The translations under genes and the position numbers were made by a program. 64,000 nucleotides of DNA, from positions 480,001 through 544,000 of the forward strand of contig CAWAWS010000007.1 of the NCBI GenBank assembly GCA_963785725.1. The letters run 5' to 3'. The DNA comes from an uncultured delta proteobacterium (lineage in GTDB: Bacteria; Myxococcota_A; Polyangia; Palsa-1104). Each line of letters begins with the position of its first letter. Position 1 is the first letter of the stretch. The notes under the pieces were generated by a model that saw only the letters and a program-made list of their open reading frames with translations, searched no databases and was not told where the DNA came from. Positions 1 through 64,000 of the stretch are shown here, piece after piece.

Positions 1-1116
1 GACGCGCGACAAGGAGCGCACCGGATCGAGCGCCGGCCACTGATTGCGCGCGGCGCGCTCGGCCGAGAGCACGATGTGACCGTCCAAGATCGCGCGCACC
101 TCTTCGGCGATCGGATCGTCGCCGTCGTCGCCCGAGGTCAAGACGGCGTAAACGGCGGTGATCGAGCCTTTGTCCGACTGGCCCGAGCGCTCGAGCAGGC
201 GCGGCAAGAGCGCGAACACCGACGGCGGATAACCTTGGCGCGCCGGCGGCTCGCCCGCGGCCAGGCCGACCTCGCGCTGCGCTCGCGCCACGCGCGTCAA
301 CGAGTCCACGAGCAGGAGCACGCGCTTGCCCTGCTCGCGGAAATATTCGGCGACGGCGGTGGCGGTCAGCGCCGACTTCAAGCGCAGGAGCGGCGCCGCG
401 TCCGACGTGGCCACGACGCAGACGGCGCGGCGGCGGCTCTCGTCGTCGAGCTGCGTCTCCAAGAAGTCGCGCACCTCGCGGCCGCGCTCGCCGACGAGGC
501 CGATGACGATGACGTCGGCTTCGGTGTGGCGCGCGATGTGGCCGAGCAGCGTCGACTTGCCGAGACCGGGGCCGGCGAAGAGGCCGATGCGCTGGCCCTC
601 ACCGACGGTGGCGACGGCGTCGATGGCGCGCACGCCGACCGACAAGGCGCGCGTGACGCGGCGGCGCTGCAGCGGATCGGGCGCGGCGCGCTCGACCGGC
701 CACCAGTCGAGATGGGTCGCGCTGCCGGCGCTGCCGGCGTTTGCCGCGGTGGCGTCGAGCGGCGGGCCGCCGTCGATGGGCTCGCCGAGGCCGTCGATGA
801 CGCGGCCGAGCAGCGGCGCGCCGCAGCGGATGGAGAACGGTCGGCCGGTCGGGCGCACGACGCTGTCGGGACCGACGCCGGCGGCGTTGCCGAGCGGCAA
901 GAGGATGACCTGCTCGCCGTGGAAGCCGACGACCTCGGCGCGCAGCGGGCCGCCGCGGGCGCGCTCGACGATGACCAGCTCGCCGGTGCGCGCGCCGGGC
1001 GCGGTCGCGCGCAAGACGAGCCCGACGAGCTCGGTGACGCGGCCGGCGACGCGCGGCGCGGTCACGCCGTCGACGACGCTGAGCGCGGCTTCGAGCCGCA
1101 GCTTGTCGCCGCTCAC
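1..1116 (-). CDS. sctN: Type III export ATPase, SctN/FliI family (3' end runs off the window)
   Basis: Manual minus-strand translation from GTG 1116 gives GRVTELVGL...AEVVGF...[45 protein letters not shown] (Walker A and GERGREV). Absent from the ORF track because it is truncated. Confidence 0.93.
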
Positions 1117-1215
1117 GCCGCGGCCTCGCACGGGCGCGACGGACGAAACGCGGGCGGCTGTAGGCGTACGAGCGGCATCGACGATGGCGGCGTCCTCACG
1201 ATCGACACCGCGCGC

Positions 1216-1827
1216 CTACTCCGGTTCCCCGCGCAGCGCGCGTTCGATCGCGTCGAGCTGCGTCGACAGTCGCGCGTCGATGACGCCGAGCTCGGTCTCG
1301 ACGATGCACCCGCCGCGGCTGACGCCCGGATCCGCACGAAAGACAACCACTTGCGCCGCGCGACAGCGTTCGACGAGGCGCGGCTTGCCGCGTTCGAGCG
1401 CCTCCAGGTCTTCGGCCGCGCAGCGCAAGACGAGCTCGCGTGGCTCGCCCGCGTGCTTGAGCGCCGCGCGCGCCACGTCGACCACGGCGCCGGCGTCGAC
1501 TTGCAGCTCGCGGCCCAAGATCTTCTCGGCGATTCGCACCGCCAGCGTCCGCAGCTCGCTCTCGGCGTTCGCCCGCGCCCGCGCCGCCGCTGCCCGCGCG
1601 CCGACGAGCAGCTCGGTCACCGCCGCCAGGCCGCGCTCGCGCCCTTCGGTCTCGGCGCGCCGGCGCAGCCGCTCGATCTCGTCGTGCGCCGCCTGCAGCT
1701 CGCGCTCGGCCTGCTCGCGCGCCTCGGCGATCAGCCGCTCGGCCTCCAGCTTGGCGTCGAACACGTCGGCCTGCACGATGGCGCGCTTGACCTGCCCGCT
1801 CGCCCCCGACTTGATGACCTTGCTCAT
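1216..1827 (-). CDS. sctL: Type III export stator, SctL/FliH family
   Basis: AxxxGxxxG motif, LAVRIAEKILGREL and C-terminal DPGVSRGGCIVETELGVIDA; directly upstream of the ATPase. Confidence 0.9.
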   Translation of the reverse strand: MSKVIKSGASGQVKRAIVQADVFDAKLEAERLIAEAREQAERELQAAHDEIERLRRRAETEGRERGLAAVTELLVGARAAAARARANAESELRTLAVRIAEKILGRELQVDAGAVVDVARAALKHAGEPRELVLRCAAEDLEALERGKPRLVERCRAAQVVVFRADPGVSRGGCIVETELGVIDARLSTQLDAIERALRGEPE

Positions 1828-1840
1828 GCCGCGTCGCCAA

Positions 1841-1903
1841 TATTGTGCATTCGCATCATGTCATTATGCATTTGCACTACGTTATTATGCATTTGCATCA
1901 TGA
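1841..1903. repeat. 3 x 21-bp TGC-N4-GCA palindromic array
   Basis: TATTGTGCATTCGCATCATGT / CATTATGCATTTGCACTACGT / TATTATGCATTTGCATCATGA, just upstream of sctL. Confidence 0.95.
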
Positions 1904-1926
1904 GCGGCCGAACGATCATGGCCCGA

Positions 1927-2388
1927 TCACTTCTTGCCTTCGGTGTCGGCGGTGGTGATCTCGTTGTCGATCTCGTTCACGTCGTCGGCGCGGCGCGGGA
2001 ACTTCTTGGCCATGCGCGAGCCGACCGATTGGATGGCGCCGCTGATGCCTTCGCCGAAGGCGCCGCGCGCGAACGCCACCTTCATGCGCTGCACGGCGTC
2101 GGCCCAGAAGCCGGAGCCGACCTCTTCGTGGATGCCGACGTCACCGAGGATGCTGAACATGCGATCGCGCGTCGCGACATAGATGAGCACGGCGTTGCGC
2201 TCTTTGGTCTTCGTCAGGCCGAGCCGCGTGAACAGCTCGGTGCCGCGATGATAGGCGTCGCCGCCCGGGCAGCGCGCTTCGACGTGAACCTTGATCTCGC
2301 CCGAAGTGACCCGCTCGGCGGCGCGAATGGCGTCGACGATCTTCTGCTGGTCGGTCGGATGCAGCACCTTGTCGAGCATTCCCGGCAT
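1927..2388 (-). CDS. TPM domain protein (short form)
   Basis: IRAAERVTSGEIKVHVE...TKERNAVLIYVA...ILGDVGIHE...DVNEIDNEI; GAGG upstream of ATG 2388. Confidence 0.88.
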   Translation of the reverse strand: MPGMLDKVLHPTDQQKIVDAIRAAERVTSGEIKVHVEARCPGGDAYHRGTELFTRLGLTKTKERNAVLIYVATRDRMFSILGDVGIHEEVGSGFWADAVQRMKVAFARGAFGEGISGAIQSVGSRMAKKFPRRADDVNEIDNEITTADTEGKK

Positions 2389-2589
2389 TCGTTCCTCGAA
2401 GCCCCCAAAGATGACGCAAATCCTGACGAACGCTCGCTGCCGCCGTCGAAACGAGGCTAGGCGGACGACGTCGCGACGACCGAACTCCAACGTGACGCAG
2501 GCGCGGCAGGCCGTGCCGAGCCAGCGCTCGCGACGGGCGTTGGCGCGCGGCCGGCGCCGGCGAAGACGCGCGCGGCGAAGACGACGTGA

Positions 2590-3345
2590 CTACCAGCTGC
2601 CGCCACTGCCGCCGCCGCCGAACGAGCCGCCGCCGCCGCCCCAGCTGCTGCCGCCGCCGCTGCCGCCGCTCGACCAGCCGCCACCGCCGCCGGTGCCGAT
2701 GAACCAGCCGCCACCGCCGCCACCGCCGCCGCGACGACGGAGGATCTGCACGATCACGAAGATGGCGATGAAGATGAGGATCGGATAGGGGAAGCCGCCG
2801 CCGTTGCCGGAGCCTTGGCTGCGCGGCGCCGCCAGCGGCAGCTTGCCTTCTTCGTGCTGGTGGCCGCCCGTCGCCGTGTCGATCGCGGCCAAGCCGGCGC
2901 GCAGCCCGCCTTCGTAGTCGCCGGCCTTGAAGCGTGGCTCCATCAGCTCGGTGCGAATGCGGCCGGTGAGCGCGTCGGTGAGCTGCCCTTCGAGCCCGTA
3001 GCCGACGGCCATGAAGTCCTTGTGATCCTGAATGAACAGCGTGATGAGGACGCCGTCGCTGTTCTTCTTGGAGCCGATCTTCCAGGCCTCGGCGACCTGC
3101 ATGGTGAAGTCGAACAGCTCCTCGCCGTCGAGCGCCGGGAAGATGGCGACGGCGATCTGTCGCGTCGTGCCCAGCTCATACGACAACAGCTGCTGGTTGA
3201 GCCGCGCCACCGCGTCCGGCGTCAGCGCGTGCGCATAGTCGTTGACCGGCTGGGTCGGTCGCGGCGGCACCGTCAGCGCATGCGCCGCCGGCGACGCCGA
3301 CAGCCCAACGACCGCCACGCACGCCGCGACCACGAGCGCGCGCAT
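2590..3345 (-). CDS. TPM domain membrane protein (YgcG-like) with Gly-rich tail
   Basis: Signal peptide, VNDYAHAL, WKIGSKK..DGVLI, VGYGLEG, TM helix and GGGSFGGGGSGGSW end. Confidence 0.92.
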   Translation of the reverse strand: MRALVVAACVAVVGLSASPAAHALTVPPRPTQPVNDYAHALTPDAVARLNQQLLSYELGTTRQIAVAIFPALDGEELFDFTMQVAEAWKIGSKKNSDGVLITLFIQDHKDFMAVGYGLEGQLTDALTGRIRTELMEPRFKAGDYEGGLRAGLAAIDTATGGHQHEEGKLPLAAPRSQGSGNGGGFPYPILIFIAIFVIVQILRRRGGGGGGGGWFIGTGGGGGWSSGGSGGGSSWGGGGGSFGGGGSGGSW

Positions 3346-3434
3346 CTACGCCGCTCCCGTGGACGACGGCTGACGCGGCGACGGCGGCCGTGAGCCGCGC
3401 GCGCCGCGCGTCGCCGTCCGTCGCAGAAGCTGCT

Positions 3435-4013
3435 TCAGAATTGCACCGCCGGCGCCGTCTCGGCGTTGGGGCTGGTGGCGCGGAACGGCTCCTTCGCCTT
3501 GAAGCCCCAGATCTTGGCCGCGATCATCGTCGGGAATTCGCGGCACTTGACGTTGTAGTCGCGCACCGCGTCGTTGTAGCGCTTGCGCTCGACGGAGATG
3601 CGGTTCTCGGTACCTTCCAGCTGCGACATCAGATCGCGGAAGGCCGCGTTCGCCTTCAGGTCGGGATAGGCCTCCGACGTCGCGATGAGCCGGCCCAGCG
3701 ACGAGGACAGCTTGGCCTGCGCGTCCTCGAACTGCTTGACCTTCTCCGGGTTCGACAGATCGTCGACGCTGAGCTTGATCTGCGTCGCCGAGGCGCGCGC
3801 CGCCGTCACCTCTTGCAGCGTCGTCTCCTCGTGTTTCGCCGAGCCTTTGACGGTGTTGACGAGGTTGGGAATGAGATCGGCGCGACGCTGATAGACGTTC
3901 TCTACCTGCGCCCAGGCCGCTTTGACGCTCTCGTCACCGGACACGAGCGAGTTGTAGCCACAGCCCGACAGCGGCAGGACGAGCGCGAGGACGAGCATGA
4001 CGGATCGCTTCAT
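3435..4013 (-). CDS. lemA: LemA family lipoprotein
   Basis: Lipobox LSGC, YQRRADLIPNLV, EAYPDLKAN, LEGTENRI. Confidence 0.95.
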   Translation of the reverse strand: MKRSVMLVLALVLPLSGCGYNSLVSGDESVKAAWAQVENVYQRRADLIPNLVNTVKGSAKHEETTLQEVTAARASATQIKLSVDDLSNPEKVKQFEDAQAKLSSSLGRLIATSEAYPDLKANAAFRDLMSQLEGTENRISVERKRYNDAVRDYNVKCREFPTMIAAKIWGFKAKEPFRATSPNAETAPAVQF

Positions 4014-4020
4014 GCCTTGA

Positions 4021-4875
4021 TTATAGGTCCCGATCGACGACGTTGGCCAGCCGCGCCAGGGCGGCGCCGCGCTCGCCGTCACTGCTGGGCGCCGCCGCCG
4101 CGTCGACGAGCGCCTGCCCGAGCGCGCGCGGCAGCCGTTGCGCGACGCGGCGCAGCTCGTCGCCGTCGCGCGCCAACGCCGGCCCGAGCCAGGCCGCGCC
4201 GACGCGAAAGAACAGCGCCGACGCGCGATCGCGACCGCCGTCGCCGCCGAGCTCGCCGTCGTCACCGGCGCCGCCGACGCCGCCGCCGGCAAAGAACACC
4301 GCGTGCTGGGCCGCCTTGATGTCGTCGGGCGTGGCCGTTTTTTGCACGCGCAGCTCGGTCACTTCGGCGACGAGCGCGCTGGCCGCCGGCTCGCCGAGCC
4401 GCGCGCACAGCTGCGCCAGTCCCGCCCGCGGCGCGCCGATGAACGCCAGCGCCACGCGGCGCCGACCGAGCGCCGCCAACGCCAGCTCCAAGCGCTCGGC
4501 CGTATGGCGTGACAGCGACGGCACCGGCGGGTCGTCTTCCATCGCCACCAAGTGCGCGTAGGCCGCGCGGCCCATGTGCGCGCTCGCGGCCGGCCGCGTC
4601 GACTGGGCCGGCGCCACGTACCAGCTGCGATCGATGCGCGCGAGGCCCGCCGGCTCGACGCGATCGAAGGCCGCCGCCGCGCGCGCTCGCGCCGCCGGGT
4701 CGACGAGCGTTGCCGCCAAGCGGCCCAGCGCCGCGGCGTCGGCATGCGCGCCTTTGCCGCGCTCGCTGCAGAATGTCGCCGCCGCCTCACCGAGCGCGCG
4801 CGCCGCCGCCAGCGCAAAGCCGCGCGCCCGCGTCGATGGCGCCGGCGCCGATGGTGTCGATGAAGCCGGGTTCAC
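4021..4875 (-). CDS. Hypothetical protein, possibly SctK-like T3SS sorting-platform component
   Basis: C-terminal part of ORF 4021..6279 from GTG 4875 (GTGA overlap with the upstream stop); helical Ala/Leu-rich protein with RRVAQRLPRALG. The family call is inferred from position upstream of sctL. Confidence 0.55.
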   Translation of the reverse strand: MNPASSTPSAPAPSTRARGFALAAARALGEAAATFCSERGKGAHADAAALGRLAATLVDPAARARAAAAFDRVEPAGLARIDRSWYVAPAQSTRPAASAHMGRAAYAHLVAMEDDPPVPSLSRHTAERLELALAALGRRRVALAFIGAPRAGLAQLCARLGEPAASALVAEVTELRVQKTATPDDIKAAQHAVFFAGGGVGGAGDDGELGGDGGRDRASALFFRVGAAWLGPALARDGDELRRVAQRLPRALGQALVDAAAAPSSDGERGAALARLANVVDRDL

Positions 4876-6371
4876 GAGGCGTTGCCGCGCAGCCGCCAGC
4901 GCTGCACTTTGCCGTCGGGCGCGCGCGGCAGCGCATCGACGAACGACACTTGCCGCGGGTATTTGTAGGGCGCGATCTCGTCCTTCACGAACTGCATGAG
5001 CCCTTGCGCCAGCGCGTCCGACGGCGTCTGCCCGACGTTCACGACGACGTACGCATGCGGCTGCGGCAGCCCATCGGCGTCGCGATCTTCGACGACCGCA
5101 CACTCCCAGACCGCCGGATGCAGCAGCAGCGCGCGCTCGACCTCGCCCGGCGCGACCCAGCGGCCGCCGACCTTGAACAGATCGTCGGCGCGCCCGCAGT
5201 GATAGAAGTAGCCGTCGCTGTCGACGAGGAAGCGATCGCCCGAGCGCAGCTTGCCGGTCACGGTCGGCGCCTCCAGCTCGAGCGCGCCGATCTCTTGCGC
5301 CGGGCAGGCCTTGCCCTCGTCGTCGACGACGCGCGCCGTGATGCCGGGCAGCGGCTTGCCGACCGAGAGCGCGCGGCGATCGCCGGGACGATTGGAGAGC
5401 ACGAACGACAGCGCGTCCGACAGCCCGAAGCCATGCAAGAGCTCGACGCCGAACAGCTCGTGCACGCGCTTGTCGACGGCCAGCGGCAACGTCTCGCCGC
5501 CCGACACCGCGTGCCGCACCGCCGCCATCAGCTGTGGTCGCGGCACGCTCAGGAGCGCGTAGTCGTTCGCCAGCTGCGCCCACAGCGACGGCGTCGCCGC
5601 CAGCACCGTCGGCTGGAACGCGGCCAGCACGTCGAAGAGCGCGCGCGGCCGCGCCCGCTGCGGCATGAGGAACGTCACCGCGCCCGCGGCCAGCGGGAAC
5701 AAGAGGCCGAGCCCGAGGCCGTACGCCGTCGACAGCTTGGCCGTCGCCAGCACGCGGTCGGTCTCCGCCAAATGCAGCACTTCGCGCGCGTAACAGCTGA
5801 ACGCCAGCGCCGCCGCGTCGTGGCCGTGCGTCGACGCGTGCGGCTCGTCGGTGACGCTGCCGGAATAGAGCCGGAACGCCGGCACGTCCTCGTCCGACTC
5901 GTGCGCGGCATAAGACGGCTCGACGTCGCGCGCCAGCGCCGAGAAGTCGACCTGGCCCGGATGCGCGCCACCCACGGTGCACAAGTGGCGCAAGGTCGGC
6001 AGCTCGCCGCGAATCTGATCGACGCCGCTCGCCAAATCGCCGGCCGCGATCACTTCCACCGCTTGCGAATGGTTGATGAGCGTCCGCAGCTCGAGCGGCC
6101 GCAAGAGCGCGTTGAGCGGCACGGCCACGGCCCCGATGCGCGCGCAGGCCAAGAAGATCGACGCCAGCTCCGCCGAGTCGTGCATGACGAGCGCGACGCG
6201 TTCGCCGGGCTTGACGCCCAGCTCCTTCAGCGCCGACGCTGCGCGCGCGGATTCGTCGCACAGGCGTGAATAGGTCCACACCCGCTTCGGCTCACGAATC
6301 GCCGCCTGTTCCCCCCGGCCTGCCTCGACGTGGTCGTCGATGAGGGCGCGGGAGAGGTTCCTCTGCGCCAC
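4872..6371 (-). CDS. AMP-binding protein, benzoate-CoA ligase family (divergent motifs)
   Basis: AYGLGLGLLFPL, SGGETLP, SGDRF, GRADDLFKVGGRWVAPGEVE, APYKYPR..F.DALPR..DGKVQR. Confidence 0.85.
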   Translation of the reverse strand: MAQRNLSRALIDDHVEAGRGEQAAIREPKRVWTYSRLCDESARAASALKELGVKPGERVALVMHDSAELASIFLACARIGAVAVPLNALLRPLELRTLINHSQAVEVIAAGDLASGVDQIRGELPTLRHLCTVGGAHPGQVDFSALARDVEPSYAAHESDEDVPAFRLYSGSVTDEPHASTHGHDAAALAFSCYAREVLHLAETDRVLATAKLSTAYGLGLGLLFPLAAGAVTFLMPQRARPRALFDVLAAFQPTVLAATPSLWAQLANDYALLSVPRPQLMAAVRHAVSGGETLPLAVDKRVHELFGVELLHGFGLSDALSFVLSNRPGDRRALSVGKPLPGITARVVDDEGKACPAQEIGALELEAPTVTGKLRSGDRFLVDSDGYFYHCGRADDLFKVGGRWVAPGEVERALLLHPAVWECAVVEDRDADGLPQPHAYVVVNVGQTPSDALAQGLMQFVKDEIAPYKYPRQVSFVDALPRAPDGKVQRWRLRGNAS

Positions 6372-6415
6372 TTGAGATCAGTGTACACCATGCCGCGGCG
6401 TGTTATAAGCGCGAC

Positions 6416-6994
6416 ATGCGCATCATTGGTGGCCGCGCCGGTGGCCGCACGCTGCGAGCGCCCAAAGGCGATGGCACCCGTCCGACGTCGGACAAGGTGC
6501 GCGAGGCGATCTTCAACATCCTCGACTCCAACTTCGAGACGCCCGCGCGTGTCCTCGATCTCTACGCCGGCTCGGGCGGTTTGGGCCTGGAAGCGCTGTC
6601 GCGCGGCGCCACCTCCGCGCTCTTCGTCGACGCCGACGAGGACGCCTGCGAGGTCATCCAGGCCAACATCGACACGCTGAGCTGTAGTGGCGCTGCGGTA
6701 ATCTGTAGCCCGGTCGTACGCTGGCTCACGAAGCAGGCGGGCGCAGATTTCGGTTGGGTCTTCCTCGATCCGCCGTACGATTCCCATAAGACGGGCGAGC
6801 TCGACAAAGCGCTGGGCCTCATCGTGCGCAAAGAGGTGCTGGCGCCCGACGGGCTCGTCATCGCCGAGCACGAGTGGCGCAACGCGCCCGAAGACAAGAT
6901 CGGCGACGACGAGAACGCCTTGGCGCTCTTCGATCGCCGACGTTACGGACAAACGGCGGTGTCGTTCTACCGACGGAGTGAAGCAAATGGCTGA
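6416..6994 (+). CDS. rsmD: 16S rRNA (guanine966-N2) methyltransferase
   Basis: [45 protein letters not shown]. Confidence 0.96.
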
Positions 6995-7479
6995 GCGCAT
7001 CGCGATCTACCCCGGCTCGTTCGATCCCATCACCAACGGGCACGTCGACATCCTGCAGCGCGCGCTCGCCATGTTCGATCGCGTCGTCGTCGCCATCGCC
7101 AACAACGTCCGCAAGGCGCCGCTCTTCACCGTCGACGAGCGCCGCCAGCACATCCTGACCGCCGTCGGCCACGACACGCGCGTCGAAGTGGACGCGTTCG
7201 AGGGCTTGCTCGTCGAGTACGTCGAAAAACGCGGCGCCCGCATCGTCGTGCGCGGCCTGCGCGCGCTCGCCGACTTCGAGTACGAGTTCCAGCTCGCGCA
7301 CATGAATCGGCGCCTCGGCCACGACATCGACACCATCTTCCTCATGACCTCGGAGAAGGACTTTTACGTCTCCTCGTCGCTGGTCAAAGAGGTCGCGCAG
7401 TTCGGCGGTCGACGTCACCGGTCTCGTGCCGGCGACGGTGGAGACCGCGTTGTACGAACGACTAGGAAAGGGAAAATGA
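6987..7479 (+). CDS. coaD: Phosphopantetheine adenylyltransferase (extra base near 7410)
   Basis: [39 protein letters not shown]; the native end [22 protein letters not shown] is in the +1 frame and stops at 7477-7479. Confidence 0.92.
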
Positions 7480-8654
7480 AGATCGCCGCACGCGTCACCC
7501 GCATTCAGCCGTCGCTCACCCTCGCTGTCAGCGCCAAAGCCGCCAAGCTGAAGGCGCAAGGCGTCGATGTCATCGCCTTCGGCGTCGGCGAGCCCGACTT
7601 CGACACGCCCGATTACGTCAAAGACGCGGCCATCGCCGCGATCCAGAAGGGCGGCGTCGCCAAATACACCGCCGTATCGGGCACGCCCGCGTTGCGCGCC
7701 GCCGTCGCTGCCGAGCTCAACGGTGCGCACGGCACGAAGCACACGGCCGACGACGTCATCGTCTCGGTCGGCGCCAAGCACTCGCTCTTCAACCTGTTCA
7801 TGGCGATGCTCGACGACGGCGACGAGGTGATCATTCCGTCGCCGTGCTGGGTCAGCTATCCCGAGCTCGTGCAGATGGCGGGCGGCAAAGCGGTCCTCTT
7901 GCCGTCGAAGGCCGAGGACGGCTACCAGCTCGACGGTGACGCGCTGGCCAAGCTGGTGACGCCGAAGACGCGCGCCATCATGCTCAACTCGCCGTCGAAT
8001 CCGACCGGCGCCGTTTACAACAAGCAGTCGATGGAAGCGGTCGCCAGCGTGCTGCGCGCGAACCCCGAGGTTTACGCGATCACCGACGACATCTATCGCA
8101 AGCTCGTCTACGGCGTCGAGTGGCTGTCGCTGCCGCGGCTGGCGCCCGACATCGCCGACCGCGTGCTGCTCGTCGACGGCGTGTCCAAGACGTACGCCAT
8201 GACCGGCTGGCGCATCGGCTACTTGGCCGGCCCGCGCGCGCTCGTCAAGGCGATGGACACGCTGCAAGGCCAGTCGACGACGAACGCCTCGGCCGTCGCG
8301 CAAGCCGCGGCGCTGGCCGCGTTGACCGGCCCGCAGGACTCGATCTCCACGATGCACACCGAGTTCGATCGCCGTCGCCGCGCCATGACCGCCGGCCTGC
8401 GCGCAATCCCGCAGGTCGTGCTGCACGAGCCGCTGGGCGCGTTCTACTGCTTCCCCGACTTCTCCGCCTATTGCGGCGGGCAGTTCAAAGACGACGTCGC
8501 GCTCGCCGAGTACATCCTCGAGCAAGGCCGCGTCGCCGTCGTTCCCGGCACTGGCTTCAGCGCGCCCGGCTTCTTGCGCCTGTCCTACGCCACGTCGATG
8601 AAGAACGTCGAAGAGGGCGTTCGCCGCATCGCCGAAGCCCTCGCCAAGCTCTAA
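7476..8654 (+). CDS. aspC: PLP-dependent aminotransferase class I/II (aspartate aminotransferase)
   Basis: [37 protein letters not shown] overlap with the coaD stop. Confidence 0.9.
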
Positions 8655-8673
8655 TCGGCCGTAGGCGTTCGCG

Positions 8674-9462
8674 TCAGCGTGCGCGCAGCGTGAAGATCGC
8701 GCACTCGGCCGGCGCGCCCGCGCGAATCGGCACCGACGACGAGCCAATCCCGCAGTTCACATACAACAGCGCGTCCTGAACGTCGTAGAAGCCGGCGAGA
8801 TAGCGGTTGCCGAAGCGGGCCGCGATCTTCTCGGTCAAGGAGCCGATCTTGACGTGCCCGCCATGCGTGTGGCCGGCGAGGATGAGCCCCTTGCCGTTGT
8901 CCGCCGCGCGATCGGCCAAGTTCGGCACGTGCGTCAGCACGATGCGGCTGCCCTCTTTGCGCACGCCGGTGAACGCCTTTTTGACGTCGGCGTGGCCGGT
9001 GATGGCGTCGTCGATGCCGACGATCGTCAAGGGCGCGTGGTTCAGCTGCACCTCCGAGTGCCCGTTGCGCAGGACGCTCATGCCGTTGCGCTCGAGCGCG
9101 CGACGCACGCCGGCGCCGTCGGTCCAATAGTCGTGATTGCCGAGCACGGCGTAGGTGGGCACGCGAATCCCGCGCGTCAGCTCCGCCAGCCGACCGACGA
9201 ACTTCGGCGCGTAGCAGACGAAATCGCCGGTCAAGAGCAGCAGATCGGGCTTGGCATCCTGCGCCATCTCGAGCGCGCGCAAGATCTTGCGGGCCGGCGT
9301 CAACAGGCCGACGTGCAGGTCGGTCAGGTGCGCGATGCGAACGCCGTCGTGCGCTTCGTCGAGCCCAGGTACGACGACGTCGCGCTCGACGAGCCGTGGC
9401 CCATCGGGGCGCCGCTTGTGAAACCGCGAGCGAACCAGCGCCGGTCCCGCGTGGCTGTGCAT
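8674..9462 (-). CDS. Metallophosphoesterase (YkuE-like)
   Basis: TDLH, TGDF, GNHD and AGHTHGG motifs. Confidence 0.9.
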   Translation of the reverse strand: MHSHAGPALVRSRFHKRRPDGPRLVERDVVVPGLDEAHDGVRIAHLTDLHVGLLTPARKILRALEMAQDAKPDLLLLTGDFVCYAPKFVGRLAELTRGIRVPTYAVLGNHDYWTDGAGVRRALERNGMSVLRNGHSEVQLNHAPLTIVGIDDAITGHADVKKAFTGVRKEGSRIVLTHVPNLADRAADNGKGLILAGHTHGGHVKIGSLTEKIAARFGNRYLAGFYDVQDALLYVNCGIGSSSVPIRAGAPAECAIFTLRAR

Positions 9463-9558
9463 TGACCTAAGTATAGGTCGGTCACGCGAGGGCGCCCGAA
9501 CTAAAGTTGCACGCGGAAACGCCGGAAATGTAGGGGAGTGGGCGAAGAAAACGACGAG

Positions 9559-10482
9559 TTACGCGTTCTTGAAGACGTTCATCACGTCGCCGAGCAGCTT
9601 CAGCGCGTCCTTGTGCGGGCGCTGGAACGCGTTGCGACCCATGATGCTGCCGAAGCCGCCGCCGGCCGCGATCTGCTTGACGTCCTCGAGCACGCCCGCG
9701 TCGTCCTTGGTCTCGCCGCCCGAGAAGATGACGATGCGCTTGCCGTTGAAGCACGACTGCACGACGTGACGCACGCGATCGGCCAGCGTCTTGGTCGGGA
9801 TGTTGTACTTCTCGAAGACCTTCTTGGCCTCCTCCTGGTACACGACATCTTTCGGCGGCTTGACCTTCACGATGTGCGCGCCGAGCTGGCACGACACCTG
9901 CGCCGCGTAGGCCGTGACATCCGCCGCCTGCTCGCCCTCTTTCGCCAAGCCCGCGCCGCGCGGATAGGCCCACAGAACGGTCGGCAAGCCGACGTCTTTG
10001 GCCTCGAGGATGAGCTCGCGAATCTCCTGATACATCGTGTTGCGCGCGGAAGATCCCGGGTAAATCGTGAAGCCGATGGCCGAACAGCCGAGGCGCAGCG
10101 CGTCCTTCACCGAGCCCGTCACCGCCGAGCACGGCTCCTGCTTCGACAGCGTGTCCGAGTTGTTCAGCTTCAGGATCAGCGGCACCTGGCCGGCGAACTT
10201 GAGCACGCTCGCTTCGAGCTGCCCGAGCGGCGCCGCGTAGGCGTTGCAGCCGGCGTCGATGGCGAGCTGGAAGTGATAGTCGGGATCGTACGCCGCCGGA
10301 TTGGGCGCGAACGAGCGCGCCGGACCGTGCTCGAAGCCCTGGTCGACGGGCAGAATCACCATCTTGCCGGTGCCGGCGAGCGTGCCGTGGTTGAGCAGGC
10401 GCGCCAAGTTGGTGACGACGCCCGGGTTCTCCGAAGCGTACCAAGACAGGATGTGACGGACTTTATCGGTCGTCTGCGACAT
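9559..10482 (-). CDS. fbaB: Class I fructose-bisphosphate aldolase
   Basis: ILPVDQGFEHGPARSFAPN, LWAYPRG, IVKVK, GSIMGRNAFQR. Confidence 0.94.
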   Translation of the reverse strand: MSQTTDKVRHILSWYASENPGVVTNLARLLNHGTLAGTGKMVILPVDQGFEHGPARSFAPNPAAYDPDYHFQLAIDAGCNAYAAPLGQLEASVLKFAGQVPLILKLNNSDTLSKQEPCSAVTGSVKDALRLGCSAIGFTIYPGSSARNTMYQEIRELILEAKDVGLPTVLWAYPRGAGLAKEGEQAADVTAYAAQVSCQLGAHIVKVKPPKDVVYQEEAKKVFEKYNIPTKTLADRVRHVVQSCFNGKRIVIFSGGETKDDAGVLEDVKQIAAGGGFGSIMGRNAFQRPHKDALKLLGDVMNVFKNA

Positions 10483-10512
10483 GTTCAGCCTCGCTGGGAT
10501 TTTGCTGCGCGC

Positions 10513-10541
10513 ATCGTATGACTAGGCACGCGCAATTGCAA
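10513..10541 (-). promoter_or_regulatory. Putative sigma70-type promoter of fbaB
   Basis: Minus strand TTGCAA-N17-TACGAT about 30 bp upstream of the ATG; the -35 overlaps a degenerate GC-N4-GCA unit. Confidence 0.5.
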
Positions 10542-10567
10542 TCATAGCGTAACTCAGATTAGAGTCA

Positions 10568-10813
10568 CTAAATATCGGACAGCTTCCGCAGCTGCGCACG
10601 CACGGCTGCCTGCGCCGCTTGATAGCCGGCGAGCAAACCGTCTTCGTAGTTCCACTCGGGGCTGCCCGACAGCTCGGGAAAATCTTGCGGCTGCTGCACG
10701 TCGTCTTCGGTGAGCCGGCCGTTGATGCGGCGTGCATGCGTCAGCACGCGCTTGCGCTGCATGACCACCATCTCCTCCAAGAGCTGCTCGATCGCGGCGG
10801 CGACGTCGGCCAT
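10568..10813 (-). CDS. Small hypothetical protein
   Basis: 81 aa, host-like codon usage, follows the CDF gene; TEDDVQQPQDFPEL...YEDGLLAGY. Confidence 0.75.
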   Translation of the reverse strand: MADVAAAIEQLLEEMVVMQRKRVLTHARRINGRLTEDDVQQPQDFPELSGSPEWNYEDGLLAGYQAAQAAVRAQLRKLSDI

Positions 10814-10822
10814 GCGGCGGTT

Positions 10823-11767
10823 CTAGCACACGTGGCAGTCGTGTTCGAACGCTTCGGACTCGAGCTGAATGGTCGTGTGCGTGATCTTGAACTGCCCGGC
10901 CAGCGTCTGCTTCAGCTTCTCGATCAGCCGATCGCGCTCGGCCGCGTCACAGCCGCGCACGACGATGTGCGCCGACAGCGCGTGCAAGCCGCTCGTGATC
11001 GTCCAAACGTGCAGATCGTGGACCGCCACGACGTGCGTCATGTTGTCGATCGCGTGCGTCACGCCGGCGAGATCGATGTCGCGCGGCACCGCTTCGAGCA
11101 GCACGTCGACGGCGGTGCGAATGAGCGAATACGAGCCGTAGATGATGAAGAGGCCGATGCCGATCGACAGCGCCGGATCGAGCCAATACAGCCCGTGCGC
11201 GAAGTACATGACACAGCCGCCGACGAGCACCGCCAGCGACGACAGCGTATCGCCGAGCACGTGCAAGTAGGCGCCTTTGACGTTGAGCGAGTGCGAGCCG
11301 TGCAACAGCTTGGCGCCGATCAGGTTGGCGACGAGGCCGATGGCCGCGATCGGCATCATCACGCGCGTGTCGACGGGAACCGCGGACTGCAGCCGCTGAA
11401 CGCCTTCGTAGATGATGAGGATCGACAGCGCCACCAGCGTCACGCCGTTGCCTAGCGCCGCCAAGATCTCGACGCGGTGCCAGCCGTAGGTGCGGCGGGC
11501 GTCCGACGGCCGGGAGGCGATGACCAGCGCCGCCAGCGACAAGGCCATGCCGACGGCGTCCGACAACATGTGACCGGCGTCGGAGAGCAGCGCCAGCGAG
11601 TGGGCGATGAAGCCGCCGACCACTTCGGCGACCAAGATCACCGCCGTGACGACGAGCGCGCCGATCAGCCGTCTGCGATCGCCGAGCCGGGCCGCGCCAG
11701 GGGCGTGATCGTGATCGTGACCGGACGCGCCATGGTCGTGATCATGATGATGATGATGTGCGCCCAC
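10823..11767 (-). CDS. Cation diffusion facilitator (CzcD/ZitB-like)
   Basis: His-rich N-terminus, SLALLSDAGHMLSD, HVLGD, VHDLHVW, HTTIQLE. Confidence 0.94.
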   Translation of the reverse strand: MGAHHHHHDHDHGASGHDHDHAPGAARLGDRRRLIGALVVTAVILVAEVVGGFIAHSLALLSDAGHMLSDAVGMALSLAALVIASRPSDARRTYGWHRVEILAALGNGVTLVALSILIIYEGVQRLQSAVPVDTRVMMPIAAIGLVANLIGAKLLHGSHSLNVKGAYLHVLGDTLSSLAVLVGGCVMYFAHGLYWLDPALSIGIGLFIIYGSYSLIRTAVDVLLEAVPRDIDLAGVTHAIDNMTHVVAVHDLHVWTITSGLHALSAHIVVRGCDAAERDRLIEKLKQTLAGQFKITHTTIQLESEAFEHDCHVC

Positions 11768-11823
11768 CGGATCTCACTCTAACCGTAATGGTAATGCCGT
11801 AGCGCGGGCCGATCAACGAAGGA

Positions 11824-13117
11824 TCAGCGGCCGAGCAGATATCGTCGCGTCGGATGCACGCGCGCGTCGGCGGTCAACGCGGTGCGGCCGACGAGCATGG
11901 AGAAGCGCATGTCGCCGCGATCGGTCAAGGTCACGCGCACGCGGCCGACGCGATCGCCCAGCGCCAGTAACGTTTCGATGACGGGGCGGCGCTCGGTGTG
12001 GCCGCCCGAGTCCTTGACCTGCGCGTATTCGACGACGCTGACGCGGGTCGAGCGATCGCGGCCGGCCTCGTCGGGGATGGTCACGTCCATGAGGATGTTG
12101 CCGTCGTCGTCGAAGGCCACTTCGCGCATCGACGTCACGTGCAAGGCCGAGCTGCGCGCGCCGGTGTCGATCTTGGCGCGCAGCTGCAGGCCGAGCTCGG
12201 GCAGGGCGACGTGCTCGCACCAGCCGAGATCGAACGCCTCGCCGTCGCTCGGGCGGCGCGACTGTTTGACGCGATGGAGCGTGCGCGACAAGCGGCCGAT
12301 GTGGATTTCGCCGGCGAGACCGATGCGCTGCTCGGCCGAAATCGACAACACGACGCCGCTGACCGGCGCGCGCAGGCTCTTGCGTGTGCGCGTTCCGGGC
12401 GGCCCGACGTAGGCGATCGCTTGCCCTTTGTCGACGATGTCGCCGACGTGAACGACGGCCTCCATCAGCTCTTCGCCCCAAGCGTCTACTGTGGCAACGC
12501 TCTTGAGGACGACGCGCACGTCGGGTTTCAGCGGTGGATCGCCGGTCATTCCCAGCGTGCCCAAGAGCGAGCCGAGCGCGACCGCGGCGCGATCGATCAC
12601 CGGGCGCGACAAGCGCCCTTGCTCGCCGTCGATGAACACGACCGCGGGCGCGGTGACGATGGTGCGGTTGATCGGCGCCGGCAGCGGCCGGGCGAAGCGG
12701 GCGCCGAGCGCGCGCGCCACTTTGCGGGCGGCGTCGTCGTCGACGTCGAGCTCGAGGTGCGGCGTCGTGATGAAGCCGGGCGTCGCCGTCTGCAGAATGA
12801 CGAGCGCGGCGGCGTCGTGGCAGACGGCGCGCAGCGCGGCGGCGTCGCGATAGGCCTCGCGCGCCGGCGGAATCGCCGGGCCGGCCAGCAGAATGCCCGA
12901 CGGCGCCGTGCAATTCGCCGGGCACCAGGCGATCGCGCAGCTCACCGAGCGCCTGCACCTGCGACGGATCGCTCACGCCCGACGGCACCCACGCCCACAC
13001 GATCGGCCCGGCGTGCGCGCCGCGCACGACGTGCGCCGTCACGCCACCGCCGAGCTCGACGACGCCGCTTCCGCCCGGCGCCACGAGCAGCGCTGGATTC
13101 CGCGGCGCGCTCGTCAC
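11824..13117 (-). CDS. Fusion of a degenerate AstE/AspA-like region and a C-terminal RimB-type protease domain (frameshift near 12895)
   Basis: N-terminal VVRGAHAGPIVW...LVPGELHGAV continues in another frame to VHVGDIVDKGQAIA...RAPVSGVV and LGWCEHVALPELG..LRAKIDTGARSSALH...LTDRGDMRFSMLVGRTAL. Confidence 0.75.
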
Positions 13118-13174
13118 GGCCGCACCTTCGATCGATTCGCGGGTGCGATTGGCCGGCCGCTCACGTTCCCGCGC

Positions 13175-14065
13175 TCACGTCTGCCGCTTGCGCACGGCCA
13201 ATTTCTCGGCGTGCTCGACGATGCGGCGCGCGACGTCGATGCCGGTGGCGCGCTCGACGCCCTTCAACCCCGGCGAGCTGTTGACCTCGATGACGCGCGG
13301 CCCGTCTTTCGATTCCAGCATGTCGACGCCGGCGACGCCGAGCCCCATGATGCGCGCGGCGTCGAGCGCGGCGCGCGCGTAGTCGGGCGGCAGCTCGATG
13401 CGCTCGCCGAGGCCGCCGCGATGCAGATTGCTGCGGAATTCGCCCTTCTTGGCCGTGCGCCGCATCGCCGCCACCAGCTCGCCGCCGACGACGAGCGCGC
13501 GAATGTCGCGCCCTTTGGACTCGGCGATGAACTCCTGCAGAATGATGTTCTGCCCGAGGCCCCACAGCGTATCGATCGTCGACTCCACCGCCGCCGACGA
13601 CTCCGCGATCATGACGCCGACGCCCTGCGTGCCTTGCAAGAGCTTGATGATGACCGGCGTGCCACCGACGGCATCGACGGCCGCGCGAATGGCCTCCGGC
13701 GTGCGCGCCATCGCCGTGCGCGGAATGCCGACGTCGTGCGCCGACAGATACTGCAGCGCCCGCAGCTTGTCGCGCGAACGCGCGATGGCGAGCCCCGAGT
13801 TGACCGACGGCACGCCGGCGCGCTCGAAGTAGGTGACGACGGCCAAGCCATAGTCGGTGATGCTGGCGCCGATGCGCGGGATGACGACGTCGTAGCCGCG
13901 CATTTCCCGGCCGCGCGCGTACATTTTGTGGGTGTAACGCGAGATGACCAAGACGCAGCCAATCGGATCGATGACGTCGATCTCGTGGCCGAGCGCGCGC
14001 GCAGCTTCGACCAGGCGCGCGGTCGAATGCAGCTTGGCGTTGCGCGACAAGAGCGCGATGCGCAC
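13175..14065 (-). CDS. rimK: Alpha-L-glutamate ligase RimK
   Basis: VIPRIGASIT, RSRDKLRALQ, GTQGVGV, FRSNLHRGG, EVNSSPGL. Confidence 0.95.
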   Translation of the reverse strand: MRIALLSRNAKLHSTARLVEAARALGHEIDVIDPIGCVLVISRYTHKMYARGREMRGYDVVIPRIGASITDYGLAVVTYFERAGVPSVNSGLAIARSRDKLRALQYLSAHDVGIPRTAMARTPEAIRAAVDAVGGTPVIIKLLQGTQGVGVMIAESSAAVESTIDTLWGLGQNIILQEFIAESKGRDIRALVVGGELVAAMRRTAKKGEFRSNLHRGGLGERIELPPDYARAALDAARIMGLGVAGVDMLESKDGPRVIEVNSSPGLKGVERATGIDVARRIVEHAEKLAVRKRQT

Positions 14066-14108
14066 GGCGCGTTGCTACCACGGCCGGCGCGCGTGTACCA
14101 TCGAGAAG

Positions 14109-15320
14109 ATGTACCGCAGTGTTCTGGCAACGCTCGTGATGCTCATCGTTTGCACGGCTGTCCCGGCGCGCGCCCAGTCGTGCTTGGCCGGCGACGGCGT
14201 GACGCTGTGGCTCGACTTCGAAGGCGCGGGCGTCGTCGAGGCGGCGAGCGACGATTCCTCGGCGATGCCGGTGCAGTCGCGGCTGGCGCCGACGAGCGCG
14301 GTGGTGCCGCCGTTCGACTCGGCGCCGAGCGCGCCGCAGGTGACGCGCGATCAGGCCATCGCCTCGGTCGTCGACCGCGTGCGCACGCTCTTGCAGCCGT
14401 ACGCGGTCTCGGTCGTGACGACGCGGCCGGCTTACGCGCCCTACACGCGCATCCTCATCGGCGGCACGCAGACGACGATCGGCCTCTCCAGCATCGAAGC
14501 CGGCCTGGCCGAGATCGACTGCGGCAACGCCATCGACAACGACGTCGCGTTCGACTTCGCCGCCGAGCAGACGCCCGATTTCGGCGGCGTCGTCGGCATC
14601 GCCAACGTCGCCGCGCACGAAGCCGGCCACACGTTCGGCCTCGAGCACGTGACGACGCCGACCGACGTCATGTACGCTGCGGCCTCGCCCGATCTGACGC
14701 TGCCGCAGCTGTTCACGCTCTCGTTTTCCGGCGGCGCCTACACCAGCTACGGCGGCGCGGCCTCGTCGGTGTGCGGCAACGATCCGGCCGACGAGGTGGC
14801 GCTGCTCGACTGCAACGTCGGCGCGGCCGACGACGGCGGCGACACGACGCCGCCGACGCTCAATTGGCCCGACGCCGCCGCCGAAGTGCCGACCAGCTTC
14901 CTCGTCAGCGTCGGCGCCAGCGACGATGTCGGCGTCACGCGCGTCGAGTTCTACAAGAACCTGGAGCTGGTGGCTTCGGTCTCGACCCCGCCGTACACGG
15001 CCACGATCACGGCCGCGTCGAGTGAGCAGTTCTACGTCACCGTCGAGGCGATCGACGACGCCGCCAACCGCGCCACGATCACGCGCGCCTTCGCCGCCGC
15101 CGCCACGTCGTCGACGCCCATCGACGCCGGCGTCACCGTCGGCGGCACGGTCCCGCCGATCATGGAAGCGCCCGCCGTGACGTCGAGCGGCTGCTCCATG
15201 TCCGGCCACGCCGCTGCCGACTCCGCCGCTCCGTTCGCGATCGGCTTGGCCCTGTGTGCGTTGCGCGCGCTACGGAATCGTCGCCGGCAGCGACGTGTCG
15301 CTTTCGGACGAGCCTTGTAA
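14109..15320 (+). CDS. Secreted zinc metallopeptidase with Ig-like domain and MYXO-CTERM-like tail
   Basis: Signal peptide, HEAGHTFGLEH plus DVM Met-turn, DTTPPT...ASDDVGVTRVEFY, SSGCSM-hydrophobic-RNRRR. Confidence 0.8.
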   Translation: MYRSVLATLVMLIVCTAVPARAQSCLAGDGVTLWLDFEGAGVVEAASDDSSAMPVQSRLAPTSAVVPPFDSAPSAPQVTRDQAIASVVDRVRTLLQPYAVSVVTTRPAYAPYTRILIGGTQTTIGLSSIEAGLAEIDCGNAIDNDVAFDFAAEQTPDFGGVVGIANVAAHEAGHTFGLEHVTTPTDVMYAAASPDLTLPQLFTLSFSGGAYTSYGGAASSVCGNDPADEVALLDCNVGAADDGGDTTPPTLNWPDAAAEVPTSFLVSVGASDDVGVTRVEFYKNLELVASVSTPPYTATITAASSEQFYVTVEAIDDAANRATITRAFAAAATSSTPIDAGVTVGGTVPPIMEAPAVTSSGCSMSGHAAADSAAPFAIGLALCALRALRNRRRQRRVAFGRAL

Positions 15321-16661
15321 GCCGGGCAGCGACGGGTTGGCCGTCGTGCGCACGTAGAGCCGGCCGTACGCGCCGCCACCGCCGCCGCCACCGGCCAAGA
15401 GCTGCCCGCCCGCGCCGCCGACCGTGCCCGCCTGGTCGCTGGAGCCGTCGCCGCCGGAGTTGCCGCCGCCCGGCTGCGAGCCCGTGCCGCCGGTCGAAGG
15501 TGTCGCCGGATCGTCGCCGTCGAAGCCGTCGCCACCTTTCTTGTTCGTGGCGATGCCGGTGCCGCCGCCGCCACCGCCGCCTCCGCCCGACGTCAAGATG
15601 CCACCGCCGGACACGACGGGCGACTCCGCCAACAGCGATCCGCCCGCGCCGCCGCCGGCGCCGCCACCGCTCGTCGTCGTCGCCGGGCAGCCGCCTTTGC
15701 CGCCGCCGCCGCCAACGGTGACGACGCCGTCGACGTTGATGCTGGTGCGCGCGGTGAGCTGCAGCGCGCCGCCGCCGGCGCCGCCGCCGGCCGCCGCCGT
15801 GCAGCCGGCGAGACCGCCGACCGGCGTGTTGCCGGCGCCGCCGCCCGATCCGCCGAGCAGCGACGTCAACGTGGCGCTGCCGTAAGTCGTGCCGGCCGCG
15901 CCGCCCGCCGGCGCCGTCTGGCCAAGGCCGACGACCGCCGTGCCGCCAGCCTTGCCCACTGCGCCATAGCCGCCGCCACCGCCGCCGCTGCCGTCGGTCG
16001 CGGCCGTGGTGCTGACGCCGCCTTTGCCGGGACCGGCGCCCGCCGCTTGTCCGGCCGGCCCGGGCGTCGCGCCGTGCGCGCCGGCGTCGAGCGTGCCGTT
16101 GGTGTCGACCTCGATGGTGGCGCCGGCGACGATGACGAGCGGCTTGCCGCCGACGACGCGCACCGTGACGTTGGCGTTGATGGTCAAGCTGTGCAGCGCC
16201 AACACGACGAGCCCGCTGTCGCTCACCAGCGTCACGCCCGTTGTCGCCGGCGTCACCGTGAGCGCGCTCGTGTCGATCGTCGTCTGATCGGCCGGCACCC
16301 AGTCGACCGCCGAGTCGTTCAAGTAGTGGTAGGCCACGTGCGACGGAAAGCCGGCGATCGGCGGCGTCATGTCGGCCGGCGGCGGCGGTGGTGGCGGCGG
16401 CGTCATCGTCATGTCGGCCGGCTTCGTCGGGTCCGACATCGTCATATCGACCGACGGCTTCGTCGGCCCGCTCATGTCGGTGGAAGGCGGTCCAGCCGGC
16501 GCCGACAGGTCGCTGCCGCCGTCGCCGATGGGTCCGCCCGGCTGTGCGAGATCGGCGGTCATGGTAGGTGGCAGCGCGTCGCCGTCGCCACCGGTGCCTT
16601 CGAGCTGGAAGTGACAGCCGGTTGCGAGCGCGCAAAAGAGCAAGAAATACGAATATCGCAC
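15270..16661 (-). CDS. Gly-rich surface lipoprotein
   Basis: GTG start, FLLFCALATGC lipobox, (P/V)DM(S/T) linker repeats, GGSGGG/GGGAGGG repeats; 51-bp convergent overlap with the peptidase gene. Confidence 0.75.
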   Translation of the reverse strand: MRYSYFLLFCALATGCHFQLEGTGGDGDALPPTMTADLAQPGGPIGDGGSDLSAPAGPPSTDMSGPTKPSVDMTMSDPTKPADMTMTPPPPPPPPADMTPPIAGFPSHVAYHYLNDSAVDWVPADQTTIDTSALTVTPATTGVTLVSDSGLVVLALHSLTINANVTVRVVGGKPLVIVAGATIEVDTNGTLDAGAHGATPGPAGQAAGAGPGKGGVSTTAATDGSGGGGGGYGAVGKAGGTAVVGLGQTAPAGGAAGTTYGSATLTSLLGGSGGGAGNTPVGGLAGCTAAAGGGAGGGALQLTARTSINVDGVVTVGGGGGKGGCPATTTSGGGAGGGAGGSLLAESPVVSGGGILTSGGGGGGGGGTGIATNKKGGDGFDGDDPATPSTGGTGSQPGGGNSGGDGSSDQAGTVGGAGGQLLAGGGGGGGAYGRLYVRTTANPSLPGLQGSSESDTSLPATIP

Positions 16662-16763
16662 GGCTGGAAGGTAACACAGCCTACACACGCGGTCGACCGT
16701 CGCGAATGACGACAGCGTCTGGTTCGAGGACAGTGGCTGTGCTACTTTACGACAGCGGGATCG

Positions 16764-18351
<1,588 letters not shown>

Positions 18352-18354
18352 ACG

Positions 18355-18552
18355 ATGACGACGCCCAAACCCGTTAATTGTCCGCAGTGCAAGAAGCCGG
18401 TCGCCGCCGACGCTAAGTCCTTCCCGTTCTGCAGCGAGCGCTGCCGGCTGGTCGATCTCGGCAACTGGCTCGACGGCCGTTACCGCATTGCCTCCACCGA
18501 CGAGCGCAAGGCCGACGTGGACGGCGAGGGCGAGGATCCCGACGTCAACTGA
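18355..18552 (+). CDS. yacG: DNA gyrase inhibitor
   Basis: CPQC...PFCSERCRLVDLGNW. Confidence 0.93.
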   Translation: MTTPKPVNCPQCKKPVAADAKSFPFCSERCRLVDLGNWLDGRYRIASTDERKADVDGEGEDPDVN

Positions 18553-18606
18553 GCGTGTGATCGCGATCGCGAGCCGCGGCTGAGCCGCGTGTTATGAGCG
18601 GCGGTC

Positions 18607-19590
18607 ATGATCGCGCCCTTTCTCGCCGCCGTCGTCGCCGCGCTGCCCGCCAGCGGCGAGCCGGTGCGCTTCGACGTCAGCGCGGCCGCGCAGTTCGACG
18701 GACGCACCATCATCGCGGCGCACAATGCCGACGAAGGCGCATGGCTCGCCGGCGGCGGCAGCGCCGGTGCCACGCTCTACAGCCGCCGCCTCGTCGATGA
18801 CGACGCCGCGCCGGCGCTGCAGCCGTTTTTGCAGCGCGCGTGGAGCCTGCACGTGGACGGCGGCGGTGCTGGCGGCGCGACGCGCTACCCGTTCCGGGTG
18901 ATCGAGGCGACGCAGCCGAGCGTCAAGCTCACGGACTATCGCGGCCGAATCGGCGAGGAATATGGCGCGCTCGCGGTCGAGAGTTACTTCGGTCGCTGGC
19001 TCTACGGCGCCGCGTCTTTCGGCGTATCGCATCGAACCTGGCAGCCCGTCGTTCCCTTTACGCCGGGCACATTCGACGCGCTGAACGACAACGAGCTGCT
19101 GCTGCCGGCGTCGCTCTCGCTCGGCGTTCGGGTTCGCGAGCTCCTCGTCACCGCCGGCTGGTCGGTCACGCCGTACCACTTTCGCGACATCGACTTCCGC
19201 GTGCGCTTTTGGGGCGGCGCGTTCGTCGCCGGTCGCGCGGTCGTCGCGCGCCGGCTCGAGCTGTCGGCGCGCGTCGACGTCATCGACCGCGGCGCGCTCG
19301 TGTCCGCGGCGGCGACGGTGTGGCTGCGCCGGCGCATCGGCGTCACCGTCGGCGTTCACGGCGGCCACGGCGGCTTCGCCGACTACAGCGCGCTCTACGA
19401 CACCGTCGGCGGGCAGCTCGGCGTCAGCTATTGGCTCTCGCCCGCGTTGAACGCGTCGCTGGCCTATTCGCCGGTGTGGCAAAGCCCGATGTCGCTCACC
19501 GGTCTCGGCTCCTTCGCGCCATCGCTCTCGACGGCCGCGCACACGCTGACGCTGACGTTGACCGCGCGTCCGCTGCTCGTGCGCCGCTGA
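18607..19590 (+). CDS. Hypothetical exported beta-strand-rich protein
   Basis: 327-aa ORF with host codon bias, hydrophobic N-terminus and alternating beta-like segments. Confidence 0.65.
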   Translation: MIAPFLAAVVAALPASGEPVRFDVSAAAQFDGRTIIAAHNADEGAWLAGGGSAGATLYSRRLVDDDAAPALQPFLQRAWSLHVDGGGAGGATRYPFRVIEATQPSVKLTDYRGRIGEEYGALAVESYFGRWLYGAASFGVSHRTWQPVVPFTPGTFDALNDNELLLPASLSLGVRVRELLVTAGWSVTPYHFRDIDFRVRFWGGAFVAGRAVVARRLELSARVDVIDRGALVSAAATVWLRRRIGVTVGVHGGHGGFADYSALYDTVGGQLGVSYWLSPALNASLAYSPVWQSPMSLTGLGSFAPSLSTAAHTLTLTLTARPLLVRR

Positions 19591-19628
19591 ATCAGCGAGC
19601 ACGTCGACTTGCGCAAGAGCGCGCGGTG

Positions 19629-20102
19629 CTAGGAGTTGCCGACGGTCTGCCCGTCGTCGTCGTCGTTCAAGTACGCGAAGGTGCGGACCATGCGCATGAC
19701 CAATTCGCGCTGCGTCTGCGTCAAGTCGATGAATTGGATGCCCATTCCCGGCTGTCGCGCCGGCTCGTTGGGGCGGAACGGGTTGATCCAGATGACCTCG
19801 CCCTCGACCTCGATCATGTGACCGCCGAGCTCCGGCGGCACGCGGAAGCAGAGGTTGAGCTTGGTGCCTTCGGGATCGGGATTGTTGGTGCGGACGAAGA
19901 TTCCCATCGCGCTGATATCGGTGATGTACGCGAACAGGAAGGTGTCGTCGGCCCGATAGTCGACCTCGATGTCGACCAGCACCCGCTCGTGGATACGGCG
20001 GTCGGCACCGGTACGAGTGTCCGTCGACACGGGAGTCAAGGTACGTCGTCGGTCGCGCACGCGCTTCGGCATCGCCTCCACCCCGGCCCTCACTCGCGGC
20101 AT
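19629..20102 (-). CDS. PilZ-domain protein, myxobacterial TIGR02266-like (start uncertain)
   Basis: DRRIHER (RxxxR), TDISAMGIFVRT (DxSxxG), GEVIW, PGMGIQF. Confidence 0.88.
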   Translation of the reverse strand: MPRVRAGVEAMPKRVRDRRRTLTPVSTDTRTGADRRIHERVLVDIEVDYRADDTFLFAYITDISAMGIFVRTNNPDPEGTKLNLCFRVPPELGGHMIEVEGEVIWINPFRPNEPARQPGMGIQFIDLTQTQRELVMRMVRTFAYLNDDDDGQTVGNS

Positions 20103-20169
20103 ACCGCGTCCCGAGGCTCCGAGACAAGCAAAAAGCGAATTCCCGTCGAGGGTTAGCGCGGCGGGTGCG

Positions 20170-22291
20170 TTACCGCACGGTCAGCGTGCCCAGCTTTGCG
20201 CGGTTATCCCCGTCGCTGGGACCCGCTAGCACCTTCATGCGCTCGGCGCCTTGATAGAGGCCGATGAAGATGTTGTAGAAGCCGGAGTTCTCGGTGCCGC
20301 GGTCGGGACGAATCATGTGCTCGTCGGTGATGAAGAAGCCGGGCACCCAATAGTTCGTCGCGAAACGGCCCTCGAGCGGCGCGTGATCGCCGTTGATGCG
20401 CGTGCCGGCGCCGTCGATATGCGCGAAGACTTTGTAGTTGCCGGTGATGGGCGCGAGCACCTTGAAATAGAGCCGGAACTTGATGTCTTGGCCCTTCTCG
20501 ACGACGGCGGGCGCGTCCCAGCCGATGAGCTCGATCTTGTGATCGAAGTCGATGCTGACAGGATGGGCCGGCGTCGGTGCCTTGTCGGACACGTAGAGCT
20601 TGAGCGGGTTGAGATCGTGCTCGTTCGGGCCGAGACGATTCGACAGCGTCAGATAGCGCGAGCTCGAGTCGTCGACGACGTAGTAGCCGAGCGACTTCTG
20701 CTTGGCGTGCTGATCGAATCGACGGCAGCTCGTCGACGCCGGCCATGACGAACACGCGCTCGGGCTTGCCGAGGAAGCGGAAGAGATCGTCGAGCGTCGG
20801 CAGGTTCGTCGGCGCTTTGCCGTTGCTGTAGTAGGCCGAGCCGGTGGCGTTGAAGCGGTATTGACCGAGCGGCGCGTTGGGATCGAGCGCCTTCGTCTTG
20901 CCGTACAAGTCGCGCGACGACAGGTGCTTCGACACGTGCGGAACGATGTAGTGCGCCGTGCCGAGCGCGAGCACGAGCGATGCGCCGAGCGCGCCGGCGA
21001 CGAGGATGAAGCGACCGCGCAGCCGCGCCTCGACCGGCGACGACGCGCGCGCCAAGGGAACGCCGATGGCGAGGCCGATGACGCCGGCGAAGAAGCAGGC
21101 GAAGCCGACGATGACGTAGGGAATCGCCGTCAGCGGCCCGGGCCAGCGGATCGTCTCCAGCATGTGCACGCCCACGTACTGCTCGGGGAACACGAAGAAG
21201 TCGCGTCCGATGATGATCGCGCCCAGCGCCGCCGTCAGCGCAGCGAACGGCTGCGCGTCGGGCACATCGAGCAGGTCATCGAGCCAGGCGCCGACGAGCA
21301 GCAGCGCCGCCGGCGCCGCCGGCACCAGCAGCTCTTGCGCGCCCGCGGCCTGCAGCGTCGCCGCGATGTAGAGCATGACGAACCAGGCGACGAGCACGAG
21401 CCGCCCGAACTGGTCGCGCTCGCCGGGCTCGGCGTCGGTCGTCGTCGACTGCAGCGCGTGGATGCCCGCCATCGGCAAGAGCGCGATCCACGGGAACAGC
21501 CCGAAGCCGAGCTGCTTCAATGGGTTCGTGAAGACGACGGTGCTGAGGAACGGATGCGGCGTGCCGCCGAGCAGCGCCGAGTAGCCGGCCGGATGCGCCC
21601 AGGCCAAGCCGTCCCACGCGAACAGCGCCAGCGCGACGACTGCGAGGGCGTAGCCGACGCGACGACGCGCGCCCGGCGCGCCCAAGACGAGCGCAGCCGC
21701 GACGGCGGCGAGCGGCGCGACGATGCCGACGAGCAGGCCGGCCGACAGCTGTCCGAGGACGAGCCCGACCGACGCGATGATGGCGTCGCCAATCGGCCGC
21801 GACGACGACGCGCCCGCGAGCGGCCACAGCGCGCGCGCCAAGCCGCCGACGGCGAGCGCGGTGGCGAGGATGAGCGGCGCGTTCGTCGTCAGCTGGCGCG
21901 CGCCGAGCAGGAACGCCGGGGTGGTCGCCAAGATGAAGCTGCCGAGCAGCGCGCCGCGACGACGAATGAGCCCGCCGCCGGCGTAGAAGCAGGCGAGCAC
22001 GGCCAACAGCGCGACGAGCGCGATCGGCAGTCGCCCGCCGAATTCGCCGGTGCCGACCGCGCGAAAGCCGCTCGCAGCCAGCGCGACGGCAATCGCCGGA
22101 CGGCCCAGCTGCGTCGCCGCTTGGGCCAACGGCGCGCCGTTGGCGTGCGCGCGGGCCGCGTCGGCGATGCGGATTTCGTACGGATCCCAAAAGCCGTAAG
22201 AGCCCAGCCCGGGGACGAAAAGCGCCAGCGCCAGCGCCGCGAGCAGGGCGTAGGTGGCCGGCAGCGAAGGCGTACGCGCGGTCTCGTTCAC
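20170..22291 (-). CDS. GT-C glycosyltransferase (ArnT/PMT-like) with soluble C-terminal domain (frameshift near 20715)
   Basis: LGSYGFWDPYE, EFGGRLP, many TM helices, GLFPW; continues into ORF 20170..20592. Confidence 0.8.
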
Positions 22292-23322
22292 TTCGCTTGC
22301 ATATCCGACGACGAGGGCGATTGCAATGGCGGGCGGCGCGCGACACAGGAGTCACCCGGCTCCAGCCACGCGATCTTGTCCTCGATCCGCCTCGCCGCGG
22401 CCAGCGAATTCAGCCACACCAGCGGCTCGGCCGGCGGCTCGTAGCCGAGCGCGAACGCGCCGTGGTGGATCGGCAGCATCAGCTGCGCGCCCAAGTCTTC
22501 GAGCGCATAGAGCGCGTCGAGCGGCGACAGATGATCGCGCCGGAGCGCCAGCGGACGATAGCCGCTGATCGGCAGCAGCGCCACGTCGGGACGAAAGCGC
22601 GCGCCGACCTCGAGGAAGCCGTCGAAGTAGCCGGTGTCGCCGGCGAAGTAGACGGTCGGGCCGTCGCCGCGCACGACGTAACCGAAGGCGCGCCCACCGC
22701 CGAACAGGCCGACGCGATGCTGCGCCGGCACCGCCGTGACCTCGAGCCCGGCGACGCGCGTGACGTCGCCGGCGCGCACTTCGACGATGTTGCCGAAGCC
22801 GAGCGCCGCCAGCGACTTCGCCGGTCCGCCCGCCGGCAGCAGCAGCGTCGCCGAGCGATCGATGCGCTCGAGCGACGGCCGATGCAGATGATCGGCGTGC
22901 GCATGCGACAATAGGACGCAGTCGACGCCTTCGAGCGCGCCCGGCGGCAGCTGCGCCGGCCGTAAACGCTTGAGCGAGTAGAGCGAGCGCGCCAGACAGG
23001 GATCGGTCACGACGCGCGCGTGCGCATAGCGAATGACCGTCGTCGCGTGGCCGATGAACGTCAGCGCGCACTCGTTGGCCGCCGGCAGCGGAATCGGCGG
23101 CGGCGGCTTGCGCGGCAACAGCGGCGGTCCGCCCATGGCCGGCGGCATGCGCGCGCGCAGCCACTGCAGAAGCCAGCTCGGCACGCCCGAATGCGCCACG
23201 CGCCGCCGGTGCGCGTCGTCGAGCTCGCGGACGCGCGCGCGAAAGTCGGCGGCGACGGCGGTGGACATCGACGGCGGCGGACGCAGCGGCACCGGGGGAC
23301 TTTGCCTGCGCCGCGTCGTCAC
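22288..23322 (-). CDS. MBL-fold metallo-hydrolase (NAPE-PLD/RomA-like)
   Basis: TFIGHAT, SHAHADH, YFAGDTGY, PIHHGAF. Confidence 0.88.
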   Translation of the reverse strand: MTTRRRQSPPVPLRPPPSMSTAVAADFRARVRELDDAHRRRVAHSGVPSWLLQWLRARMPPAMGGPPLLPRKPPPPIPLPAANECALTFIGHATTVIRYAHARVVTDPCLARSLYSLKRLRPAQLPPGALEGVDCVLLSHAHADHLHRPSLERIDRSATLLLPAGGPAKSLAALGFGNIVEVRAGDVTRVAGLEVTAVPAQHRVGLFGGGRAFGYVVRGDGPTVYFAGDTGYFDGFLEVGARFRPDVALLPISGYRPLALRRDHLSPLDALYALEDLGAQLMLPIHHGAFALGYEPPAEPLVWLNSLAAARRIEDKIAWLEPGDSCVARRPPLQSPSSSDMQAK

Positions 23323-23372
23323 TGCAAATACCTCTTTTGATCTCGACCCCTCGTTCGTGTTATCGACCCTCG

Positions 23373-24677
23373 ATGCCCACGGAGTCAGCGGCCAGCCGCG
23401 TCGTCATCCTCGGCGGTGGCCTGACCGGCATTTCGGCGGCCTACCACCTGCGTCGCCCGTGGCTGCTCTTGGAGAAAGAGGCGCGCCTCGGCGGTCACGC
23501 GCGCACCGACCAGACGCAAGGCTTCCACTTCGACAAGACCGGCCACTGGCTGCATCTGCGCGATCCCTATACGAAGCAGCTGGTGCAAGAGCTGTTGCCG
23601 GGCGAGCTCGTGCCGGTCGCGCGGAAGGCCCGCATTTTCTCGAACGGCGTGCTGACGCGCTTCCCGTTCCAGGCGAATCTCTACGGTTTACCGCCGGCGG
23701 TCGTGTCCGAGTGTCTGCTCGAGTTCATTCGCGCCGCCAACAATCCGAAGTCCAAAGAGCCGCCGCGTAACTTCGAAGACTTCTGCTTGAAGCAGTTCGG
23801 CGAAGGCATCTCGCGCCACTTCATGATTCCGTACAACCAGAAGCTGTGGGGCGTGCATCCGCGCGAGATCACGGCGGAGTGGTGCTCGCGCTTCGTCCCC
23901 ATTCCGAAGCTCGAGGACGTCGTGCGCGGCGCGGTCGGCGACGTGCCGCCCGAGCTCGGTTACAACGTCTCGTTTTTGTACCCGCGCACGGGCGGGATCG
24001 AGACGCTGACGCGCGCCTTCGTGGCGCGCATGACCGGCGGCGACGTGCATTTGTCGACGCCCATCGACGAAATCAACCTGAAGACGCGCACCGTCAAATA
24101 CGGCGACGAGACGGTCCCTTATCACGCGGTCATCGCGAGCATTCCGCTGCCGGAGCTGGTGGCGCGGGTGGTCGATTGTCCGCGGCATATCGAAGAGGCG
24201 GCCGCGAAACTTCGGTGTACCCCCGTTCGTTATCTAAACGTGGCCACCAAGTCGTCGCCCAACGCCGATTTTCATTGGATCTACGTCCCCGAAGAGAAAT
24301 ATCCGTTTTATCGCGTCGGGATTTATACGAATGCCGTGCCGGCGATGGCGCCGCCCGGTCGCGGCTCGCTTTATGTCGAGCTGTCCGATCGCGGGCCGAT
24401 GCCGCGCGTCGACGACATCATGCCCGACGTCGCGCAGGCGTTGGCCGCGGCCGGCGCCATCAACTCCGCCGACGACGTCCTGTTCGCGGAACTCAAAGAG
24501 CTGAAATACGCCTACGTCGTGTTCGACGATAATTATTATTCGGCAGTCGATACCATCATCAAATATTTCGAATCGAATGATGTTTTCCCGCGCGGACGAT
24601 ACGGCTCCTGGATTTACAACGCCATGGAGGACTCGATATTGGCCGGTCGCGAAATAGCGCTGAGGCTCAATTCGTGA
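23373..24677 (+). CDS. FAD-dependent oxidoreductase (protoporphyrinogen oxidase/UDP-galactopyranose mutase-like superfamily)
   Basis: GGGLTG, GGHART, PYNQKLWG, FLYP, GRYGSWIY..MEDS. Confidence 0.82.
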   Translation: MPTESAASRVVILGGGLTGISAAYHLRRPWLLLEKEARLGGHARTDQTQGFHFDKTGHWLHLRDPYTKQLVQELLPGELVPVARKARIFSNGVLTRFPFQANLYGLPPAVVSECLLEFIRAANNPKSKEPPRNFEDFCLKQFGEGISRHFMIPYNQKLWGVHPREITAEWCSRFVPIPKLEDVVRGAVGDVPPELGYNVSFLYPRTGGIETLTRAFVARMTGGDVHLSTPIDEINLKTRTVKYGDETVPYHAVIASIPLPELVARVVDCPRHIEEAAAKLRCTPVRYLNVATKSSPNADFHWIYVPEEKYPFYRVGIYTNAVPAMAPPGRGSLYVELSDRGPMPRVDDIMPDVAQALAAAGAINSADDVLFAELKELKYAYVVFDDNYYSAVDTIIKYFESNDVFPRGRYGSWIYNAMEDSILAGREIALRLNS

Positions 24678-25381
24678 ATCCGAATATCTCGATCGTCATT
24701 CCCGTTTATAACGAAGAAGGAATCCTGCACTCGTCGGTGGTCGATTTGCTGACCAGCCTCGACGAATTGAAGTGGGATTACGAGATCCTCTTGGCCGAGA
24801 ACGGCTCGAGCGATCGCACCGTCGCCATCGGCGAAGAGTTGTCGCGCAAATATCCGCGCGTGCAGATTCATTCGTTGGGCCAGCCCAACTATGGTCGCGC
24901 GTTGAAAGAGGGTATTTTGCGCGCCAAAGGCAAGTTCGTCATTTGCGACGAGATCGACCTTTGCGATACCGAGTTTCATCAGCGCGCATTGGCGATCTTG
25001 GAGGCCGATCGCGCCGATATGGTCGTCGGCTCGAAAGTGATGGAAGGCGCCGAAGATCGTCGCGGAATGCTGCGTCACGGCGCCACGTTGATCATCAACG
25101 GCATGCTGCGCGTGCTCGTCGGTTTTCACGGCACCGATACGCACGGATTGAAGGCATTTCGCCGCGATCGATTGCAATCGACGGTCGATAAATGCCTTTT
25201 GGAGCGCGATCTATTCGCGTCGGAATTGGTCATTCGCGCCGAGCGTGACGGCAAGCGCGTGCAGGAAATCCCGATCCACATCGTCGAGAAGCGGCCGCCG
25301 TCGATTAACTTGTTCAAGCGCGTGCCTAAAGTTTTGCGCGACATTACGCGGCTGACCTATATCATCCGCGTCAAAGGCTAG
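24674..25381 (+). CDS. GT2 glycosyltransferase (polyprenol-phosphate glycosyltransferase-like)
   Basis: ISIVIPVYNEE, ENGSSDRT, NYGRALKEG, TDTHGLKAFR. Confidence 0.9.
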   Translation: MNPNISIVIPVYNEEGILHSSVVDLLTSLDELKWDYEILLAENGSSDRTVAIGEELSRKYPRVQIHSLGQPNYGRALKEGILRAKGKFVICDEIDLCDTEFHQRALAILEADRADMVVGSKVMEGAEDRRGMLRHGATLIINGMLRVLVGFHGTDTHGLKAFRRDRLQSTVDKCLLERDLFASELVIRAERDGKRVQEIPIHIVEKRPPSINLFKRVPKVLRDITRLTYIIRVKG

Positions 25382-25540
25382 GGGGCGTCCCTAATTCCCG
25401 GACCGAGTCGAACCGCCGCGAGGAGCCCGAAATGCTAGGAACGATGAGGGAGCTGGCCCGTAGGCCAGCGACCGAAGAGTGACGACGCAGTTCGGGCCCG
25501 CAGCAGGTTCGCCGACGGGAGGGAATTAGGGACGCCCCCT
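25380..25540. mobile_element. MITE-like element with perfect 20-bp terminal inverted repeats
   Basis: AGGGGGCGTCCCTAATTCCC (25380-25399) and GGGAATTAGGGACGCCCCCT (25521-25540); no transposase inside; CTA at both boundaries. Confidence 0.75.
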
Positions 25541-25557
25541 CTAAAGGAGACGCCACA

Positions 25558-26142
25558 ATGAACACGAATAAGCTCGGTGCATTCGGGTTGGCGCTTTTGC
25601 TGGTGGGTGCGGGTGGTGCGGCGTTCGCGCAGAAGACGACGGGCGCCGACAAGAAGGAGAACAAGACCGAGCTCGGCTTGAAGGGCAAGAAGGTCGCCAA
25701 GTCCGACGTCGCGGCCAAGAGCGGCTCGAAGCTCAAGGGCGACGTCACCTTCTCCGACGACGGCAAGGGCGGAATCGTGTTCCGCATCGAGGTCAAAGAC
25801 GCGCCGCCGGGATTGCACGCCGTGCACATCCACGAGAAGGGCGACTGCAGCTCACCCGACGGCAAGTCGGCCGGCGATCACTGGAATCCGACGCACATGG
25901 AGCACGGCAAGTGGGGCGCGCCCGCCGACCACTTCCACTTGGGCGACATCGGCAACCTCGAGGTCAAGCCCGACGGCACCGGCACGCTGACGCTGGAGAC
26001 GACCAAGTGGACGGCCGGCGGTGGCGGCGTCAACGACGTCATCGGCCACGCCGTCGTCGTGCACGGCGGCGTCGACGACTTCAAGACGCAGCCCACCGGC
26101 AACGCCGGCCCGCGCATCGGCTGCGGCGTCATCGTCAAGTAA
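25558..26142 (+). CDS. sodC: Cu/Zn superoxide dismutase family protein
   Basis: Signal peptide, HAVHIHEKGDC, SAGDHWNP, HLGDIGN, GNAGPRIGCGVI; AAGGAG RBS. Confidence 0.94.
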   Translation: MNTNKLGAFGLALLLVGAGGAAFAQKTTGADKKENKTELGLKGKKVAKSDVAAKSGSKLKGDVTFSDDGKGGIVFRIEVKDAPPGLHAVHIHEKGDCSSPDGKSAGDHWNPTHMEHGKWGAPADHFHLGDIGNLEVKPDGTGTLTLETTKWTAGGGGVNDVIGHAVVVHGGVDDFKTQPTGNAGPRIGCGVIVK

Positions 26143-26193
26143 CACTTACGGCGGCGCGGCTCTCGGTTCGCGCTGTGCTATCGTAACGCCCGC

Positions 26194-27153
26194 TTGCGCA
26201 CCTGCTCCGTCAGCATCGACCTCGATCCCCTGAGCTGCTACTACGGCATCCACGGCCTGGGCGCGCCGCCGCGCGAGCTCGCCAACGTCGTCTTGCGCCG
26301 CGCGCTGCCGCGTTTCGCCGAGCTGTTCGCGCGCCGCAAGATCCACGCGACCTTTTTCGTCGTCGGCAGCGACGCCGCCAACGACGCCGCGGGCGCGAAA
26401 ATGCTCGGCCAATTGGCGCGCGACGGCCACGAGCTCGGCAATCACAGCCATACGCATCCGTACGATTTGGCGCGGCTGCATCGCGCGCAGATCGACGAGG
26501 AAGTCGGCAACGCGCACGAGGTCATCGGCCACATCGCCGGCAAAGCGCCGACCGGTTTTCGCGCGCCCGGCTACGATCTGTCGGCGAAGGTGCTGCAGGT
26601 CTTGGAGGCGCGCGGCTATCGCTACGACTCGTCGGTGTTTCCGTCGTGGCCGTATTACGTGGCGAAGGCGGGCGTCATGACGCTGATGTCGCTCGTCGGC
26701 CGCCGCTCGCGCTCGGTGCTCGGCGATCCGCGCGCGTTGGTAGCGCCGGTCGAGCCGTATCGGCCGGGCAATTCGCCGTTTTCGCGCGGCCAGTCGTCGC
26801 TCGTCGAGCTGCCGGTGTCGGTGACGCCCGGCCTGCGCTTGCCGGCGATCGGAAGCTGGGCGCCGTACGTCTCGCTGCTGCTGGCGCCGACGGCGGTGCG
26901 CGCGCGAATCCTGGAGTCGATGCGCGCGCGTCGCTTCTTCAACCTCGAGCTGCACGGCATCGATCTCATCGGCGCCGACGAGGACGGAATCCCGGCGCAG
27001 CTCGTCGCCAAGCAGCCCGATTTGCGCGCGTCGCTGACGCAGAAACAGCGCGCGCTCGAAGCCACGCTCGATCGCCTCGCGCTCGACGATTACCGCTTTC
27101 TGCCGCTCGCCGACGTCGCCGCCGAGGTCCAGCGCGAAGGCGTCGTCGGCTAG
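26194..27153 (+). CDS. Polysaccharide deacetylase family protein
   Basis: SIDLD, ATFFVVG, HELGNHSHTH, GFRAPGY, YDSS. Confidence 0.88.
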   Translation: MRTCSVSIDLDPLSCYYGIHGLGAPPRELANVVLRRALPRFAELFARRKIHATFFVVGSDAANDAAGAKMLGQLARDGHELGNHSHTHPYDLARLHRAQIDEEVGNAHEVIGHIAGKAPTGFRAPGYDLSAKVLQVLEARGYRYDSSVFPSWPYYVAKAGVMTLMSLVGRRSRSVLGDPRALVAPVEPYRPGNSPFSRGQSSLVELPVSVTPGLRLPAIGSWAPYVSLLLAPTAVRARILESMRARRFFNLELHGIDLIGADEDGIPAQLVAKQPDLRASLTQKQRALEATLDRLALDDYRFLPLADVAAEVQREGVVG

Positions 27154-27162
27154 GCGACGCGG

Positions 27163-28062
27163 ATGCCCGAGCTTCCCGAGGTCGAAGTCGCGCGCCGCAA
27201 TTTGGAGAAGTGGCTGCGCAAGCAGAAGCTGACGCATGTCGAGCTCTCGCCGCGCGTGTTCGAAGGCAACGCGCCGGCGTTCGCCAAGCAGCTCGTCGCG
27301 CATACGGTCGAGAAGGTCGAGCGGCGCGGCAAATGGCTGCGTCTGCAGTGCGATCACGGGCTCGTGCTGTTCTCGCATTTGGGCATGACGGGAAAGTGGG
27401 TGCTGCGCAAGCACGACGATCCGCCGCAGCCGTACGAACGCGCGCGGCTCGACAGCGCGCGGCGCTCGGTGCGCTATGTCGACCCGCGGCTGTTCGGCAC
27501 GCTCGTCGGCATGCGCGGCGACGACGCGCCGAACGCGTGGCGCGCGCTCGGACCCGACGCGCTCGTCGACGGCGTCGATGCCGCGCAGCTGCAAGCGAAG
27601 CTGGCCAGGCGCAAGAAGAGCATCAAAGAGGCGCTGCTCGATCAGACGGTGTTGGCGGGTGTCGGCAATATTCAGGCGGCGGAGGCATTGTGGCGCGCCA
27701 AGATCCATCCCGAGCGGCCGGCCGACTCGCTGACGAAGGCGGAGGTCGGCGCGCTCGCCGACGGCATCGTGGGCTCGATTCGCGACACGTTGGCGCGCGA
27801 AGACGGGCCGGAAATTACCTATGTCGAAGAGGCGGGCGCGGACAATCCGTTCGATGTCTACGGCAAGCAGGGCGAGGCGTGTCCGCGCTGTGGAACGACG
27901 CTCGTGCGCATCGTGCAGGGCGGTCGGTCGACGGTGTATTGTCCGACGTGCCAGAAGCTGAAGGCGGCGGTGCGCTCGGAGGAGACGTCGCGGCCGAAGG
28001 CGCCGCTCAGGTCGAATGGGGCGCGCGGGGCGAAGTTGGCGCGGAAGTCTCGCAAAGCGTAG
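27163..28062 (+). CDS. mutM: Fpg/Nei DNA glycosylase
   Basis: MPELPEVE, RRGKW, HLGMTG, LLDQ..LAGVGNI, CPRC...CPTCQ zinc finger. Confidence 0.94.
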   Translation: MPELPEVEVARRNLEKWLRKQKLTHVELSPRVFEGNAPAFAKQLVAHTVEKVERRGKWLRLQCDHGLVLFSHLGMTGKWVLRKHDDPPQPYERARLDSARRSVRYVDPRLFGTLVGMRGDDAPNAWRALGPDALVDGVDAAQLQAKLARRKKSIKEALLDQTVLAGVGNIQAAEALWRAKIHPERPADSLTKAEVGALADGIVGSIRDTLAREDGPEITYVEEAGADNPFDVYGKQGEACPRCGTTLVRIVQGGRSTVYCPTCQKLKAAVRSEETSRPKAPLRSNGARGAKLARKSRKA

Positions 28063-28156
28063 CCGGCGACGATCGATTCCGGAGGATGGTGGGCTCGGCG
28101 TAATTTCCCCCATCCGCCCTCCCTTTATCGCCATTTTCGAAAAGAAGTTGCGCGGC

Positions 28157-29083
28157 TCAGCTCGCTGCCACCGCCGCCGCCCGTCGCCGCGGCACTTCGC
28201 TGGCGGCCACGGCGAGCATGATGAGGCACGCGCCCGCGACGCCGCGTCCATTCGGCCACTCCGCCGATCCGGCGACCCCGACCGCGATCGCCGTCGCAAA
28301 CACCGGCTCGAGCGCAAACACGATCGCCGCATGCGTCGCGCTCATGCGCGCCATCGCCCACGTCTGCAGCGCGAACGTGACCACCGTGCACGCGATCGCC
28401 ATGTACACGAGCTCGCCCACCAGCCGCGTCGACCACACGAGCGGTCGCGCCTCCAGCTGCGCGAAGTCGGGCAGCCGCTCCGTCGCCGTCGTCGCGATCA
28501 ACAGCTTCGCCGCCCCCAACGCGACGACGAACGTCAACGCCGCGAAGGCGATCTGCACCGCCGTCAGCGCGCCCGCGTCATGCCCCCGCGAGCGCCGCGC
28601 GATCTGCACGATCGTGAACGCATAGATCGTCGCGCACCCAGCGGTGTACAGATCGCCCGCGTTCCAATGGCCGCCGCCGGTCGGATACGTCAGCAGCATG
28701 AGCCCGAGCGTCGCCAGCGCGATCCCGACGAGCTGCGGCAGTGACGGCCGCGTCCGATACATCGCCAGCGCCACCAGCGGCACGAGCGGCGTATTGAGCG
28801 ACGTGATGAACGCCGACTTCGACGCCGTCGTGTGCGCCTGCCCGATCACCTGCAGAATCAGCCCCAGCGAGTTCATGACGCCGAGCACCGCGCCGTCGAC
28901 AATCAGCCGCCGATCGCGCAGCCGCCGCAGATACGGCGGCACGAACACGAGCGCCGCCAAGCCGAAACGCAGGACCAAATAGAGCAGCGGCGGAGCATCG
29001 CGAACGATGTCCTTGGTGACGATGAACGTCGATCCCCACAGAATCGTCACGCCGACGAGGACGAGCTCGGGGCGCGGCTTCAT
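28157..29083 (-). CDS. DMT/EamA family transporter
   Basis: ILWGSTF, TTASKSAFITSL, ALEPVFA; multiple TM helices. Confidence 0.92.
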   Translation of the reverse strand: MKPRPELVLVGVTILWGSTFIVTKDIVRDAPPLLYLVLRFGLAALVFVPPYLRRLRDRRLIVDGAVLGVMNSLGLILQVIGQAHTTASKSAFITSLNTPLVPLVALAMYRTRPSLPQLVGIALATLGLMLLTYPTGGGHWNAGDLYTAGCATIYAFTIVQIARRSRGHDAGALTAVQIAFAALTFVVALGAAKLLIATTATERLPDFAQLEARPLVWSTRLVGELVYMAIACTVVTFALQTWAMARMSATHAAIVFALEPVFATAIAVGVAGSAEWPNGRGVAGACLIMLAVAASEVPRRRAAAVAAS

Positions 29084-29085
29084 CG

Positions 29086-29793
29086 TCAGGCGCGCTTGTT
29101 GACGGCCATGCGCGCCAGCTCGTCGGCGCGCTCGTTCTCGGGCACGCCGGCATGCCCCGCGACCTTGACCAGCCGAAGATCCTTGAATGGACGCGCCAGC
29201 TTACGCATACGCTCCACGATCTCTTGGTTCGCCTTCGCCTTCCAATTCTTGCCGAGGAGGCCGAGCGCGTACGACGAATCGGCGTGGATGACGACCGTTC
29301 GCTCCGCCGGCGTCTCCTCGAGGGCGCGCACAATCGCCATGAGCTCCGCGATGTTGTTGGTGCCGATGCCGAGATATTCGCTCAGCTCGCGGCGCTCTTT
29401 GCCGTCGATGATGACGACGCCGAGCCCGGCCGGGCCCGGATTTCCGGTGCACGCTCCGTCGGTATAAACGATGATGGCGTCCTTCGGCAACGGTCCGGCC
29501 GGCGCCGCCGCGGCTTTGCCGCCGGCCGATTTCCCCTTTGAACCGCTAGACTTACCCTTGGCGTCCTTGGCCTCTTTCGTCTCCGGCGCGCGCTCGCCGG
29601 CTTCGGCGGCGTCGTCGGCGATCGTCTTGGGATCGGGATCGGCGCTCAAATTTCGCGCGCCGGCGCGGTAAATCTTGCCGCCCGGCTTATAAACGATGTC
29701 GACGCGACCGTCGCTTTCGGCTACAGGCTCACCGGAAGCATCGACCCGCACGTAAACTCGCTCGCCACGGAGTAATCGTGATTGCCAGGACAC
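29086..29793 (-). CDS. rnhA: Ribonuclease HI with N-terminal extension
   Basis: YTDGACTGNPGPAG, TNNIAEL, GHAGVPENERADELA. Confidence 0.92.
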   Translation of the reverse strand: MSWQSRLLRGERVYVRVDASGEPVAESDGRVDIVYKPGGKIYRAGARNLSADPDPKTIADDAAEAGERAPETKEAKDAKGKSSGSKGKSAGGKAAAAPAGPLPKDAIIVYTDGACTGNPGPAGLGVVIIDGKERRELSEYLGIGTNNIAELMAIVRALEETPAERTVVIHADSSYALGLLGKNWKAKANQEIVERMRKLARPFKDLRLVKVAGHAGVPENERADELARMAVNKRA

Positions 29794-29832
29794 GGCGGGG
29801 GAACCTATCACAGCGTCGGACCGTATTCTTCC

Positions 29833-29861
29833 TTGACTATGTGTAAGTCAACCTCTATAAA
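29833..29861 (+). promoter_or_regulatory. Near-consensus sigma70 promoter overlapped by a palindrome
   Basis: TTGACT-N17-TATAAA; the -35 is the left arm of TTGACT-N7-AGTCAA (29833-29851). Confidence 0.7.
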
Positions 29862-29891
29862 CCCGGAATTCTATTGATGGGGGCCATCTCC

Positions 29892-30893
29892 ATGCGCGCG
29901 TCTCGACTGCTCCTTTTCGTCGCCTTCACTGCCTCGGCTTGCCACCGCAGCTCGGGCACGGGCGCGGCGAAAGAGGATCTTTCGCTGGTGCCTAAAGAGG
30001 CCGACATCATCCTCATGGCCAACGTGTCGCGCGTGCGCAACACGGCCATGTGGCGCAAAGTGCTGGAAGTTCGCGACGGCGACGCGCAGCAGAAGAAGGA
30101 CTACGCCGACTTCGTCGCCAAGTGCCAGCTCGATCCGTTCACGCAGATCGACTCCGTCTTCGTCGCGTTCCCGCAAGGTCGCGAGCAGAAGGAGTTCGCG
30201 GCCATTCTGCGCGGCACGTTCAACGAGGCCAAGCTGGTCGACTGCGCGCGCGAGCAGGCCAAGAAGGACGGCCGCGACGTCACGATCAGCGAATACGGCG
30301 GCAAGAAGCTCTACACCGACACGCAGAAGGGCGAGGCGTTCGCCACGTTCCTCGACAACAAGACGGCGGTCGTCGGCGGCAAAGAGTGGATCAAGAAGGT
30401 CGTCGATCTGGCCGCCGGCAAGGGCGAGAGCGCGAAGCAGAACCTCGAGCTGGCCGCGCTGCTGAAGCGCTCGAAGACGTCGGACGCCTTGTGGGGCGCC
30501 GGTGTCGTGCCGCAGTCGACGCGCGACAGCTTCAAGAACGATCCGCGCCTGTCGTCGGCGGGCTCGATGAAGGACATCTTCGGCAACGTCGACTTCGCGG
30601 GCGGCGTCTCGGCGGACCTCAACGTCGACACCGGCAGCGAAGCGGACGCGAAGGATCTGTCGGAGAAGGCCACGGCGCAGGTCGCGGACATTCGCAAGAG
30701 CCCGCAGTTCATGGTGATGGGCCTGGCGCAGTACCTCGACGGCGTGAAGATCGACAACAAGGGCGCGATGTTCCACCTGGCGCTCAACTATAATCAGCAG
30801 CAGGTCGAAGATCTGACGAACCGGATCAAAGGCCTGCTCAAGAGCTTTGGCGGCGCAATGGGTGGAGTGCCCGCGCCGTCTGCAACTCCGTAA
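29892..30893 (+). CDS. Hypothetical lipoprotein
   Basis: LLLFVAFTASAC lipobox-like start; strong host codon bias. Confidence 0.8.
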   Translation: MRASRLLLFVAFTASACHRSSGTGAAKEDLSLVPKEADIILMANVSRVRNTAMWRKVLEVRDGDAQQKKDYADFVAKCQLDPFTQIDSVFVAFPQGREQKEFAAILRGTFNEAKLVDCAREQAKKDGRDVTISEYGGKKLYTDTQKGEAFATFLDNKTAVVGGKEWIKKVVDLAAGKGESAKQNLELAALLKRSKTSDALWGAGVVPQSTRDSFKNDPRLSSAGSMKDIFGNVDFAGGVSADLNVDTGSEADAKDLSEKATAQVADIRKSPQFMVMGLAQYLDGVKIDNKGAMFHLALNYNQQQVEDLTNRIKGLLKSFGGAMGGVPAPSATP

Positions 30894-30938
30894 AGTTCCC
30901 CCGTAGCCACCGTAGAAGAAAAGTAGGAGCGAACGACC

Positions 30939-31295
30939 ATGGCCACGAAGAAATCACCTCTCGCCCGGCAGAAGGACGAGCACGAGAGCAAGGAGAAGCT
31001 GGTCGACCGCGTGATCTCCGTGCTGGGATCGATCGCGAAGTCGGACGAGGAGCAGGACACCTTGAAGGCGCGCTTGTTGGCGGCGTCGAACAAGAAGTTG
31101 CTGCGGCTCCACGACGTTGGCGCGGAGATCAAGTCGAAGTACGGCTCGATCGAGAAGCTGGCGGAGCAGCTGGGCACGTCGCTGGGCCGCGCGAAGGATG
31201 CGCCGTTCGTGACGAAGCTGAAGACGTACTCGCCGGCGCGCCTGCTCGACCTGGTGAAGACCGCCGAGAAGCGCGCCAAGACGAAGGCCGCGTAA
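30939..31295 (+). CDS. Small basic hypothetical protein
   Basis: AGGAG RBS; Lys-rich 118 aa with SNKKLLRL. Confidence 0.8.
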   Translation: MATKKSPLARQKDEHESKEKLVDRVISVLGSIAKSDEEQDTLKARLLAASNKKLLRLHDVGAEIKSKYGSIEKLAEQLGTSLGRAKDAPFVTKLKTYSPARLLDLVKTAEKRAKTKAA

Positions 31296-31398
31296 CCTTC
31301 CGAACTGCGTTTGTCGCGACCGCTCGGCTGGTACGGCGGGCGGCGCGAAGGCTCGTTCAACCCACATTCGAATGTAAACGCCGGCTGATTCAGCCGAC

Positions 31399-31510
31399 GT
31401 GACGGCCGTTCGCGGATGCCGTGACGGCTGTTGTGGCCGGGCGGACAGCCTGTGACGGCTGTTGTGGCCGTGCGGACAGCCTGTGACGGCTGTTCGCGGG
31501 TCCCGGTGAC
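31399..31510. repeat. Local tandem repeat, 31-bp unit
   Basis: GTGACGGCTGTTGTGGCCG(G/T)GCGGACAGCCT at 31421 and 31452, plus partial copies at 31399 and 31483. Confidence 0.85.
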
Positions 31511-31824
31511 GTGCCCGGGCCTGCCCGGATAGCCGGGACGCTGTTCGCGACGACTCGGTGCCGGCTTGCGTCGCGACTCGATCGGCGCTGGTGCGCGTAG
31601 GTTTGCGGGCGGCTTCGCCGCGGCGGGCGCGCGGTGCGCGCGCGCGGCGAAGCTCCGTCGAGCCTGCCATCGGCGGATCGAGCAACAGTATTCGAGGTTT
31701 ATAGCGGGCTTAGTCTCGCAGTGCCGACGTTCGCCCCCAAGTCCAAGCGCGACCGACGTTTATGCCGGCAGTGCGACGAGCGTCCGCTGCGGCTCGGACG
31801 CGGCCTGCTAGACTGCGACGGAAT

Positions 31825-33015
31825 ATGGCTGCGACGCCGTCGGTTAAGCCTCCCGTGAGCCCATCGCCTTCACCAAGCGAGCGCTGGGCGCCGCACAAGC
31901 TCGCCGCGGAGTCGCTCGCGGCGCCGACCGCGCCGCCGAGCGCGCATGCCGATCGCGTGGTCTACGGCTTCATGCAGCCGCTGTTGGGCGCGCGGCTGCT
32001 GTTCCGCGATCGCGACCTCATGCGCGCCGCGCTGTTGCCGACGGCGGTCGTGGCGGCGTTCTGCGTGCTGGTCGCGATTGTGGCGCCGTCGTCGTACCGG
32101 CCGGGCGCGATGGTGCGGCGGTTCTACCAGACGTTCGCGTTCTTGGCGCCGTTGCCGTCGCTGTTCCTGGCGAAATATTACGCGCGTATGGCGGTGCTGG
32201 CGCGGCACAAGCTCGGCTTTTCGCAGGCGCTGCCTTGCTACGAGCCGCTCCGGCGCGCGGTTTGGCGCACCGTCGGGCAGACGCTGCTCGTCGCGGTCGG
32301 GCTGATCCCGGTGACGATGGTGCTGATGCTGGTGCCGCTCGTTGGCCGGCTCGCCATCAACGCGTTGGGCGCGATGTGGGCGCTGCATTGGATCGTCGTC
32401 GACGCCTTCGACTCGACGCGCACGTTGGCGCCGGGACAAACGTTGGCCGACCTGGACGCGCTGTCGCTGGCGGCGCCGCGCCCATGGTTCGTGCGGCTGC
32501 TGGAAGCGGCGGCGGCGCGGTTGCCGTTCGGCGGCGGTCTTCTGCGTTGGTTCGCGGGCCGCTGCGATCGGCTGGCGCGGCCGTTCCGCGAGGAGATCGC
32601 GCTGGTCGAGGCGCATCCGTCGCTGATGGTGGGTTTCGCGCTGTCGACGGCGGCGCTGCTGGCGACGCCGGTGCTGCAGCTGCTGTTTCGGCCGATCGTG
32701 CTCATCGGGGCGGCCCACGTGAACGGTCGGCTGGAGCATCAGCCGCCGGCGTTGACCGATGGCGGGGCGGCGGATGGCGCGCACGGGACGGGCACGACGT
32801 CCGGCGATACCGTCGCAGCCGCGTCGCAGCATGCCGTGGCTGTTGCGATGGGCACGGCGGCCGCACACGGCGCGACGGCAGCACACGGCGGCGCCGCGTC
32901 GACGGGCGCAGCCGACACGACACGGCCGACCGCCGACGCAACGTCGGCGGCGGCAACCGCCGACGCGCCAGTCGCCGCAGCTGCGTCACCGAAAAGCACC
33001 GCCGACGACGCCTAG
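31825..33015 (+). CDS. EI24/CysZ-like membrane protein with Ala/Thr-rich tail
   Basis: YGFMQPLLGARLL, several TM helices, PVLQLLFRPIVLIGA; the family call is tentative. Confidence 0.6.
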   Translation: MAATPSVKPPVSPSPSPSERWAPHKLAAESLAAPTAPPSAHADRVVYGFMQPLLGARLLFRDRDLMRAALLPTAVVAAFCVLVAIVAPSSYRPGAMVRRFYQTFAFLAPLPSLFLAKYYARMAVLARHKLGFSQALPCYEPLRRAVWRTVGQTLLVAVGLIPVTMVLMLVPLVGRLAINALGAMWALHWIVVDAFDSTRTLAPGQTLADLDALSLAAPRPWFVRLLEAAAARLPFGGGLLRWFAGRCDRLARPFREEIALVEAHPSLMVGFALSTAALLATPVLQLLFRPIVLIGAAHVNGRLEHQPPALTDGGAADGAHGTGTTSGDTVAAASQHAVAVAMGTAAAHGATAAHGGAASTGAADTTRPTADATSAAATADAPVAAAASPKSTADDA

Positions 33016-33670
33016 CAGCTGCCGCCATCGAAGTTGACCGTCGCCATTCGAAGATTCGCACTACGAAATCAGCGGCCGAAGCTTGGCGGCCTACGGTCTT
33101 ATATGGAACGTCGATAGCTGAAGGTCGCAGCCGACAATCTCACGACGTCGATCGACTGCTGAAGACCGGCGAATGTAGCTCGTCATGTGCGCGTGCCAGC
33201 GGTCGTTGTCAGCAGACGGTCGACAGCGTCGGCGATTGAACGTCGGCGGTCGGATATCGCGTCTTGCAGGCGGCAATCCAAGGTCGACAGCCAAAGATTG
33301 CGGCTGAACGCACGAGCGTCGACAGCCGACGATCGCGGCCGAAGCAACAGCGGAAAGTCGATAGTAAAGCTCGGCGACTTCGGCAGCTGAAGCGAGGTCC
33401 GGTGGTGGAAGGTCGGCACTTGAGCTTCGACAGCTGACCGCCGGCGGTTCTACCGTCGATAGTCGAAGGCGGGACCGAGCGCTAGCACCTCGGTTTTGAT
33501 CGCCAAGGTCGGCGGTCGGCGCGGAGATGGCCGCGGGTCGGCGGCTGAACGTGAGCCGTCCAGGTTCGACAGCCGAGCGTCGGCGGTTGAAGCTTGGGTG
33601 GCCGAACGTCGGACCCGAGGTCGATGCCGCGATGAGATCGGTCGGCGCTCGGCGGCGTCAGCGACTACAA
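33015..33670. repeat. Degenerate ~14-bp minisatellite, consensus about (G/T)TCGRYRGYYGAAG
   Basis: Many copies, e.g. GTCGATAGCTGAAG, GTCGACAGCCAAAG, TTCGGCAGCTGAAG, TTCGACAGCTGACC, GTCGGCGGTTGAAG. Confidence 0.6.
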
Positions 33671-33682
33671 TTGGTGACGCAG

Positions 33683-35734
33683 GTGATTCATACTCGGCGT
33701 GTGAGACGGCTGGCTGGCTTCGGCTGCGCGCTGGCGCTGCTGGCGGCGGCGCCGTCGCCTGCGGCCGCGGACGAGCAGACGTGGGTGCACGTCGGCGACG
33801 CCGCGCGAATGACGTGCGGCACGGCCCCGGCCGGCTGGCAGCGCGCGGACTTCGACGACCGCGCGTGGGTCGAGCGGCCAATCGTCTTCGAGCGGCATGA
33901 CAACGCGGCCGCGGCGGCTGCTGTTCCAGGCGAGACGGCCGATGCGCGCGCGCCGGCTGCGGCCACCGACGCGCCGACGAGCGCAGCCGCTCCGTCGCGT
34001 GCGACAAAGCCGGCGCCGCGGACGGCCGGAGCCGGCGCGCCCTCGACCGCTTCACCGAGCGCGCTCGGCGGCGCCACCTCGTCGTCTGGCACGCGCACCG
34101 CCTCCGCGACCGACGACCTCAACCGCACGTCGACCGCCGCCGATGCAGGCGTCGCCAGCTGTGTCGGCGCCCGCTTCGTCCGCTGGCACTTCACGGCCGA
34201 TGCGCGCGCGCTCGCCGCTCTGCGCGCCCTCACGCTGCGCGTTCGTTACACCCACGGCTTCGCCGCCTACCTCGACGGCACGGAGATCGCCCGCCGTCGC
34301 CTCGACGCCACGGCCGGCCCCGACGGTCTCGCCAGCGACGTCCACGGCCTCGAGTTCGAGAGCTTCGCCCTCGCCGCGCGCGGTCTGCTTCACGCGGGTG
34401 AAAACGTCCTCGCCATCGAGGTCCATCCGCACACCGCCGGACGCGCGACGTCGCTCGAGGCCTCGCTCGGCGGCGACGAAGGCCCGCGCCTGATCCGCGG
34501 CCCTTATCTGCTCGGTGTGCGCGAAAACGAAGCGACGATCGTCGTCGACACCGACCTGCCCACGACCGTCGCGCTCGGCTGGGGATCGCGCGCCGACTAC
34601 GGCTCGACCGCCACCGATCCGCTCGGCGTCCACCACGTCATCAAGCTGACGAAGCTCAAGCCCGGCGCCGTCTACCACTACCGCGTCCGCGCTCGAATGC
34701 TCGAAAATGCGCAATTGCACAACGAAAATGCGCAAACGCAAAATGCCAATGTGCAATTGCACAATGAAGATGCCCAAACCACAAATTATAATGTGCGTTC
34801 GCACAATGAAAATGCGCAAACGCCAAATTATAATGTGCGATCGCACAATGAAGAGGCGAAGTCAGATAGTGTGAAGGAGTCTTCGGCGGCGGTGGTCGAC
34901 AGCGGCGACGTGGCGTTTCACACGCCGCCGGAATCGGGACGGCCGCTGCGCTTTGCCGTCTACGGCGACGTTCGGTCGGGGCACGACATTCACGCCGAGC
35001 TCAACCGCTCCCTCATCGAAGAGCAGCCGGATTTTGCCATCCTGACCGGCGATCTCGTCGATCGCGGCACCGACGAAGGGGAGTGGGAGAGCTTCTTCGA
35101 AGTGGCCGCGCCGCTGCTGCGTCAGGTCTGTATCTTCCCGGCGATTGGGAACCACGAGTATGCCAAGCAGGGCCATGGGCTCGCGGCGTTCATGCAATTT
35201 TTTCGCTGGCCCATCGCCGGCGCCGACGAGCCGTCTTGGTACAGCTACGACATCGCGGGCGCGCATTTCGTGGCACTGGACAGCGATCAGTACAAGTCGC
35301 CGCGGCAGCTCGGCTGGTTCGAGCACGACCTGAAGGAAGCGCGTCGCCGCCGCGTCCGCGCCATCTTCGTCTACGCGCACGAAGGGCCGGCGTCGTCGGG
35401 GCTGCACGGCGACAACCCGATCTGCGTGCGCGACTACGTGCCCATCATGCAGCGCTATCGGGTGTCGATGTTCTTCGGCGGCCACGATCACGACTACGAG
35501 CGCGGCCGCACCGGCACACTCGACTACGTCGTCACCGGCGGCGGCGGCGCCGAGCTGCGCGCGGCCAGATGCGGCGTGCCGGGAAAGCGTCCTTGTCCCG
35601 CGCGCTGCGCCATCTTCGTCAACGACCACAACTACGTCATGGTCGAGCTGCTCCCGTCGCTGTTCCGCGTCTGCCCCAAGCGCGTCGATGGCACCCCGAT
35701 CGAAGCGTGCATCCAATACCCGCTGCATCAATAA
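33683..35734 (+). CDS. Secreted purple-acid-phosphatase-like metallophosphoesterase with in-frame repeat insertion
   Basis: Signal peptide ending SPAAA, RGPYLL, FN3-like LKPGAVYHYRV, YGD, TGDLV, GNHE, GHDHDYER; start uncertain. Confidence 0.85.
   Translation: MIHTRRVRRLAGFGCALALLAAAPSPAAADEQTWVHVGDAARMTCGTAPAGWQRADFDDRAWVERPIVFERHDNAAAAAAVPGETADARAPAAATDAPTSAAAPSRATKPAPRTAGAGAPSTASPSALGGATSSSGTRTASATDDLNRTSTAADAGVASCVGARFVRWHFTADARALAALRALTLRVRYTHGFAAYLDGTEIARRRLDATAGPDGLASDVHGLEFESFALAARGLLHAGENVLAIEVHPHTAGRATSLEASLGGDEGPRLIRGPYLLGVRENEATIVVDTDLPTTVALGWGSRADYGSTATDPLGVHHVIKLTKLKPGAVYHYRVRARMLENAQLHNENAQTQNANVQLHNEDAQTTNYNVRSHNENAQTPNYNVRSHNEEAKSDSVKESSAAVVDSGDVAFHTPPESGRPLRFAVYGDVRSGHDIHAELNRSLIEEQPDFAILTGDLVDRGTDEGEWESFFEVAAPLLRQVCIFPAIGNHEYAKQGHGLAAFMQFFRWPIAGADEPSWYSYDIAGAHFVALDSDQYKSPRQLGWFEHDLKEARRRRVRAIFVYAHEGPASSGLHGDNPICVRDYVPIMQRYRVSMFFGGHDHDYERGRTGTLDYVVTGGGGAELRAARCGVPGKRPCPARCAIFVNDHNYVMVELLPSLFRVCPKRVDGTPIEACIQYPLHQ
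34706..34852. repeat. 7 x 21-bp array inside the CDS
   Basis: Encodes NAQLHNE NAQTQNA NVQLHNE DAQTTNY NVRSHNE NAQTPNY NVRSHNE; AT-rich island in a GC-rich gene. Confidence 0.95.
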
Positions 35735-35858
35735 GCGCGCGCCTAATTGTGCGTTTGCGTCATACCGGCCGCGGTGTCGCTCGCGGGCTCGTCATGCCGT
35801 GTCGTACGACTCTGTCGAGGTGAGGTGCCGTGACGATACCGGGTGACGCTGACGCGCG

Positions 35859-36530
35859 CTACGTCGTGCGCTTGATCGGCCGAGGGGCGTTCTTGCCCGT
35901 GCGCAGCGCGATGAACGCCGCTTCGTCTTTGCACAGCAGGTAAGGATTCGACGTGCGCTCCCAGCCAATCGTCGAGGTCGGCGTCTGCCCGTAATCGTGG
36001 CCCGGCCAGACGCGCGTCTCTTCCGGCAGTGACGCCAGTCGCTGCAGGCTGCGCCACATCGTCGGCGCGTCGCCGCCGGGAAAATCGGTGCGCCCACAAC
36101 CGCCGATGAACAGCGTGTCGCCGGTGAAGACGTTGCCGTCGACGAGATACGACGTTCCGGAGACGGTGTGGCCCGGCGTCGCCAGCGCCTCGATGCGCAG
36201 CGCACCGACGGCGATCGTCTCGCCGCCGCGCAACGGGGTCACCTGCGCCGAGGGCGCCGCCCGCGCCAGCGCCTCGGCCTCGCCCACGCCGACGTAGACC
36301 TTGGCGCCCGTCGCGCGCACGATCTCCTCGACGCCGTCGACGTGATCGTGATGCGTGTGCGTGACGAGGACGATCTCGATTCGCCAACCGCGCTTCGCCG
36401 CCTCTTTCAGCAGCCGATCGACCTCGAACGCCGGATCGACGACGGCGCACACACGCGCCTCGCTGTCTGCAATTAGCTCATTGAAATTACTCATCAAGCC
36501 GACTTCGGTCTGGAATATTTCGAGCGCCAT
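35859..36530 (-). CDS. MBL-fold hydrolase, glyoxalase II-like
   Basis: THTHHDH, TPGHT, FTGDTLFIGGCGRTD, PGHDY; GGAG RBS. Confidence 0.92.
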   Translation of the reverse strand: MALEIFQTEVGLMSNFNELIADSEARVCAVVDPAFEVDRLLKEAAKRGWRIEIVLVTHTHHDHVDGVEEIVRATGAKVYVGVGEAEALARAAPSAQVTPLRGGETIAVGALRIEALATPGHTVSGTSYLVDGNVFTGDTLFIGGCGRTDFPGGDAPTMWRSLQRLASLPEETRVWPGHDYGQTPTSTIGWERTSNPYLLCKDEAAFIALRTGKNAPRPIKRTT

Positions 36531-36761
36531 CTTGACTCCTCTCGCCTCGCCCTCACAACAGTAGGGTCGGGAAACGCCGCTGCACCGTACCCCCTGCGGC
36601 GCCTTGGCGGTCCGACACATTGGCTGGCTCGATCGCGCTGTACCCCCCTGCGGCGCGATCGCAGCCGGCCGTTTTTATTCGCGCGCGACCGCGTTCTCCC
36701 GTCGCCGTATGAACGCGGCTCGCTCGGCCGCGTCATGACCCGAAAGCTGGCCACCGCGCGC

Positions 36762-36851
36762 CATTGTGCAACTGCGTAATAAACAGTAATTATGCAGTTG
36801 CGTAATATCGTGGTGCATTTGCGCAATTACGTCGACGTGCGGCTGCGTCAT
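36762..36851. repeat. 4 TGC-N4-GC units upstream of metF
   Basis: TTGTGCAACTGCGTAAT, TTATGCAGTTGCGTAAT, TGGTGCATTTGCGCAAT, CGTGCGGCTGCGTCAT. Confidence 0.85.
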
Positions 36852-36880
36852 CGCGCCGAGCATGGTAGCCTTTCGCGGCC

Positions 36881-37765
36881 ATGAAGATCGTCGATCGTTT
36901 ACGGCAAGGCGGCGCGCCTTGTTTCTCCTTCGAGTTCTTTCCGCCCAAGAGCGAGGAGGGCGTGGCGCAGCTCTTCACGACGCTGCGCGAGCTGCAGGAC
37001 CTGGCGCCGGCGTTCGTCTCCGTCACCTACGGCGCGGGCGGATCGACGCGGCAGATGACGGTCGACCTCGTGTCGGCGATCAAGCGCGAAACCGGCATCG
37101 AGGCGATGGCGCACCTGACTTGTGTCGGGCATGGCCGCGCCGAGCTGGCCGAGGTGCTCGAGCGGCTGCGCGTCGCCGGCGTCGACAACGTCCTCGCGCT
37201 GCGCGGCGATCCGCCCATCGATCAGCCGACGTTCGTGACGGCGCCGGATGGCTTCAGCCACGCCAACGAGCTCATCGAGTTCATTCGCAGTCGCGATCTC
37301 CCATTCAGCCTGGGCGCTGCTTGTTATCCCGAGTCGCATTTGGAATCGACCGCGCTCGAGGACGATCTCCTGCATACGCGGCGTAAAGTCGATGCCGGCG
37401 CCGAATTCCTCATTACGCAGCTGTTCTTCGATAACGCTTATTACTTCCATTTCGTCGAGCGTGCGCGCAAAGCGGGAATTCAATGCCCGATAGTTCCCGG
37501 GCTGATGCCGATAACGAATTTCGCGCAGATCGAGCGGATTACGCGCATGTGCGGCGCGACGGTGCCGATGCGACTGCGACTGGCGCTGGAGAAGCGCAAG
37601 AACGATCCCGAGGCGATTTTGCAGCTCGGCGTGGCGCACGCGACGTTGCAAGCGGCCGATCTGTTGGCCAATGGCGCGCCGGGCGTGCACTTCTACACGC
37701 TCAATCGCTCGCGCGCGTCACGCATGATCGTGACGGCGCTGCAGGTCCAGCGTTCGAGCGACTGA
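36881..37765 (+). CDS. metF: 5,10-methylenetetrahydrofolate reductase
   Basis: SFEFFPPK, VSVTYGAGGS, AHLTC, LALRGDPP, ITQLFFD, HFYTLN. Confidence 0.97.
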   Translation: MKIVDRLRQGGAPCFSFEFFPPKSEEGVAQLFTTLRELQDLAPAFVSVTYGAGGSTRQMTVDLVSAIKRETGIEAMAHLTCVGHGRAELAEVLERLRVAGVDNVLALRGDPPIDQPTFVTAPDGFSHANELIEFIRSRDLPFSLGAACYPESHLESTALEDDLLHTRRKVDAGAEFLITQLFFDNAYYFHFVERARKAGIQCPIVPGLMPITNFAQIERITRMCGATVPMRLRLALEKRKNDPEAILQLGVAHATLQAADLLANGAPGVHFYTLNRSRASRMIVTALQVQRSSD

Positions 37766-37802
37766 TGGCCAGCGAGTCGCGACTCGATATCGAATATTCG
37801 AG

Positions 37803-37836
37803 CGACTGAGAGCCGGCGAGGCGCGGCTCTCAGTCG
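37803..37836. terminator. 13-bp perfect stem-loop downstream of metF
   Basis: CGACTGAGAGCCG-8 nt-CGGCTCTCAGTCG; no strong U-tract. Confidence 0.5.
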
Positions 37837-38175
37837 AAATACGATCGCCGCCGCGAAAATCGCGAGCGAATTAGAGCTCAGGCCTGCGACGGCAGATGGC
37901 GCGCAGTCGGCTAGCTAGGTGGCGAGATCGATTCTGTGAACGGCTTTACGTCTAGGCGACAGACGAATGCCTCAGTAGATGAGCGTCGAAGGCGACTAAC
38001 GGGCTGAATCATCGACGAGCCGGGATGCGACGGTCGCGCTGTCGGCACAGCTTCGCCATCGACAGTCGCCAGTTGAATCGACTGTCGTCCCCCATTTCTA
38101 CCGGCCCAGCCGACTTTCCGGCGTCTCGCGCGCGACCTTCGTCGACGACGATGACGCCGATCGCGACGCGCTCGA

Positions 38176-38568
38176 TTACTGCGCTGTCGCCTGCGCCATC
38201 GGGAAGTCGGCGGCGCGCAGCGCTCGCGTGACCTCCTCACACGGCGTGCCCGCCGTCAGCGCGCTCTGCTGCTGCACGACCGTCGCCTGCAGTCGCTCCG
38301 ACTTCAGGTACGTGTCCTTCAGCAGCGCCGACGGCTCACCCTGAAACGCCGGCGCTTCACATTTCTGCGCGTACGTCGCGCGGAACTGGTCGAGCTGCGT
38401 CATCAGTGCGCCATCCTCCTTCCCCGAATGGATCGTGTACGCCACCACGCCGATTCCGATCGCCAGCGTTGCCACCACGATCGCCGCGTTGCGCCCCAAA
38501 TGAGACGCCGCGCCGATCTTCAGGTGGCCTCCCGTCACGTCGCCCAAATCCCCACTCGCCACACTCAT
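38176..38568 (-). CDS. Hypothetical single-TM protein
   Basis: GGAGG upstream, one TM helix, two Cys in the soluble part. Confidence 0.75.
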   Translation of the reverse strand: MSVASGDLGDVTGGHLKIGAASHLGRNAAIVVATLAIGIGVVAYTIHSGKEDGALMTQLDQFRATYAQKCEAPAFQGEPSALLKDTYLKSERLQATVVQQQSALTAGTPCEEVTRALRAADFPMAQATAQ

Positions 38569-38641
38569 CGTCGCCCTCCGTGGCGCCGCTCGGACGCCTC
38601 TACTTGGACCCTGCGCCCGACCCCAACCGCTGTCAAGCTCG

Positions 38642-38903
38642 GTTGTGCGACTGCATAATAAAAATGTGCAACCGCGTTATAAATTCACAGCTGCAGCGAA
38701 ACAGAGGCCTCGACGTGGCTTCCGCTCAATCGCGAACGAGGTTTCGGGCGGTCAACGTGCAAAAGCAAAATATCGCGCAGAGCGTCATCGGCGATCGCGG
38801 CCGCGACTTGGTCGCGGGCGGACGACGCGGCGGCGGTCGCCCCGGCGTCGCAAATTGTGCGATCGCACCATGTTTGCGGTGCATTTGCACAATATGTTAG
38901 CCT
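38642..38903 (+). promoter_or_regulatory. Cluster of TGC-N4-GC units and putative promoter of the PhaR-like gene
   Basis: Units near 38646, 38667, 38758, 38858 and 38880; TTGCGG(38874)-N18-TAGCCT(38898) with an extended TG, and GGTGCATTTGCACAAT occupying the spacer. Confidence 0.65.
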
Positions 38904-38923
38904 GCGTTCGATCGGAGGCCGGC

Positions 38924-39535
38924 GTGAGCAGCAAGGCGAGAGCGGCGAAGGGCAATAAAGGCGGCAGCGTCAAGTCGGCCGGCGCGCGCGCCGGTAAGCC
39001 GACCGCGACGGCCGAGGTCAAACGCAAGCGAGGGCGGCCGCCGCGGGCGCAGGCGGAGGCGACGCAGCAGGCGTTTCCCGGCGAGCGCATGATCCATCGC
39101 TACGGCAATCGTCGCTTTTACGATCTGGCGCAGTCGCGCGCGGTCACGATGGAGCAGATCGGCGACCTCGTCCGCGACAAGCAGAACGTGCGCATCCTCG
39201 ACGTCGAGCGCGGCAACGCCGACATCACGCGCCGGGTGATGCTGCAGATCTTGATGGAGTCGGGCGCGCAGCTGGACGCCGTTCCCGTCGAGTTTCTGCG
39301 CAAGCTCATCGTGCCGTTCGAGAAGCACACGGCCGGCTGGGTGCACAATTACCTGACGAAGGGGCTCGATTCGTTGGAGCGCGCCGAGCGGCAGGGCAAG
39401 GTGCCGGACAGCGACGGGCCGATGGCGAAGGGCGTCGTGGAGTACGTGCCGCAGGCCGACTACCGGCAGCAAATGGCCAAGGCCGACATCACGCGCAAGA
39501 TCGACGAGCTGCGCCGCAAGCTCGACGATATCTAG
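38924..39535 (+). CDS. PhaR-family DNA-binding regulator with N-terminal AT-hook-like motif
   Basis: GGAGG RBS before GTG; KRKRGRPPR; IHRYGNRRFYDLAQSRAVTMEQIGDLVRD...DITRRVMLQILME matches the PhaR N-terminal pattern IKKYxNRRLYD...DxTRxxLxQII. Confidence 0.85.
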   Translation: MSSKARAAKGNKGGSVKSAGARAGKPTATAEVKRKRGRPPRAQAEATQQAFPGERMIHRYGNRRFYDLAQSRAVTMEQIGDLVRDKQNVRILDVERGNADITRRVMLQILMESGAQLDAVPVEFLRKLIVPFEKHTAGWVHNYLTKGLDSLERAERQGKVPDSDGPMAKGVVEYVPQADYRQQMAKADITRKIDELRRKLDDI

Positions 39536-39687
39536 CCCGCGGCGCCTGTTTCGCCGCGTCGACGGCGCGGGCTCGTGGGCGGCGCTCGACTTGGAGTGAC
39601 CTCGCGTCGAGGCGCGCTACTTCACGCGAACGTGACCTACGGCGCACGGACCTGCGATCGGCGCGACCGAGAATCGCCGCGCGGCTG

Positions 39688-41871
39688 CTACTTCACGCGA
39701 AACGTGACTTGCAGCGCGCCGACATTGTCTGCCGCGTCCACCGCGCGCACCGCCAGCGAATGCGTGCCCGCGACGAGCCCGCTCGGCAGCTTCACGCTGA
39801 ACTCCTCGTTCGGATCGTCGAGAATCCCGTCCTTGGGCGCGAACGGCTGCCAATCGCCGCCGTCGACCGAGTACGCCAGATCCGAGATCGTCGAGAAGCT
39901 GTCGCGCGCACGCCCGCTCGCCCACGGATACGCCACCTTCAGATCGAGCAGCTCGGGCTTGCGGTTGTCGACGAGGAACGGCGTCGACGCCAGGCTATGC
40001 TCGAGCGCCTCCTCGCGCGGATTGGAGCGCTCGTCGGACGCCACCACCTTGACGACATAATTTCCGTCGGGAATCGACTCGGTGTTCCACTCGTAATCGG
40101 TGCGCGTCAAAGGCTCGGATCCGCCGAGCGGCTTCCAATTGCTCTCGCTCTCCTCGCGGAAATAGAGCCGATAGATGAGATCGTCGTCGTCGGGATTCTC
40201 GACGCGCCAGCGCAGCTTGACGACCGGCGACCGCGGCTTGGTCGCGCGCACGAACGCCGACGGTCGCCGCGCCTGCGTCTCCTCGCCGACGGTGAGCTCG
40301 GTGATGCGCGGCGGCTGATTCTTCGGCTGATAATAGGTCGTCAAATCGCGCAGCACCGTATGTGTCGCCGCGAAATTGACTCGCACCTGCAGATAGCGGC
40401 CATCCGGCGACGCGATATGGCCGACACCGCCGTCGCCCGTCTTCTCCATACGCAGCGGCGCCGTCCAGCCGCTCCACGTCTTGTCGGGATGCGACGTGTT
40501 GCCGGCGCGCGTCTCCAGCGTCAGCTGCCCGTGCCCGCTCCAGCGCACGTTGCCCCAGCGCGCCGGAAACTGCGCGTCGTAGACCTTGGTGACGTAATGC
40601 GAATCCTTGGGCGGATCGGCGCTGACACGATAAAGCGCGCCCGCGTCACCGGTTCCGATCAGCCCGTTTGGTGCACTTGCACCATGGTTTTGTGCAAACG
40701 CATCAAGCGACATCGTCAACACTTGGCGCTCCGGCAGATCGAGCGCCGTAATCACCGTGCGATCGGGGCGAATGAGGTAGACGCGGCCGTTGGAGCCGCT
40801 CGCCGCCCACACGTTGCCGTCGCTGTCGGCGAACACGGCGGTGAAGTAGCCGTCGGCGAGCGCGTGCAGCTGCTCGACGCGGCCGTCGGGATCGAGCCGG
40901 TAGATGGCGCCGCGGCCGCGGCGATCGCGGGTCAGCGACGCCGTCGTCGCCGGCGCGGCCGGTGTCGCCGGCAGCACCATCTTCGTGCCGTGCGGCGCGT
41001 CCGGTCCCGTCGAGACGGCGGGCGCGGTCGTTCCGGTGCGCTGGAACTCGTTGACGGCGACGTAGGTGACGTTGCCGCGGCGGGAGATGGCGCGCACCTC
41101 GTCGCCGTCGAAGTCGTGCAGCGCTTGCACCGTCGCGCCGTTCGCGGTGGGGACGATGCGATACAAGATGGCCTGATCGGCCGAGCCGGCGAGCAGCGCG
41201 CCGTCGTCGGCGCGCGCGAGCGACAGGAGGTGCTTCTCGCCGGTCTCGTAGACGAGCCGATCGCGGCGCCCGAACGACGGCCGATCGAGGTGCGACGCGT
41301 CGATGGCGAAGAGGCGCCCCGCCGGCCCGGTGGCGGCGTACAGCGTCTGCTTGGCTTCGTCGTAGGTCATCGCCCACACGTGCTCGGCGTCGAGCTTGGC
41401 CAGCTCCCGCGCCTTGCCGTCGCGGTCGATGAGATAGACGCGCCCGCCCGGCATCGTGCCCGCGAAGACGCTGCCGTTGGGGCCGACCGCCAGCGACGAG
41501 ACGAGGATCGCGTCTAGCTTGCACAGCCGCCGCAGCTTGCCCTTCTGATAGACGTAGACGACGCCCTGATCGCCGGTGCCGACGAAGACGGTGCCGTCCG
41601 CGCTGCTCGCCGTCGTGTACACGACCGACTCGTTGACCTCGATGCGCGTGGCGCTGAAGCCGCTCGTGGCCTCGCCCAGCGACGAGAGCAAGACGCCGGT
41701 CGATTCGCCTTCGTCGAAGTCTTTATAGCTGGTGATGCGCCAGGCGCGCGTGCCGCCGGCGAACGCAGCCTTTGTGGTGCAAATGCATAATAATGTGATG
41801 CAAACGCACAATAAGGCCGTCAGCTTGCGGAGAGATATTTTGCGATCGCACAACGAAGGCGCGGGCGTCAC
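39688..41871 (-). CDS. Secreted beta-propeller protein with C-terminal FN3/Ig-like domains
   Basis: Repeated blades (DGTVFVGTGDQG, NGSVFAGTMPGG, DGNVWAASGSNG), PDGNYVVKVVASD; GTGA-coupled to the SpoIVB gene. Confidence 0.82.
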   Translation of the reverse strand: MTPAPSLCDRKISLRKLTALLCVCITLLCICTTKAAFAGGTRAWRITSYKDFDEGESTGVLLSSLGEATSGFSATRIEVNESVVYTTASSADGTVFVGTGDQGVVYVYQKGKLRRLCKLDAILVSSLAVGPNGSVFAGTMPGGRVYLIDRDGKARELAKLDAEHVWAMTYDEAKQTLYAATGPAGRLFAIDASHLDRPSFGRRDRLVYETGEKHLLSLARADDGALLAGSADQAILYRIVPTANGATVQALHDFDGDEVRAISRRGNVTYVAVNEFQRTGTTAPAVSTGPDAPHGTKMVLPATPAAPATTASLTRDRRGRGAIYRLDPDGRVEQLHALADGYFTAVFADSDGNVWAASGSNGRVYLIRPDRTVITALDLPERQVLTMSLDAFAQNHGASAPNGLIGTGDAGALYRVSADPPKDSHYVTKVYDAQFPARWGNVRWSGHGQLTLETRAGNTSHPDKTWSGWTAPLRMEKTGDGGVGHIASPDGRYLQVRVNFAATHTVLRDLTTYYQPKNQPPRITELTVGEETQARRPSAFVRATKPRSPVVKLRWRVENPDDDDLIYRLYFREESESNWKPLGGSEPLTRTDYEWNTESIPDGNYVVKVVASDERSNPREEALEHSLASTPFLVDNRKPELLDLKVAYPWASGRARDSFSTISDLAYSVDGGDWQPFAPKDGILDDPNEEFSVKLPSGLVAGTHSLAVRAVDAADNVGALQVTFRVK

Positions 41872-43964
41872 TGGCTCTGGTCGTCCTTGACGTGAACGGT
41901 GATCTCTTGTTTGCCCTGCATGACGCCGCGCATGGGCACGACGAAGCGGGCGGCGCGCTTGAACGTGTCGGCGCGACGCGTGGAGGCGCCCGGCCGCAGC
42001 GTATCGATGACGGAGCCGGGCAGATCGGGGATGACGCTGCCGCGGAGGGTGACGCCTTCGTCGGGCGTCTCCAGGCCGACGACGATGGAGTCGGCGGGGT
42101 AGCCTTTGCGCAAGTTGTCGATGAGGCCGCCCAAGCTCTCGGGCGGCGCGACGTCGGGGTGCGCGAGGCTGCCGGCGGTGACGACGACCTTGACCGACTG
42201 CCCGGCGAGCGCGCGCGGCACTTCGAGCGGGATGGCGCGGACGTATTCCTGGCCGGCGTAGGGGCGCAAGGTGACGTAGAGGTTGGGGCGCGAGCCGGGC
42301 ACGAGGTCGTCGGAGTTGAGCGCCACGCCGACGATCTCCGAGACCTCCGCCTTGTAGTCGACGTCGACGTCGATGTCGATGCGGTCGAGGTTGGCGGGCG
42401 CGAACGGGTTGAAGAGGATGTCGCCGATCGCCTTCAAGCCCGACGCCGACGCCAGCGTGCGCGTCGAGACGCCGTCGGGCGAGTAGACGTGATCGATGAG
42501 CACGAGCGGTTTGTAGCCGCGCACGGCCAGGTTCGAGCGCACCGTGATGGTGGCGTCGGCGACGTCGCTGGCCGCGTTCTGCGCGGCGTTGGCGACGACG
42601 GTCGAGGCCAGCATCGGCGTCAGGAAGCGGTGGCGCACCACCTCGAAGTGGAAGTCCTGCTCGGCGCGACCGGGCCCGCCGACTTTGACGTGCACGGGGA
42701 TCATGTCGGCGCGCTGCGACGTGTCGCCGATGATGCCGGCCTGGCGATCTTGCACCAGCGAGCCGATCTCGTTCAGCGGCGACGCCATCTTGAACGACGA
42801 CGACAGCGCCGACATGAACGTGTGAATCTCGGCGGTGGCGATCGGCAGATAAATCTCGCCGACGTTGAACATCGGATGGCCGAAGGCGAGCACTTTGTCG
42901 CCTTCGACGGCGGTGACGGTGCCGGTGCCGGCGGCGCTGACGTCGCCGCGGATGAGCTGCACGGCGATGGATCCGCCGTTCTCGAACGCTTTCGGCCCGC
43001 TGCCGTCGCCGCTGCCGGAGCCGCCGGCCTGCAGCGGCACCATATGGAACGGCTCGAAGACGCGCGTCAGCTCGGCGAACGCGGCGGCGCCGACGCCGGC
43101 CAGCGACAGCGGCACCGACGCGCGCACCAGGCGCGGCTCGGCGCCTTCGGGCAGCGCCGGCAGCGGCAGGCGCGCCAACAGCGGCGAGCGATCGTTCACC
43201 GGATCGCGGCCGTCGCCGATGGCCTCCGCCAAGCTGCGCCGCGCCGACGCCGTAAATTGTGCATTCGCGTCATTACGTTGTGCGAATGCACCATCACGTT
43301 GTGCGATTGCATCATTATGTTGTGCGTTTGCACCAACTTCGCCACCGCGACGACGATATTGCGGATCATTGGCCGCTTCGGCGACGGGCGTGCTCGACCG
43401 GCCGCGCAGCGGGCGCTTCAGGTCCGCCATCATCGTCTCGATGGGCGTGACGCCGGCGATGGGATCCTTCGCGAAGTGCCAGCCATAGCTGAGCGCGCCG
43501 GCCAGGCGGCCTTCGAAGTAGATGGGCGAGCCCGACATGCCGGCGACGATGCCCGAGTGCAACAGGCGCGGATCGTCGGACTGCACGAGGATGATGTCCT
43601 GCTTGGGCAGGAAGTTGTGCAGCACGCTGATGACAGTGACGTCGAAGCGCTCGGGCTTCGTGCCTTTGAACACCGTCAGGCCGTAGCCTTTCATGCCGGC
43701 GCGGACTTCGGATAACGGCATGTAGTTGCCGTGGCGGACGGCGGCAGGCGTGACGATGGGCGCGTTGCCGCGCGCCGGCAGCGACCCGGGAGCGGCGGTC
43801 GTCGGCGACGTCGTGGGCGTGATGGTCATCGGAGCGCCGGTCGTCGCCGAAGCCGGGGCGACCGCGCTGCTCGTGTTCGGTGCGGCACCGGCGACGGAGG
43901 CGATCAGAGCCGCGGCTGCGACCGACGAGACAGGTAGCAGGCGAGCGGTCAGACGCAGGAACAT
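41868..43964 (-). CDS. SpoIVB-type (S55) peptidase domain protein with in-frame repeat insertion
   Basis: GMKGYGLTVFKG, GIVAGMSGSPIY, GTGTVT, LAFGHP; signal peptide from ATG 43964. Confidence 0.88.
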   Translation of the reverse strand: MFLRLTARLLPVSSVAAAALIASVAGAAPNTSSAVAPASATTGAPMTITPTTSPTTAAPGSLPARGNAPIVTPAAVRHGNYMPLSEVRAGMKGYGLTVFKGTKPERFDVTVISVLHNFLPKQDIILVQSDDPRLLHSGIVAGMSGSPIYFEGRLAGALSYGWHFAKDPIAGVTPIETMMADLKRPLRGRSSTPVAEAANDPQYRRRGGEVGANAQHNDAIAQRDGAFAQRNDANAQFTASARRSLAEAIGDGRDPVNDRSPLLARLPLPALPEGAEPRLVRASVPLSLAGVGAAAFAELTRVFEPFHMVPLQAGGSGSGDGSGPKAFENGGSIAVQLIRGDVSAAGTGTVTAVEGDKVLAFGHPMFNVGEIYLPIATAEIHTFMSALSSSFKMASPLNEIGSLVQDRQAGIIGDTSQRADMIPVHVKVGGPGRAEQDFHFEVVRHRFLTPMLASTVVANAAQNAASDVADATITVRSNLAVRGYKPLVLIDHVYSPDGVSTRTLASASGLKAIGDILFNPFAPANLDRIDIDVDVDYKAEVSEIVGVALNSDDLVPGSRPNLYVTLRPYAGQEYVRAIPLEVPRALAGQSVKVVVTAGSLAHPDVAPPESLGGLIDNLRKGYPADSIVVGLETPDEGVTLRGSVIPDLPGSVIDTLRPGASTRRADTFKRAARFVVPMRGVMQGKQEITVHVKDDQSQ
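43257..43340. repeat. 4 x 21-bp array inside the CDS
   Basis: TTGTGCATTCGCGTCATTACG / TTGTGCGAATGCACCATCACG / TTGTGCGATTGCATCATTATG / TTGTGCGTTTGCACCAACTTC. Confidence 0.95.
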
Positions 43965-44171
43965 CCCATCGAGTGTACGGGGCGTCGAACGGAGGGTCAA
44001 ACCCGGATTTGCCGACGGTGAGCGTGCGCTCGGCCACGTTTCGGGCAGACGTCTCGTCGCTGAGCCGGCAGGCGACCGGCGCGGTGGGCGCCCCGTTCAC
44101 ACCCTCCGCGACGCGCGTCGTCATGCGTCATCCGCGACGGAGACCGTTGAAATTGCAGCGCCCGATGAAGC

Positions 44172-44237
44172 TTGTTGTGCATTTGCATAATAAATGATGC
44201 GAGCGCACAATTCACTGCTGATGTGCGTTCGCATCAC
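44172..44237. repeat. 3 TGC-N4-GCA units in a divergent intergenic region
   Basis: TTGTGCATTTGCATAAT, TGATGCGAGCGCACAAT, ATGTGCGTTCGCATCA. Confidence 0.85.
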
Positions 44238-44471
44238 GAATCCGGTGGCTCGGTGGAGGTCGCCTCAGGCGCGGACGGTAGGCGGCCTGAGAAAAAGCGC
44301 GCGCGCGAGAATATTGGACAGTGGTTCCCGTTATTTGAGTGTGCGGTTGGACAACTGAGGGGTCGCGCCGACATCAGGAGAACGTGGGAATTCGGTCACT
44401 TGTGATGGCGTCGACACGGTAGGGCTCCGTAGCGATTGACGGCGCGCGCCGTGCGGGGATACCCTTCGCGC

Positions 44472-44912
44472 ATGAAGTCTTTGTGGTGCGCCGGCATCAT
44501 GTTTTGTTGTGCAGTTGCGTCATCAGGCTGTGGCGGAAGCTCGGCGACGTCGTCCACCAAGGACGTCATCGGCAGCTACATGGTCATGATCACGAACACC
44601 GACGTCAATCGCACCGACTCCGACGTCATGACGGTAGCGCCGGGCAGCGGCGGCGACATCTTGCTGACGTTCGTCGCCGGCATCACGACCGATATTTCCG
44701 GCCCGAACCCGGACGGGTTGCGCGGGACGATCAAAGCGACCGAAGTGACGGTGGCGTCGCAGCCGGCGCACGTCGATCACTCGACGGGCAACCTCGACGG
44801 GACGATCAGCGGAACGGGCACGTTCAAGACTGACGGCGTCGACCTGAAGATGATGTTCGAGCCGGCCGGCGGCACGGCGATGTCGTTCGAGATCACCGGC
44901 ACCCACCTGTAA
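44472..44912 (+). CDS. Hypothetical lipoprotein
   Basis: MKSLWCAGIMFCCAVASSGC then a Ser/Thr linker and a beta-rich domain with host codon bias. Confidence 0.75.
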   Translation: MKSLWCAGIMFCCAVASSGCGGSSATSSTKDVIGSYMVMITNTDVNRTDSDVMTVAPGSGGDILLTFVAGITTDISGPNPDGLRGTIKATEVTVASQPAHVDHSTGNLDGTISGTGTFKTDGVDLKMMFEPAGGTAMSFEITGTHL

Positions 44913-45016
44913 TCGTCCCGCGCGCCGCCGCGACGGCGGACGGCTTCATTCGCAGAATTACCGCTTTTTAGTCCCCCCAAAAAACGCTCCTCTCGCTCGA
45001 TCATCGCGGCTCGTCG

Positions 45017-45190
45017 AGCGATCGATAAGGCGACACTCAGCGATGGCGCTTGGCGGTTGCCGCGCGGTCAAGCGATCGGATCGAGCAGGCGAGCCTTAGC
45101 GATGGCGCTTGGTGGTTTCCGCGAGGTCGTGCGATCGGAGCGATCAGCCGAGCCTTAGCGATGGCGCTTGGTGATTTCCGCGAGGTCGTA
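45017..45190. repeat. About 3 x 59-bp tandem repeat
   Basis: CT(C/T)AGCGATGGCGCTTGG at 45036, 45095 and 45154. Confidence 0.9.
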
Positions 45191-45269
45191 AGCATTTCGG
45201 CGCAGTTGTTCGCCGAGGCCGGCCGCAGACATTGTCGCTCGCGCGGCGCGGCCAGCAGTCGCGGTCGGG

Positions 45270-46064
45270 TTACGGCACGAGGACGGTGCCGACGCTGCCG
45301 GGCTCTCCGACGGCGCGCGCGACGTCGCGCGAGACGATGTAGATGGCGCGCGCGCCGGCTTCCAACGCCGCGAACGACTCCTCCAGCTTCGGGATCATTC
45401 CGCCCGACACCGTGCCGTCGGCGATGGCGCGCTTGCCGTCGGCGACGGTCAGCCGCGGGATGCGCGACGCCGGGTCCTGAATGTCGCGCAAGACGCCCGG
45501 CGCGCCGGTGACGAGCACGAGCGCGTCCGCCCGCAGCGCGCCGGCGAGCTGGTTGGCGACGATGTCGGCGTTGATGTTGTAGACCGCGCCGTCGCTGCCG
45601 TGGCCGAGGCAGGCCACGACCGGCACGTAGCCATCGTCGAGAACGCGCGCCAGCAGCGCCAGATCGAAGTCGTCGACATCGCCGACGTGACCGAAGTCGA
45701 TCGGATCGGGCCCGCAGCCGGAAACGACCCGTGGCGGCCTCTTGTGCGCTCGCACAATATCGTGGAGCCCCACCGGCTTCAGCCCCGCGGCACGCAGCTG
45801 CGTGCACAGGTCGACGTTCACCTGGCCGGCGATGACCATCTTCATGACGTCGAGCGTGGCGGCGTCGGTGATGCGGCGGCCGCCGACGATGCGCGACTCG
45901 ATGCCCAGCCTCTTCGACAGCGCCGTCGCTTGCGGGCCGCCGCCGTGGCTGACGACGACGCGGCGGCCGCCGTCGACGAGCGTGCGCAGGTCGCGCGCCA
46001 GCGGCGCCATCTCCGCGCCGCCGACGACCTCGCCGCCGAGTTTGACGACGATCGTTTCACTCAT
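45270..46064 (-). CDS. argB: Acetylglutamate kinase
   Basis: VVKLGG, HGGGPQ, GRRITD, YNINAD, GGMIPKL. Confidence 0.95.
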   Translation of the reverse strand: MSETIVVKLGGEVVGGAEMAPLARDLRTLVDGGRRVVVSHGGGPQATALSKRLGIESRIVGGRRITDAATLDVMKMVIAGQVNVDLCTQLRAAGLKPVGLHDIVRAHKRPPRVVSGCGPDPIDFGHVGDVDDFDLALLARVLDDGYVPVVACLGHGSDGAVYNINADIVANQLAGALRADALVLVTGAPGVLRDIQDPASRIPRLTVADGKRAIADGTVSGGMIPKLEESFAALEAGARAIYIVSRDVARAVGEPGSVGTVLVP

Positions 46065-46086
46065 GGCTCATCCCATCGTGGAGGTC

Positions 46087-46149
46087 ATGGTGCAGTTGCA
46101 TAATTATATGGTGCAAATGCGTAATTGCATGATGCAAATGCACAATTAC
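46087..46149. repeat. 3 x 21-bp array between argC and argB
   Basis: ATGGTGCAGTTGCATAATTAT / ATGGTGCAAATGCGTAATTGC / ATGATGCAAATGCACAATTAC; overlaps the argC TAA. Confidence 0.95.
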
Positions 46150-47210
46150 GGCCACGAGCCGGGATCTTCGAGCGTCAGCTTCTCGTCGAGGCCGAGCATG
46201 ATGTTCATGCTCTGGATGGCCTGGCCGGCGCCGCCCTTGATGAGGTTGTCGAGGACCGAGAAACAGCTGACGAGCCGCTTGCCAGTGACCGGATCGGGCG
46301 TGTCGGAGACGGCGAAGCCGACCTCCACGAAGTTCGAGCCGGAGACGGCGGCGACCTCGGGCAGCCGCTTTTTCGGCACGCGCACGAACGGCTCGCCGCG
46401 GTAGGTCTCGGCGAACGCCGAGGCGATGGCGTCCTTGGTCGCCTTGCCGTCGACGTGGGCGAAGCAGGTGGCGAAGATGCCGCGCGGCAGCGGCGCCGAG
46501 ATCGGCACGAAGCGCAGGAGCAGGTTGCGCGCGCCCGCCGACGCCAGCGTCTCGGTGATCTCGGGGATGTGCTGGTGCTCGAGCGGCTTGTAGGTGCGCA
46601 GGTTGACCGCGCGCGTCGGATGGTGCGTCGTCGCCGTCGGCACGACGCCCGCGCCCGACGAGCCGGTGATGCCGACGACTTCGACGCCGCCTTCGAGCAG
46701 CCCGGCCTTGGCCAGCGGCAAGAGGCCGAGCTCGATGGTCGTCGCGAAACAGCCGGGCGAAGCGACGTATTTTGCCGTCTTGATGCGCTCGCGGTTGAGC
46801 TCGGGCAGTCCGTAGACGAAGGTGCCGTCGAGGAGGTGCGCCGACGGATGCGCCTGCCCGTAATATTTCTGGTAGGCGGCGGCGTCGCGCAGGCGGAAAT
46901 CGCCCGACAGATCGACGATGCGCGCGCCCGTCTTCATGATGTCGGGGACTTTGTGCGCGCTCACTTTGTGGGGCAGCCCGAGGAGCACGATATCCATCCC
47001 GCGCGCGGCCTCTTCGGGCGGCAGCTCTTCGAACTTCAGCTCGCTCAGCCCTTCGAGGTTGGGATGCGCGTCGGCGAGCGGCTCACCGACGAAGTCGACG
47101 GACGCGACGCGCTCGAGGCTCACTTGCGGGTGCAAGAGGAGGCGGCGGATCAGCTCGTTGCCGCCGTAGCCGGATCCGCCGATGATGGCGGCCTTGAATC
47201 GCTTGGTCAT
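46146..47210 (-). CDS. argC: N-acetyl-gamma-glutamyl-phosphate reductase
   Basis: GGSGYGG, VDLSGDFRL, YGLPE, ASPGCFAT, HQHIPEI, DNLIKGGAGQA. Confidence 0.96.
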   Translation of the reverse strand: MTKRFKAAIIGGSGYGGNELIRRLLLHPQVSLERVASVDFVGEPLADAHPNLEGLSELKFEELPPEEAARGMDIVLLGLPHKVSAHKVPDIMKTGARIVDLSGDFRLRDAAAYQKYYGQAHPSAHLLDGTFVYGLPELNRERIKTAKYVASPGCFATTIELGLLPLAKAGLLEGGVEVVGITGSSGAGVVPTATTHHPTRAVNLRTYKPLEHQHIPEITETLASAGARNLLLRFVPISAPLPRGIFATCFAHVDGKATKDAIASAFAETYRGEPFVRVPKKRLPEVAAVSGSNFVEVGFAVSDTPDPVTGKRLVSCFSVLDNLIKGGAGQAIQSMNIMLGLDEKLTLEDPGSWP

Positions 47211-47262
47211 GCGGAAGATCTAGCGGGATCGGCTCGCGATGTCCATCGACCGGCCGGATTCT

Positions 47263-47354
47263 ATGGTGCAAATGCATCATGACGCGGGCGCGGCTCCGTG
47301 GCGTCGCTGGAGATATTGTGCATATGCGCATTATTGTTGTGCATATGCATCATG
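47263..47354. repeat. 3 TGC-N4-GC units between argC and the sulfatase gene
   Basis: ATGGTGCAAATGCATCAT, then TTGTGCATATGCGCATT and TTGTGCATATGCATCAT 21 bp apart. Confidence 0.9.
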
Positions 47355-47592
47355 ACGGTGTCGACAGCGGAGTGGGAGTTGGCGACGCCGGGCGGGCGCG
47401 CGGTGCGCGTCGACTATCGTCGGTGGCTCGCGCAACGTTCGCATTGTTTACCGTCGAGCCAGCCGGCGCGGATGTGTCGCGCCGATCGTCGAGGCTATTT
47501 GCAGAGCGACTGATAAAGGGCCGCTCTGCAGGAATGAACCGATTGACGTCACTGTATTCGCGCTGAGAGCCATGCCTTCGAGGAGGCGCGGC

Positions 47593-49134
47593 ATGGCAAA
47601 GACGAACGGCAGCGGCGGTCAGCGCAAGCCGAACATCGTGTTCATCATGGGCGACGACATCGGGTGGTTCAACGTCGGCGCCTACCATCGCGGCATGATG
47701 GCCGGGCGAACGCCGAATATCGACAAGCTGGCCGCCCAAGGCGTGATCTTCACGGACTATTACGCCGAAGCGAGCTGCACCGCCGGGCGCGCCAACTTCG
47801 TCACCGGGCAGCTGCCCATCCGCACCGGGCTGACCACGGTCGGCCAGGCCGGCGCCAAGCTCGGCATGCCGGCGGATGCGCCCACCATCGCCACTGCGCT
47901 CAAAGAGCTGGGCTACGCCACCGGCCAGTTCGGCAAGAACCACTTCGGCGACCTCAACGAGTACCTTCCCACCGTCCACGGCTTCGACGAGTTCTGGGGC
48001 TACCTTTATCACTTGGACGCGATGGAGGACCCAGAGCATCCGAACTACCCGGCCGCGCTCAAGGACAAGATCGGCCCGCGCAACCTGCTTCATTGCTGGG
48101 CCACCGATCGCGACGACGGGACGATCGATCCGCGCTGGGGCAAGGTGGGCAAGCAGCGCATCGAGGACGCCGGCGAGCTCTACTCGAAGCGGATGGAGAC
48201 GGTCGACGACGAGATCCTCGCGCACATGTTCCAATTCATCGACGAGGCCCACGGCGCGGGCAAGCCCTTCTTCTGCTACCACAACCCGACGCGCATGCAC
48301 GTCGTCACGCACCTCGCCGACAAGTACCAGAAGATGCGTAATTCCGAGAATGGCTGGAGCATTTACGAAGCCGGCATGGCGCAGCTCGATGACCTGGTCG
48401 GCGCGGTGATGCAGAAGCTCGACGACTTGGGCGTCGCCGACAACACCATCCTCGTGTTCACCACTGACAACGGCGCCGAGAACTTCACCTGGCCCGATGG
48501 CGGGCAGACGCCCTTTGCCGGCGCCAAGGGCACCGTGCTCGAAGGCGGCTTCCGCGTGCCCTGCGTGGCGCGCTGGCCGGGTCACATTCCTGCGGGCAAG
48601 GTCGAGAACGGGATCATCTCCGGGCTCGACTGGTTCCCCACCATCGTCGCGGCGGCGGGCAACCCCAACATCGTCGAAGAGCTGAAGCAGGAGCGTGAGC
48701 TCAACGGCCGGCGCTACAAAGTGCACCTCGACGGCTACGACCAGCGCGAGTTCCTGGCCGGCAAGAAGCCGTCCGCGCGCCACGAAATCTACTACTTCGC
48801 CGAGGCGACGCTCGGGGCGATTCGGATCAATGACTACAAGTATCGCTTCATCGATCAGCCGACCGGCTGGATGGGCGGCACGGTGAAGGTCGATTGGCCG
48901 CTCCTGGTCAACCTGCGCCTCGACCCGTTCGAGCGCACGGGCATGGGGCAATCGATCGAGCAGGCCGAGTGGTTCAAGTTCGAGTTCTGGCGGTTCGTCT
49001 TCGTGCAGGACGTCGTGGCCAGGTTCGCCGAGAGCTTCATCCAATTTCCGCCGTCGCAGAAACCGAGCACGTTCAACCTCGACGCCATCAAGGAACAGGT
49101 CCAGCGCGCCCAGCATTCGCACGCTGGGGCGTGA
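47593..49134 (+). CDS. Arylsulfatase (formylglycine type)
   Basis: KPNIVFIMGDD, SCTAGR (CxAxR), GKNH, TTDNG; AGGAGG RBS; no obvious signal peptide. Confidence 0.93.
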   Translation: MAKTNGSGGQRKPNIVFIMGDDIGWFNVGAYHRGMMAGRTPNIDKLAAQGVIFTDYYAEASCTAGRANFVTGQLPIRTGLTTVGQAGAKLGMPADAPTIATALKELGYATGQFGKNHFGDLNEYLPTVHGFDEFWGYLYHLDAMEDPEHPNYPAALKDKIGPRNLLHCWATDRDDGTIDPRWGKVGKQRIEDAGELYSKRMETVDDEILAHMFQFIDEAHGAGKPFFCYHNPTRMHVVTHLADKYQKMRNSENGWSIYEAGMAQLDDLVGAVMQKLDDLGVADNTILVFTTDNGAENFTWPDGGQTPFAGAKGTVLEGGFRVPCVARWPGHIPAGKVENGIISGLDWFPTIVAAAGNPNIVEELKQERELNGRRYKVHLDGYDQREFLAGKKPSARHEIYYFAEATLGAIRINDYKYRFIDQPTGWMGGTVKVDWPLLVNLRLDPFERTGMGQSIEQAEWFKFEFWRFVFVQDVVARFAESFIQFPPSQKPSTFNLDAIKEQVQRAQHSHAGA

Positions 49135-49363
49135 TCAGCCCGCCGCGCCTTCCGTGTCCGTTCGACGAGACGCTCGCTTCTACGCCAGGGTACGATCAAA
49201 GCCTTCGCAGACATCATTCGATCAGATCGTCGGGAGATTCTGCGGCGCGTAGTCGCGGCTGCGGCGCACCGTCGGCACGTCGCGACAGACCGGCGACGCA
49301 GTGCGGTTGCGAACCCGCAGCGATCGCGTCGCCAGCTCGGCCCGCATGCAGTAAAGTCGCGCC

Positions 49364-49942
49364 ATGCGAATCTGCGTCTTCTGCGGCGCCAACGCCGGCC
49401 GCTCGCCCGCTTACGCCGCCGCCGCCCGCGACCTCGGCGCGCTCCTCGCCAGCCGCGGCATCGGCCTCGTCTACGGCGGCGGCAACGTCGGCCTCATGGG
49501 CATCGTCGCCGACGCCGCGCTCGCCGGCGGCGGCGAAGTCATCGGCGTCATTCCGGGCGCGCTCGTCGAGCGCGAGCTGGCGCATCGCGGTCTCACCGAG
49601 CTGCGCATCACGCCCTCGATGCACGAACGCAAGCAGCTCATGCACGACCTCTCCGACGCCTTCATCGCGCTGCCCGGCGGCTTCGGCACGCTCGACGAGC
49701 TCTTCGAAACGCTGACCTGGGCCCAGCTCGGCGTACACGACAAACCGATGGGCCTGCTCGACGTCGAAGGCTTCTGGCAACCGCTCGTGCGCTTCATCGA
49801 AGTGCAGGTCGCCGCCGAGCTCGTCCGCCCGCAGTACGCCGCGATGCTGCTGCACGCCAATTCCGCGGTCGACCTACTGACAGCGTTCGAATCCTATCGC
49901 CCGCCGACGCTCACGAAATGGGCCACCCGCGACCAAACGTGA
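49364..49942 (+). CDS. LOG family nucleotide phosphoribohydrolase
   Basis: ICVFCG, VYGGGNVGLMG, MHERK, PGGFGTLDE. Confidence 0.94.
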   Translation: MRICVFCGANAGRSPAYAAAARDLGALLASRGIGLVYGGGNVGLMGIVADAALAGGGEVIGVIPGALVERELAHRGLTELRITPSMHERKQLMHDLSDAFIALPGGFGTLDELFETLTWAQLGVHDKPMGLLDVEGFWQPLVRFIEVQVAAELVRPQYAAMLLHANSAVDLLTAFESYRPPTLTKWATRDQT

Positions 49943-50168
49943 TGGTGCATCTGCACAATCGAATGTGCGGCTCTAAAATCGCACCTGCAGAATTGGTCTT
50001 GGCAGCGGTATCGAATCTATTGTTTCGACGAGTCCGTTCGACCAGACGCGTCTTGCCGAACGGACTCGCTACTTCACGAGCGCCACTGCGCCTTCATCGG
50101 GCTCCGAGCTCGAATCGCTCCGGCAGCGAGTGACCTGCCGGGGCGCCGCGTCGTGCCGGGACGGCCTT

Positions 50169-51210
50169 TCAGGCGTGCGCCACAGCGCCGTGCTTCTCCG
50201 TCCCGGCTTTCCCGGCCTCGCTAGCCGCCCGATACCACGCCACCACATCCCGCGCGGTCTCGTCGAACGGCCGGAACCGAACGTCGAGCTCGCGCTCCGC
50301 CCGCGCCGAGGTTGCGCGGGCGGGGTTGTTCATCGACTTCAGCGCCATCCGAGTCATCAACGCCGGCCGGCCGGAGATGCGTGACCATGCTTCGCTCGCG
50401 CAGGCGAACGCGAATGCGAGGGAATACGGTAGGTCGCATCCGCGGCCCGGGGATCCCGCTCACTCGTTCGAGCGCCGACAGCATCTCGGCGATCGACATC
50501 GTCGGCCCCGCGATCAGAAAACGCGCGCCGTGCTTCGCGCGTTCGGCGGCGCGAATCATTCCCTTCGCGACGTCGCGCGCGTCGACCACGTTCGCCCCGC
50601 CCGGCGGGATCGCGGGCACTTTGCGGGCGAGAAAGTCCTGCGCGAGCTGCCCCGAGCCGGTCGGAGCCGCGTCGCCCGGGCCCCACATCCAGCCGGGAAG
50701 AATCTCGATGATCGCCATCCCTCTCTTCGGCGCGAACGCATGGATTTGCGCGTCGCCGTCCACCTTGCTCCGGAAGTACAGATTCTCTCGCGCGATCGGA
50801 GGGGCCTGCGTGTCCTCGTCCCCGGGCGAGCCGTCGGGCTTCGAGCCGATCGTTCCACTCGAGCTCGTGTGCACGAACGTGCGAACGCCCACATCATCCG
50901 CGAGCGCCATGAGCGCCAGAGTGCCGCGGACGTTCACCGCCGCGAGCGCCTCGGCGTGGTCGCCCGGCTGGTAATACTCGCGGAAGTACGCCGCGGTGTG
51001 GAACACCGCGTCGCACCCGCCGAGAGCCGGCGCGAAGGCTTCCGGGCTCCGCATGTCTCCGACGAGCCACGTAGCCCCCGTACCGTCGAGCAGGCGGCGC
51101 GCCTTGGCGTCCGACCGCACGAGCCCGACGACCTCGTGTCCCTCGGCCCGAAGCGCGCGCACGAGATTATTTCCGAGCAGCCCGGTCGCTCCAGTCACGA
51201 ATGCTTTCAT
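50169..51210 (-). CDS. NAD-dependent epimerase/dehydratase (frameshift near 50433)
   Basis: TGATGLLG, HTAA, YFRSK, VDARDVA; the C-terminus continues in ORF 50169..50360. Confidence 0.85.
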
Positions 51211-51269
51211 ACGGGTTAATATGTGACGGATCCTTCGGGTTTCCATTCGCATTCCAAGCGAGAGGACCT

Positions 51270-51932
51270 ATGCATTCGTTTCAGCCGAGAAAGAAGCCGA
51301 TCCAGGAGCGCTCGAAGGCCACGGTCGAGGCCATTCTGGAGGGGACGATTCGGGTCTTGCTCGACGAGGGGTTCGAGACGCTGACCACGACGCGCGTGGC
51401 GAAGGTCGCCGGAGTGGGCGTCGGGACGCTCTACCAGTACTTCCCGGCGAAGGAGTCGCTCCTGTTCGCCCTCCTCGAGCGCGAAATGACGACGCTCGAG
51501 ACGGAGCTGCTCGGGACGCTCGTGGCGACGGAGAGCCAATCGCTCGAAGCGCGCATTACCGCGACGATCGACGCTCTCGTGCGCCACAAGAAGGCGCACG
51601 CCGAGCTCAGCGTGGTGCTGCAGGCCCACATGCCGCGCTTCAATGGGATCCGGGTCGTCCGCGCGACAGTGCGCCGGATCGTCTCCGCCTTCGCCGTCGT
51701 GATCCGTCCGAGCTTGGCAGCGCGGATGGACGACGCAGAAGTGCAGCTCGTCGCGATGATGATCGCAACCGCAGTCCAGGGGGCGATCGACGGCGCCCTC
51801 AATCTCTCCGCGGCGACCCTCCGGCGCCCAGCGTTTCGGGACGCGCTCGTTCACCTCGTCCTCGGCTATCTCCGCGAGTCGGGGGCGAAGCTTCCGCCCC
51901 GGCTCCGCACGCGCGTCCGTCTCCGGTCGTGA
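51270..51932 (+). CDS. TetR/AcrR family regulator
   Basis: PRKKPIQERS...TTRVAKVAGVGVGTLYQYFPAKE; divergent from the epimerase. Confidence 0.93.
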   Translation: MHSFQPRKKPIQERSKATVEAILEGTIRVLLDEGFETLTTTRVAKVAGVGVGTLYQYFPAKESLLFALLEREMTTLETELLGTLVATESQSLEARITATIDALVRHKKAHAELSVVLQAHMPRFNGIRVVRATVRRIVSAFAVVIRPSLAARMDDAEVQLVAMMIATAVQGAIDGALNLSAATLRRPAFRDALVHLVLGYLRESGAKLPPRLRTRVRLRS

Positions 51933-52248
51933 AAGCGACCGACCGACGTGACCATGCCCGTCCTTGAACGTTGTAGCCGTCGACAAGACGCGTAAGTTGG
52001 GTTTCCGGCCAAGGTCGGTGGAACTCCGGCGCTGACGCTCGGCAAGACGCGCGTCGTCGAACGGATTCGTTTCGACGGCTTGGAAGGGCAGAGCAAACAG
52101 CGACTGCGGGCATGACGCATCGGATCAATGTCACTCTGACCCACTTTGCGTCCGATGGACCGCTGGCGACGATGACGATCGATAACGGTGAACCAAGGCT
52201 CAGTCGATATCGTTACGACGCCTGGATTTACCTACGTACTGCGCTCGC

Positions 52249-52701
52249 TCAGATGAAGCGGCTGAGCCAGAGATCGACCGCCTCTTTCGGCATTGCGCCC
52301 ACTTGCTGGTCGACCTCGAGCGGACCGCGAAACAGCTTCAACGCCGGTATCGACTGAATTCGATATCGTCCCGCGATCTTCTGGTTCTCGTCGACGTTTA
52401 CTTTGACGATCTTGAGCTTGCCGCCCCGTTCGCGCGCCACCGCTTCCAACACCGGCCCCACCGCGCGACACGGTCCGCACCACGGCGCCCAAAAATCGAC
52501 GAGCACCGGAATCGGCGACTGCTCGACGACATCGCGCCAAGTCGCGTCGGTGCCGACGACGGGAGCGCGCGGAAAAACCTTCTGTTTACAGCGGCCACAC
52601 GTCGGATCGTCGAGCCGCCGCACAAATGGAAAGCGATTGAGTGACCCGCATTGAGCACACGCAACCTGCACTTTGTCTTCGTTGTTAGTCGCTGTTTCCA
52701 C
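52249..52701 (-). CDS. trxC: Thioredoxin 2
   Basis: CAQC...CGRC zinc finger plus WCGPC. Confidence 0.92.
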   Translation of the reverse strand: METATNNEDKVQVACAQCGSLNRFPFVRRLDDPTCGRCKQKVFPRAPVVGTDATWRDVVEQSPIPVLVDFWAPWCGPCRAVGPVLEAVARERGGKLKIVKVNVDENQKIAGRYRIQSIPALKLFRGPLEVDQQVGAMPKEAVDLWLSRFI

Positions 52702-52777
52702 GGCGCTAAAATAAGTCTTCACGCGCGCTTCGCAAGAGCCCGTTGCCGACGCCAGGGCGCGGGCGTATTGTTGAATC

Positions 52778-53407
52778 ATGCCGTACCGTGGCGAGACCGA
52801 GCCGCGGATCGCTTGTACCGCGCACAATTCGGCGGAGGCGGCGTCGAGCTGCACTCGCTGTCATGTGGCTCTCTGCGATCCTTGCACGCTGTACTTCTCG
52901 GCGGATCCTTACTGTCGCCGCTGTGTGGCCGGAGCACGGCGCGCATGGGTGGCACGAATCGCCGGTGGCGTCACAGCCGTCTTATTGACGCTGGCCATCG
53001 GCTCGGGCGTGATGCTGGCGGCGATTCCGTCGCATTCGCGCATCGCGGCAAATCCGGTGACGCTCGTGAGCCGGCCGTATCCCGAGAATTGCGCGCCCGC
53101 CGATCGTTGGCTCGCGGCCGCTAAGCGTGATGTGACCTTCAGTCGCTATCACACGGCGCTGAATCATTTGTCGTTGTCGCAGCGCGATTGCGAGCCTAGC
53201 CCGCAGCGCGATGAGTTGTACGCGCTCGCTTACGATGGCGCGGGCGATCGGCTGTCGGCGATCGCGGCCGCGTCGCGATGGGTCGATTCCAGCCACGGCG
53301 GTCGCGACGCGTGTACGCTGTTCGCGACGCTGCTGGAGGTCAACGCCGGCGGCGCGAACGCCGGGCAGGACGCGCGCTGCTTGGACGCGCTCAGCGTCCA
53401 ACCGTAA
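52778..53407 (+). CDS. B-box-like zinc finger membrane protein
   Basis: CxxH...CxxC...CxxC...CxxC, one TM helix, helical C-terminal part. Confidence 0.7.
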   Translation: MPYRGETEPRIACTAHNSAEAASSCTRCHVALCDPCTLYFSADPYCRRCVAGARRAWVARIAGGVTAVLLTLAIGSGVMLAAIPSHSRIAANPVTLVSRPYPENCAPADRWLAAAKRDVTFSRYHTALNHLSLSQRDCEPSPQRDELYALAYDGAGDRLSAIAAASRWVDSSHGGRDACTLFATLLEVNAGGANAGQDARCLDALSVQP

Positions 53408-53706
53408 GCGCGCCGCGGCGTTCGCGCGCAGTAGTTCCTTAAGGGCTTCAATCACCCGCAATCACCTTCATTGAATGGCGCAGTGTTTAGCGGTCTCGAT
53501 GCGCGCGGCCGCAAATCCGCTACGCCATTCGTCGCCATATCCTCAACAGATAATCGGCGACAGACTTAAGGTCTGGCGAATTTATGCGGCTTATTGCCAC
53601 GAGCGCGCCGCGACGTCGGGCCCGACACGACCGTCGCGCCTGCTCGGCGCGTCGCCGCGAACGGCACGAGCCGAGGCGCGCCTGCTTCGTTGCGGCCTGA
53701 CGATGG

Positions 53707-54642
53707 CTACGCGACGAAGGCCGCGTCCGAGGCCGACTGCGGAATTGCCAGCGCTTCGTCGTAGCCCGGCGTGACCACTCGCGCCGACGGCGCGTGCAGG
53801 CGCGCCTCGGCGACGAATCCGTCGAGATCGATCCCCGGCAAGAGGTGCACACCGCCCTCGAGCGGCGCGAAGAACGCGTCATGATGCGTTGGCACAATTA
53901 ACTGCGGGCGCAGCGCGCCGCACAGTCGCGCCAAGTAGTCGCGCGTCGCGCGCCGGCCGGCCAGACCGACGAGCAGCACGTCGGCGCGGGCGCCCGCGAG
54001 CGCGGCATCGATGAGGTCCGCGGAGCCGTTGTGATAGAGGCGCAGGCCGTTCGCTTCGACGAGGATGCCATAGGCGCCGCCCATGCGATAGCGCCACGCC
54101 GGCGCCGGCAGCGACGGCGGCGTGGTCACCTCGCCCGGAAACGGCACGCGATGCAGCACGACGCGACCGTGAAGGCTGGGCACGAAGCGCACGGTCGCCG
54201 CGCCAATCGCGAGGCTGCCGCCGTCGCCGCCGATCTCCCGCAGCTGCATCGCCGGCACGCCGGCGGCGCGCGCGAAGGCGCAGCTGCTGCGGCTGCCGAC
54301 GAAGAGCGCGCCCGTGGCCAGCGCGATCGCCGGCGCGTCGAGCAGGTGATCGAAGTGGCTGTGGCCGCACAGCACGGCGTCGACGCGAGGCGGCAGGTGC
54401 GCGCGAATCGCCGTCGCGTCCGGCTGCAGCGGCCGCAGCAGCTGCATCGCCGACGGCCGCGTCAGAAACGGGTCGATGAGCAGCGTCGTGCCGCCCACCT
54501 CGATGACATGGCCGGCCGTCCCCAACCAGCGCACGCGCATCGCCTCGTCGCCGCTGGCGCGCGTCGTCGGACGAAGCTCCGCGCGCGGCTTCCAACGCGG
54601 GAAGAGCCGGCGATAAAGCCAGCCGTTATGGTGCGATCGCAT
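53707..54642 (-). CDS. MBL-fold metallo-hydrolase (UlaG-like)
   Basis: RWLGTAG, IDPF, GHSHFDH, PTHHD; start uncertain (the ATG lies within a repeat unit). Confidence 0.88.
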   Translation of the reverse strand: MRSHHNGWLYRRLFPRWKPRAELRPTTRASGDEAMRVRWLGTAGHVIEVGGTTLLIDPFLTRPSAMQLLRPLQPDATAIRAHLPPRVDAVLCGHSHFDHLLDAPAIALATGALFVGSRSSCAFARAAGVPAMQLREIGGDGGSLAIGAATVRFVPSLHGRVVLHRVPFPGEVTTPPSLPAPAWRYRMGGAYGILVEANGLRLYHNGSADLIDAALAGARADVLLVGLAGRRATRDYLARLCGALRPQLIVPTHHDAFFAPLEGGVHLLPGIDLDGFVAEARLHAPSARVVTPGYDEALAIPQSASDAAFVA

Positions 54643-54721
54643 TAGACGCCCATGCTAACGCAACCGAACCCGAGCATCGCCACCTCCTGACGCAGACGCA
54701 CGACGCGCTCGTGAAGAGCGT

Positions 54722-54784
54722 CATTTTGCAATTGCACCACGTATTTGTGCGTTTGCATAATGGTGTGGTGCGAATGCACAATAA
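54722..54784. repeat. 3 x 21-bp array
   Basis: TGC at 54727, 54748 and 54769: TTTTGCAATTGCACCA, TTGTGCGTTTGCATAA, TGGTGCGAATGCACAA. Confidence 0.92.
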
Positions 54785-54836
54785 GATTGGGGAAGCTGGC
54801 GGCCCGCCTAACGGTGGCACCGCGAGATCGAACGCG

Positions 54837-55499
54837 TTAGAAGCGGAAGCCGATCGTGGCGAGCAGGTCGAGGTCGACGGCGTCGAACTTCGGCGTCAGC
54901 AGCACCAGGTTGGCCTCGGTGATCGACAGATCGTGCGACGGTGCGATCGGGAAGCCGGCATAGAGGCCGACCATGATGTGGCGGTGGATGTTGAAGTTGA
55001 CGCCGAAGCCGGGCTCGAAGGTGAACGCCGTCGAGCTGCGCGTCGTGCTGGCGGTGAAGCCGGCGGCGCTGCCGCTGTATTCGGCGGTGATGTAGTCGAC
55101 GCCGAGCGCCAAGCGCACGTAGAACGAGCCGATGCCGAAGGGCACGATGAAGCGGCCGCCGGCCAGCGCGCGGATGCGGTTGGCTTTGACGTCGATGTGG
55201 TTGTCGGCGTAGGTGCCGTCGTCGCTGTTGACGGGGATGTAGTCGAACTGCAGCTCGGGCGCGATGCCCAAATTGTGCGCGAGGTAGATGATGACGCCGG
55301 CGCGCAGCGAGAGCTTGAACGACGCATCGGCGAACTTGTTGTAGTTGCTGTCGGCGATCGGAATGGCGACGCCGCTGGCGAACTCGAGCATGAAGGCCGT
55401 GCGCGGCGGCGCTTCGTAGGCCTGCGTTGTGCGAGCGCACAATAAAGCGGAAGTGGCGAAGATCAAGGCGAGCAACGTCTTGTTCAGTCTCATCGTCAT
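54837..55499 (-). CDS. Outer-membrane beta-barrel domain protein
   Basis: Signal peptide, alternating beta strands, C-terminal IGFRF. Confidence 0.8.
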   Translation of the reverse strand: MTMRLNKTLLALIFATSALLCARTTQAYEAPPRTAFMLEFASGVAIPIADSNYNKFADASFKLSLRAGVIIYLAHNLGIAPELQFDYIPVNSDDGTYADNHIDVKANRIRALAGGRFIVPFGIGSFYVRLALGVDYITAEYSGSAAGFTASTTRSSTAFTFEPGFGVNFNIHRHIMVGLYAGFPIAPSHDLSITEANLVLLTPKFDAVDLDLLATIGFRF

Positions 55500-55730
55500 G
55501 AGGGCCCCATTGGGTCGATTCGTTACGTGGATGGTTTACTTGGGGACAGCGGCGAACGGCTTTTACCGACGACCTCGGCGGTCGCCAAACCGTAGACCAC
55601 CTCGGTGTAGCCGTCGGCGAGCTCGACTGCGCGGGCGGCGCCGTTGGCCGAAAGCTCGATGCGCGGCATGGCGCACGAATCATGGGCACGCCGGCCGCGG
55701 AATTACAAGCTCCGGGACGGTAACTTCGTC

Positions 55731-55787
55731 GTAGTGCAACTGCACAATGACGTGATGCGTTTGCATCATTTTCGCGCGCAAACGCGA
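55731..55787. repeat. 3 x 21-bp array
   Basis: TAGTGCAACTGCACAA, TGATGCGTTTGCATCA, GCGCGCAAACGCGA at exact 21-bp spacing. Confidence 0.85.
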
Positions 55788-56042
55788 GCCGCTCAGCGCG
55801 TGCGCGGCCGGCTCGCGCGCGCCGCCGGTGGCACGACGCCGATTCGGTGTGCGACGCCGGCTCGTCTCACTGCAATTCGTGGCCGAGGCAAGCTCGCCGA
55901 GACATACAGCATTCGCGAATCAATGTTGATCAACCCGTCGAACGAAGCTGCGCTGGCCGGATGGAGGATCATCGGCATTTGCGTGCGTGCAGTGAACGCG
56001 AGTCGATGCGCGGTGATTCGTCGTGCCTGACGTCGGGCGCGG

Positions 56043-57242
56043 CTAAGTGCCGGGCGCGTAAATCGCGATCTCGCTGTTGCCGGCGCCCGTGAAGGCGCCG
56101 TCGGCGTCGACGACGCGCAGCCGCAAGAGCTCGGCGACGATCGAGAGCGGTATGATCTGATACTGGGTCGCGGCCACCGTCGTGACCGGCGTCCACGTCA
56201 TCAGGTCATTCGAGCTTTCGATCGCGATCTTCTGCGTCGCCCCCGATATCGTCACGTCATAGAGAACCAGCATCGCCATGGGATGCTGGAAGCCGATATC
56301 GATCGCGATCCAATTGTTCTGCGTCGGCGGCGTGCAAGTTTGCCCCGTCGGACAGGCCGGCGCCGCGACCGGCACGAACTTGGTGCCCATATTCCCGTCG
56401 GTGAGCGGACAGGGGCGGGCAATCAGCGCCGGCCCGGTCGCCGTCTGCACATAACAATCGCCGGTACGCGAAAGCGGATTCAAGAAGCGACTGGCATAAG
56501 CCTGCTGCGACGAATACCAGGTGATGCCGAAGGTCGTGCCGGCGCTATTGTCCGTCCGTTGCGCGGTCGCCGACCAGCTGCCGGCGAAATCCTGCGTCGC
56601 GTGGCGATCGACGACGACGTTCGCCGCCGCCTGCGCGTCCTGCAGCCACACCAGATTGCCGAGCGTGTCGCGAATGGTGACGCGATAATCGTCGGCCGCG
56701 GCGCCGCCGATCGTCGACTGCAACGGCGGCCACGTAAAGTGCGGGTCGCCGCTCGCGTCGTCTTCGCTGCCCAACGCCGTCCATTGGCGCAGCGCTGGAA
56801 TCTCTAAATTGGGCGTCTGCACAATGAAGTCGGCGGCCACGGCGCAGTCGCCGACCGCCGGCGCCGGCTGCGCGGCACAGCTGGCGAACATCGTGAACGT
56901 GAGCGCCTCGTCGGTCGATCCTTGCGTGTCCGAGCCCTTGAGCGCGAAGTGATAGCTGCCGTCGCTGGCGGTGGTCGATTGTGCGAACGCGCTGCAGATG
57001 TCGAGCTGGCCGCCGAGGCAGGCCAAGCCGAGGCTGCCGATGGCCTCGAAGATCTGGCCCAGCGCCTCCAGCGGATCGGGATGGCGAATCAGCTTCGCCG
57101 TGACCGGCGGCGACGGCGCCCCGTTTTGCGTTTGCACAACTCCCGTGATGGTGACGCTCGAGCTTGGCTCCAGCTTGCTGTGCGGCCCGAAGCAGCCGGC
57201 GGCGAGCGTCAGTCCCAGCGTAGCCAGGTGGCTGCTGCGCAT
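56043..57242 (-). CDS. Hypothetical Cys-rich lipoprotein
   Basis: GGGAGG RBS, LAAGC lipobox, C-terminal discoidin-like pattern (WIAIDIG...IESSNDLMTW...LRLR...SEIAIY). Confidence 0.78.
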   Translation of the reverse strand: MRSSHLATLGLTLAAGCFGPHSKLEPSSSVTITGVVQTQNGAPSPPVTAKLIRHPDPLEALGQIFEAIGSLGLACLGGQLDICSAFAQSTTASDGSYHFALKGSDTQGSTDEALTFTMFASCAAQPAPAVGDCAVAADFIVQTPNLEIPALRQWTALGSEDDASGDPHFTWPPLQSTIGGAAADDYRVTIRDTLGNLVWLQDAQAAANVVVDRHATQDFAGSWSATAQRTDNSAGTTFGITWYSSQQAYASRFLNPLSRTGDCYVQTATGPALIARPCPLTDGNMGTKFVPVAAPACPTGQTCTPPTQNNWIAIDIGFQHPMAMLVLYDVTISGATQKIAIESSNDLMTWTPVTTVAATQYQIIPLSIVAELLRLRVVDADGAFTGAGNSEIAIYAPGT

Positions 57243-57421
57243 ATGAACCTCCCGCCATAGAATATCATCACCGAGAAGATTGCGGCGCTCCGCCCTGTCG
57301 AGCGCGAATGGCGAGCTGTGCGGCTGAGTCAAAGGTCGCGGCGTCGGCGAAAATGTGCGCGCGCCCGGACTCGCAACGGCCGGGCTTACTTGCATTGCCA
57401 ATCGACGTTACAGTCACGTCA

Positions 57422-57892
57422 ATGGAGAGCGACACCGACCTCACCAAGTTCGATCGCGAATGGCCCGAATTTCTCAGAGAAGTGGGGACCGCGCTGCCCG
57501 GCGTCCAGCTTCTCTTCGGCTTTTTGCTGACCGCACCCTTTAGCGCCAACTTTCCGAAGCTCACGAACGATCTCAAGCACGTCTATTTCATCTGCTTCCT
57601 TTGCACGTCTGCGGCCTGCGCATTCCTCATCGCGCCCAGCGTCTACCATCGCCTGCATTGGCGGCGCGACGTCCGCGACAAAGAGCAGATGATCCGCACG
57701 TGCAATCGACTCGTCATCGCCGGCATCGGCATGCTCGCGGTCGCCATGACCACGGCGATCTACGTCATCGCGTCGGTCATGTCGAGCCACTCGGTCACGC
57801 TGTTGGCGACGGGAATCGCCGGCCTGACGTTCACCGGCCTGTGGTTCGCGCTGCCCTTGCTGCGCCGTCAAAGCGATCTCAAGCAGTCGTGA
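57422..57892 (+). CDS. DUF6328-like membrane protein
   Basis: DREW.EFLREV..ALPGVQLLFGFLLTAPF, LIAPSVYHR; about 4 TM helices. Confidence 0.8.
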   Translation: MESDTDLTKFDREWPEFLREVGTALPGVQLLFGFLLTAPFSANFPKLTNDLKHVYFICFLCTSAACAFLIAPSVYHRLHWRRDVRDKEQMIRTCNRLVIAGIGMLAVAMTTAIYVIASVMSSHSVTLLATGIAGLTFTGLWFALPLLRRQSDLKQS

Positions 57893-57963
57893 TGCATCCG
57901 CACATTTAGGTCGACCGATTGCCGTGGTGCGAATGCACAATTAATGTTGTGCATTTGCATCAG
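57890..57963. repeat. 3 TGC-N4-GCA units at a convergent junction
   Basis: TGATGCATCCGCACA (overlapping the stop codon), TGGTGCGAATGCACAA, TTGTGCATTTGCATCA. Confidence 0.85.
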
Positions 57964-58099
57964 GAATTGCTTCGCCATGGCGCGGACCGCGCGCCGTCGC
58001 GTCCTGCGAGCCACGCGCGCTCGCGACTGCAGGCGCGCGGCTTCGGCGGTCGCCGTGGCGATGACGTCGCCGGAATCGCGCGCCGCCGCGTGCTGCGAG

Positions 58100-59625
58100 T
58101 TAGGCGCGCACGCGCGACTGCACGCGCGCCGCTTCGGCGGCGGCCGTGGCGATGACCTCGCCGTAGTCGAGCCCCGTCGCCTCCGTCAGCCGGCCGCCGC
58201 GTACGAGGACGCGGCCGTCGACGAGCACGTCGCGCACGTCGCGGCTCTGGCACGCGTAGACCAGCGTCGAGACGGCATCGAACGACGGCGTCGCGTGCGC
58301 GCTGCGCGGGTCGACGACGATGATGTCCGCCCGCCGCCCGACCTCCAGCGCGCCGATCTCGTCCTCGAGGCCGAGCGCCGCCGCGCCGCCGCGCGTCGCC
58401 AGCTCCAACACCGTCGCCGCCGGCATCGCGGTCGCACCCGCGCGCGGCTTGTGCAGCAGCGCCGCCAGCCGCAGCTCGAGGAAGCCGTCGAGATTGTTGT
58501 TGCAAGGCGCGCCGTCGGCTCCGAGCGCGACGTGAATCCCCTGCGCCAGCATCTCGGGAATCGGCGCGATGCCGCTGGCCAGCTTCAAGTTCGACGACGG
58601 GCAGTGCACGACGTGCGTGCCCGCCGTCGCCGAGCAGCGCGCGCTCGGCGTCGGTCGCGTGGACGCAGTGCGCGAGCACCGCGCGCGGCCCGGCCAGCCC
58701 CAGCGACTCGAGGTAGGCGATGTTGTCGTCGCCGCGCTCGGCTCGCACGACGGCGATCTCGGCCTGCTGCTCCGACGCGTGCGTGTGCAGTCGCGCGCCG
58801 GCCGCGCACGCGCGCCGCGACCTCGCGCAGCAGCGCCTCGGTGCACGACAGGACGAAGCGCGGCGCGTACGCCCAGCGCAGCCGTCCGTCGGCCGCGCCG
58901 TGCCAGCGCTCGCGCAGGGCGTCGCTCTCGTCGAGCGAGCTGCGCGTCGTCTCGCGCAGTCGCGCCGGCACGCCGTCGCCGACGTCCATCATCGCCTTGC
59001 CGATCGTCGCGCGCAGCCCGGTCCCAGCGACGGCGTCACACAGCGCGTCGGTCTCGTGCACGGTGGCCATGTCGAGGATCGCCGTCGTGCCGCCGAGCAG
59101 CAGCTCGGCGCAGGCCAGCCGCGCCGCCGCGCGCATCGCCCGCTCGTCGAGCGCCGCTTCGTACGGCCACACGCGCTGCCGCAGCCACTCGAGCAGCGGC
59201 AGATCGTCGGCATGCCCGCGGCACAGCGTCTGGCACAGGTGCGTATGCGCCTGCACCAGCCCCGGCAAAACGATACAGCCGCGCGCGTCTATATATTGTG
59301 CGTCCGCATCACGATCCGTCGCCGCCCCGGCACCCGATTGTGCGTTTGCACCATGGTATTGTGCGTTTGCACCACCCGACGCGCGTTCCGCCCGGCTGAT
59401 TGTGCGTTTGCACCATGGTATTGTGCGTTTGCACCATCGCTCGGCGTCCGCGGCGGGCGATTGTGCATTTGCACCATGGCGTTGTGCAGTTGCATCATGG
59501 GCTGACGCGGCGGCGGGCTCGATGGAGACGATGCGGCCGTCTTCGATGACGACGTCGCCGACCATGACGCGGCGGGCGGCATCCATCGTGACGATGGTGC
59601 CGCCGGCAACGATCACGCGGCTCAT
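58100..59625 (-). CDS. Amidohydrolase, MTA/SAH or 5'-deoxyadenosine deaminase-like (frameshifts near 58800 and 58633; repeat insertion)
   Basis: PGLVQAHTH, LPLLEWL, GGTT, HTHASE, AHCV, HCPSSNLKLASG, GADGAPCNN spread over three frames. Confidence 0.88.
59293..59499. repeat. Compound array of three 39-bp doublets plus one single unit inside the CDS
   Basis: GATTGTGCGTTTGCACCATGGTATTGTGCGTTTGCACCA at 59336 and 59398, with a variant at 59459. Confidence 0.95.
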
Positions 59626-60011
59626 GTCAGGTCGTTCTGGCGGAACGCGTGCGGCAAGAGCGCGCCGAGCGTCGTATCGCTGCGTTCGCCGGCGTCATTG
59701 ACGAGCGCGACGGGCAGATCGTCGTCGCCGAACTCGGCCAGCACCTGGCGACACATGCCGCACGGCGCCGCCGGCGGTGACGATGCCGTGATGACGGCGA
59801 CGGCGGCCAGGCGCGTCTCGCCCGCGGCGACGGCGGCGGCGATGGCGCTGCGCTCGGCGCACAAGGCGAGGCCGTAGGACGCGTTCTCGACGTTGGCGCC
59901 GACGAAGACGCGACCGCTGGCGGTGCGAACGGCGGCGCCGACTTTATAGCGCGAGTAGGGTGCGTGGGCGTTTTCGCGGACGCGACGGGCCGCTTCGATG
60001 AGCTCGTTCAT
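59622..60011 (-). CDS. cdd: Cytidine deaminase
   Basis: APYSRYKVGAA, NVENASYGL..CAE, PCGMCRQ. Confidence 0.95.
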   Translation of the reverse strand: MNELIEAARRVRENAHAPYSRYKVGAAVRTASGRVFVGANVENASYGLALCAERSAIAAAVAAGETRLAAVAVITASSPPAAPCGMCRQVLAEFGDDDLPVALVNDAGERSDTTLGALLPHAFRQNDLT

Positions 60012-60382
60012 AGGCATCGTTCGCGACGCGAAGTCGCGGCAGTAAGAGAGTATGCGCGGCGTTCCGTGGCAGCAAAAGCGTGTGCGCGGCGCTTCCCGGC
60101 GGCAAACGCCCGACCGAACGCCTCGACTACGCCCGGCCTGCGCGCGGAATGAGCGGCCGCGTCGGCTGCGGTCGCGCCCGCCGTGCGCGCCGACGCCGTG
60201 GTCATTCCGCCCGTCGTTGGCGCCAACTCCACCGCCGCCGTCGCCGTGGTCATTCGGCGCGCCGTTGGCGCCAACGCCGCCGCCGTCGCCGCGGTGATTC
60301 CGCCCGCCGTTGGCGCCGACTCCGACGCCGCCGACTCCGCGGTGATTCTGCCCGCCGTTCGCGTCGCCGCCGCCGCGGTCAT
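60008..60382 (-). CDS. Possible repeat-derived 124-aa ORF between PNP and cdd
   Basis: ATGA overlaps at both ends; internal repeat periods 36/48/45/48 are all multiples of 3. Confidence 0.4.
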   Translation of the reverse strand: MTAAAATRTAGRITAESAASESAPTAGGITAATAAALAPTARRMTTATAAVELAPTTGGMTTASARTAGATAADAAAHSARRPGVVEAFGRAFAAGKRRAHAFAATERRAYSLTAATSRRERCL

Positions 60383-61227
60383 TCCGCCAGCCGCTCGAGA
60401 ATGCGGCCCAGCAGCGCCATGAACTGCCCGCGCACGCGCGTCGCCGTCTCGGTCACCTCGGCATGCGACAGCTTGTGCGGCGTGATCCCCGCCGCCGCGT
60501 TCGTGCAGCACGACAGCCCGAGCACGCGCGCCCCCATGTGCGCCGCCACGATGACTTCCGGCACCGTCGACATGCCGGCCAAATCCGCGCCCAGCGTCCG
60601 CAGCATGCGCACTTCGGCCGGCGTCTCGTACTGCGGTCCCGGCAGCCCGGCGTACACGCCTTCGCGCAGCGTCACGCCGATGTCGCGCCCGGCCGCCGCC
60701 GCCAACGTGCGCAGCGCCGGATCGTAGGCGGTCGTCATGTCGGGAAAGCGCGGCCCCAGCCGCTCGTCGTTGGGCCCGCGCAGCGGCGATCCGCCCATCA
60801 GGTTCAAATGATCGCGAATGATGACGATCTCGCCCGCCGACAGCGTCACGTCGACACCACCGGCCGCATTCGTGATGACGAGCGTCGTACAGCCGGCGCC
60901 GATGAGCACGCGCGCCGGGAACGCCACGCGCGCCAGATCATGCCCTTCGTACGAATGAATCCGCCCTTGCAGCGCCAACACCTCGACGCCGTGACGGCCA
61001 TAGACGACGTTTCCGGCGTGCCCGACGATCGTCGATGGCGGAAAGCCCGGCAGCCGCCCGAACGGCACGACCACCCGGTCGGCCAGGGTATCCGCGAACG
61101 CGCCCAAGCCCGAGCCGAGGATGAGCCCGACCGTCGGCCGCGCCTCCGCCGGCAGCGCCGCGCGCAAGGCCGCGATCGCCGCCGCCAGCTCGCTCGACGC
61201 GGCCTCCGTCGCACCGTCATGGCTCAT
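60379..61227 (-). CDS. punA: Purine nucleoside phosphorylase (trimeric PunA/XapA type)
   Basis: LILGSGLG, GRIHSYEG, TNAAGG, GPQYETPAE, GMSTVPE. Confidence 0.94.
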   Translation of the reverse strand: MSHDGATEAASSELAAAIAALRAALPAEARPTVGLILGSGLGAFADTLADRVVVPFGRLPGFPPSTIVGHAGNVVYGRHGVEVLALQGRIHSYEGHDLARVAFPARVLIGAGCTTLVITNAAGGVDVTLSAGEIVIIRDHLNLMGGSPLRGPNDERLGPRFPDMTTAYDPALRTLAAAAGRDIGVTLREGVYAGLPGPQYETPAEVRMLRTLGADLAGMSTVPEVIVAAHMGARVLGLSCCTNAAAGITPHKLSHAEVTETATRVRGQFMALLGRILERLAE

Positions 61228-61297
61228 CGGACGACCTCGACGACGAGCGGCGAGGGCGGCGTCGGCATCGGCGACAGCTTCGCTGCGGCCCGTGGGC

Positions 61298-62589
<1,292 letters not shown>

Positions 62590-62593
<4 letters not shown>

Positions 62594-63762
62594 GTGACGG
62601 CGTCCAAGAAGCTGAGCCCGCGCGAGCGCGGCTTTAGGCCAAAGCCGTCGGCGAGCGTCTGCGCGATGTCGTAAAAGCCGTTGCGGACGCCGAGATCGTG
62701 ACCGGCGGCGCGCGCGCTCATCGCGAGCAGCGGCACGAACTCGCGCGTGTGATCGGTCCCGCGATAGGTCGGATCGTTGCCGTGATCGGCGGTGATGAGC
62801 ACGAGATCGCGCGGTCCCAACTGCCGCTGCAGCTTCGGCAAGAAGGCGTCGAACTCCTGCAGCGCGCGATAGTAGCCTTCGGGATCGCGGCGATGGCCGT
62901 AGAGCATGTCGAAGTCGACGAGGTTGGTGAACACGAGGCCGCGCTCGATGCGACCGAGCGCCTCGATGGTGCGCGTACAGCCGTCGGCGTTGCCTTCGGT
63001 GTGCACGTTCTCGGTCACGCCTTGGCCGGCGAAGATGTCCCAGATTTTGCCGACGCCGATGACGGGCAAGCTCGCGTCGGCGATGGCGTCGAGCACGGTC
63101 GGCGCCGGCGGCGGCATCGAGAAGTCGCGGCGATTGTAGGTGCGCTTGAACTTGCCCGGCTCGCCCACGAACGGCCGCGCGATCACGCGCGCCACCGGCA
63201 ATTCGTCGCACAATTTACGCGCGATCTCGCTGATGCTCATCAGCTCGGCGACGGGAATGACCTCCTCGTGCGCCGCGATCTGAAACACGCTGTCGGCCGA
63301 CGTATAGATGATCGGCTTGCCCGTCTTCATGTGCTCGGCGCCGAGCTCGTCGAGGATCTCGGTGCCCGAGGCCGTCTTGTTCCCGAGCGTGCCGCGCCCG
63401 ATCTGCTGCTCGAAGCGGCGCATGAAGTCGGCCGGAAAGCCATGCGGATAGGTCGGGAACGCCGTGTCGACCTGCAGGCCGCTCATCTCCCAATGGCCCG
63501 TCGTCGTGTCTTTGCCGGCCGACGCTTCGCGCATCTTGCCGAACGCGCCGCGCGGCGCCGCGACGGGCGGCACGCCCAAGATCGTCGTCAGATGGCCGAG
63601 CCCCAGCCCTTGCAAATGCGGCAAGGTCAAGCCGCCGACGCGCACGCTCATGTTGCCGAGCGTGTTGGCGCCGTCGTCGCCGTAGCTCTTGGCATCGGGC
63701 GCCGCGCCGCAGCCGCACGAGTCGAGGACCATCAAGACGACGCGATCGAAAGTATGACGCAC
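62590..63762 (-). CDS. deoB: Phosphopentomutase
   Basis: VLDSCGCG, GKDTTTGHWE, YTSADSVFQIAAHE, DMLYGHRRD, ADHGNDP, DHTRE. Confidence 0.96.
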
Positions 63763-63764
63763 GA

Positions 63765-64000
63765 CTAATACCCCTTGCTCGGCTGCTTGCCGCTCTCGGC
63801 GGCGACCTTCGCGTTCACGATCGCCACCGACGCCGACGCGCCGATGCGATTGGCGCCGGCGGCGCGCATCTTCTCGGCGTCTTCGTGCGTGCGCACGCCG
63901 CCCGACGCCTTGACGCCCATCTCGTCGCCGACGAGCTTGCGCATGAGCGCGATGTCCTCGACCGTCGCGCCGCCCGGCCCGAAGCCCGTCGACGTCTTCA
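63765..64000 (-). CDS. deoC: Deoxyribose-phosphate aldolase, C-terminal part
   Basis: Manual translation: [15 protein letters not shown]...[10 protein letters not shown]...GANRIGAS. Confidence 0.93.

Follow-up and report, generated by a model that had tools for sequence, protein, structure and literature searches.

Which protein reads the short palindrome that recurs, singly and in arrays, around one locus of this genome, and why are there so many copies of it? The original prediction, made for the window (the whole stretch of 64,000 nucleotides that was analysed), assigned the palindrome to no recognised family. Its half-site is however that of a known operator, the PhaR operator, and a gene of the PhaR family lies among the copies; what is new is the swarm of sites itself.

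A palindromic repeat clustered in one region

All of the loci listed in the original prediction were recovered, each within about 3 bp, and further sites were found at 53882, 55753 and 56809. The palindrome is real, but it is 18 bp long (WTKRTGC-RNNY-GCAYMAW) instead of ~16 bp; its central four nucleotides are indeed fixed in length, but their composition is R-N-N-Y and not freely variable. The spacer in the region is always 4 (20 matches with N4, 0 with N2, N3, N5 or N6). A position weight matrix (PWM) trained on 52 window sites gives 57 matches of at least 16 bits in the window versus a mean of 0.1 (maximum 2) in 60 third-order Markov resamples, a window count that is partly circular since the PWM was trained there. 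In a non-circular test (at least 18 bits), the 30 kb to the left of the window, which played no part in the training, have 13 matches, versus 9 in the remaining 8.8 Mb. The repeat family is confirmed as real and clustered in one region: 69 of the 78 strong matches genome-wide lie within one 87-kb stretch, which contradicts the proposed global or nucleoid-wide code; a local chromosome-organising role is plausible. Related strains, assembled from independent soil runs, have contigs that cover several arrays, so these are not assembly artefacts (the copy number of the arrays appears to vary among the strains).

Among adjacent pairs less than 70 bp apart in this genome, 27 out of 42 are spaced by 21 bp and five by 42 bp. 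In eight relatives 66 out of 71 close pairs are spaced by 21-23, 31-33 or 42-43 bp; no more than 24 of these 71 spacings are divisible by 3. The exact 21-bp step is thus specific to this lineage, and the spacings of the relatives indicate a helical rather than a 7-codon period: of the two meanings proposed for 21 bp (two turns and seven codons), only the helical one stands. Phase is kept across a decayed unit, as had been noted (sites 41775, 41796 and 41838). The helical spacing, halves that do not pair and a conservation of in-gene sites above that of their flanks all agree with the predicted same-face sites of a dimeric protein, as opposed to a satellite or a transposon.

Sites within and between genes

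A satellite cluster of 17 sites (C7:453.7-482 kb) lies left of the window, and its right end consists of three intergenic sites 21 bp apart (1842..1902); a 32-kb site-free gap divides the 87-kb domain. A metallophosphoesterase gene (33701-35734, plus strand) carries five scored sites (34706..34850; GC3 0.42 versus 0.86) in an in-frame stretch of 64 inserted residues that the G004 ortholog lacks. At 35746..36828 there are a lone site between convergent genes (35747) and three sites upstream of metF (36764-36811). A beta-propeller gene (39688-41871, minus strand) contains two internal sites, one shared with G001 and G004 and the other gained with a short insertion, and three sites in its 5' signal-peptide region (40668..41855). 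A SpoIVB/S55 peptidase gene (41868-43964, minus strand) has four sites 21 bp apart (43256..43337; GC3 0.23 versus 0.91) in an in-frame insertion that is absent in G003 and G004. At 44174..44524 three sites are intergenic and others coincide with the start of a small lipoprotein gene, and a lone site in an argB-like kinase gene (45741..45758; kept in G000, G003 and G004) was made by substitution, with no indel. Three sites lie between argC and argB and three upstream of argC (46087..47354). Over 49942..57964 the sites are scattered as singles, pairs and one triplet (49943, 53882, 54629, 54724-54766, 55427, 55732-55753, 56809, 57124 and 57890-57947), found at stop codons, at start codons, in genes and between convergent genes. 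The right boundary of the swarm is formed by seven sites in an amidohydrolase gene (59295..59499), within in-frame insertions that add about 64 residues in total and are absent from the G004 ortholog; C7:540-600 kb has no PWM matches.

Out of 71 sites 39 touch intergenic DNA or a gene end, while intergenic DNA makes up only 15% of the region, and 30 lie well inside coding sequence or between convergent genes (genes were called by a codon-usage script, and some starts are approximate). The in-frame insertions reach up to 64 residues, and GC3 of the arrays is 0.23-0.71 versus 0.82-0.93. In-gene sites turn over between species; those that are shared are 90% identical versus 75% for their flanks, which fits selection and mutation protection alike.

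A PhaR-family gene within the densest site cluster

The densest cluster contains a phaR-like gene (38924..39535, plus strand; PF07879 at 61.7 bits, cut-off 25), whose product we call PhaR1, with four sites directly upstream (38643, 38664, 38855 and 38877; 38642..38893) that are likely autoregulatory. An alternative upstream start would add 18 residues (P0001, 221 a.a.). PhaR1 scores 69.8 bits against TIGR01848, under the cut-off of 109.45, and a profile search gave no PF05233 match; judged by these profiles it is a divergent homolog and not a TIGR01848 equivalog. It has a basic N-terminal tail with an AT-hook-like RGRP, a PHB_acc_N DNA-binding domain (residues 56-113), a helical dimer region and a C-terminal helix. 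The structure model has a pLDDT of 78 (the single-sequence fold is poor, pLDDT 42). Modelling predicts self-association (0.58 versus 0.02 for the best control, for the dimer interface only; contact agreement of at least 56% and pLDDT of at least 65 across runs), a mark reached by 20 out of 30 solved homodimers and one out of 23 monomers. No sequence homolog was found in PDB, and in fold searches no structure matched the model clearly (Foldseek best E 0.47, VIA best Z 5.3). Support for the PhaR1 clade is weak (81/60; 92/83 with G006), and PhaR1 of this genome is on a long branch (1.23), which could reflect relaxed function.

The R. sphaeroides PhaR site is said to have a spacer of N3-4. Characterised motifs include WNWD2NYGCRNYGCRNH2WNW for the EMSA-bound PhaR sites of S. 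meliloti (PMC12542648, Table 3), TG[N]TGC[N]3GCAA for PhbF of H. seropedicae (PMC3206438, where the R. sphaeroides spacer is quoted as N3) and GCN3GC for the tetrameric PhaR of B. diazoefficiens, which binds better where sites are in tandem (PMC10888616). The half-sites here are identical to those of the S. meliloti sites and the H. seropedicae motif (PMC12542648, PMC3206438). Our sites share with PhaR/AniA/PhbF operators the TGC/GCA core, the A/T-rich arms, the same asymmetric half-site pairs, the placement in front of phaR and within the pha cluster, and the tandem copies. They differ in the 4-bp spacer versus N3 (PMC12542648, PMC3206438, PMC10888616), which alters the half-site geometry relative to the characterised 3-bp-core motifs. 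They also fill one region and unrelated coding sequences, whereas the known operators are at promoters genome-wide; the AT-hook-like tail of the protein and a swarm kept without phaC are further differences.

Sites, PhaR1 and pha genes in relatives

Sites are found within 1.5 kb of 10 out of 11 PhaR1-clade genes, versus 0 out of 19 other phaR-like loci. Only eight out of 251 genomes of the class have at least seven exact motif matches, and all eight encode a PhaR1 ortholog; G006 has the ortholog and 0 exact matches, and G013 has 0 exact matches and, with one mismatch allowed, 17 versus 4 in the control. (A protein-based search for related loci in genome and metagenome contigs returned no relatives; they were found instead by genome search and pattern scans.) In relatives phaR1 is within a phaC-phaR-phaC-phaB-like cluster, with the phaC-phaB block on the 38642..38893 side; linkage to PHA synthase genes is seen in G001, G003, G004, G008, G010, G017, G021 and others, with PhaC-like proteins below the TIGR01836 cut-off. 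Operators at gene junctions are the main pattern in G010, G017 and G021. No synthase was detectable in this genome (best TIGR01836 score 29.5 bits versus 268-275 in relatives), which is 88% complete, yet contiguous at the phaR1 locus; the locus is without the synthase block, and the genome has the longest tandem arrays seen. A search for 21-bp pairs by DNA alone gave 90 loci from partly redundant samples, 17 of them in the pha cluster, 16 in genes of its neighbourhood and 57 without a link to the pha region.

A FadR-type box, present in four clusters, forms a second swarm around a GntR-FCD gene 150 kb away, with no overlap with the PhaR-site swarm.

Proposed mechanism and alternatives

PhaR1 is very probably the binder of the palindrome, as its family, position and clade-wide co-occurrence with the sites suggest. 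We lean towards the reading that the palindrome is the PhaR1 operator and that its copies over ~87 kb are predicted to form a PhaR-coated domain at its own locus. PhaR oligomers would likely coat and bridge this domain as a hub or sink; the hub or sink role of the swarm as such is tentative, with the balance tipping slightly against it. Each 18-bp site would be read by one PhaR1 dimer whose AT-hook-like tail sits on the A/T flank, and tetramers, as for other PhaRs, would take pairs two, three or four turns apart and bridge distant sites. The sites may have originated in repression of the pha operon through operators at gene junctions; in this genus they would then have spread into neighbouring genes, we propose through cooperative occupancy of sites close to the hub. 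The domain would keep PhaR at its own locus, a sink that tightens and sharpens repression; such a role would need no polymer and could have outlasted the loss of phaC here.

It is rather improbable that the swarm is an extended ordinary regulon, in which each site represses or roadblocks the adjoining gene and co-regulated genes are gathered near phaR. Many genes of relatives start inside a site (N-termini such as MMRLHN and MMQLH), and the intergenic enrichment, together with outlying sites at acyl-metabolism and efflux genes (FabH-like, acyl-CoA ligase and efflux genes of relatives), resembles a regulon and is a counterpoint to the hub; but unrelated genes also carry sites (argB, mfd and genes for a peptidase, a phosphatase and an EamA transporter), as does the DNA between convergent genes, in 77 pairwise comparisons, which are not independent, 43 in-gene sites have no counterpart in the ortholog, and arrays of 4-7 sites entered protein linkers in a single lineage. 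In another reading the swarm is a centromere-like anchor for granules: since PhaR binds DNA as well as PHA granules, the swarm would fasten newly forming granules to the pha locus, and daughter cells would inherit them together with the chromosome, as with a sequence-specific counterpart of PhaM/PhaF; the swarm of relatives is centred on the phaC-phaR-phaC-phaB cluster, its layout is parS-like (many sites irrespective of gene function), and PhaR associates with granules while PhaM/PhaF join them to the nucleoid (the available part of PMC9049629). We consider this tethering improbable, as the longest arrays occur here with no detectable synthase, the FadR-type swarm has no granule link, and in the textbook model PhaR leaves DNA upon granule binding.

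Sites could also accumulate with no benefit wherever the repressor is concentrated, if tight binding protects them from the GC-ward change of the genome and slippage at protein roadblocks multiplies them. Two unrelated repressor boxes expanded together here with the same 21-bp unit, the central NN is 86% A/T in this genome versus 45% in congeners, array copy number seems to vary among related strains, and the expansion went on in spite of phaC loss. This neutral course is nevertheless decidedly improbable: the A/T excess ends 3 bp beyond the site, so there is no footprint-wide A/T drift, new single sites need several clustered substitutions (amino-acid changes among them, no indels), and regional confinement would still require cooperative binding. 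Another reader of the motif is very improbable indeed, the candidates being a phaR paralog (C7:384 kb), which scores higher on PF07879 (97.6 bits), a small RHH-like gene (C7:460686) inside the satellite cluster, and a TetR gene (51270). Members of the paralog clade are found in genomes with 0-1 sites, none of them adjoining the paralog, and there are no sites near the RHH-like ortholog of G002, G003 and G004. A mobile or RNA-level repeat (REP, MITE, RPE-like insert or hairpin), suggested by the palindrome and the in-frame insertions in genes, is hardly credible and already largely refuted: the halves pair less than in random pairings (4.94 versus 5.23 of 7), only one out of 69 sites is a perfect palindrome, singles arise without indels and the spacing is helical. 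Neither a pairing stem with covariation nor common termini were found, and scans of the window with Rfam and ARAGORN gave no match.

Comparison with known systems

In parS/ParB and matS/MatP numerous palindromic sites are restricted to one part of the chromosome, within and between genes irrespective of gene function. The sites here are likewise regional and independent of gene function, but sequence and protein fold are different, the arrays are phased and tandem, and three canonical parS are elsewhere (C19:123.7 kb), near dnaA (C19:114 kb), with parAB on C6. Helical spacing, in-gene turnover and regional clustering together speak against parS, a hairpin and a global nucleoid code. A scan with a dif pattern gave 0 matches, and GC skew was too weak to place the terminus. 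B. subtilis Rok also shows clustered repressor binding, with DNA bridging proposed, and binds A/T-rich DNA loosely at several loci (the available part of PMC11841835); here it is a specific palindrome of a metabolic repressor around its own gene, and bridging is putative. The clustering here is regional irrespective of gene function, as for Rok and MatP. PhaM (C. necator) and PhaF (P. putida) are also PHA-associated proteins with a basic DNA-binding tail, but they bind DNA through histone-like tails, and no site array is described in the available part of PMC9049629. An excess of decoy sites can delay, lower or sharpen the response of a regulator; these decoys are engineered, with no natural regional array in the part of PMC8599769 available. 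Searches of the openly accessible literature turned up no operator swarms and no PhaR sites of myxobacteria.

Implications

The analysis names the repeat as a predicted PhaR operator with an altered spacer, a first for myxobacteria as far as the searchable literature shows, and indicates an overlooked PHA cluster with two PhaC-like genes in Polyangia. Two unrelated repressors appear to have seeded tens of kb around their own genes with phased operators, at a cost of amino-acid changes and 60-residue insertions. A broader generalisation is speculative and on balance unlikely: uncultured Polyangia may programme chromosome domains with ordinary repressors, the operators of PhaR and, independently, of a FadR-type GntR lying by the dozen in genes around the locus of their regulator and giving mutually exclusive, sequence-defined and protein-coated territories, site-programmed chromatin of a bacterial kind, with the PhaR territory doubling as a centromere-like granule anchor in PHA producers. 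If the coating is true, one repressor would cover a chromosome region, beyond the switching of single promoters; and if such domains are protein-coated, metabolic repressors can turn into locus-specific chromosome organisers. The origin of nucleoid-structuring systems from transcription factors, and a DNA anchor for storage granules, thereby become testable questions.

Regional clustering of the palindrome

The source genome (8.9 Mb, 68% GC, 88% complete; homologs of the window's proteins are labelled Polyangia) was scanned with a PWM built from 52 window sites, whose consensus is the 18-bp palindrome WTKRTGC-RNNY-GCAYMAW. All loci listed in the original prediction were recovered, and the window, which spans C7:480001-544000, contains 57 matches, against 0.1 in Markov resamples. 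Genome-wide, 78 matches reach at least 18 bits. The window accounts for 56 of them, the adjoining 30 kb on its left (not used for training) for 13 and the other 8.8 Mb for nine. With 69 of the 78 in the window and these 30 kb, the global code proposed earlier is not borne out. Sites of at least 16 bits on contig C7 form a swarm in two parts: 17 at 453-482.5 kb, 0 at 482.5-514 kb, 54 at 514-540 kb and 0 at 540-600 kb. Contigs of related strains from independent soil runs span four arrays (window 36764, 40669, 41775 and 44175), and also the junction on the downstream side of the regulator gene phaR1; the arrays are thus no product of faulty assembly.

Other features were observed in this region. 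Window 1-1827 encodes a FliH-like protein and, next to it, a FliI-like ATPase (by sequence), with no other secretion genes nearby. Genes at C7:456664-464178, which surround a satellite array, encode a lipase, two ArsA-like ATPases, a biotin carrier and an RHH-like protein of 56 aa. An apparent CoaD-like and aminotransferase fusion and frameshifts (sigma-54 activator, amidohydrolase, mfd) at window 6987-8654, 16764-18095 and ~58600 and at C7:465598-469161 differ from the related genome G004, and may be assembly errors.

Spacing and the nature of the sites

Close pairs of sites in eight relatives are mostly (66 out of 71) spaced by 21-23, 31-33 or 42-43 bp, i.e. two, three or four helical turns, and none by 25-30 or 34-41 bp. 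The 21-bp period had been read as both two helical turns and seven codons: the helical part stands, but the codon part does not, as 24 out of 71 spacings are multiples of three. No RNA stem is being kept, because the halves are less complementary (4.94 out of 7) than random half pairings (5.23); one site in 69 is a perfect palindrome. Helical spacing without a maintained stem supports the protein binding originally suggested. The palindrome had no match in Rfam. parS was also rejected: three canonical parS sites adjoin dnaA, 9 kb from it (C19:114222-123792), and parAB is on another contig (C6:332-334 kb).

PhaR1 as the predicted binder

phaR1 (window 38924-39535, + strand) encodes a PhaR DNA-binding domain (PF07879, 61.7 bits). 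The protein scores below the PhaR equivalog cut-off and has a basic N-terminal tail bearing an RGRP motif, which we take to be AT-hook-like. Four sites lie directly upstream of the gene. The motif and EMSA-bound sites described for Sinorhizobium meliloti PhaR have half-sites identical to ours, but a 3-bp core instead of 4 bp (PMC12542648); the motif given for H. seropedicae PhbF is TG[N]TGC[N]3GCAA (PMC3206438). The family, originally unrecognised, thus has the half-sites of known PhaR operators, and appears to be an altered form of them, with an N4 spacer and a divergent, basic-tailed PhaR.

Among 30 phaR-like loci, sites are found within 1.5 kb of 10 out of 11 genes of the PhaR1 clade (weakly supported, with a long branch for the source genome) versus 0 out of 19 others, including a ubiquitous paralog clade. 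At least seven exact matches are found in only 8 of 251 genomes of the class, all from two sister families and all with a PhaR1 ortholog; the remaining genomes have at most four each. The exceptions are G006 and G013 (ortholog, no exact matches) and G002 and G007 (sites, no ortholog match; both genomes about half complete). A DNA-only search of public contigs for site pairs at 21-bp spacing returned 90 loci from redundant samples; pha-cluster genes were present at 17 of them, neighbouring genes at 16 and neither at 57. Of 15 distinct genome loci, 12 are Polyangia, Myxococcales or delta-proteobacterial records. In a four-copy model, PhaR1 is predicted to self-associate via residues 102-151 (score 0.58, best control 0.02; 20 of 30 solved homodimers and 1 of 23 monomers reach the mark used), with contact agreement of at least 56% and pLDDT of at least 65; the interface in the model is that of a dimer, not of a tetramer. 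B. diazoefficiens PhaR is described as mainly a tetramer that binds close tandem sites better (PMC10888616). From these comparisons, PhaR1 is very probably the binder of the palindrome.

Further PhaR-domain genes (C7:384157-384744; L041, L044, L047, L050 and L052) comprise a widespread second paralog, with no pha context seen, and a third, short clade bearing an RGRP tail.

Genomic context and turnover of sites

The phaR1 cluster in relatives encodes two small proteins (one phasin-like by size only, with no family match), two class III PhaC-like proteins, an acyl-CoA ligase, a PhaB-like reductase, a hydrolase, lipoproteins and an outer-membrane protein. For example, on G004 contig C145 (L055:16868-20000 and L056:1-7579) the PhaC-like genes flank phaR in a PHA-like cluster, complete with lipoproteins and an outer-membrane protein, that several Polyangia genomes conserve. 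In the source genome, the genes bordering this cluster in G003 and G004 directly adjoin phaR1, and the rest of the genome yielded no PHA synthase (best match 24-26% identity, 29.5 bits). In G010, G017 and G021, most sites near phaR1 occupy gene junctions of the cluster; in the genus of the source genome they spread across unrelated genes over ~50 kb. On the right, the swarm ends near an amidohydrolase gene in the source genome, G002, G003 and G004 alike. Satellite sites are also present in or near mfd in G001, G003 and G004, at shifting positions, and are not found in G002 or G010.

Of the 71 sites in the source genome, 24 are inside coding sequences, eight in the first 60 nt, seven over a start or stop codon, six between convergent genes, and the remaining 26 in spacers between tandem or divergent genes. 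The phosphoesterase, S55 peptidase and amidohydrolase genes carry their arrays as in-frame insertions that the orthologs lack, and GC3 is 0.23-0.71 within arrays versus 0.82-0.93 in the same genes; single sites were produced by substitution without indels. Across 77 pairwise comparisons, which are not independent of each other, 34 sites are shared (90% identity versus 75% in flanks) and 43 are not (the 27 gap-free ones, 53% versus 67%). Sites are thus kept once present, and both appear and disappear inside a region that stays fixed.

A second swarm and possible mechanisms

The FadR-type box TGGTTNAACCA occurs 137 times in the genome, 136 of them in four clusters: C7:357-389 kb (55), C7:421-435 kb (23), C33 (32) and C39 (26), with swarm extents C7:356795-434700, C33:40549-63757 and C39:304428-315876. 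Thirty pairs are spaced 21 bp. A GntR-FCD gene (C7:367773-368570) within the largest cluster starts inside a box, as it does in G003 and G004. Main cluster and satellite are ~32 kb apart, like those of the PhaR swarm, and the two site families do not overlap.

Other repeats were also noted. Arrays of the palindrome GTGATA...TATCAC, possibly a small third swarm, are found at C39:656272-664140, both next to a TetR-like gene (by sequence) and at a distance of 6-7 kb from that gene, and, as 26-bp tandems, at C33:208300-209500. Seven of 12 genome matches to a GCCAAC-N3-GTTGGC-like palindrome fall within 20 kb (C26:151576-171960), mostly inside genes. A regularly spaced array at C17:17892-22329 is possibly a CRISPR.

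We found no description of a regional operator swarm in the literature searched. Other possible explanations are that the sites form an extended regulon, or that they accumulated by a neutral ratchet. PhaR1 might also tether DNA to granules, as in the PhaM/PhaF precedent described in PMC9049629, but a tether to granules only is weakened by the FadR-type swarm, since swarming extends beyond PhaR. That the sites are confined to one region is difficult to reconcile with a repressor that diffuses freely, so neighbouring sites may aid each other. We favour, tentatively and at nearly even chances, a local domain that PhaR1 would coat cooperatively; the nearest precedents described are Rok clusters (PMC11841835) and decoy titration (PMC8599769). 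Such a domain would retain the repressor at its own locus and sharpen repression. With a second swarm around the gene of a different regulator, swarming belongs to these bacteria in general rather than to PhaR alone.

Follow-up and report, generated by a model that had tools for sequence, protein, structure and literature searches.

A PhaR-family protein with a conserved AT-hook-type motif and the phased operator-like palindromes massed around its gene in Polyangia

Gene and Protein

The window (by which we mean the whole 64-kb stretch of DNA that was analysed) contains an AT-hook PhaR-family gene at 38924..39535 on the + strand. ORF reading and translation gave a 203-aa product, running from a GTG start at 38924 to a stop codon ending at 39535, with GGAGG at 38914-38918 ahead of the start and a layout identical to that in genomes G001 and G004. 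An alternative in-frame ATG at 38870, which gives the 221-aa version found in the database, was dropped because it would overlap the promoter described below, and GTG 38924 was preferred since the TAG of the -10 element closes the 221-aa frame in both G001 and G004.

An earlier note on this DNA had described a 203-aa protein combining KRKRGRPPR with a PhaR-type DNA-binding domain, which is borne out by the ORF check and by Pfam. The PHB_acc_N domain (PF07879) spans aa 56-113 (39089..39262, + strand) and was detected with an E value of 7.3e-17 and a score of 61.7 bits, where the gathering threshold is 25; a six-frame search of the genome found it again in the same gene at 63.5 bits. The NCBIfam PhaR equivalog model TIGR01848 scores 69.8 bits, below its curated cut-off of 109.45, and the C-terminal PHB_acc repeat (PF05233) is absent from the Pfam hits at E values up to 1. 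In the AF2 model of the 203-aa protein, the mean pLDDT is 69.5, rising to ~90 over the PHB_acc_N part, while the C-terminal part is helical by prediction and finishes in an ELRRRL end that is conserved in the alignment. Foldseek with this model against the PDB returned no match at E ≤ 0.001, and a PDB sequence search returned nothing below E 0.1. A MutS domain was rejected as a structural match, the best Z being only 5.0 (VIA-align wide), within the noise range, and we assign no fold to the protein. A locus search of genome collections added few further loci, labelled as Polyangia/Myxococcales metagenome-assembled genomes, and five matches from a metagenome locus search were discarded as chance similarity to the low-complexity N-tail.

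The KRKRGRPPR motif lies at aa 33-41 (codons 39020..39046, + strand). Since the AT_hook model (PF02178) scores 12.9 bits over aa 33-43, below its cut-off of 17.4, assignment to the AT-hooks rests on the R-G-R-P motif and not on the HMM. The motif is well conserved: GRP occurs in the N-tail of all 100 database homologues examined, and R36, G37, R38, and P39 are invariant across 27 aligned sequences, at a fixed position ahead of the domain, with RGRP located 16-20 residues N-terminal of PHB_acc_N. Judged by its sequence, this is a PhaR-family protein with a genuine, conserved AT-hook-type motif, which would be expected to contact the AT-rich minor groove of a palindrome centre or of the linkers between palindromes.

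Promoter and Upstream Palindromes

The proposed promoter of the gene (38874..38903, + strand) consists of TTGCGG at 38874-38879, an 18-nt spacer, and an extended -10 element TG-n-TAGCCT, with TG at 38895-96 and TAGCCT at 38898-38903. A proximal operator-like palindrome, CGGTGCATTTGCACAA (38877..38892), lies within the promoter spacer, and we could confirm the position of the unit GGTGCATTTGCACAAT that the earlier note had placed at 38878-38893, filling that spacer. A second palindrome, TTGTGCGATCGCACCA (38855..38870), is found 22 bp upstream of the proximal one, and the pair is shared with G001, G003, and G004. Further upstream are a weak single unit, ACGTGCAAAAGCAAAA (38755..38770), which scores 16 on a PWM built from sites of this same region, and two distal units (38643..38679), the second degenerate, beside a divergent 130-aa gene. 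The distal pair has an orthologue at G004:C145:27607/27629, next to the same divergent 130-aa gene. Five repeat units lie upstream of the gene, in line with the note's "at least five", starting at 38643, 38664 (the degenerate one), 38755, 38855, and 38877.

Aligning the upstream regions of 11 genomes from 7 genera revealed TGC, GCA, A, TG, and TAG as invariant columns and T28-T29-G30 as almost invariant; in 5 of them, 7-12 nt separate the -10 element from the start codon. It is this conservation in 11 genomes that supports the proposed promoter; a simple search for the sigma-70 consensus misses the pair and lists two others, at 38630-38659 (+) and 38683-38655 (-). The whole block is conserved in the 11 genomes with the invariant TGC..GCA inside the promoter, in agreement with the autorepression geometry suggested earlier.

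Published work on PhaR describes operators with a TGC-N3-GCA core and TTG/CAA plus AT-rich arms, among them TTGTGCGGCGCACAA, from a validated set of Sinorhizobium meliloti sites, as well as sites placed within the core promoter, commonly two per promoter, and autoregulation in other bacteria (PMC12542648, PMC12849132). The note had given alphaproteobacterial PhaR sites as being of the TGC-N3/4-GCA type; the palindrome described here does resemble the published operators, but theirs have an N3 spacer and ours N4.

Regional Arrays of Phased Sites

The palindrome has the consensus TTGTGC-RWWY-GCACAA, a strict 16-mer with stems of 6 bp. Its core, GTGC-N4-GCAC, occurs 22 times in the 64-kb window versus 2.8 ± 1.7 in shuffled sequence, and none of 100 shuffles reached 22. 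Genome-wide, there are 429 such cores versus ~350 expected, i.e., no enrichment. The note had envisaged a genome-wide array-binding, nucleoid-associated factor. The nucleoid-associated role is hypothetical, and genome-wide binding does not agree with the distribution of the sites, because 40 of 51 strict sites fall in C7:450-545 kb, ~1% of the genome (the reversed control gave 1 match), and 30 of 32 tandem-pattern hits are inside the ~95 kb around the gene. The arrays are thus concentrated in about 90-95 kb containing the AT-hook PhaR gene, where sites are grouped into ~33 clusters, some of which are in-frame insertions in genes. Two site pairs were seen outside the region, at C4:42.5 kb and C16:197.5 kb, just beyond gene 3' ends.

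Several arrays of the window are inside reading frames. A six-unit array (34707..34848) belongs to an insertion of 63 aa that keeps the frame of a metallophosphoesterase gene, a four-unit array (43257..43335) lies within an S55 peptidase gene and counts as an insertion when compared with G003 and G004, and a seven-unit array (59296..59497) is located in the 5' portion of a reading frame for an amidohydrolase. Two units (40669..40705) are found within a 727-aa beta-propeller gene and three more (41775..41853) at its 5' end, where a pair at G004:C145:14623/14656 is orthologous. Other three-unit arrays are located between a divergent MBL-fold gene and metF (36764..36826), in a divergent intergenic region (44175..44236), between argC and argB (46088..46145), upstream of argC (47264..47352), in an intergenic region (54724..54781), and between convergent gene ends (57890..57962). 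One (1843..1900) is the last array of an upstream sub-domain at C7:453-482 kb. Sites at 3' ends and within genes are at odds with simple promoter control.

Distances between neighboring units, located with the PWM built from this region's own sites, fall into discrete classes of 20-23 bp (51 cases), 31-33 bp (11), 39-44 bp (13), and 52 bp (1), with almost none in between. Spacings of ~21, 32, 42, and 52 bp correspond to helical phasing at about 2, 3, 4, and 5 turns. AT content is 61% in the linkers and 70% in the middle 4 bp of the palindromes, versus 32% in the genome.

Synteny and the PHA Cluster

In relatives, the syntenic PhaR gene sits inside a PHA cluster with the order phaC-phaR-phaC-acyl-CoA synthetase-SDR, and the orthologues in G003, G004, and G010 are flanked by phaC-like genes (259-275 bits). 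The genome studied here (G000) is different: domain searches of the window and of this 88%-complete genome found no PhaC_N, no Phasin_2, and no convincing PhaC, the best TIGR01836 match reaching 29.5-50.6 bits, and the note was right that no pha genes are nearby. By synteny, the PHA cluster around the gene has been deleted in G000. Two short soil-metagenome pieces of related strains offer hints only. On one soil-metagenome contig of a related strain, the end of phaR and the beta-propeller gene are 475 nt apart, too short a gap for a phaC there; on another related-strain contig, the array at 34717-34871 is rearranged.

Syntenic regions hold 47 sites in 60 kb in G004, 21 in 27 kb in G003, and 24 in 29 kb in G002 (counts made with the PWM from the G000 region), and at least 24 of the 63 sites of G004 are on the 68-kb contig bearing phaR. 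Since relatives in the genus that keep PHA genes are equally site-dense in syntenic regions, the arrays predate the loss of pha genes, and for the same reason the idea of a "repurposed" PhaR, put forward in the note, is unproven.

Co-occurrence across the Class

We wondered how far the protein subfamily and the tandem sites go together. The tandem pattern was found in 8 of 14 genomes of family f1 and 2 of 4 of f2 (10 of 18 together, counts that include kin genomes and are not independent of each other), versus none of the 22 genomes of sister family f3 and none of 133 genomes from 27 further families of the class. A sample of 151 genomes drawn from the class had the pattern in just two, G000 and G017, and its strong matches to the AT-hook-type protein were confined to f1, f2, and one f11 genome. 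The expected co-occurrence therefore stands at the level of clades (f1 and f2) but is not strict genome by genome. On the one hand, G003, G006, and G008 have the protein and no strict tandem hit, G003 still having 42 strict single sites. On the other hand, G002, G007, and G009 have tandem hits and no detected AT-hook PhaR. The G002 assembly also lacks a flanking gene, and in G007 the flanking gene is cut by a contig end, so the two strongest exceptions both coincide with an assembly gap right at the PhaR locus.

Discussion

The best explanation we can offer, held with moderate confidence and resting on sequence comparison, is that the 203-aa AT-hook PhaR likely represses its own promoter through TGC-N4-GCA and likely binds the phased copies in the region as well. 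A dimer of PhaR domains would read each 16-bp palindrome, and neighboring dimers would bind cooperatively along one face of the DNA. We thus describe a putative PhaR regulator subfamily with a regional operator domain, in which binding is predicted. As for their purpose, our preferred speculation, to which we give clearly less than an even chance, is that the arrays keep the protein on the chromosome beside its gene, as a local docking or reservoir domain of high capacity; in PHA-making relatives, such a domain would be in competition with PHA granules or coupled to them.

The protein is closest to PhaR/AniA (S. meliloti, Ralstonia eutropha, Paracoccus, Rhodobacter, Bradyrhizobium). In both, PHB_acc_N is N-terminal and the sites, putative ones for our protein, are TGC...GCA palindromes with TTG/CAA and AT-rich arms in core promoters, and orthologues of the gene are inside PHA gene clusters. 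However, in our protein the spacer is N4 instead of N3, an invariant RGRP precedes the domain by 16-20 residues, TIGR01848 is below cut-off with no PHB_acc C-terminal repeat detected, 50-80 sites are massed around the gene whereas the PhaR/AniA regulon is dispersed, and the searches of the genome yielded neither a PHA synthase nor a phasin.

Could the protein be an ordinary PhaR relic, an autoregulated repressor of the deleted PHA cluster, with the extra palindromes being neutral and minisatellite-like, spread by slippage and gene conversion and bound incidentally or never? We regard this as fairly unlikely. The phaC-phaR-phaC context of the orthologues would suit a relic, as would the tandem units of 21 and 42 bp, the differences in unit number between species at the same position, the related strain's contig with its rearranged array, and the state of G010, which retains the protein and the promoter operator with few sites beyond it (16 vs. 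7 in the control). Yet the 11 spacings of 31-33 bp are not multiples of the unit and do fit helical phasing, many arrays occupy orthologous positions in G000 and G004, and the sites have expanded in several genera (g1, g9, g12, and possibly g4). Moreover, neutral amplification leaves unexplained why there are ~33 separate seed places in 95 kb and hardly any elsewhere.

That the sites have a different reader, with the AT-hook PhaR gene being merely one target, seems improbable. Candidates would be the canonical PhaR paralogue, the TetR-family protein encoded at 51201-51929, or another protein, since the window encodes other DNA-binding proteins, and the tandem sites of G002, G007, and G009 occur where no AT-hook PhaR was detected. 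Against this, two of those exceptions (G002 and G007) are the assembly gaps described above, the palindrome matches the PhaR-family operator type, and the operator is invariant ahead of the AT-hook PhaR gene in 11 genomes. Upstream of the canonical paralogue (C7:384 kb) there are GGTTnAACC palindromes but no TGC sites, and this paralogue is present throughout f3, where no genome has the tandem sites.

It is very improbable that the palindrome is a mobile or REP/MITE-like selfish element that resembles a PhaR site by chance, with in-frame copies like Rickettsia palindromic elements: clean in-frame insertions that two or more genes have by comparison with relatives in the genus, a unit 7 codons long, and a commonest unit free of stop codons in every frame would speak for it, but the distribution is regional and not genome-wide, the stems are only 6 bp, the metallophosphoesterase insertion has no evident target-site duplication, and no transposase or RAYT-like domain was found among the 52 window proteins scanned. 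An origin-linked site cluster was rejected because dnaA is on C19, parB is on C6, and C7 has no skew switch, which concerns the origin only and not the terminus. A ParB/parS-type partition system was likewise rejected since the protein has no ParB domain, the ParB_N gene being on contig C6.

Returning to binding by the AT-hook PhaR itself, a bolder reading that we consider unlikely is that protein and arrays form a sequence-specific "centromere" for PHA granules beside the synthase genes, which would have outlived the loss of PHA and now serve as a local nucleoid-structuring or reservoir domain. PhaF of Pseudomonas putida is a PHA-associated protein with a basic, histone- or AT-hook-like DNA-binding tail that tethers granules to the nucleoid. 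To our knowledge, the tails of PhaM and PhaF bind DNA without sequence specificity, and we know of no dedicated chromosomal site arrays for them. PhaM of R. eutropha, likewise a granule-to-nucleoid tether, is PHA-associated and has a basic, histone- or AT-hook-like DNA-binding tail (PMC3556143). A granule "centromere" would do with sequence specificity what these two proteins do without it, although AT-hook PhaR has no sequence relationship with either and its tether role is hypothetical.

Well-known centromere-like clusters include ParB/parS near oriC, SopB/sopC with its 43-bp repeats, MatP/matS, and RacA/ram. Our sites are similar in being 16-bp palindromes clustered over tens of kb close to where the presumed binder is encoded, tolerated in coding regions, and phased when in tandem. 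They differ in that Pfam finds no ParB, CTPase, or ribbon-helix-helix domain in the protein, the locus is not near dnaA or parB, and we identified no partner ATPase. In Myxococcus xanthus, CarD is a transcription factor that binds DNA by eukaryote-like AT-hooks of the HMGA type (PMC2919716). Unlike CarD, a global regulator with several C-terminal AT-hooks and an RNA-polymerase-binding domain, our protein has a single N-terminal hook and a PhaR domain, which is of the sequence-specific type.

PhaR is a switch coupling storage-polymer granules to gene expression. As far as our searches reach, its known operators are dispersed and no accessory DNA-binding motif is on record for it; within the same limits, we found no description in print of an AT-hook PhaR with regional operator arrays. 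In Polyangia, there is a whole PhaR subfamily with an invariant AT-hook and, in several genera, dozens of phased operator-like sites around its gene, a number of which housekeeping genes tolerate as in-frame insertions. Since G000 keeps the regulator and the arrays and has yielded no convincing synthase gene, it is a natural experiment on arrays without granules. If the predicted binding is true, the system would provide a rare example from bacteria of a transcription factor assembling a large local binding domain around the gene that encodes it, and would offer a handle on PHA granule positioning in bacteria without PhaM or PhaF, on the buffering of regulators by local site reservoirs, and on how binding-site arrays invade coding sequence.

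The AT-hook PhaR gene and its proposed promoter

The open reading frame proposed in the earlier note is real: it runs from a GTG start at 38924 to a stop at 39535, encodes 203 aa and is preceded by GGAGG at 38914-38918. Pfam recovers the expected PhaR DNA-binding domain, PHB_acc_N, at aa 56-113 (E 7.3e-17; 61.7 bits, cut-off 25), but AT_hook over KRKRGRPPR (aa 33-43) reaches only 12.9 bits, under its cut-off of 17.4. Within this tail, R36, G37, R38 and P39 never vary across 27 aligned sequences, RRGRP or GPGRP is present in all 10 orthologues from relatives, and GRP is found in 100/100 homologues among the matches listed when 5.8 billion proteins were searched. Database labels name these homologues PhaR and give Polyangia as their source. 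The protein thus has the DNA-binding domain of the PhaR family and would work in a PhaR-like manner, but it differs by its score against the NCBIfam PhaR equivalog TIGR01848 (69.8 bits, under the cut-off of 109.45), a PHB_acc C-terminal region not detectable with Pfam, an N4 operator, the added AT-hook, and a genome (G000) in which no PHA genes were found. Structure and sequence comparison with the PDB yielded no solved structure usable for it.

Five repeat units lie upstream of the gene, at 38643, 38664, 38755, 38855 and 38877. As previously described, the last (38877-38892) occupies the spacer of a proposed promoter, between TTGCGG (38874-79) and TG-n-TAGCCT (38895-903), which is absent from the output of a plain sigma-70 consensus scan. 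The region upstream of AT-hook phaR, compared across 11 genomes (7 genera), shows no variation in the block TGC-N4-GCA-..A..TG.TAG and almost none in the -35 TTG. Five of the 11 have their start codon 7-12 nt past the -10, as expected of leaderless mRNAs. Both features support the promoter assignment and an overlapping operator. TAGnnT is conserved in the five orthologues concerned (L008, L010, L011, L012 and L013, in G010, G013, G008, G006 and G012, respectively), whose mRNAs are probably leaderless, the genus of G000 having a GGAGG leader instead.

The repeat is regional and helically phased

While GTGC-N4-GCAC occurs 22 times in the 64-kb window against 2.8 expected, the whole 8.9-Mb genome holds 429 against ~350 expected from composition. 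The fuller unit is TTGTGC-RWWY-GCAYMA. Strict TKRTGCRNNYGCAYMA matches (one in the reversed control) fall for 40/51 inside 450-545 kb of contig C7, which carries the window, i.e., in 1.07% of the genome, as do 30/32 matches to a tandem two-unit pattern searched on both strands, the other two being at C4:42.5 kb. The repeat is therefore not genome-wide, contrary to the earlier proposal. A weight-matrix scan placed 63/74 strong sites in the same region, a circular count because the matrix was made from that region's own sites. The 78 units there make up ~33 clusters, divided between two sub-domains (C7:453-482 kb and 514-540 kb). Their positions include 5' regions, gaps between converging genes and gene interiors. 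The surrounding genes are ordinary housekeeping ones (metF, argB, argC, fpg, RNase H, and nucleoside phosphorylases). This site domain resembles parS, sopC and matS clusters; no partition-type domain was found in AT-hook PhaR. The origin lies elsewhere, with dnaA on C19, parB on C6 and no skew switch in C7.

Spacings between neighboring sites in G000 and its genus relatives G002, G003 and G004 fall into discrete classes of 20-23 bp (51 cases), 31-33 bp (11), 39-44 bp (13) and 52 bp (1), with almost none in between, which is same-face helical phasing. AT content is 61% in linkers and 70% in the central 4 bp, vs. 32% for the genome. That an ordinary operator spread neutrally, minisatellite-like, is unlikely in our view, since the 31-33-bp class is not derivable from duplication of a 21-bp unit. 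A soil-metagenome contig from a related strain carries a differently arranged array at 34717-34871, in a metallophosphoesterase gene, so unit number or order may vary between strains.

Descent of the protein and age of the arrays

Class-III-like phaC genes (259-275 bits to TIGR01836, cut-off 365) lie on either side of phaR in G003 and G010, and the order in G004 is phaC-phaR-phaC-acyl-CoA synthetase-SDR. In tblastx, both flanks of the G000 gene align collinearly with G004 and G003, and of a ~10-kb insert only phaR is left. The statement that no pha genes lie nearby was thus correct for this genome (88% complete), where PhaC_N and Phasin_2 gave no match and the nearest PhaC class III match is a remote alpha/beta hydrolase (50.6 bits); yet gene order in relatives identifies the 203-aa protein as a PHA-cluster PhaR by ancestry. 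Its identity to genus orthologs is only 42-46%, while flanking genes reach 72-88% in tblastx segments. In the tree, the G000 clade takes in metagenome relatives (72-86% identity), has the longer path, and is sister to the G001, G003 and G004 clade (support 94/93).

Syntenic regions are as site-dense in G004 (47 sites in 60 kb), G003 (21 in 27 kb) and G002 (24 in 29 kb) as in G000. Counted strictly over whole genomes, G004, G003 and G000 have 63, 42 and 51 sites, at least 24 of the 63 being on the 68-kb phaR contig of G004. Many arrays occupy orthologous positions in G000 and G004 (e.g., argB-internal, upstream of argC, at the 5' end of a beta-propeller gene, and at a 130-aa gene). Judged from this synteny, the arrays are older than the PHA gene loss, and because they are equally dense in relatives that keep PHA genes, the repurposing of a PhaR homolog after that loss, as earlier suggested, is not established. 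Regulator, promoter operator and arrays persist in G000 without synthase genes.

AT-hook PhaR is the likely reader of the palindromes

Operator type, its own promoter, the sites of its paralog, co-occurrence, and phasing and composition together make AT-hook PhaR the likely reader of the TGC-N4-GCA palindromes. The published operator of S. meliloti PhaR is WNWD2NYGCRNYGCRNH2WNW, EMSA-validated with mutated sites, with TTGTGCGGCGCACAA in the site table and AT-rich arms noted (PMC12542648), and that of R. eutropha PhaR is YTKNTGCRNYGCANMAR (PMC12849132). The half-sites of G000 match these operators in type, and the central spacer, N4, has one extra base. The paralog count advised earlier gave two PHB_acc_N genes in G000, AT-hook PhaR and a canonical gene (99.9 bits) at C7:384 kb, whose upstream region contains palindromes of the form GGTTnAACC and lacks TGC sites.

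Orthologs of AT-hook PhaR were found in 10/40 relatives, all in families f1 or f2, and the tandem pattern in 8/14 genomes of f1, 2/4 of f2 and 0/22 of the sister family f3, these genomes being kin rather than independent observations. When the class was sampled evenly (151 genomes), the pattern occurred in only two (G000 and G017) and strong matches covering the AT-hook only in f1, f2 and one genome of another family, f11. Co-occurrence thus holds by family, but at genome level mismatches run both ways. G003, G006 and G008 have the protein without a strict tandem match, although G003 has 42 strict single sites vs. 3 in the control; G010 has protein and promoter operator, with only 16 sites vs. 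7 in the control. Conversely, AT-hook PhaR was undetected in G002, G007 and G009 (a single match) despite tandem matches. The flanking beta-propeller gene is also missing in G002 (53% complete) and cut by a contig end in G007 (51% complete); these two are assembly gaps rather than counter-examples. It is quite improbable that another protein reads the palindromes.

Other sites were seen in passing. The canonical paralog (L001, C7:384463-384705, outside the window), which has no AT-hook, is preceded by three to four GGTTnAACC copies ~22-32 bp apart, with one copy also upstream of its G002 ortholog; this may be a second, distinct PhaR-type operator. A third PhaR type (KYGNRRLYD, no AT-hook; L016 in G015 and L019 in G011) has paired TGC-N3-GCA sites upstream, 21-23 bp apart, N3 being the classical PhaR spacing. 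In genus g9 (G012 contigs C67, C80, C236, C288 and C363), favored half-sites are TGATGC...GCATCA, not TTGTGC...GCACAA, which hints that AT-hook PhaR and its putative site drifted together.

Arrays inside genes

Set against genus relatives, the metallophosphoesterase carries a clean in-frame insertion of 63 aa that includes a six-unit array (34707-34848), and an S55 peptidase gene has another array (43257-43335) inserted. No transposase was found among 52 window proteins scanned for domains, and selfish REP/MITE-like units are highly improbable. At 41775-41871, the annotated N terminus of a 727-aa beta-propeller protein (…LCVCITLLCICTT…) is a translated three-unit array; translation may really begin further downstream, or a signal-peptide-like segment may derive in part from the array. 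The amidohydrolase at 58100-59625 (-) spans two overlapping frames (58585-59625 and 58100-58846), its Pfam domain halves lying in different frames, which indicates a frameshift, pseudogene or assembly error; a seven-unit array sits in its N-terminal frame as additional residues. At 16764-18092 (+), a PocR sensory-domain ORF (16764-17459) and the ORF after it, which starts partway through a sigma-54 interaction domain (from profile position 56), may be a single regulator gene split by frameshift.

A possible role for the array domain

We found no description of AT-hook PhaR or of regional PhaR operator arrays in the main texts of open-access papers and preprints. In the mechanism we propose, PhaR-domain dimers would read each 16-bp palindrome, the AT-hook would supply extra minor-groove contacts in the AT-rich center or linkers, and dimers would cooperatively occupy one DNA face; a dimer on the proximal site would block the promoter, leading to autorepression. 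More tentatively, and with some doubt, the 50-80 local sites could be a docking or reservoir domain for AT-hook PhaR beside its gene, which in PHA-making relatives might, speculatively, compete with granules or anchor them.
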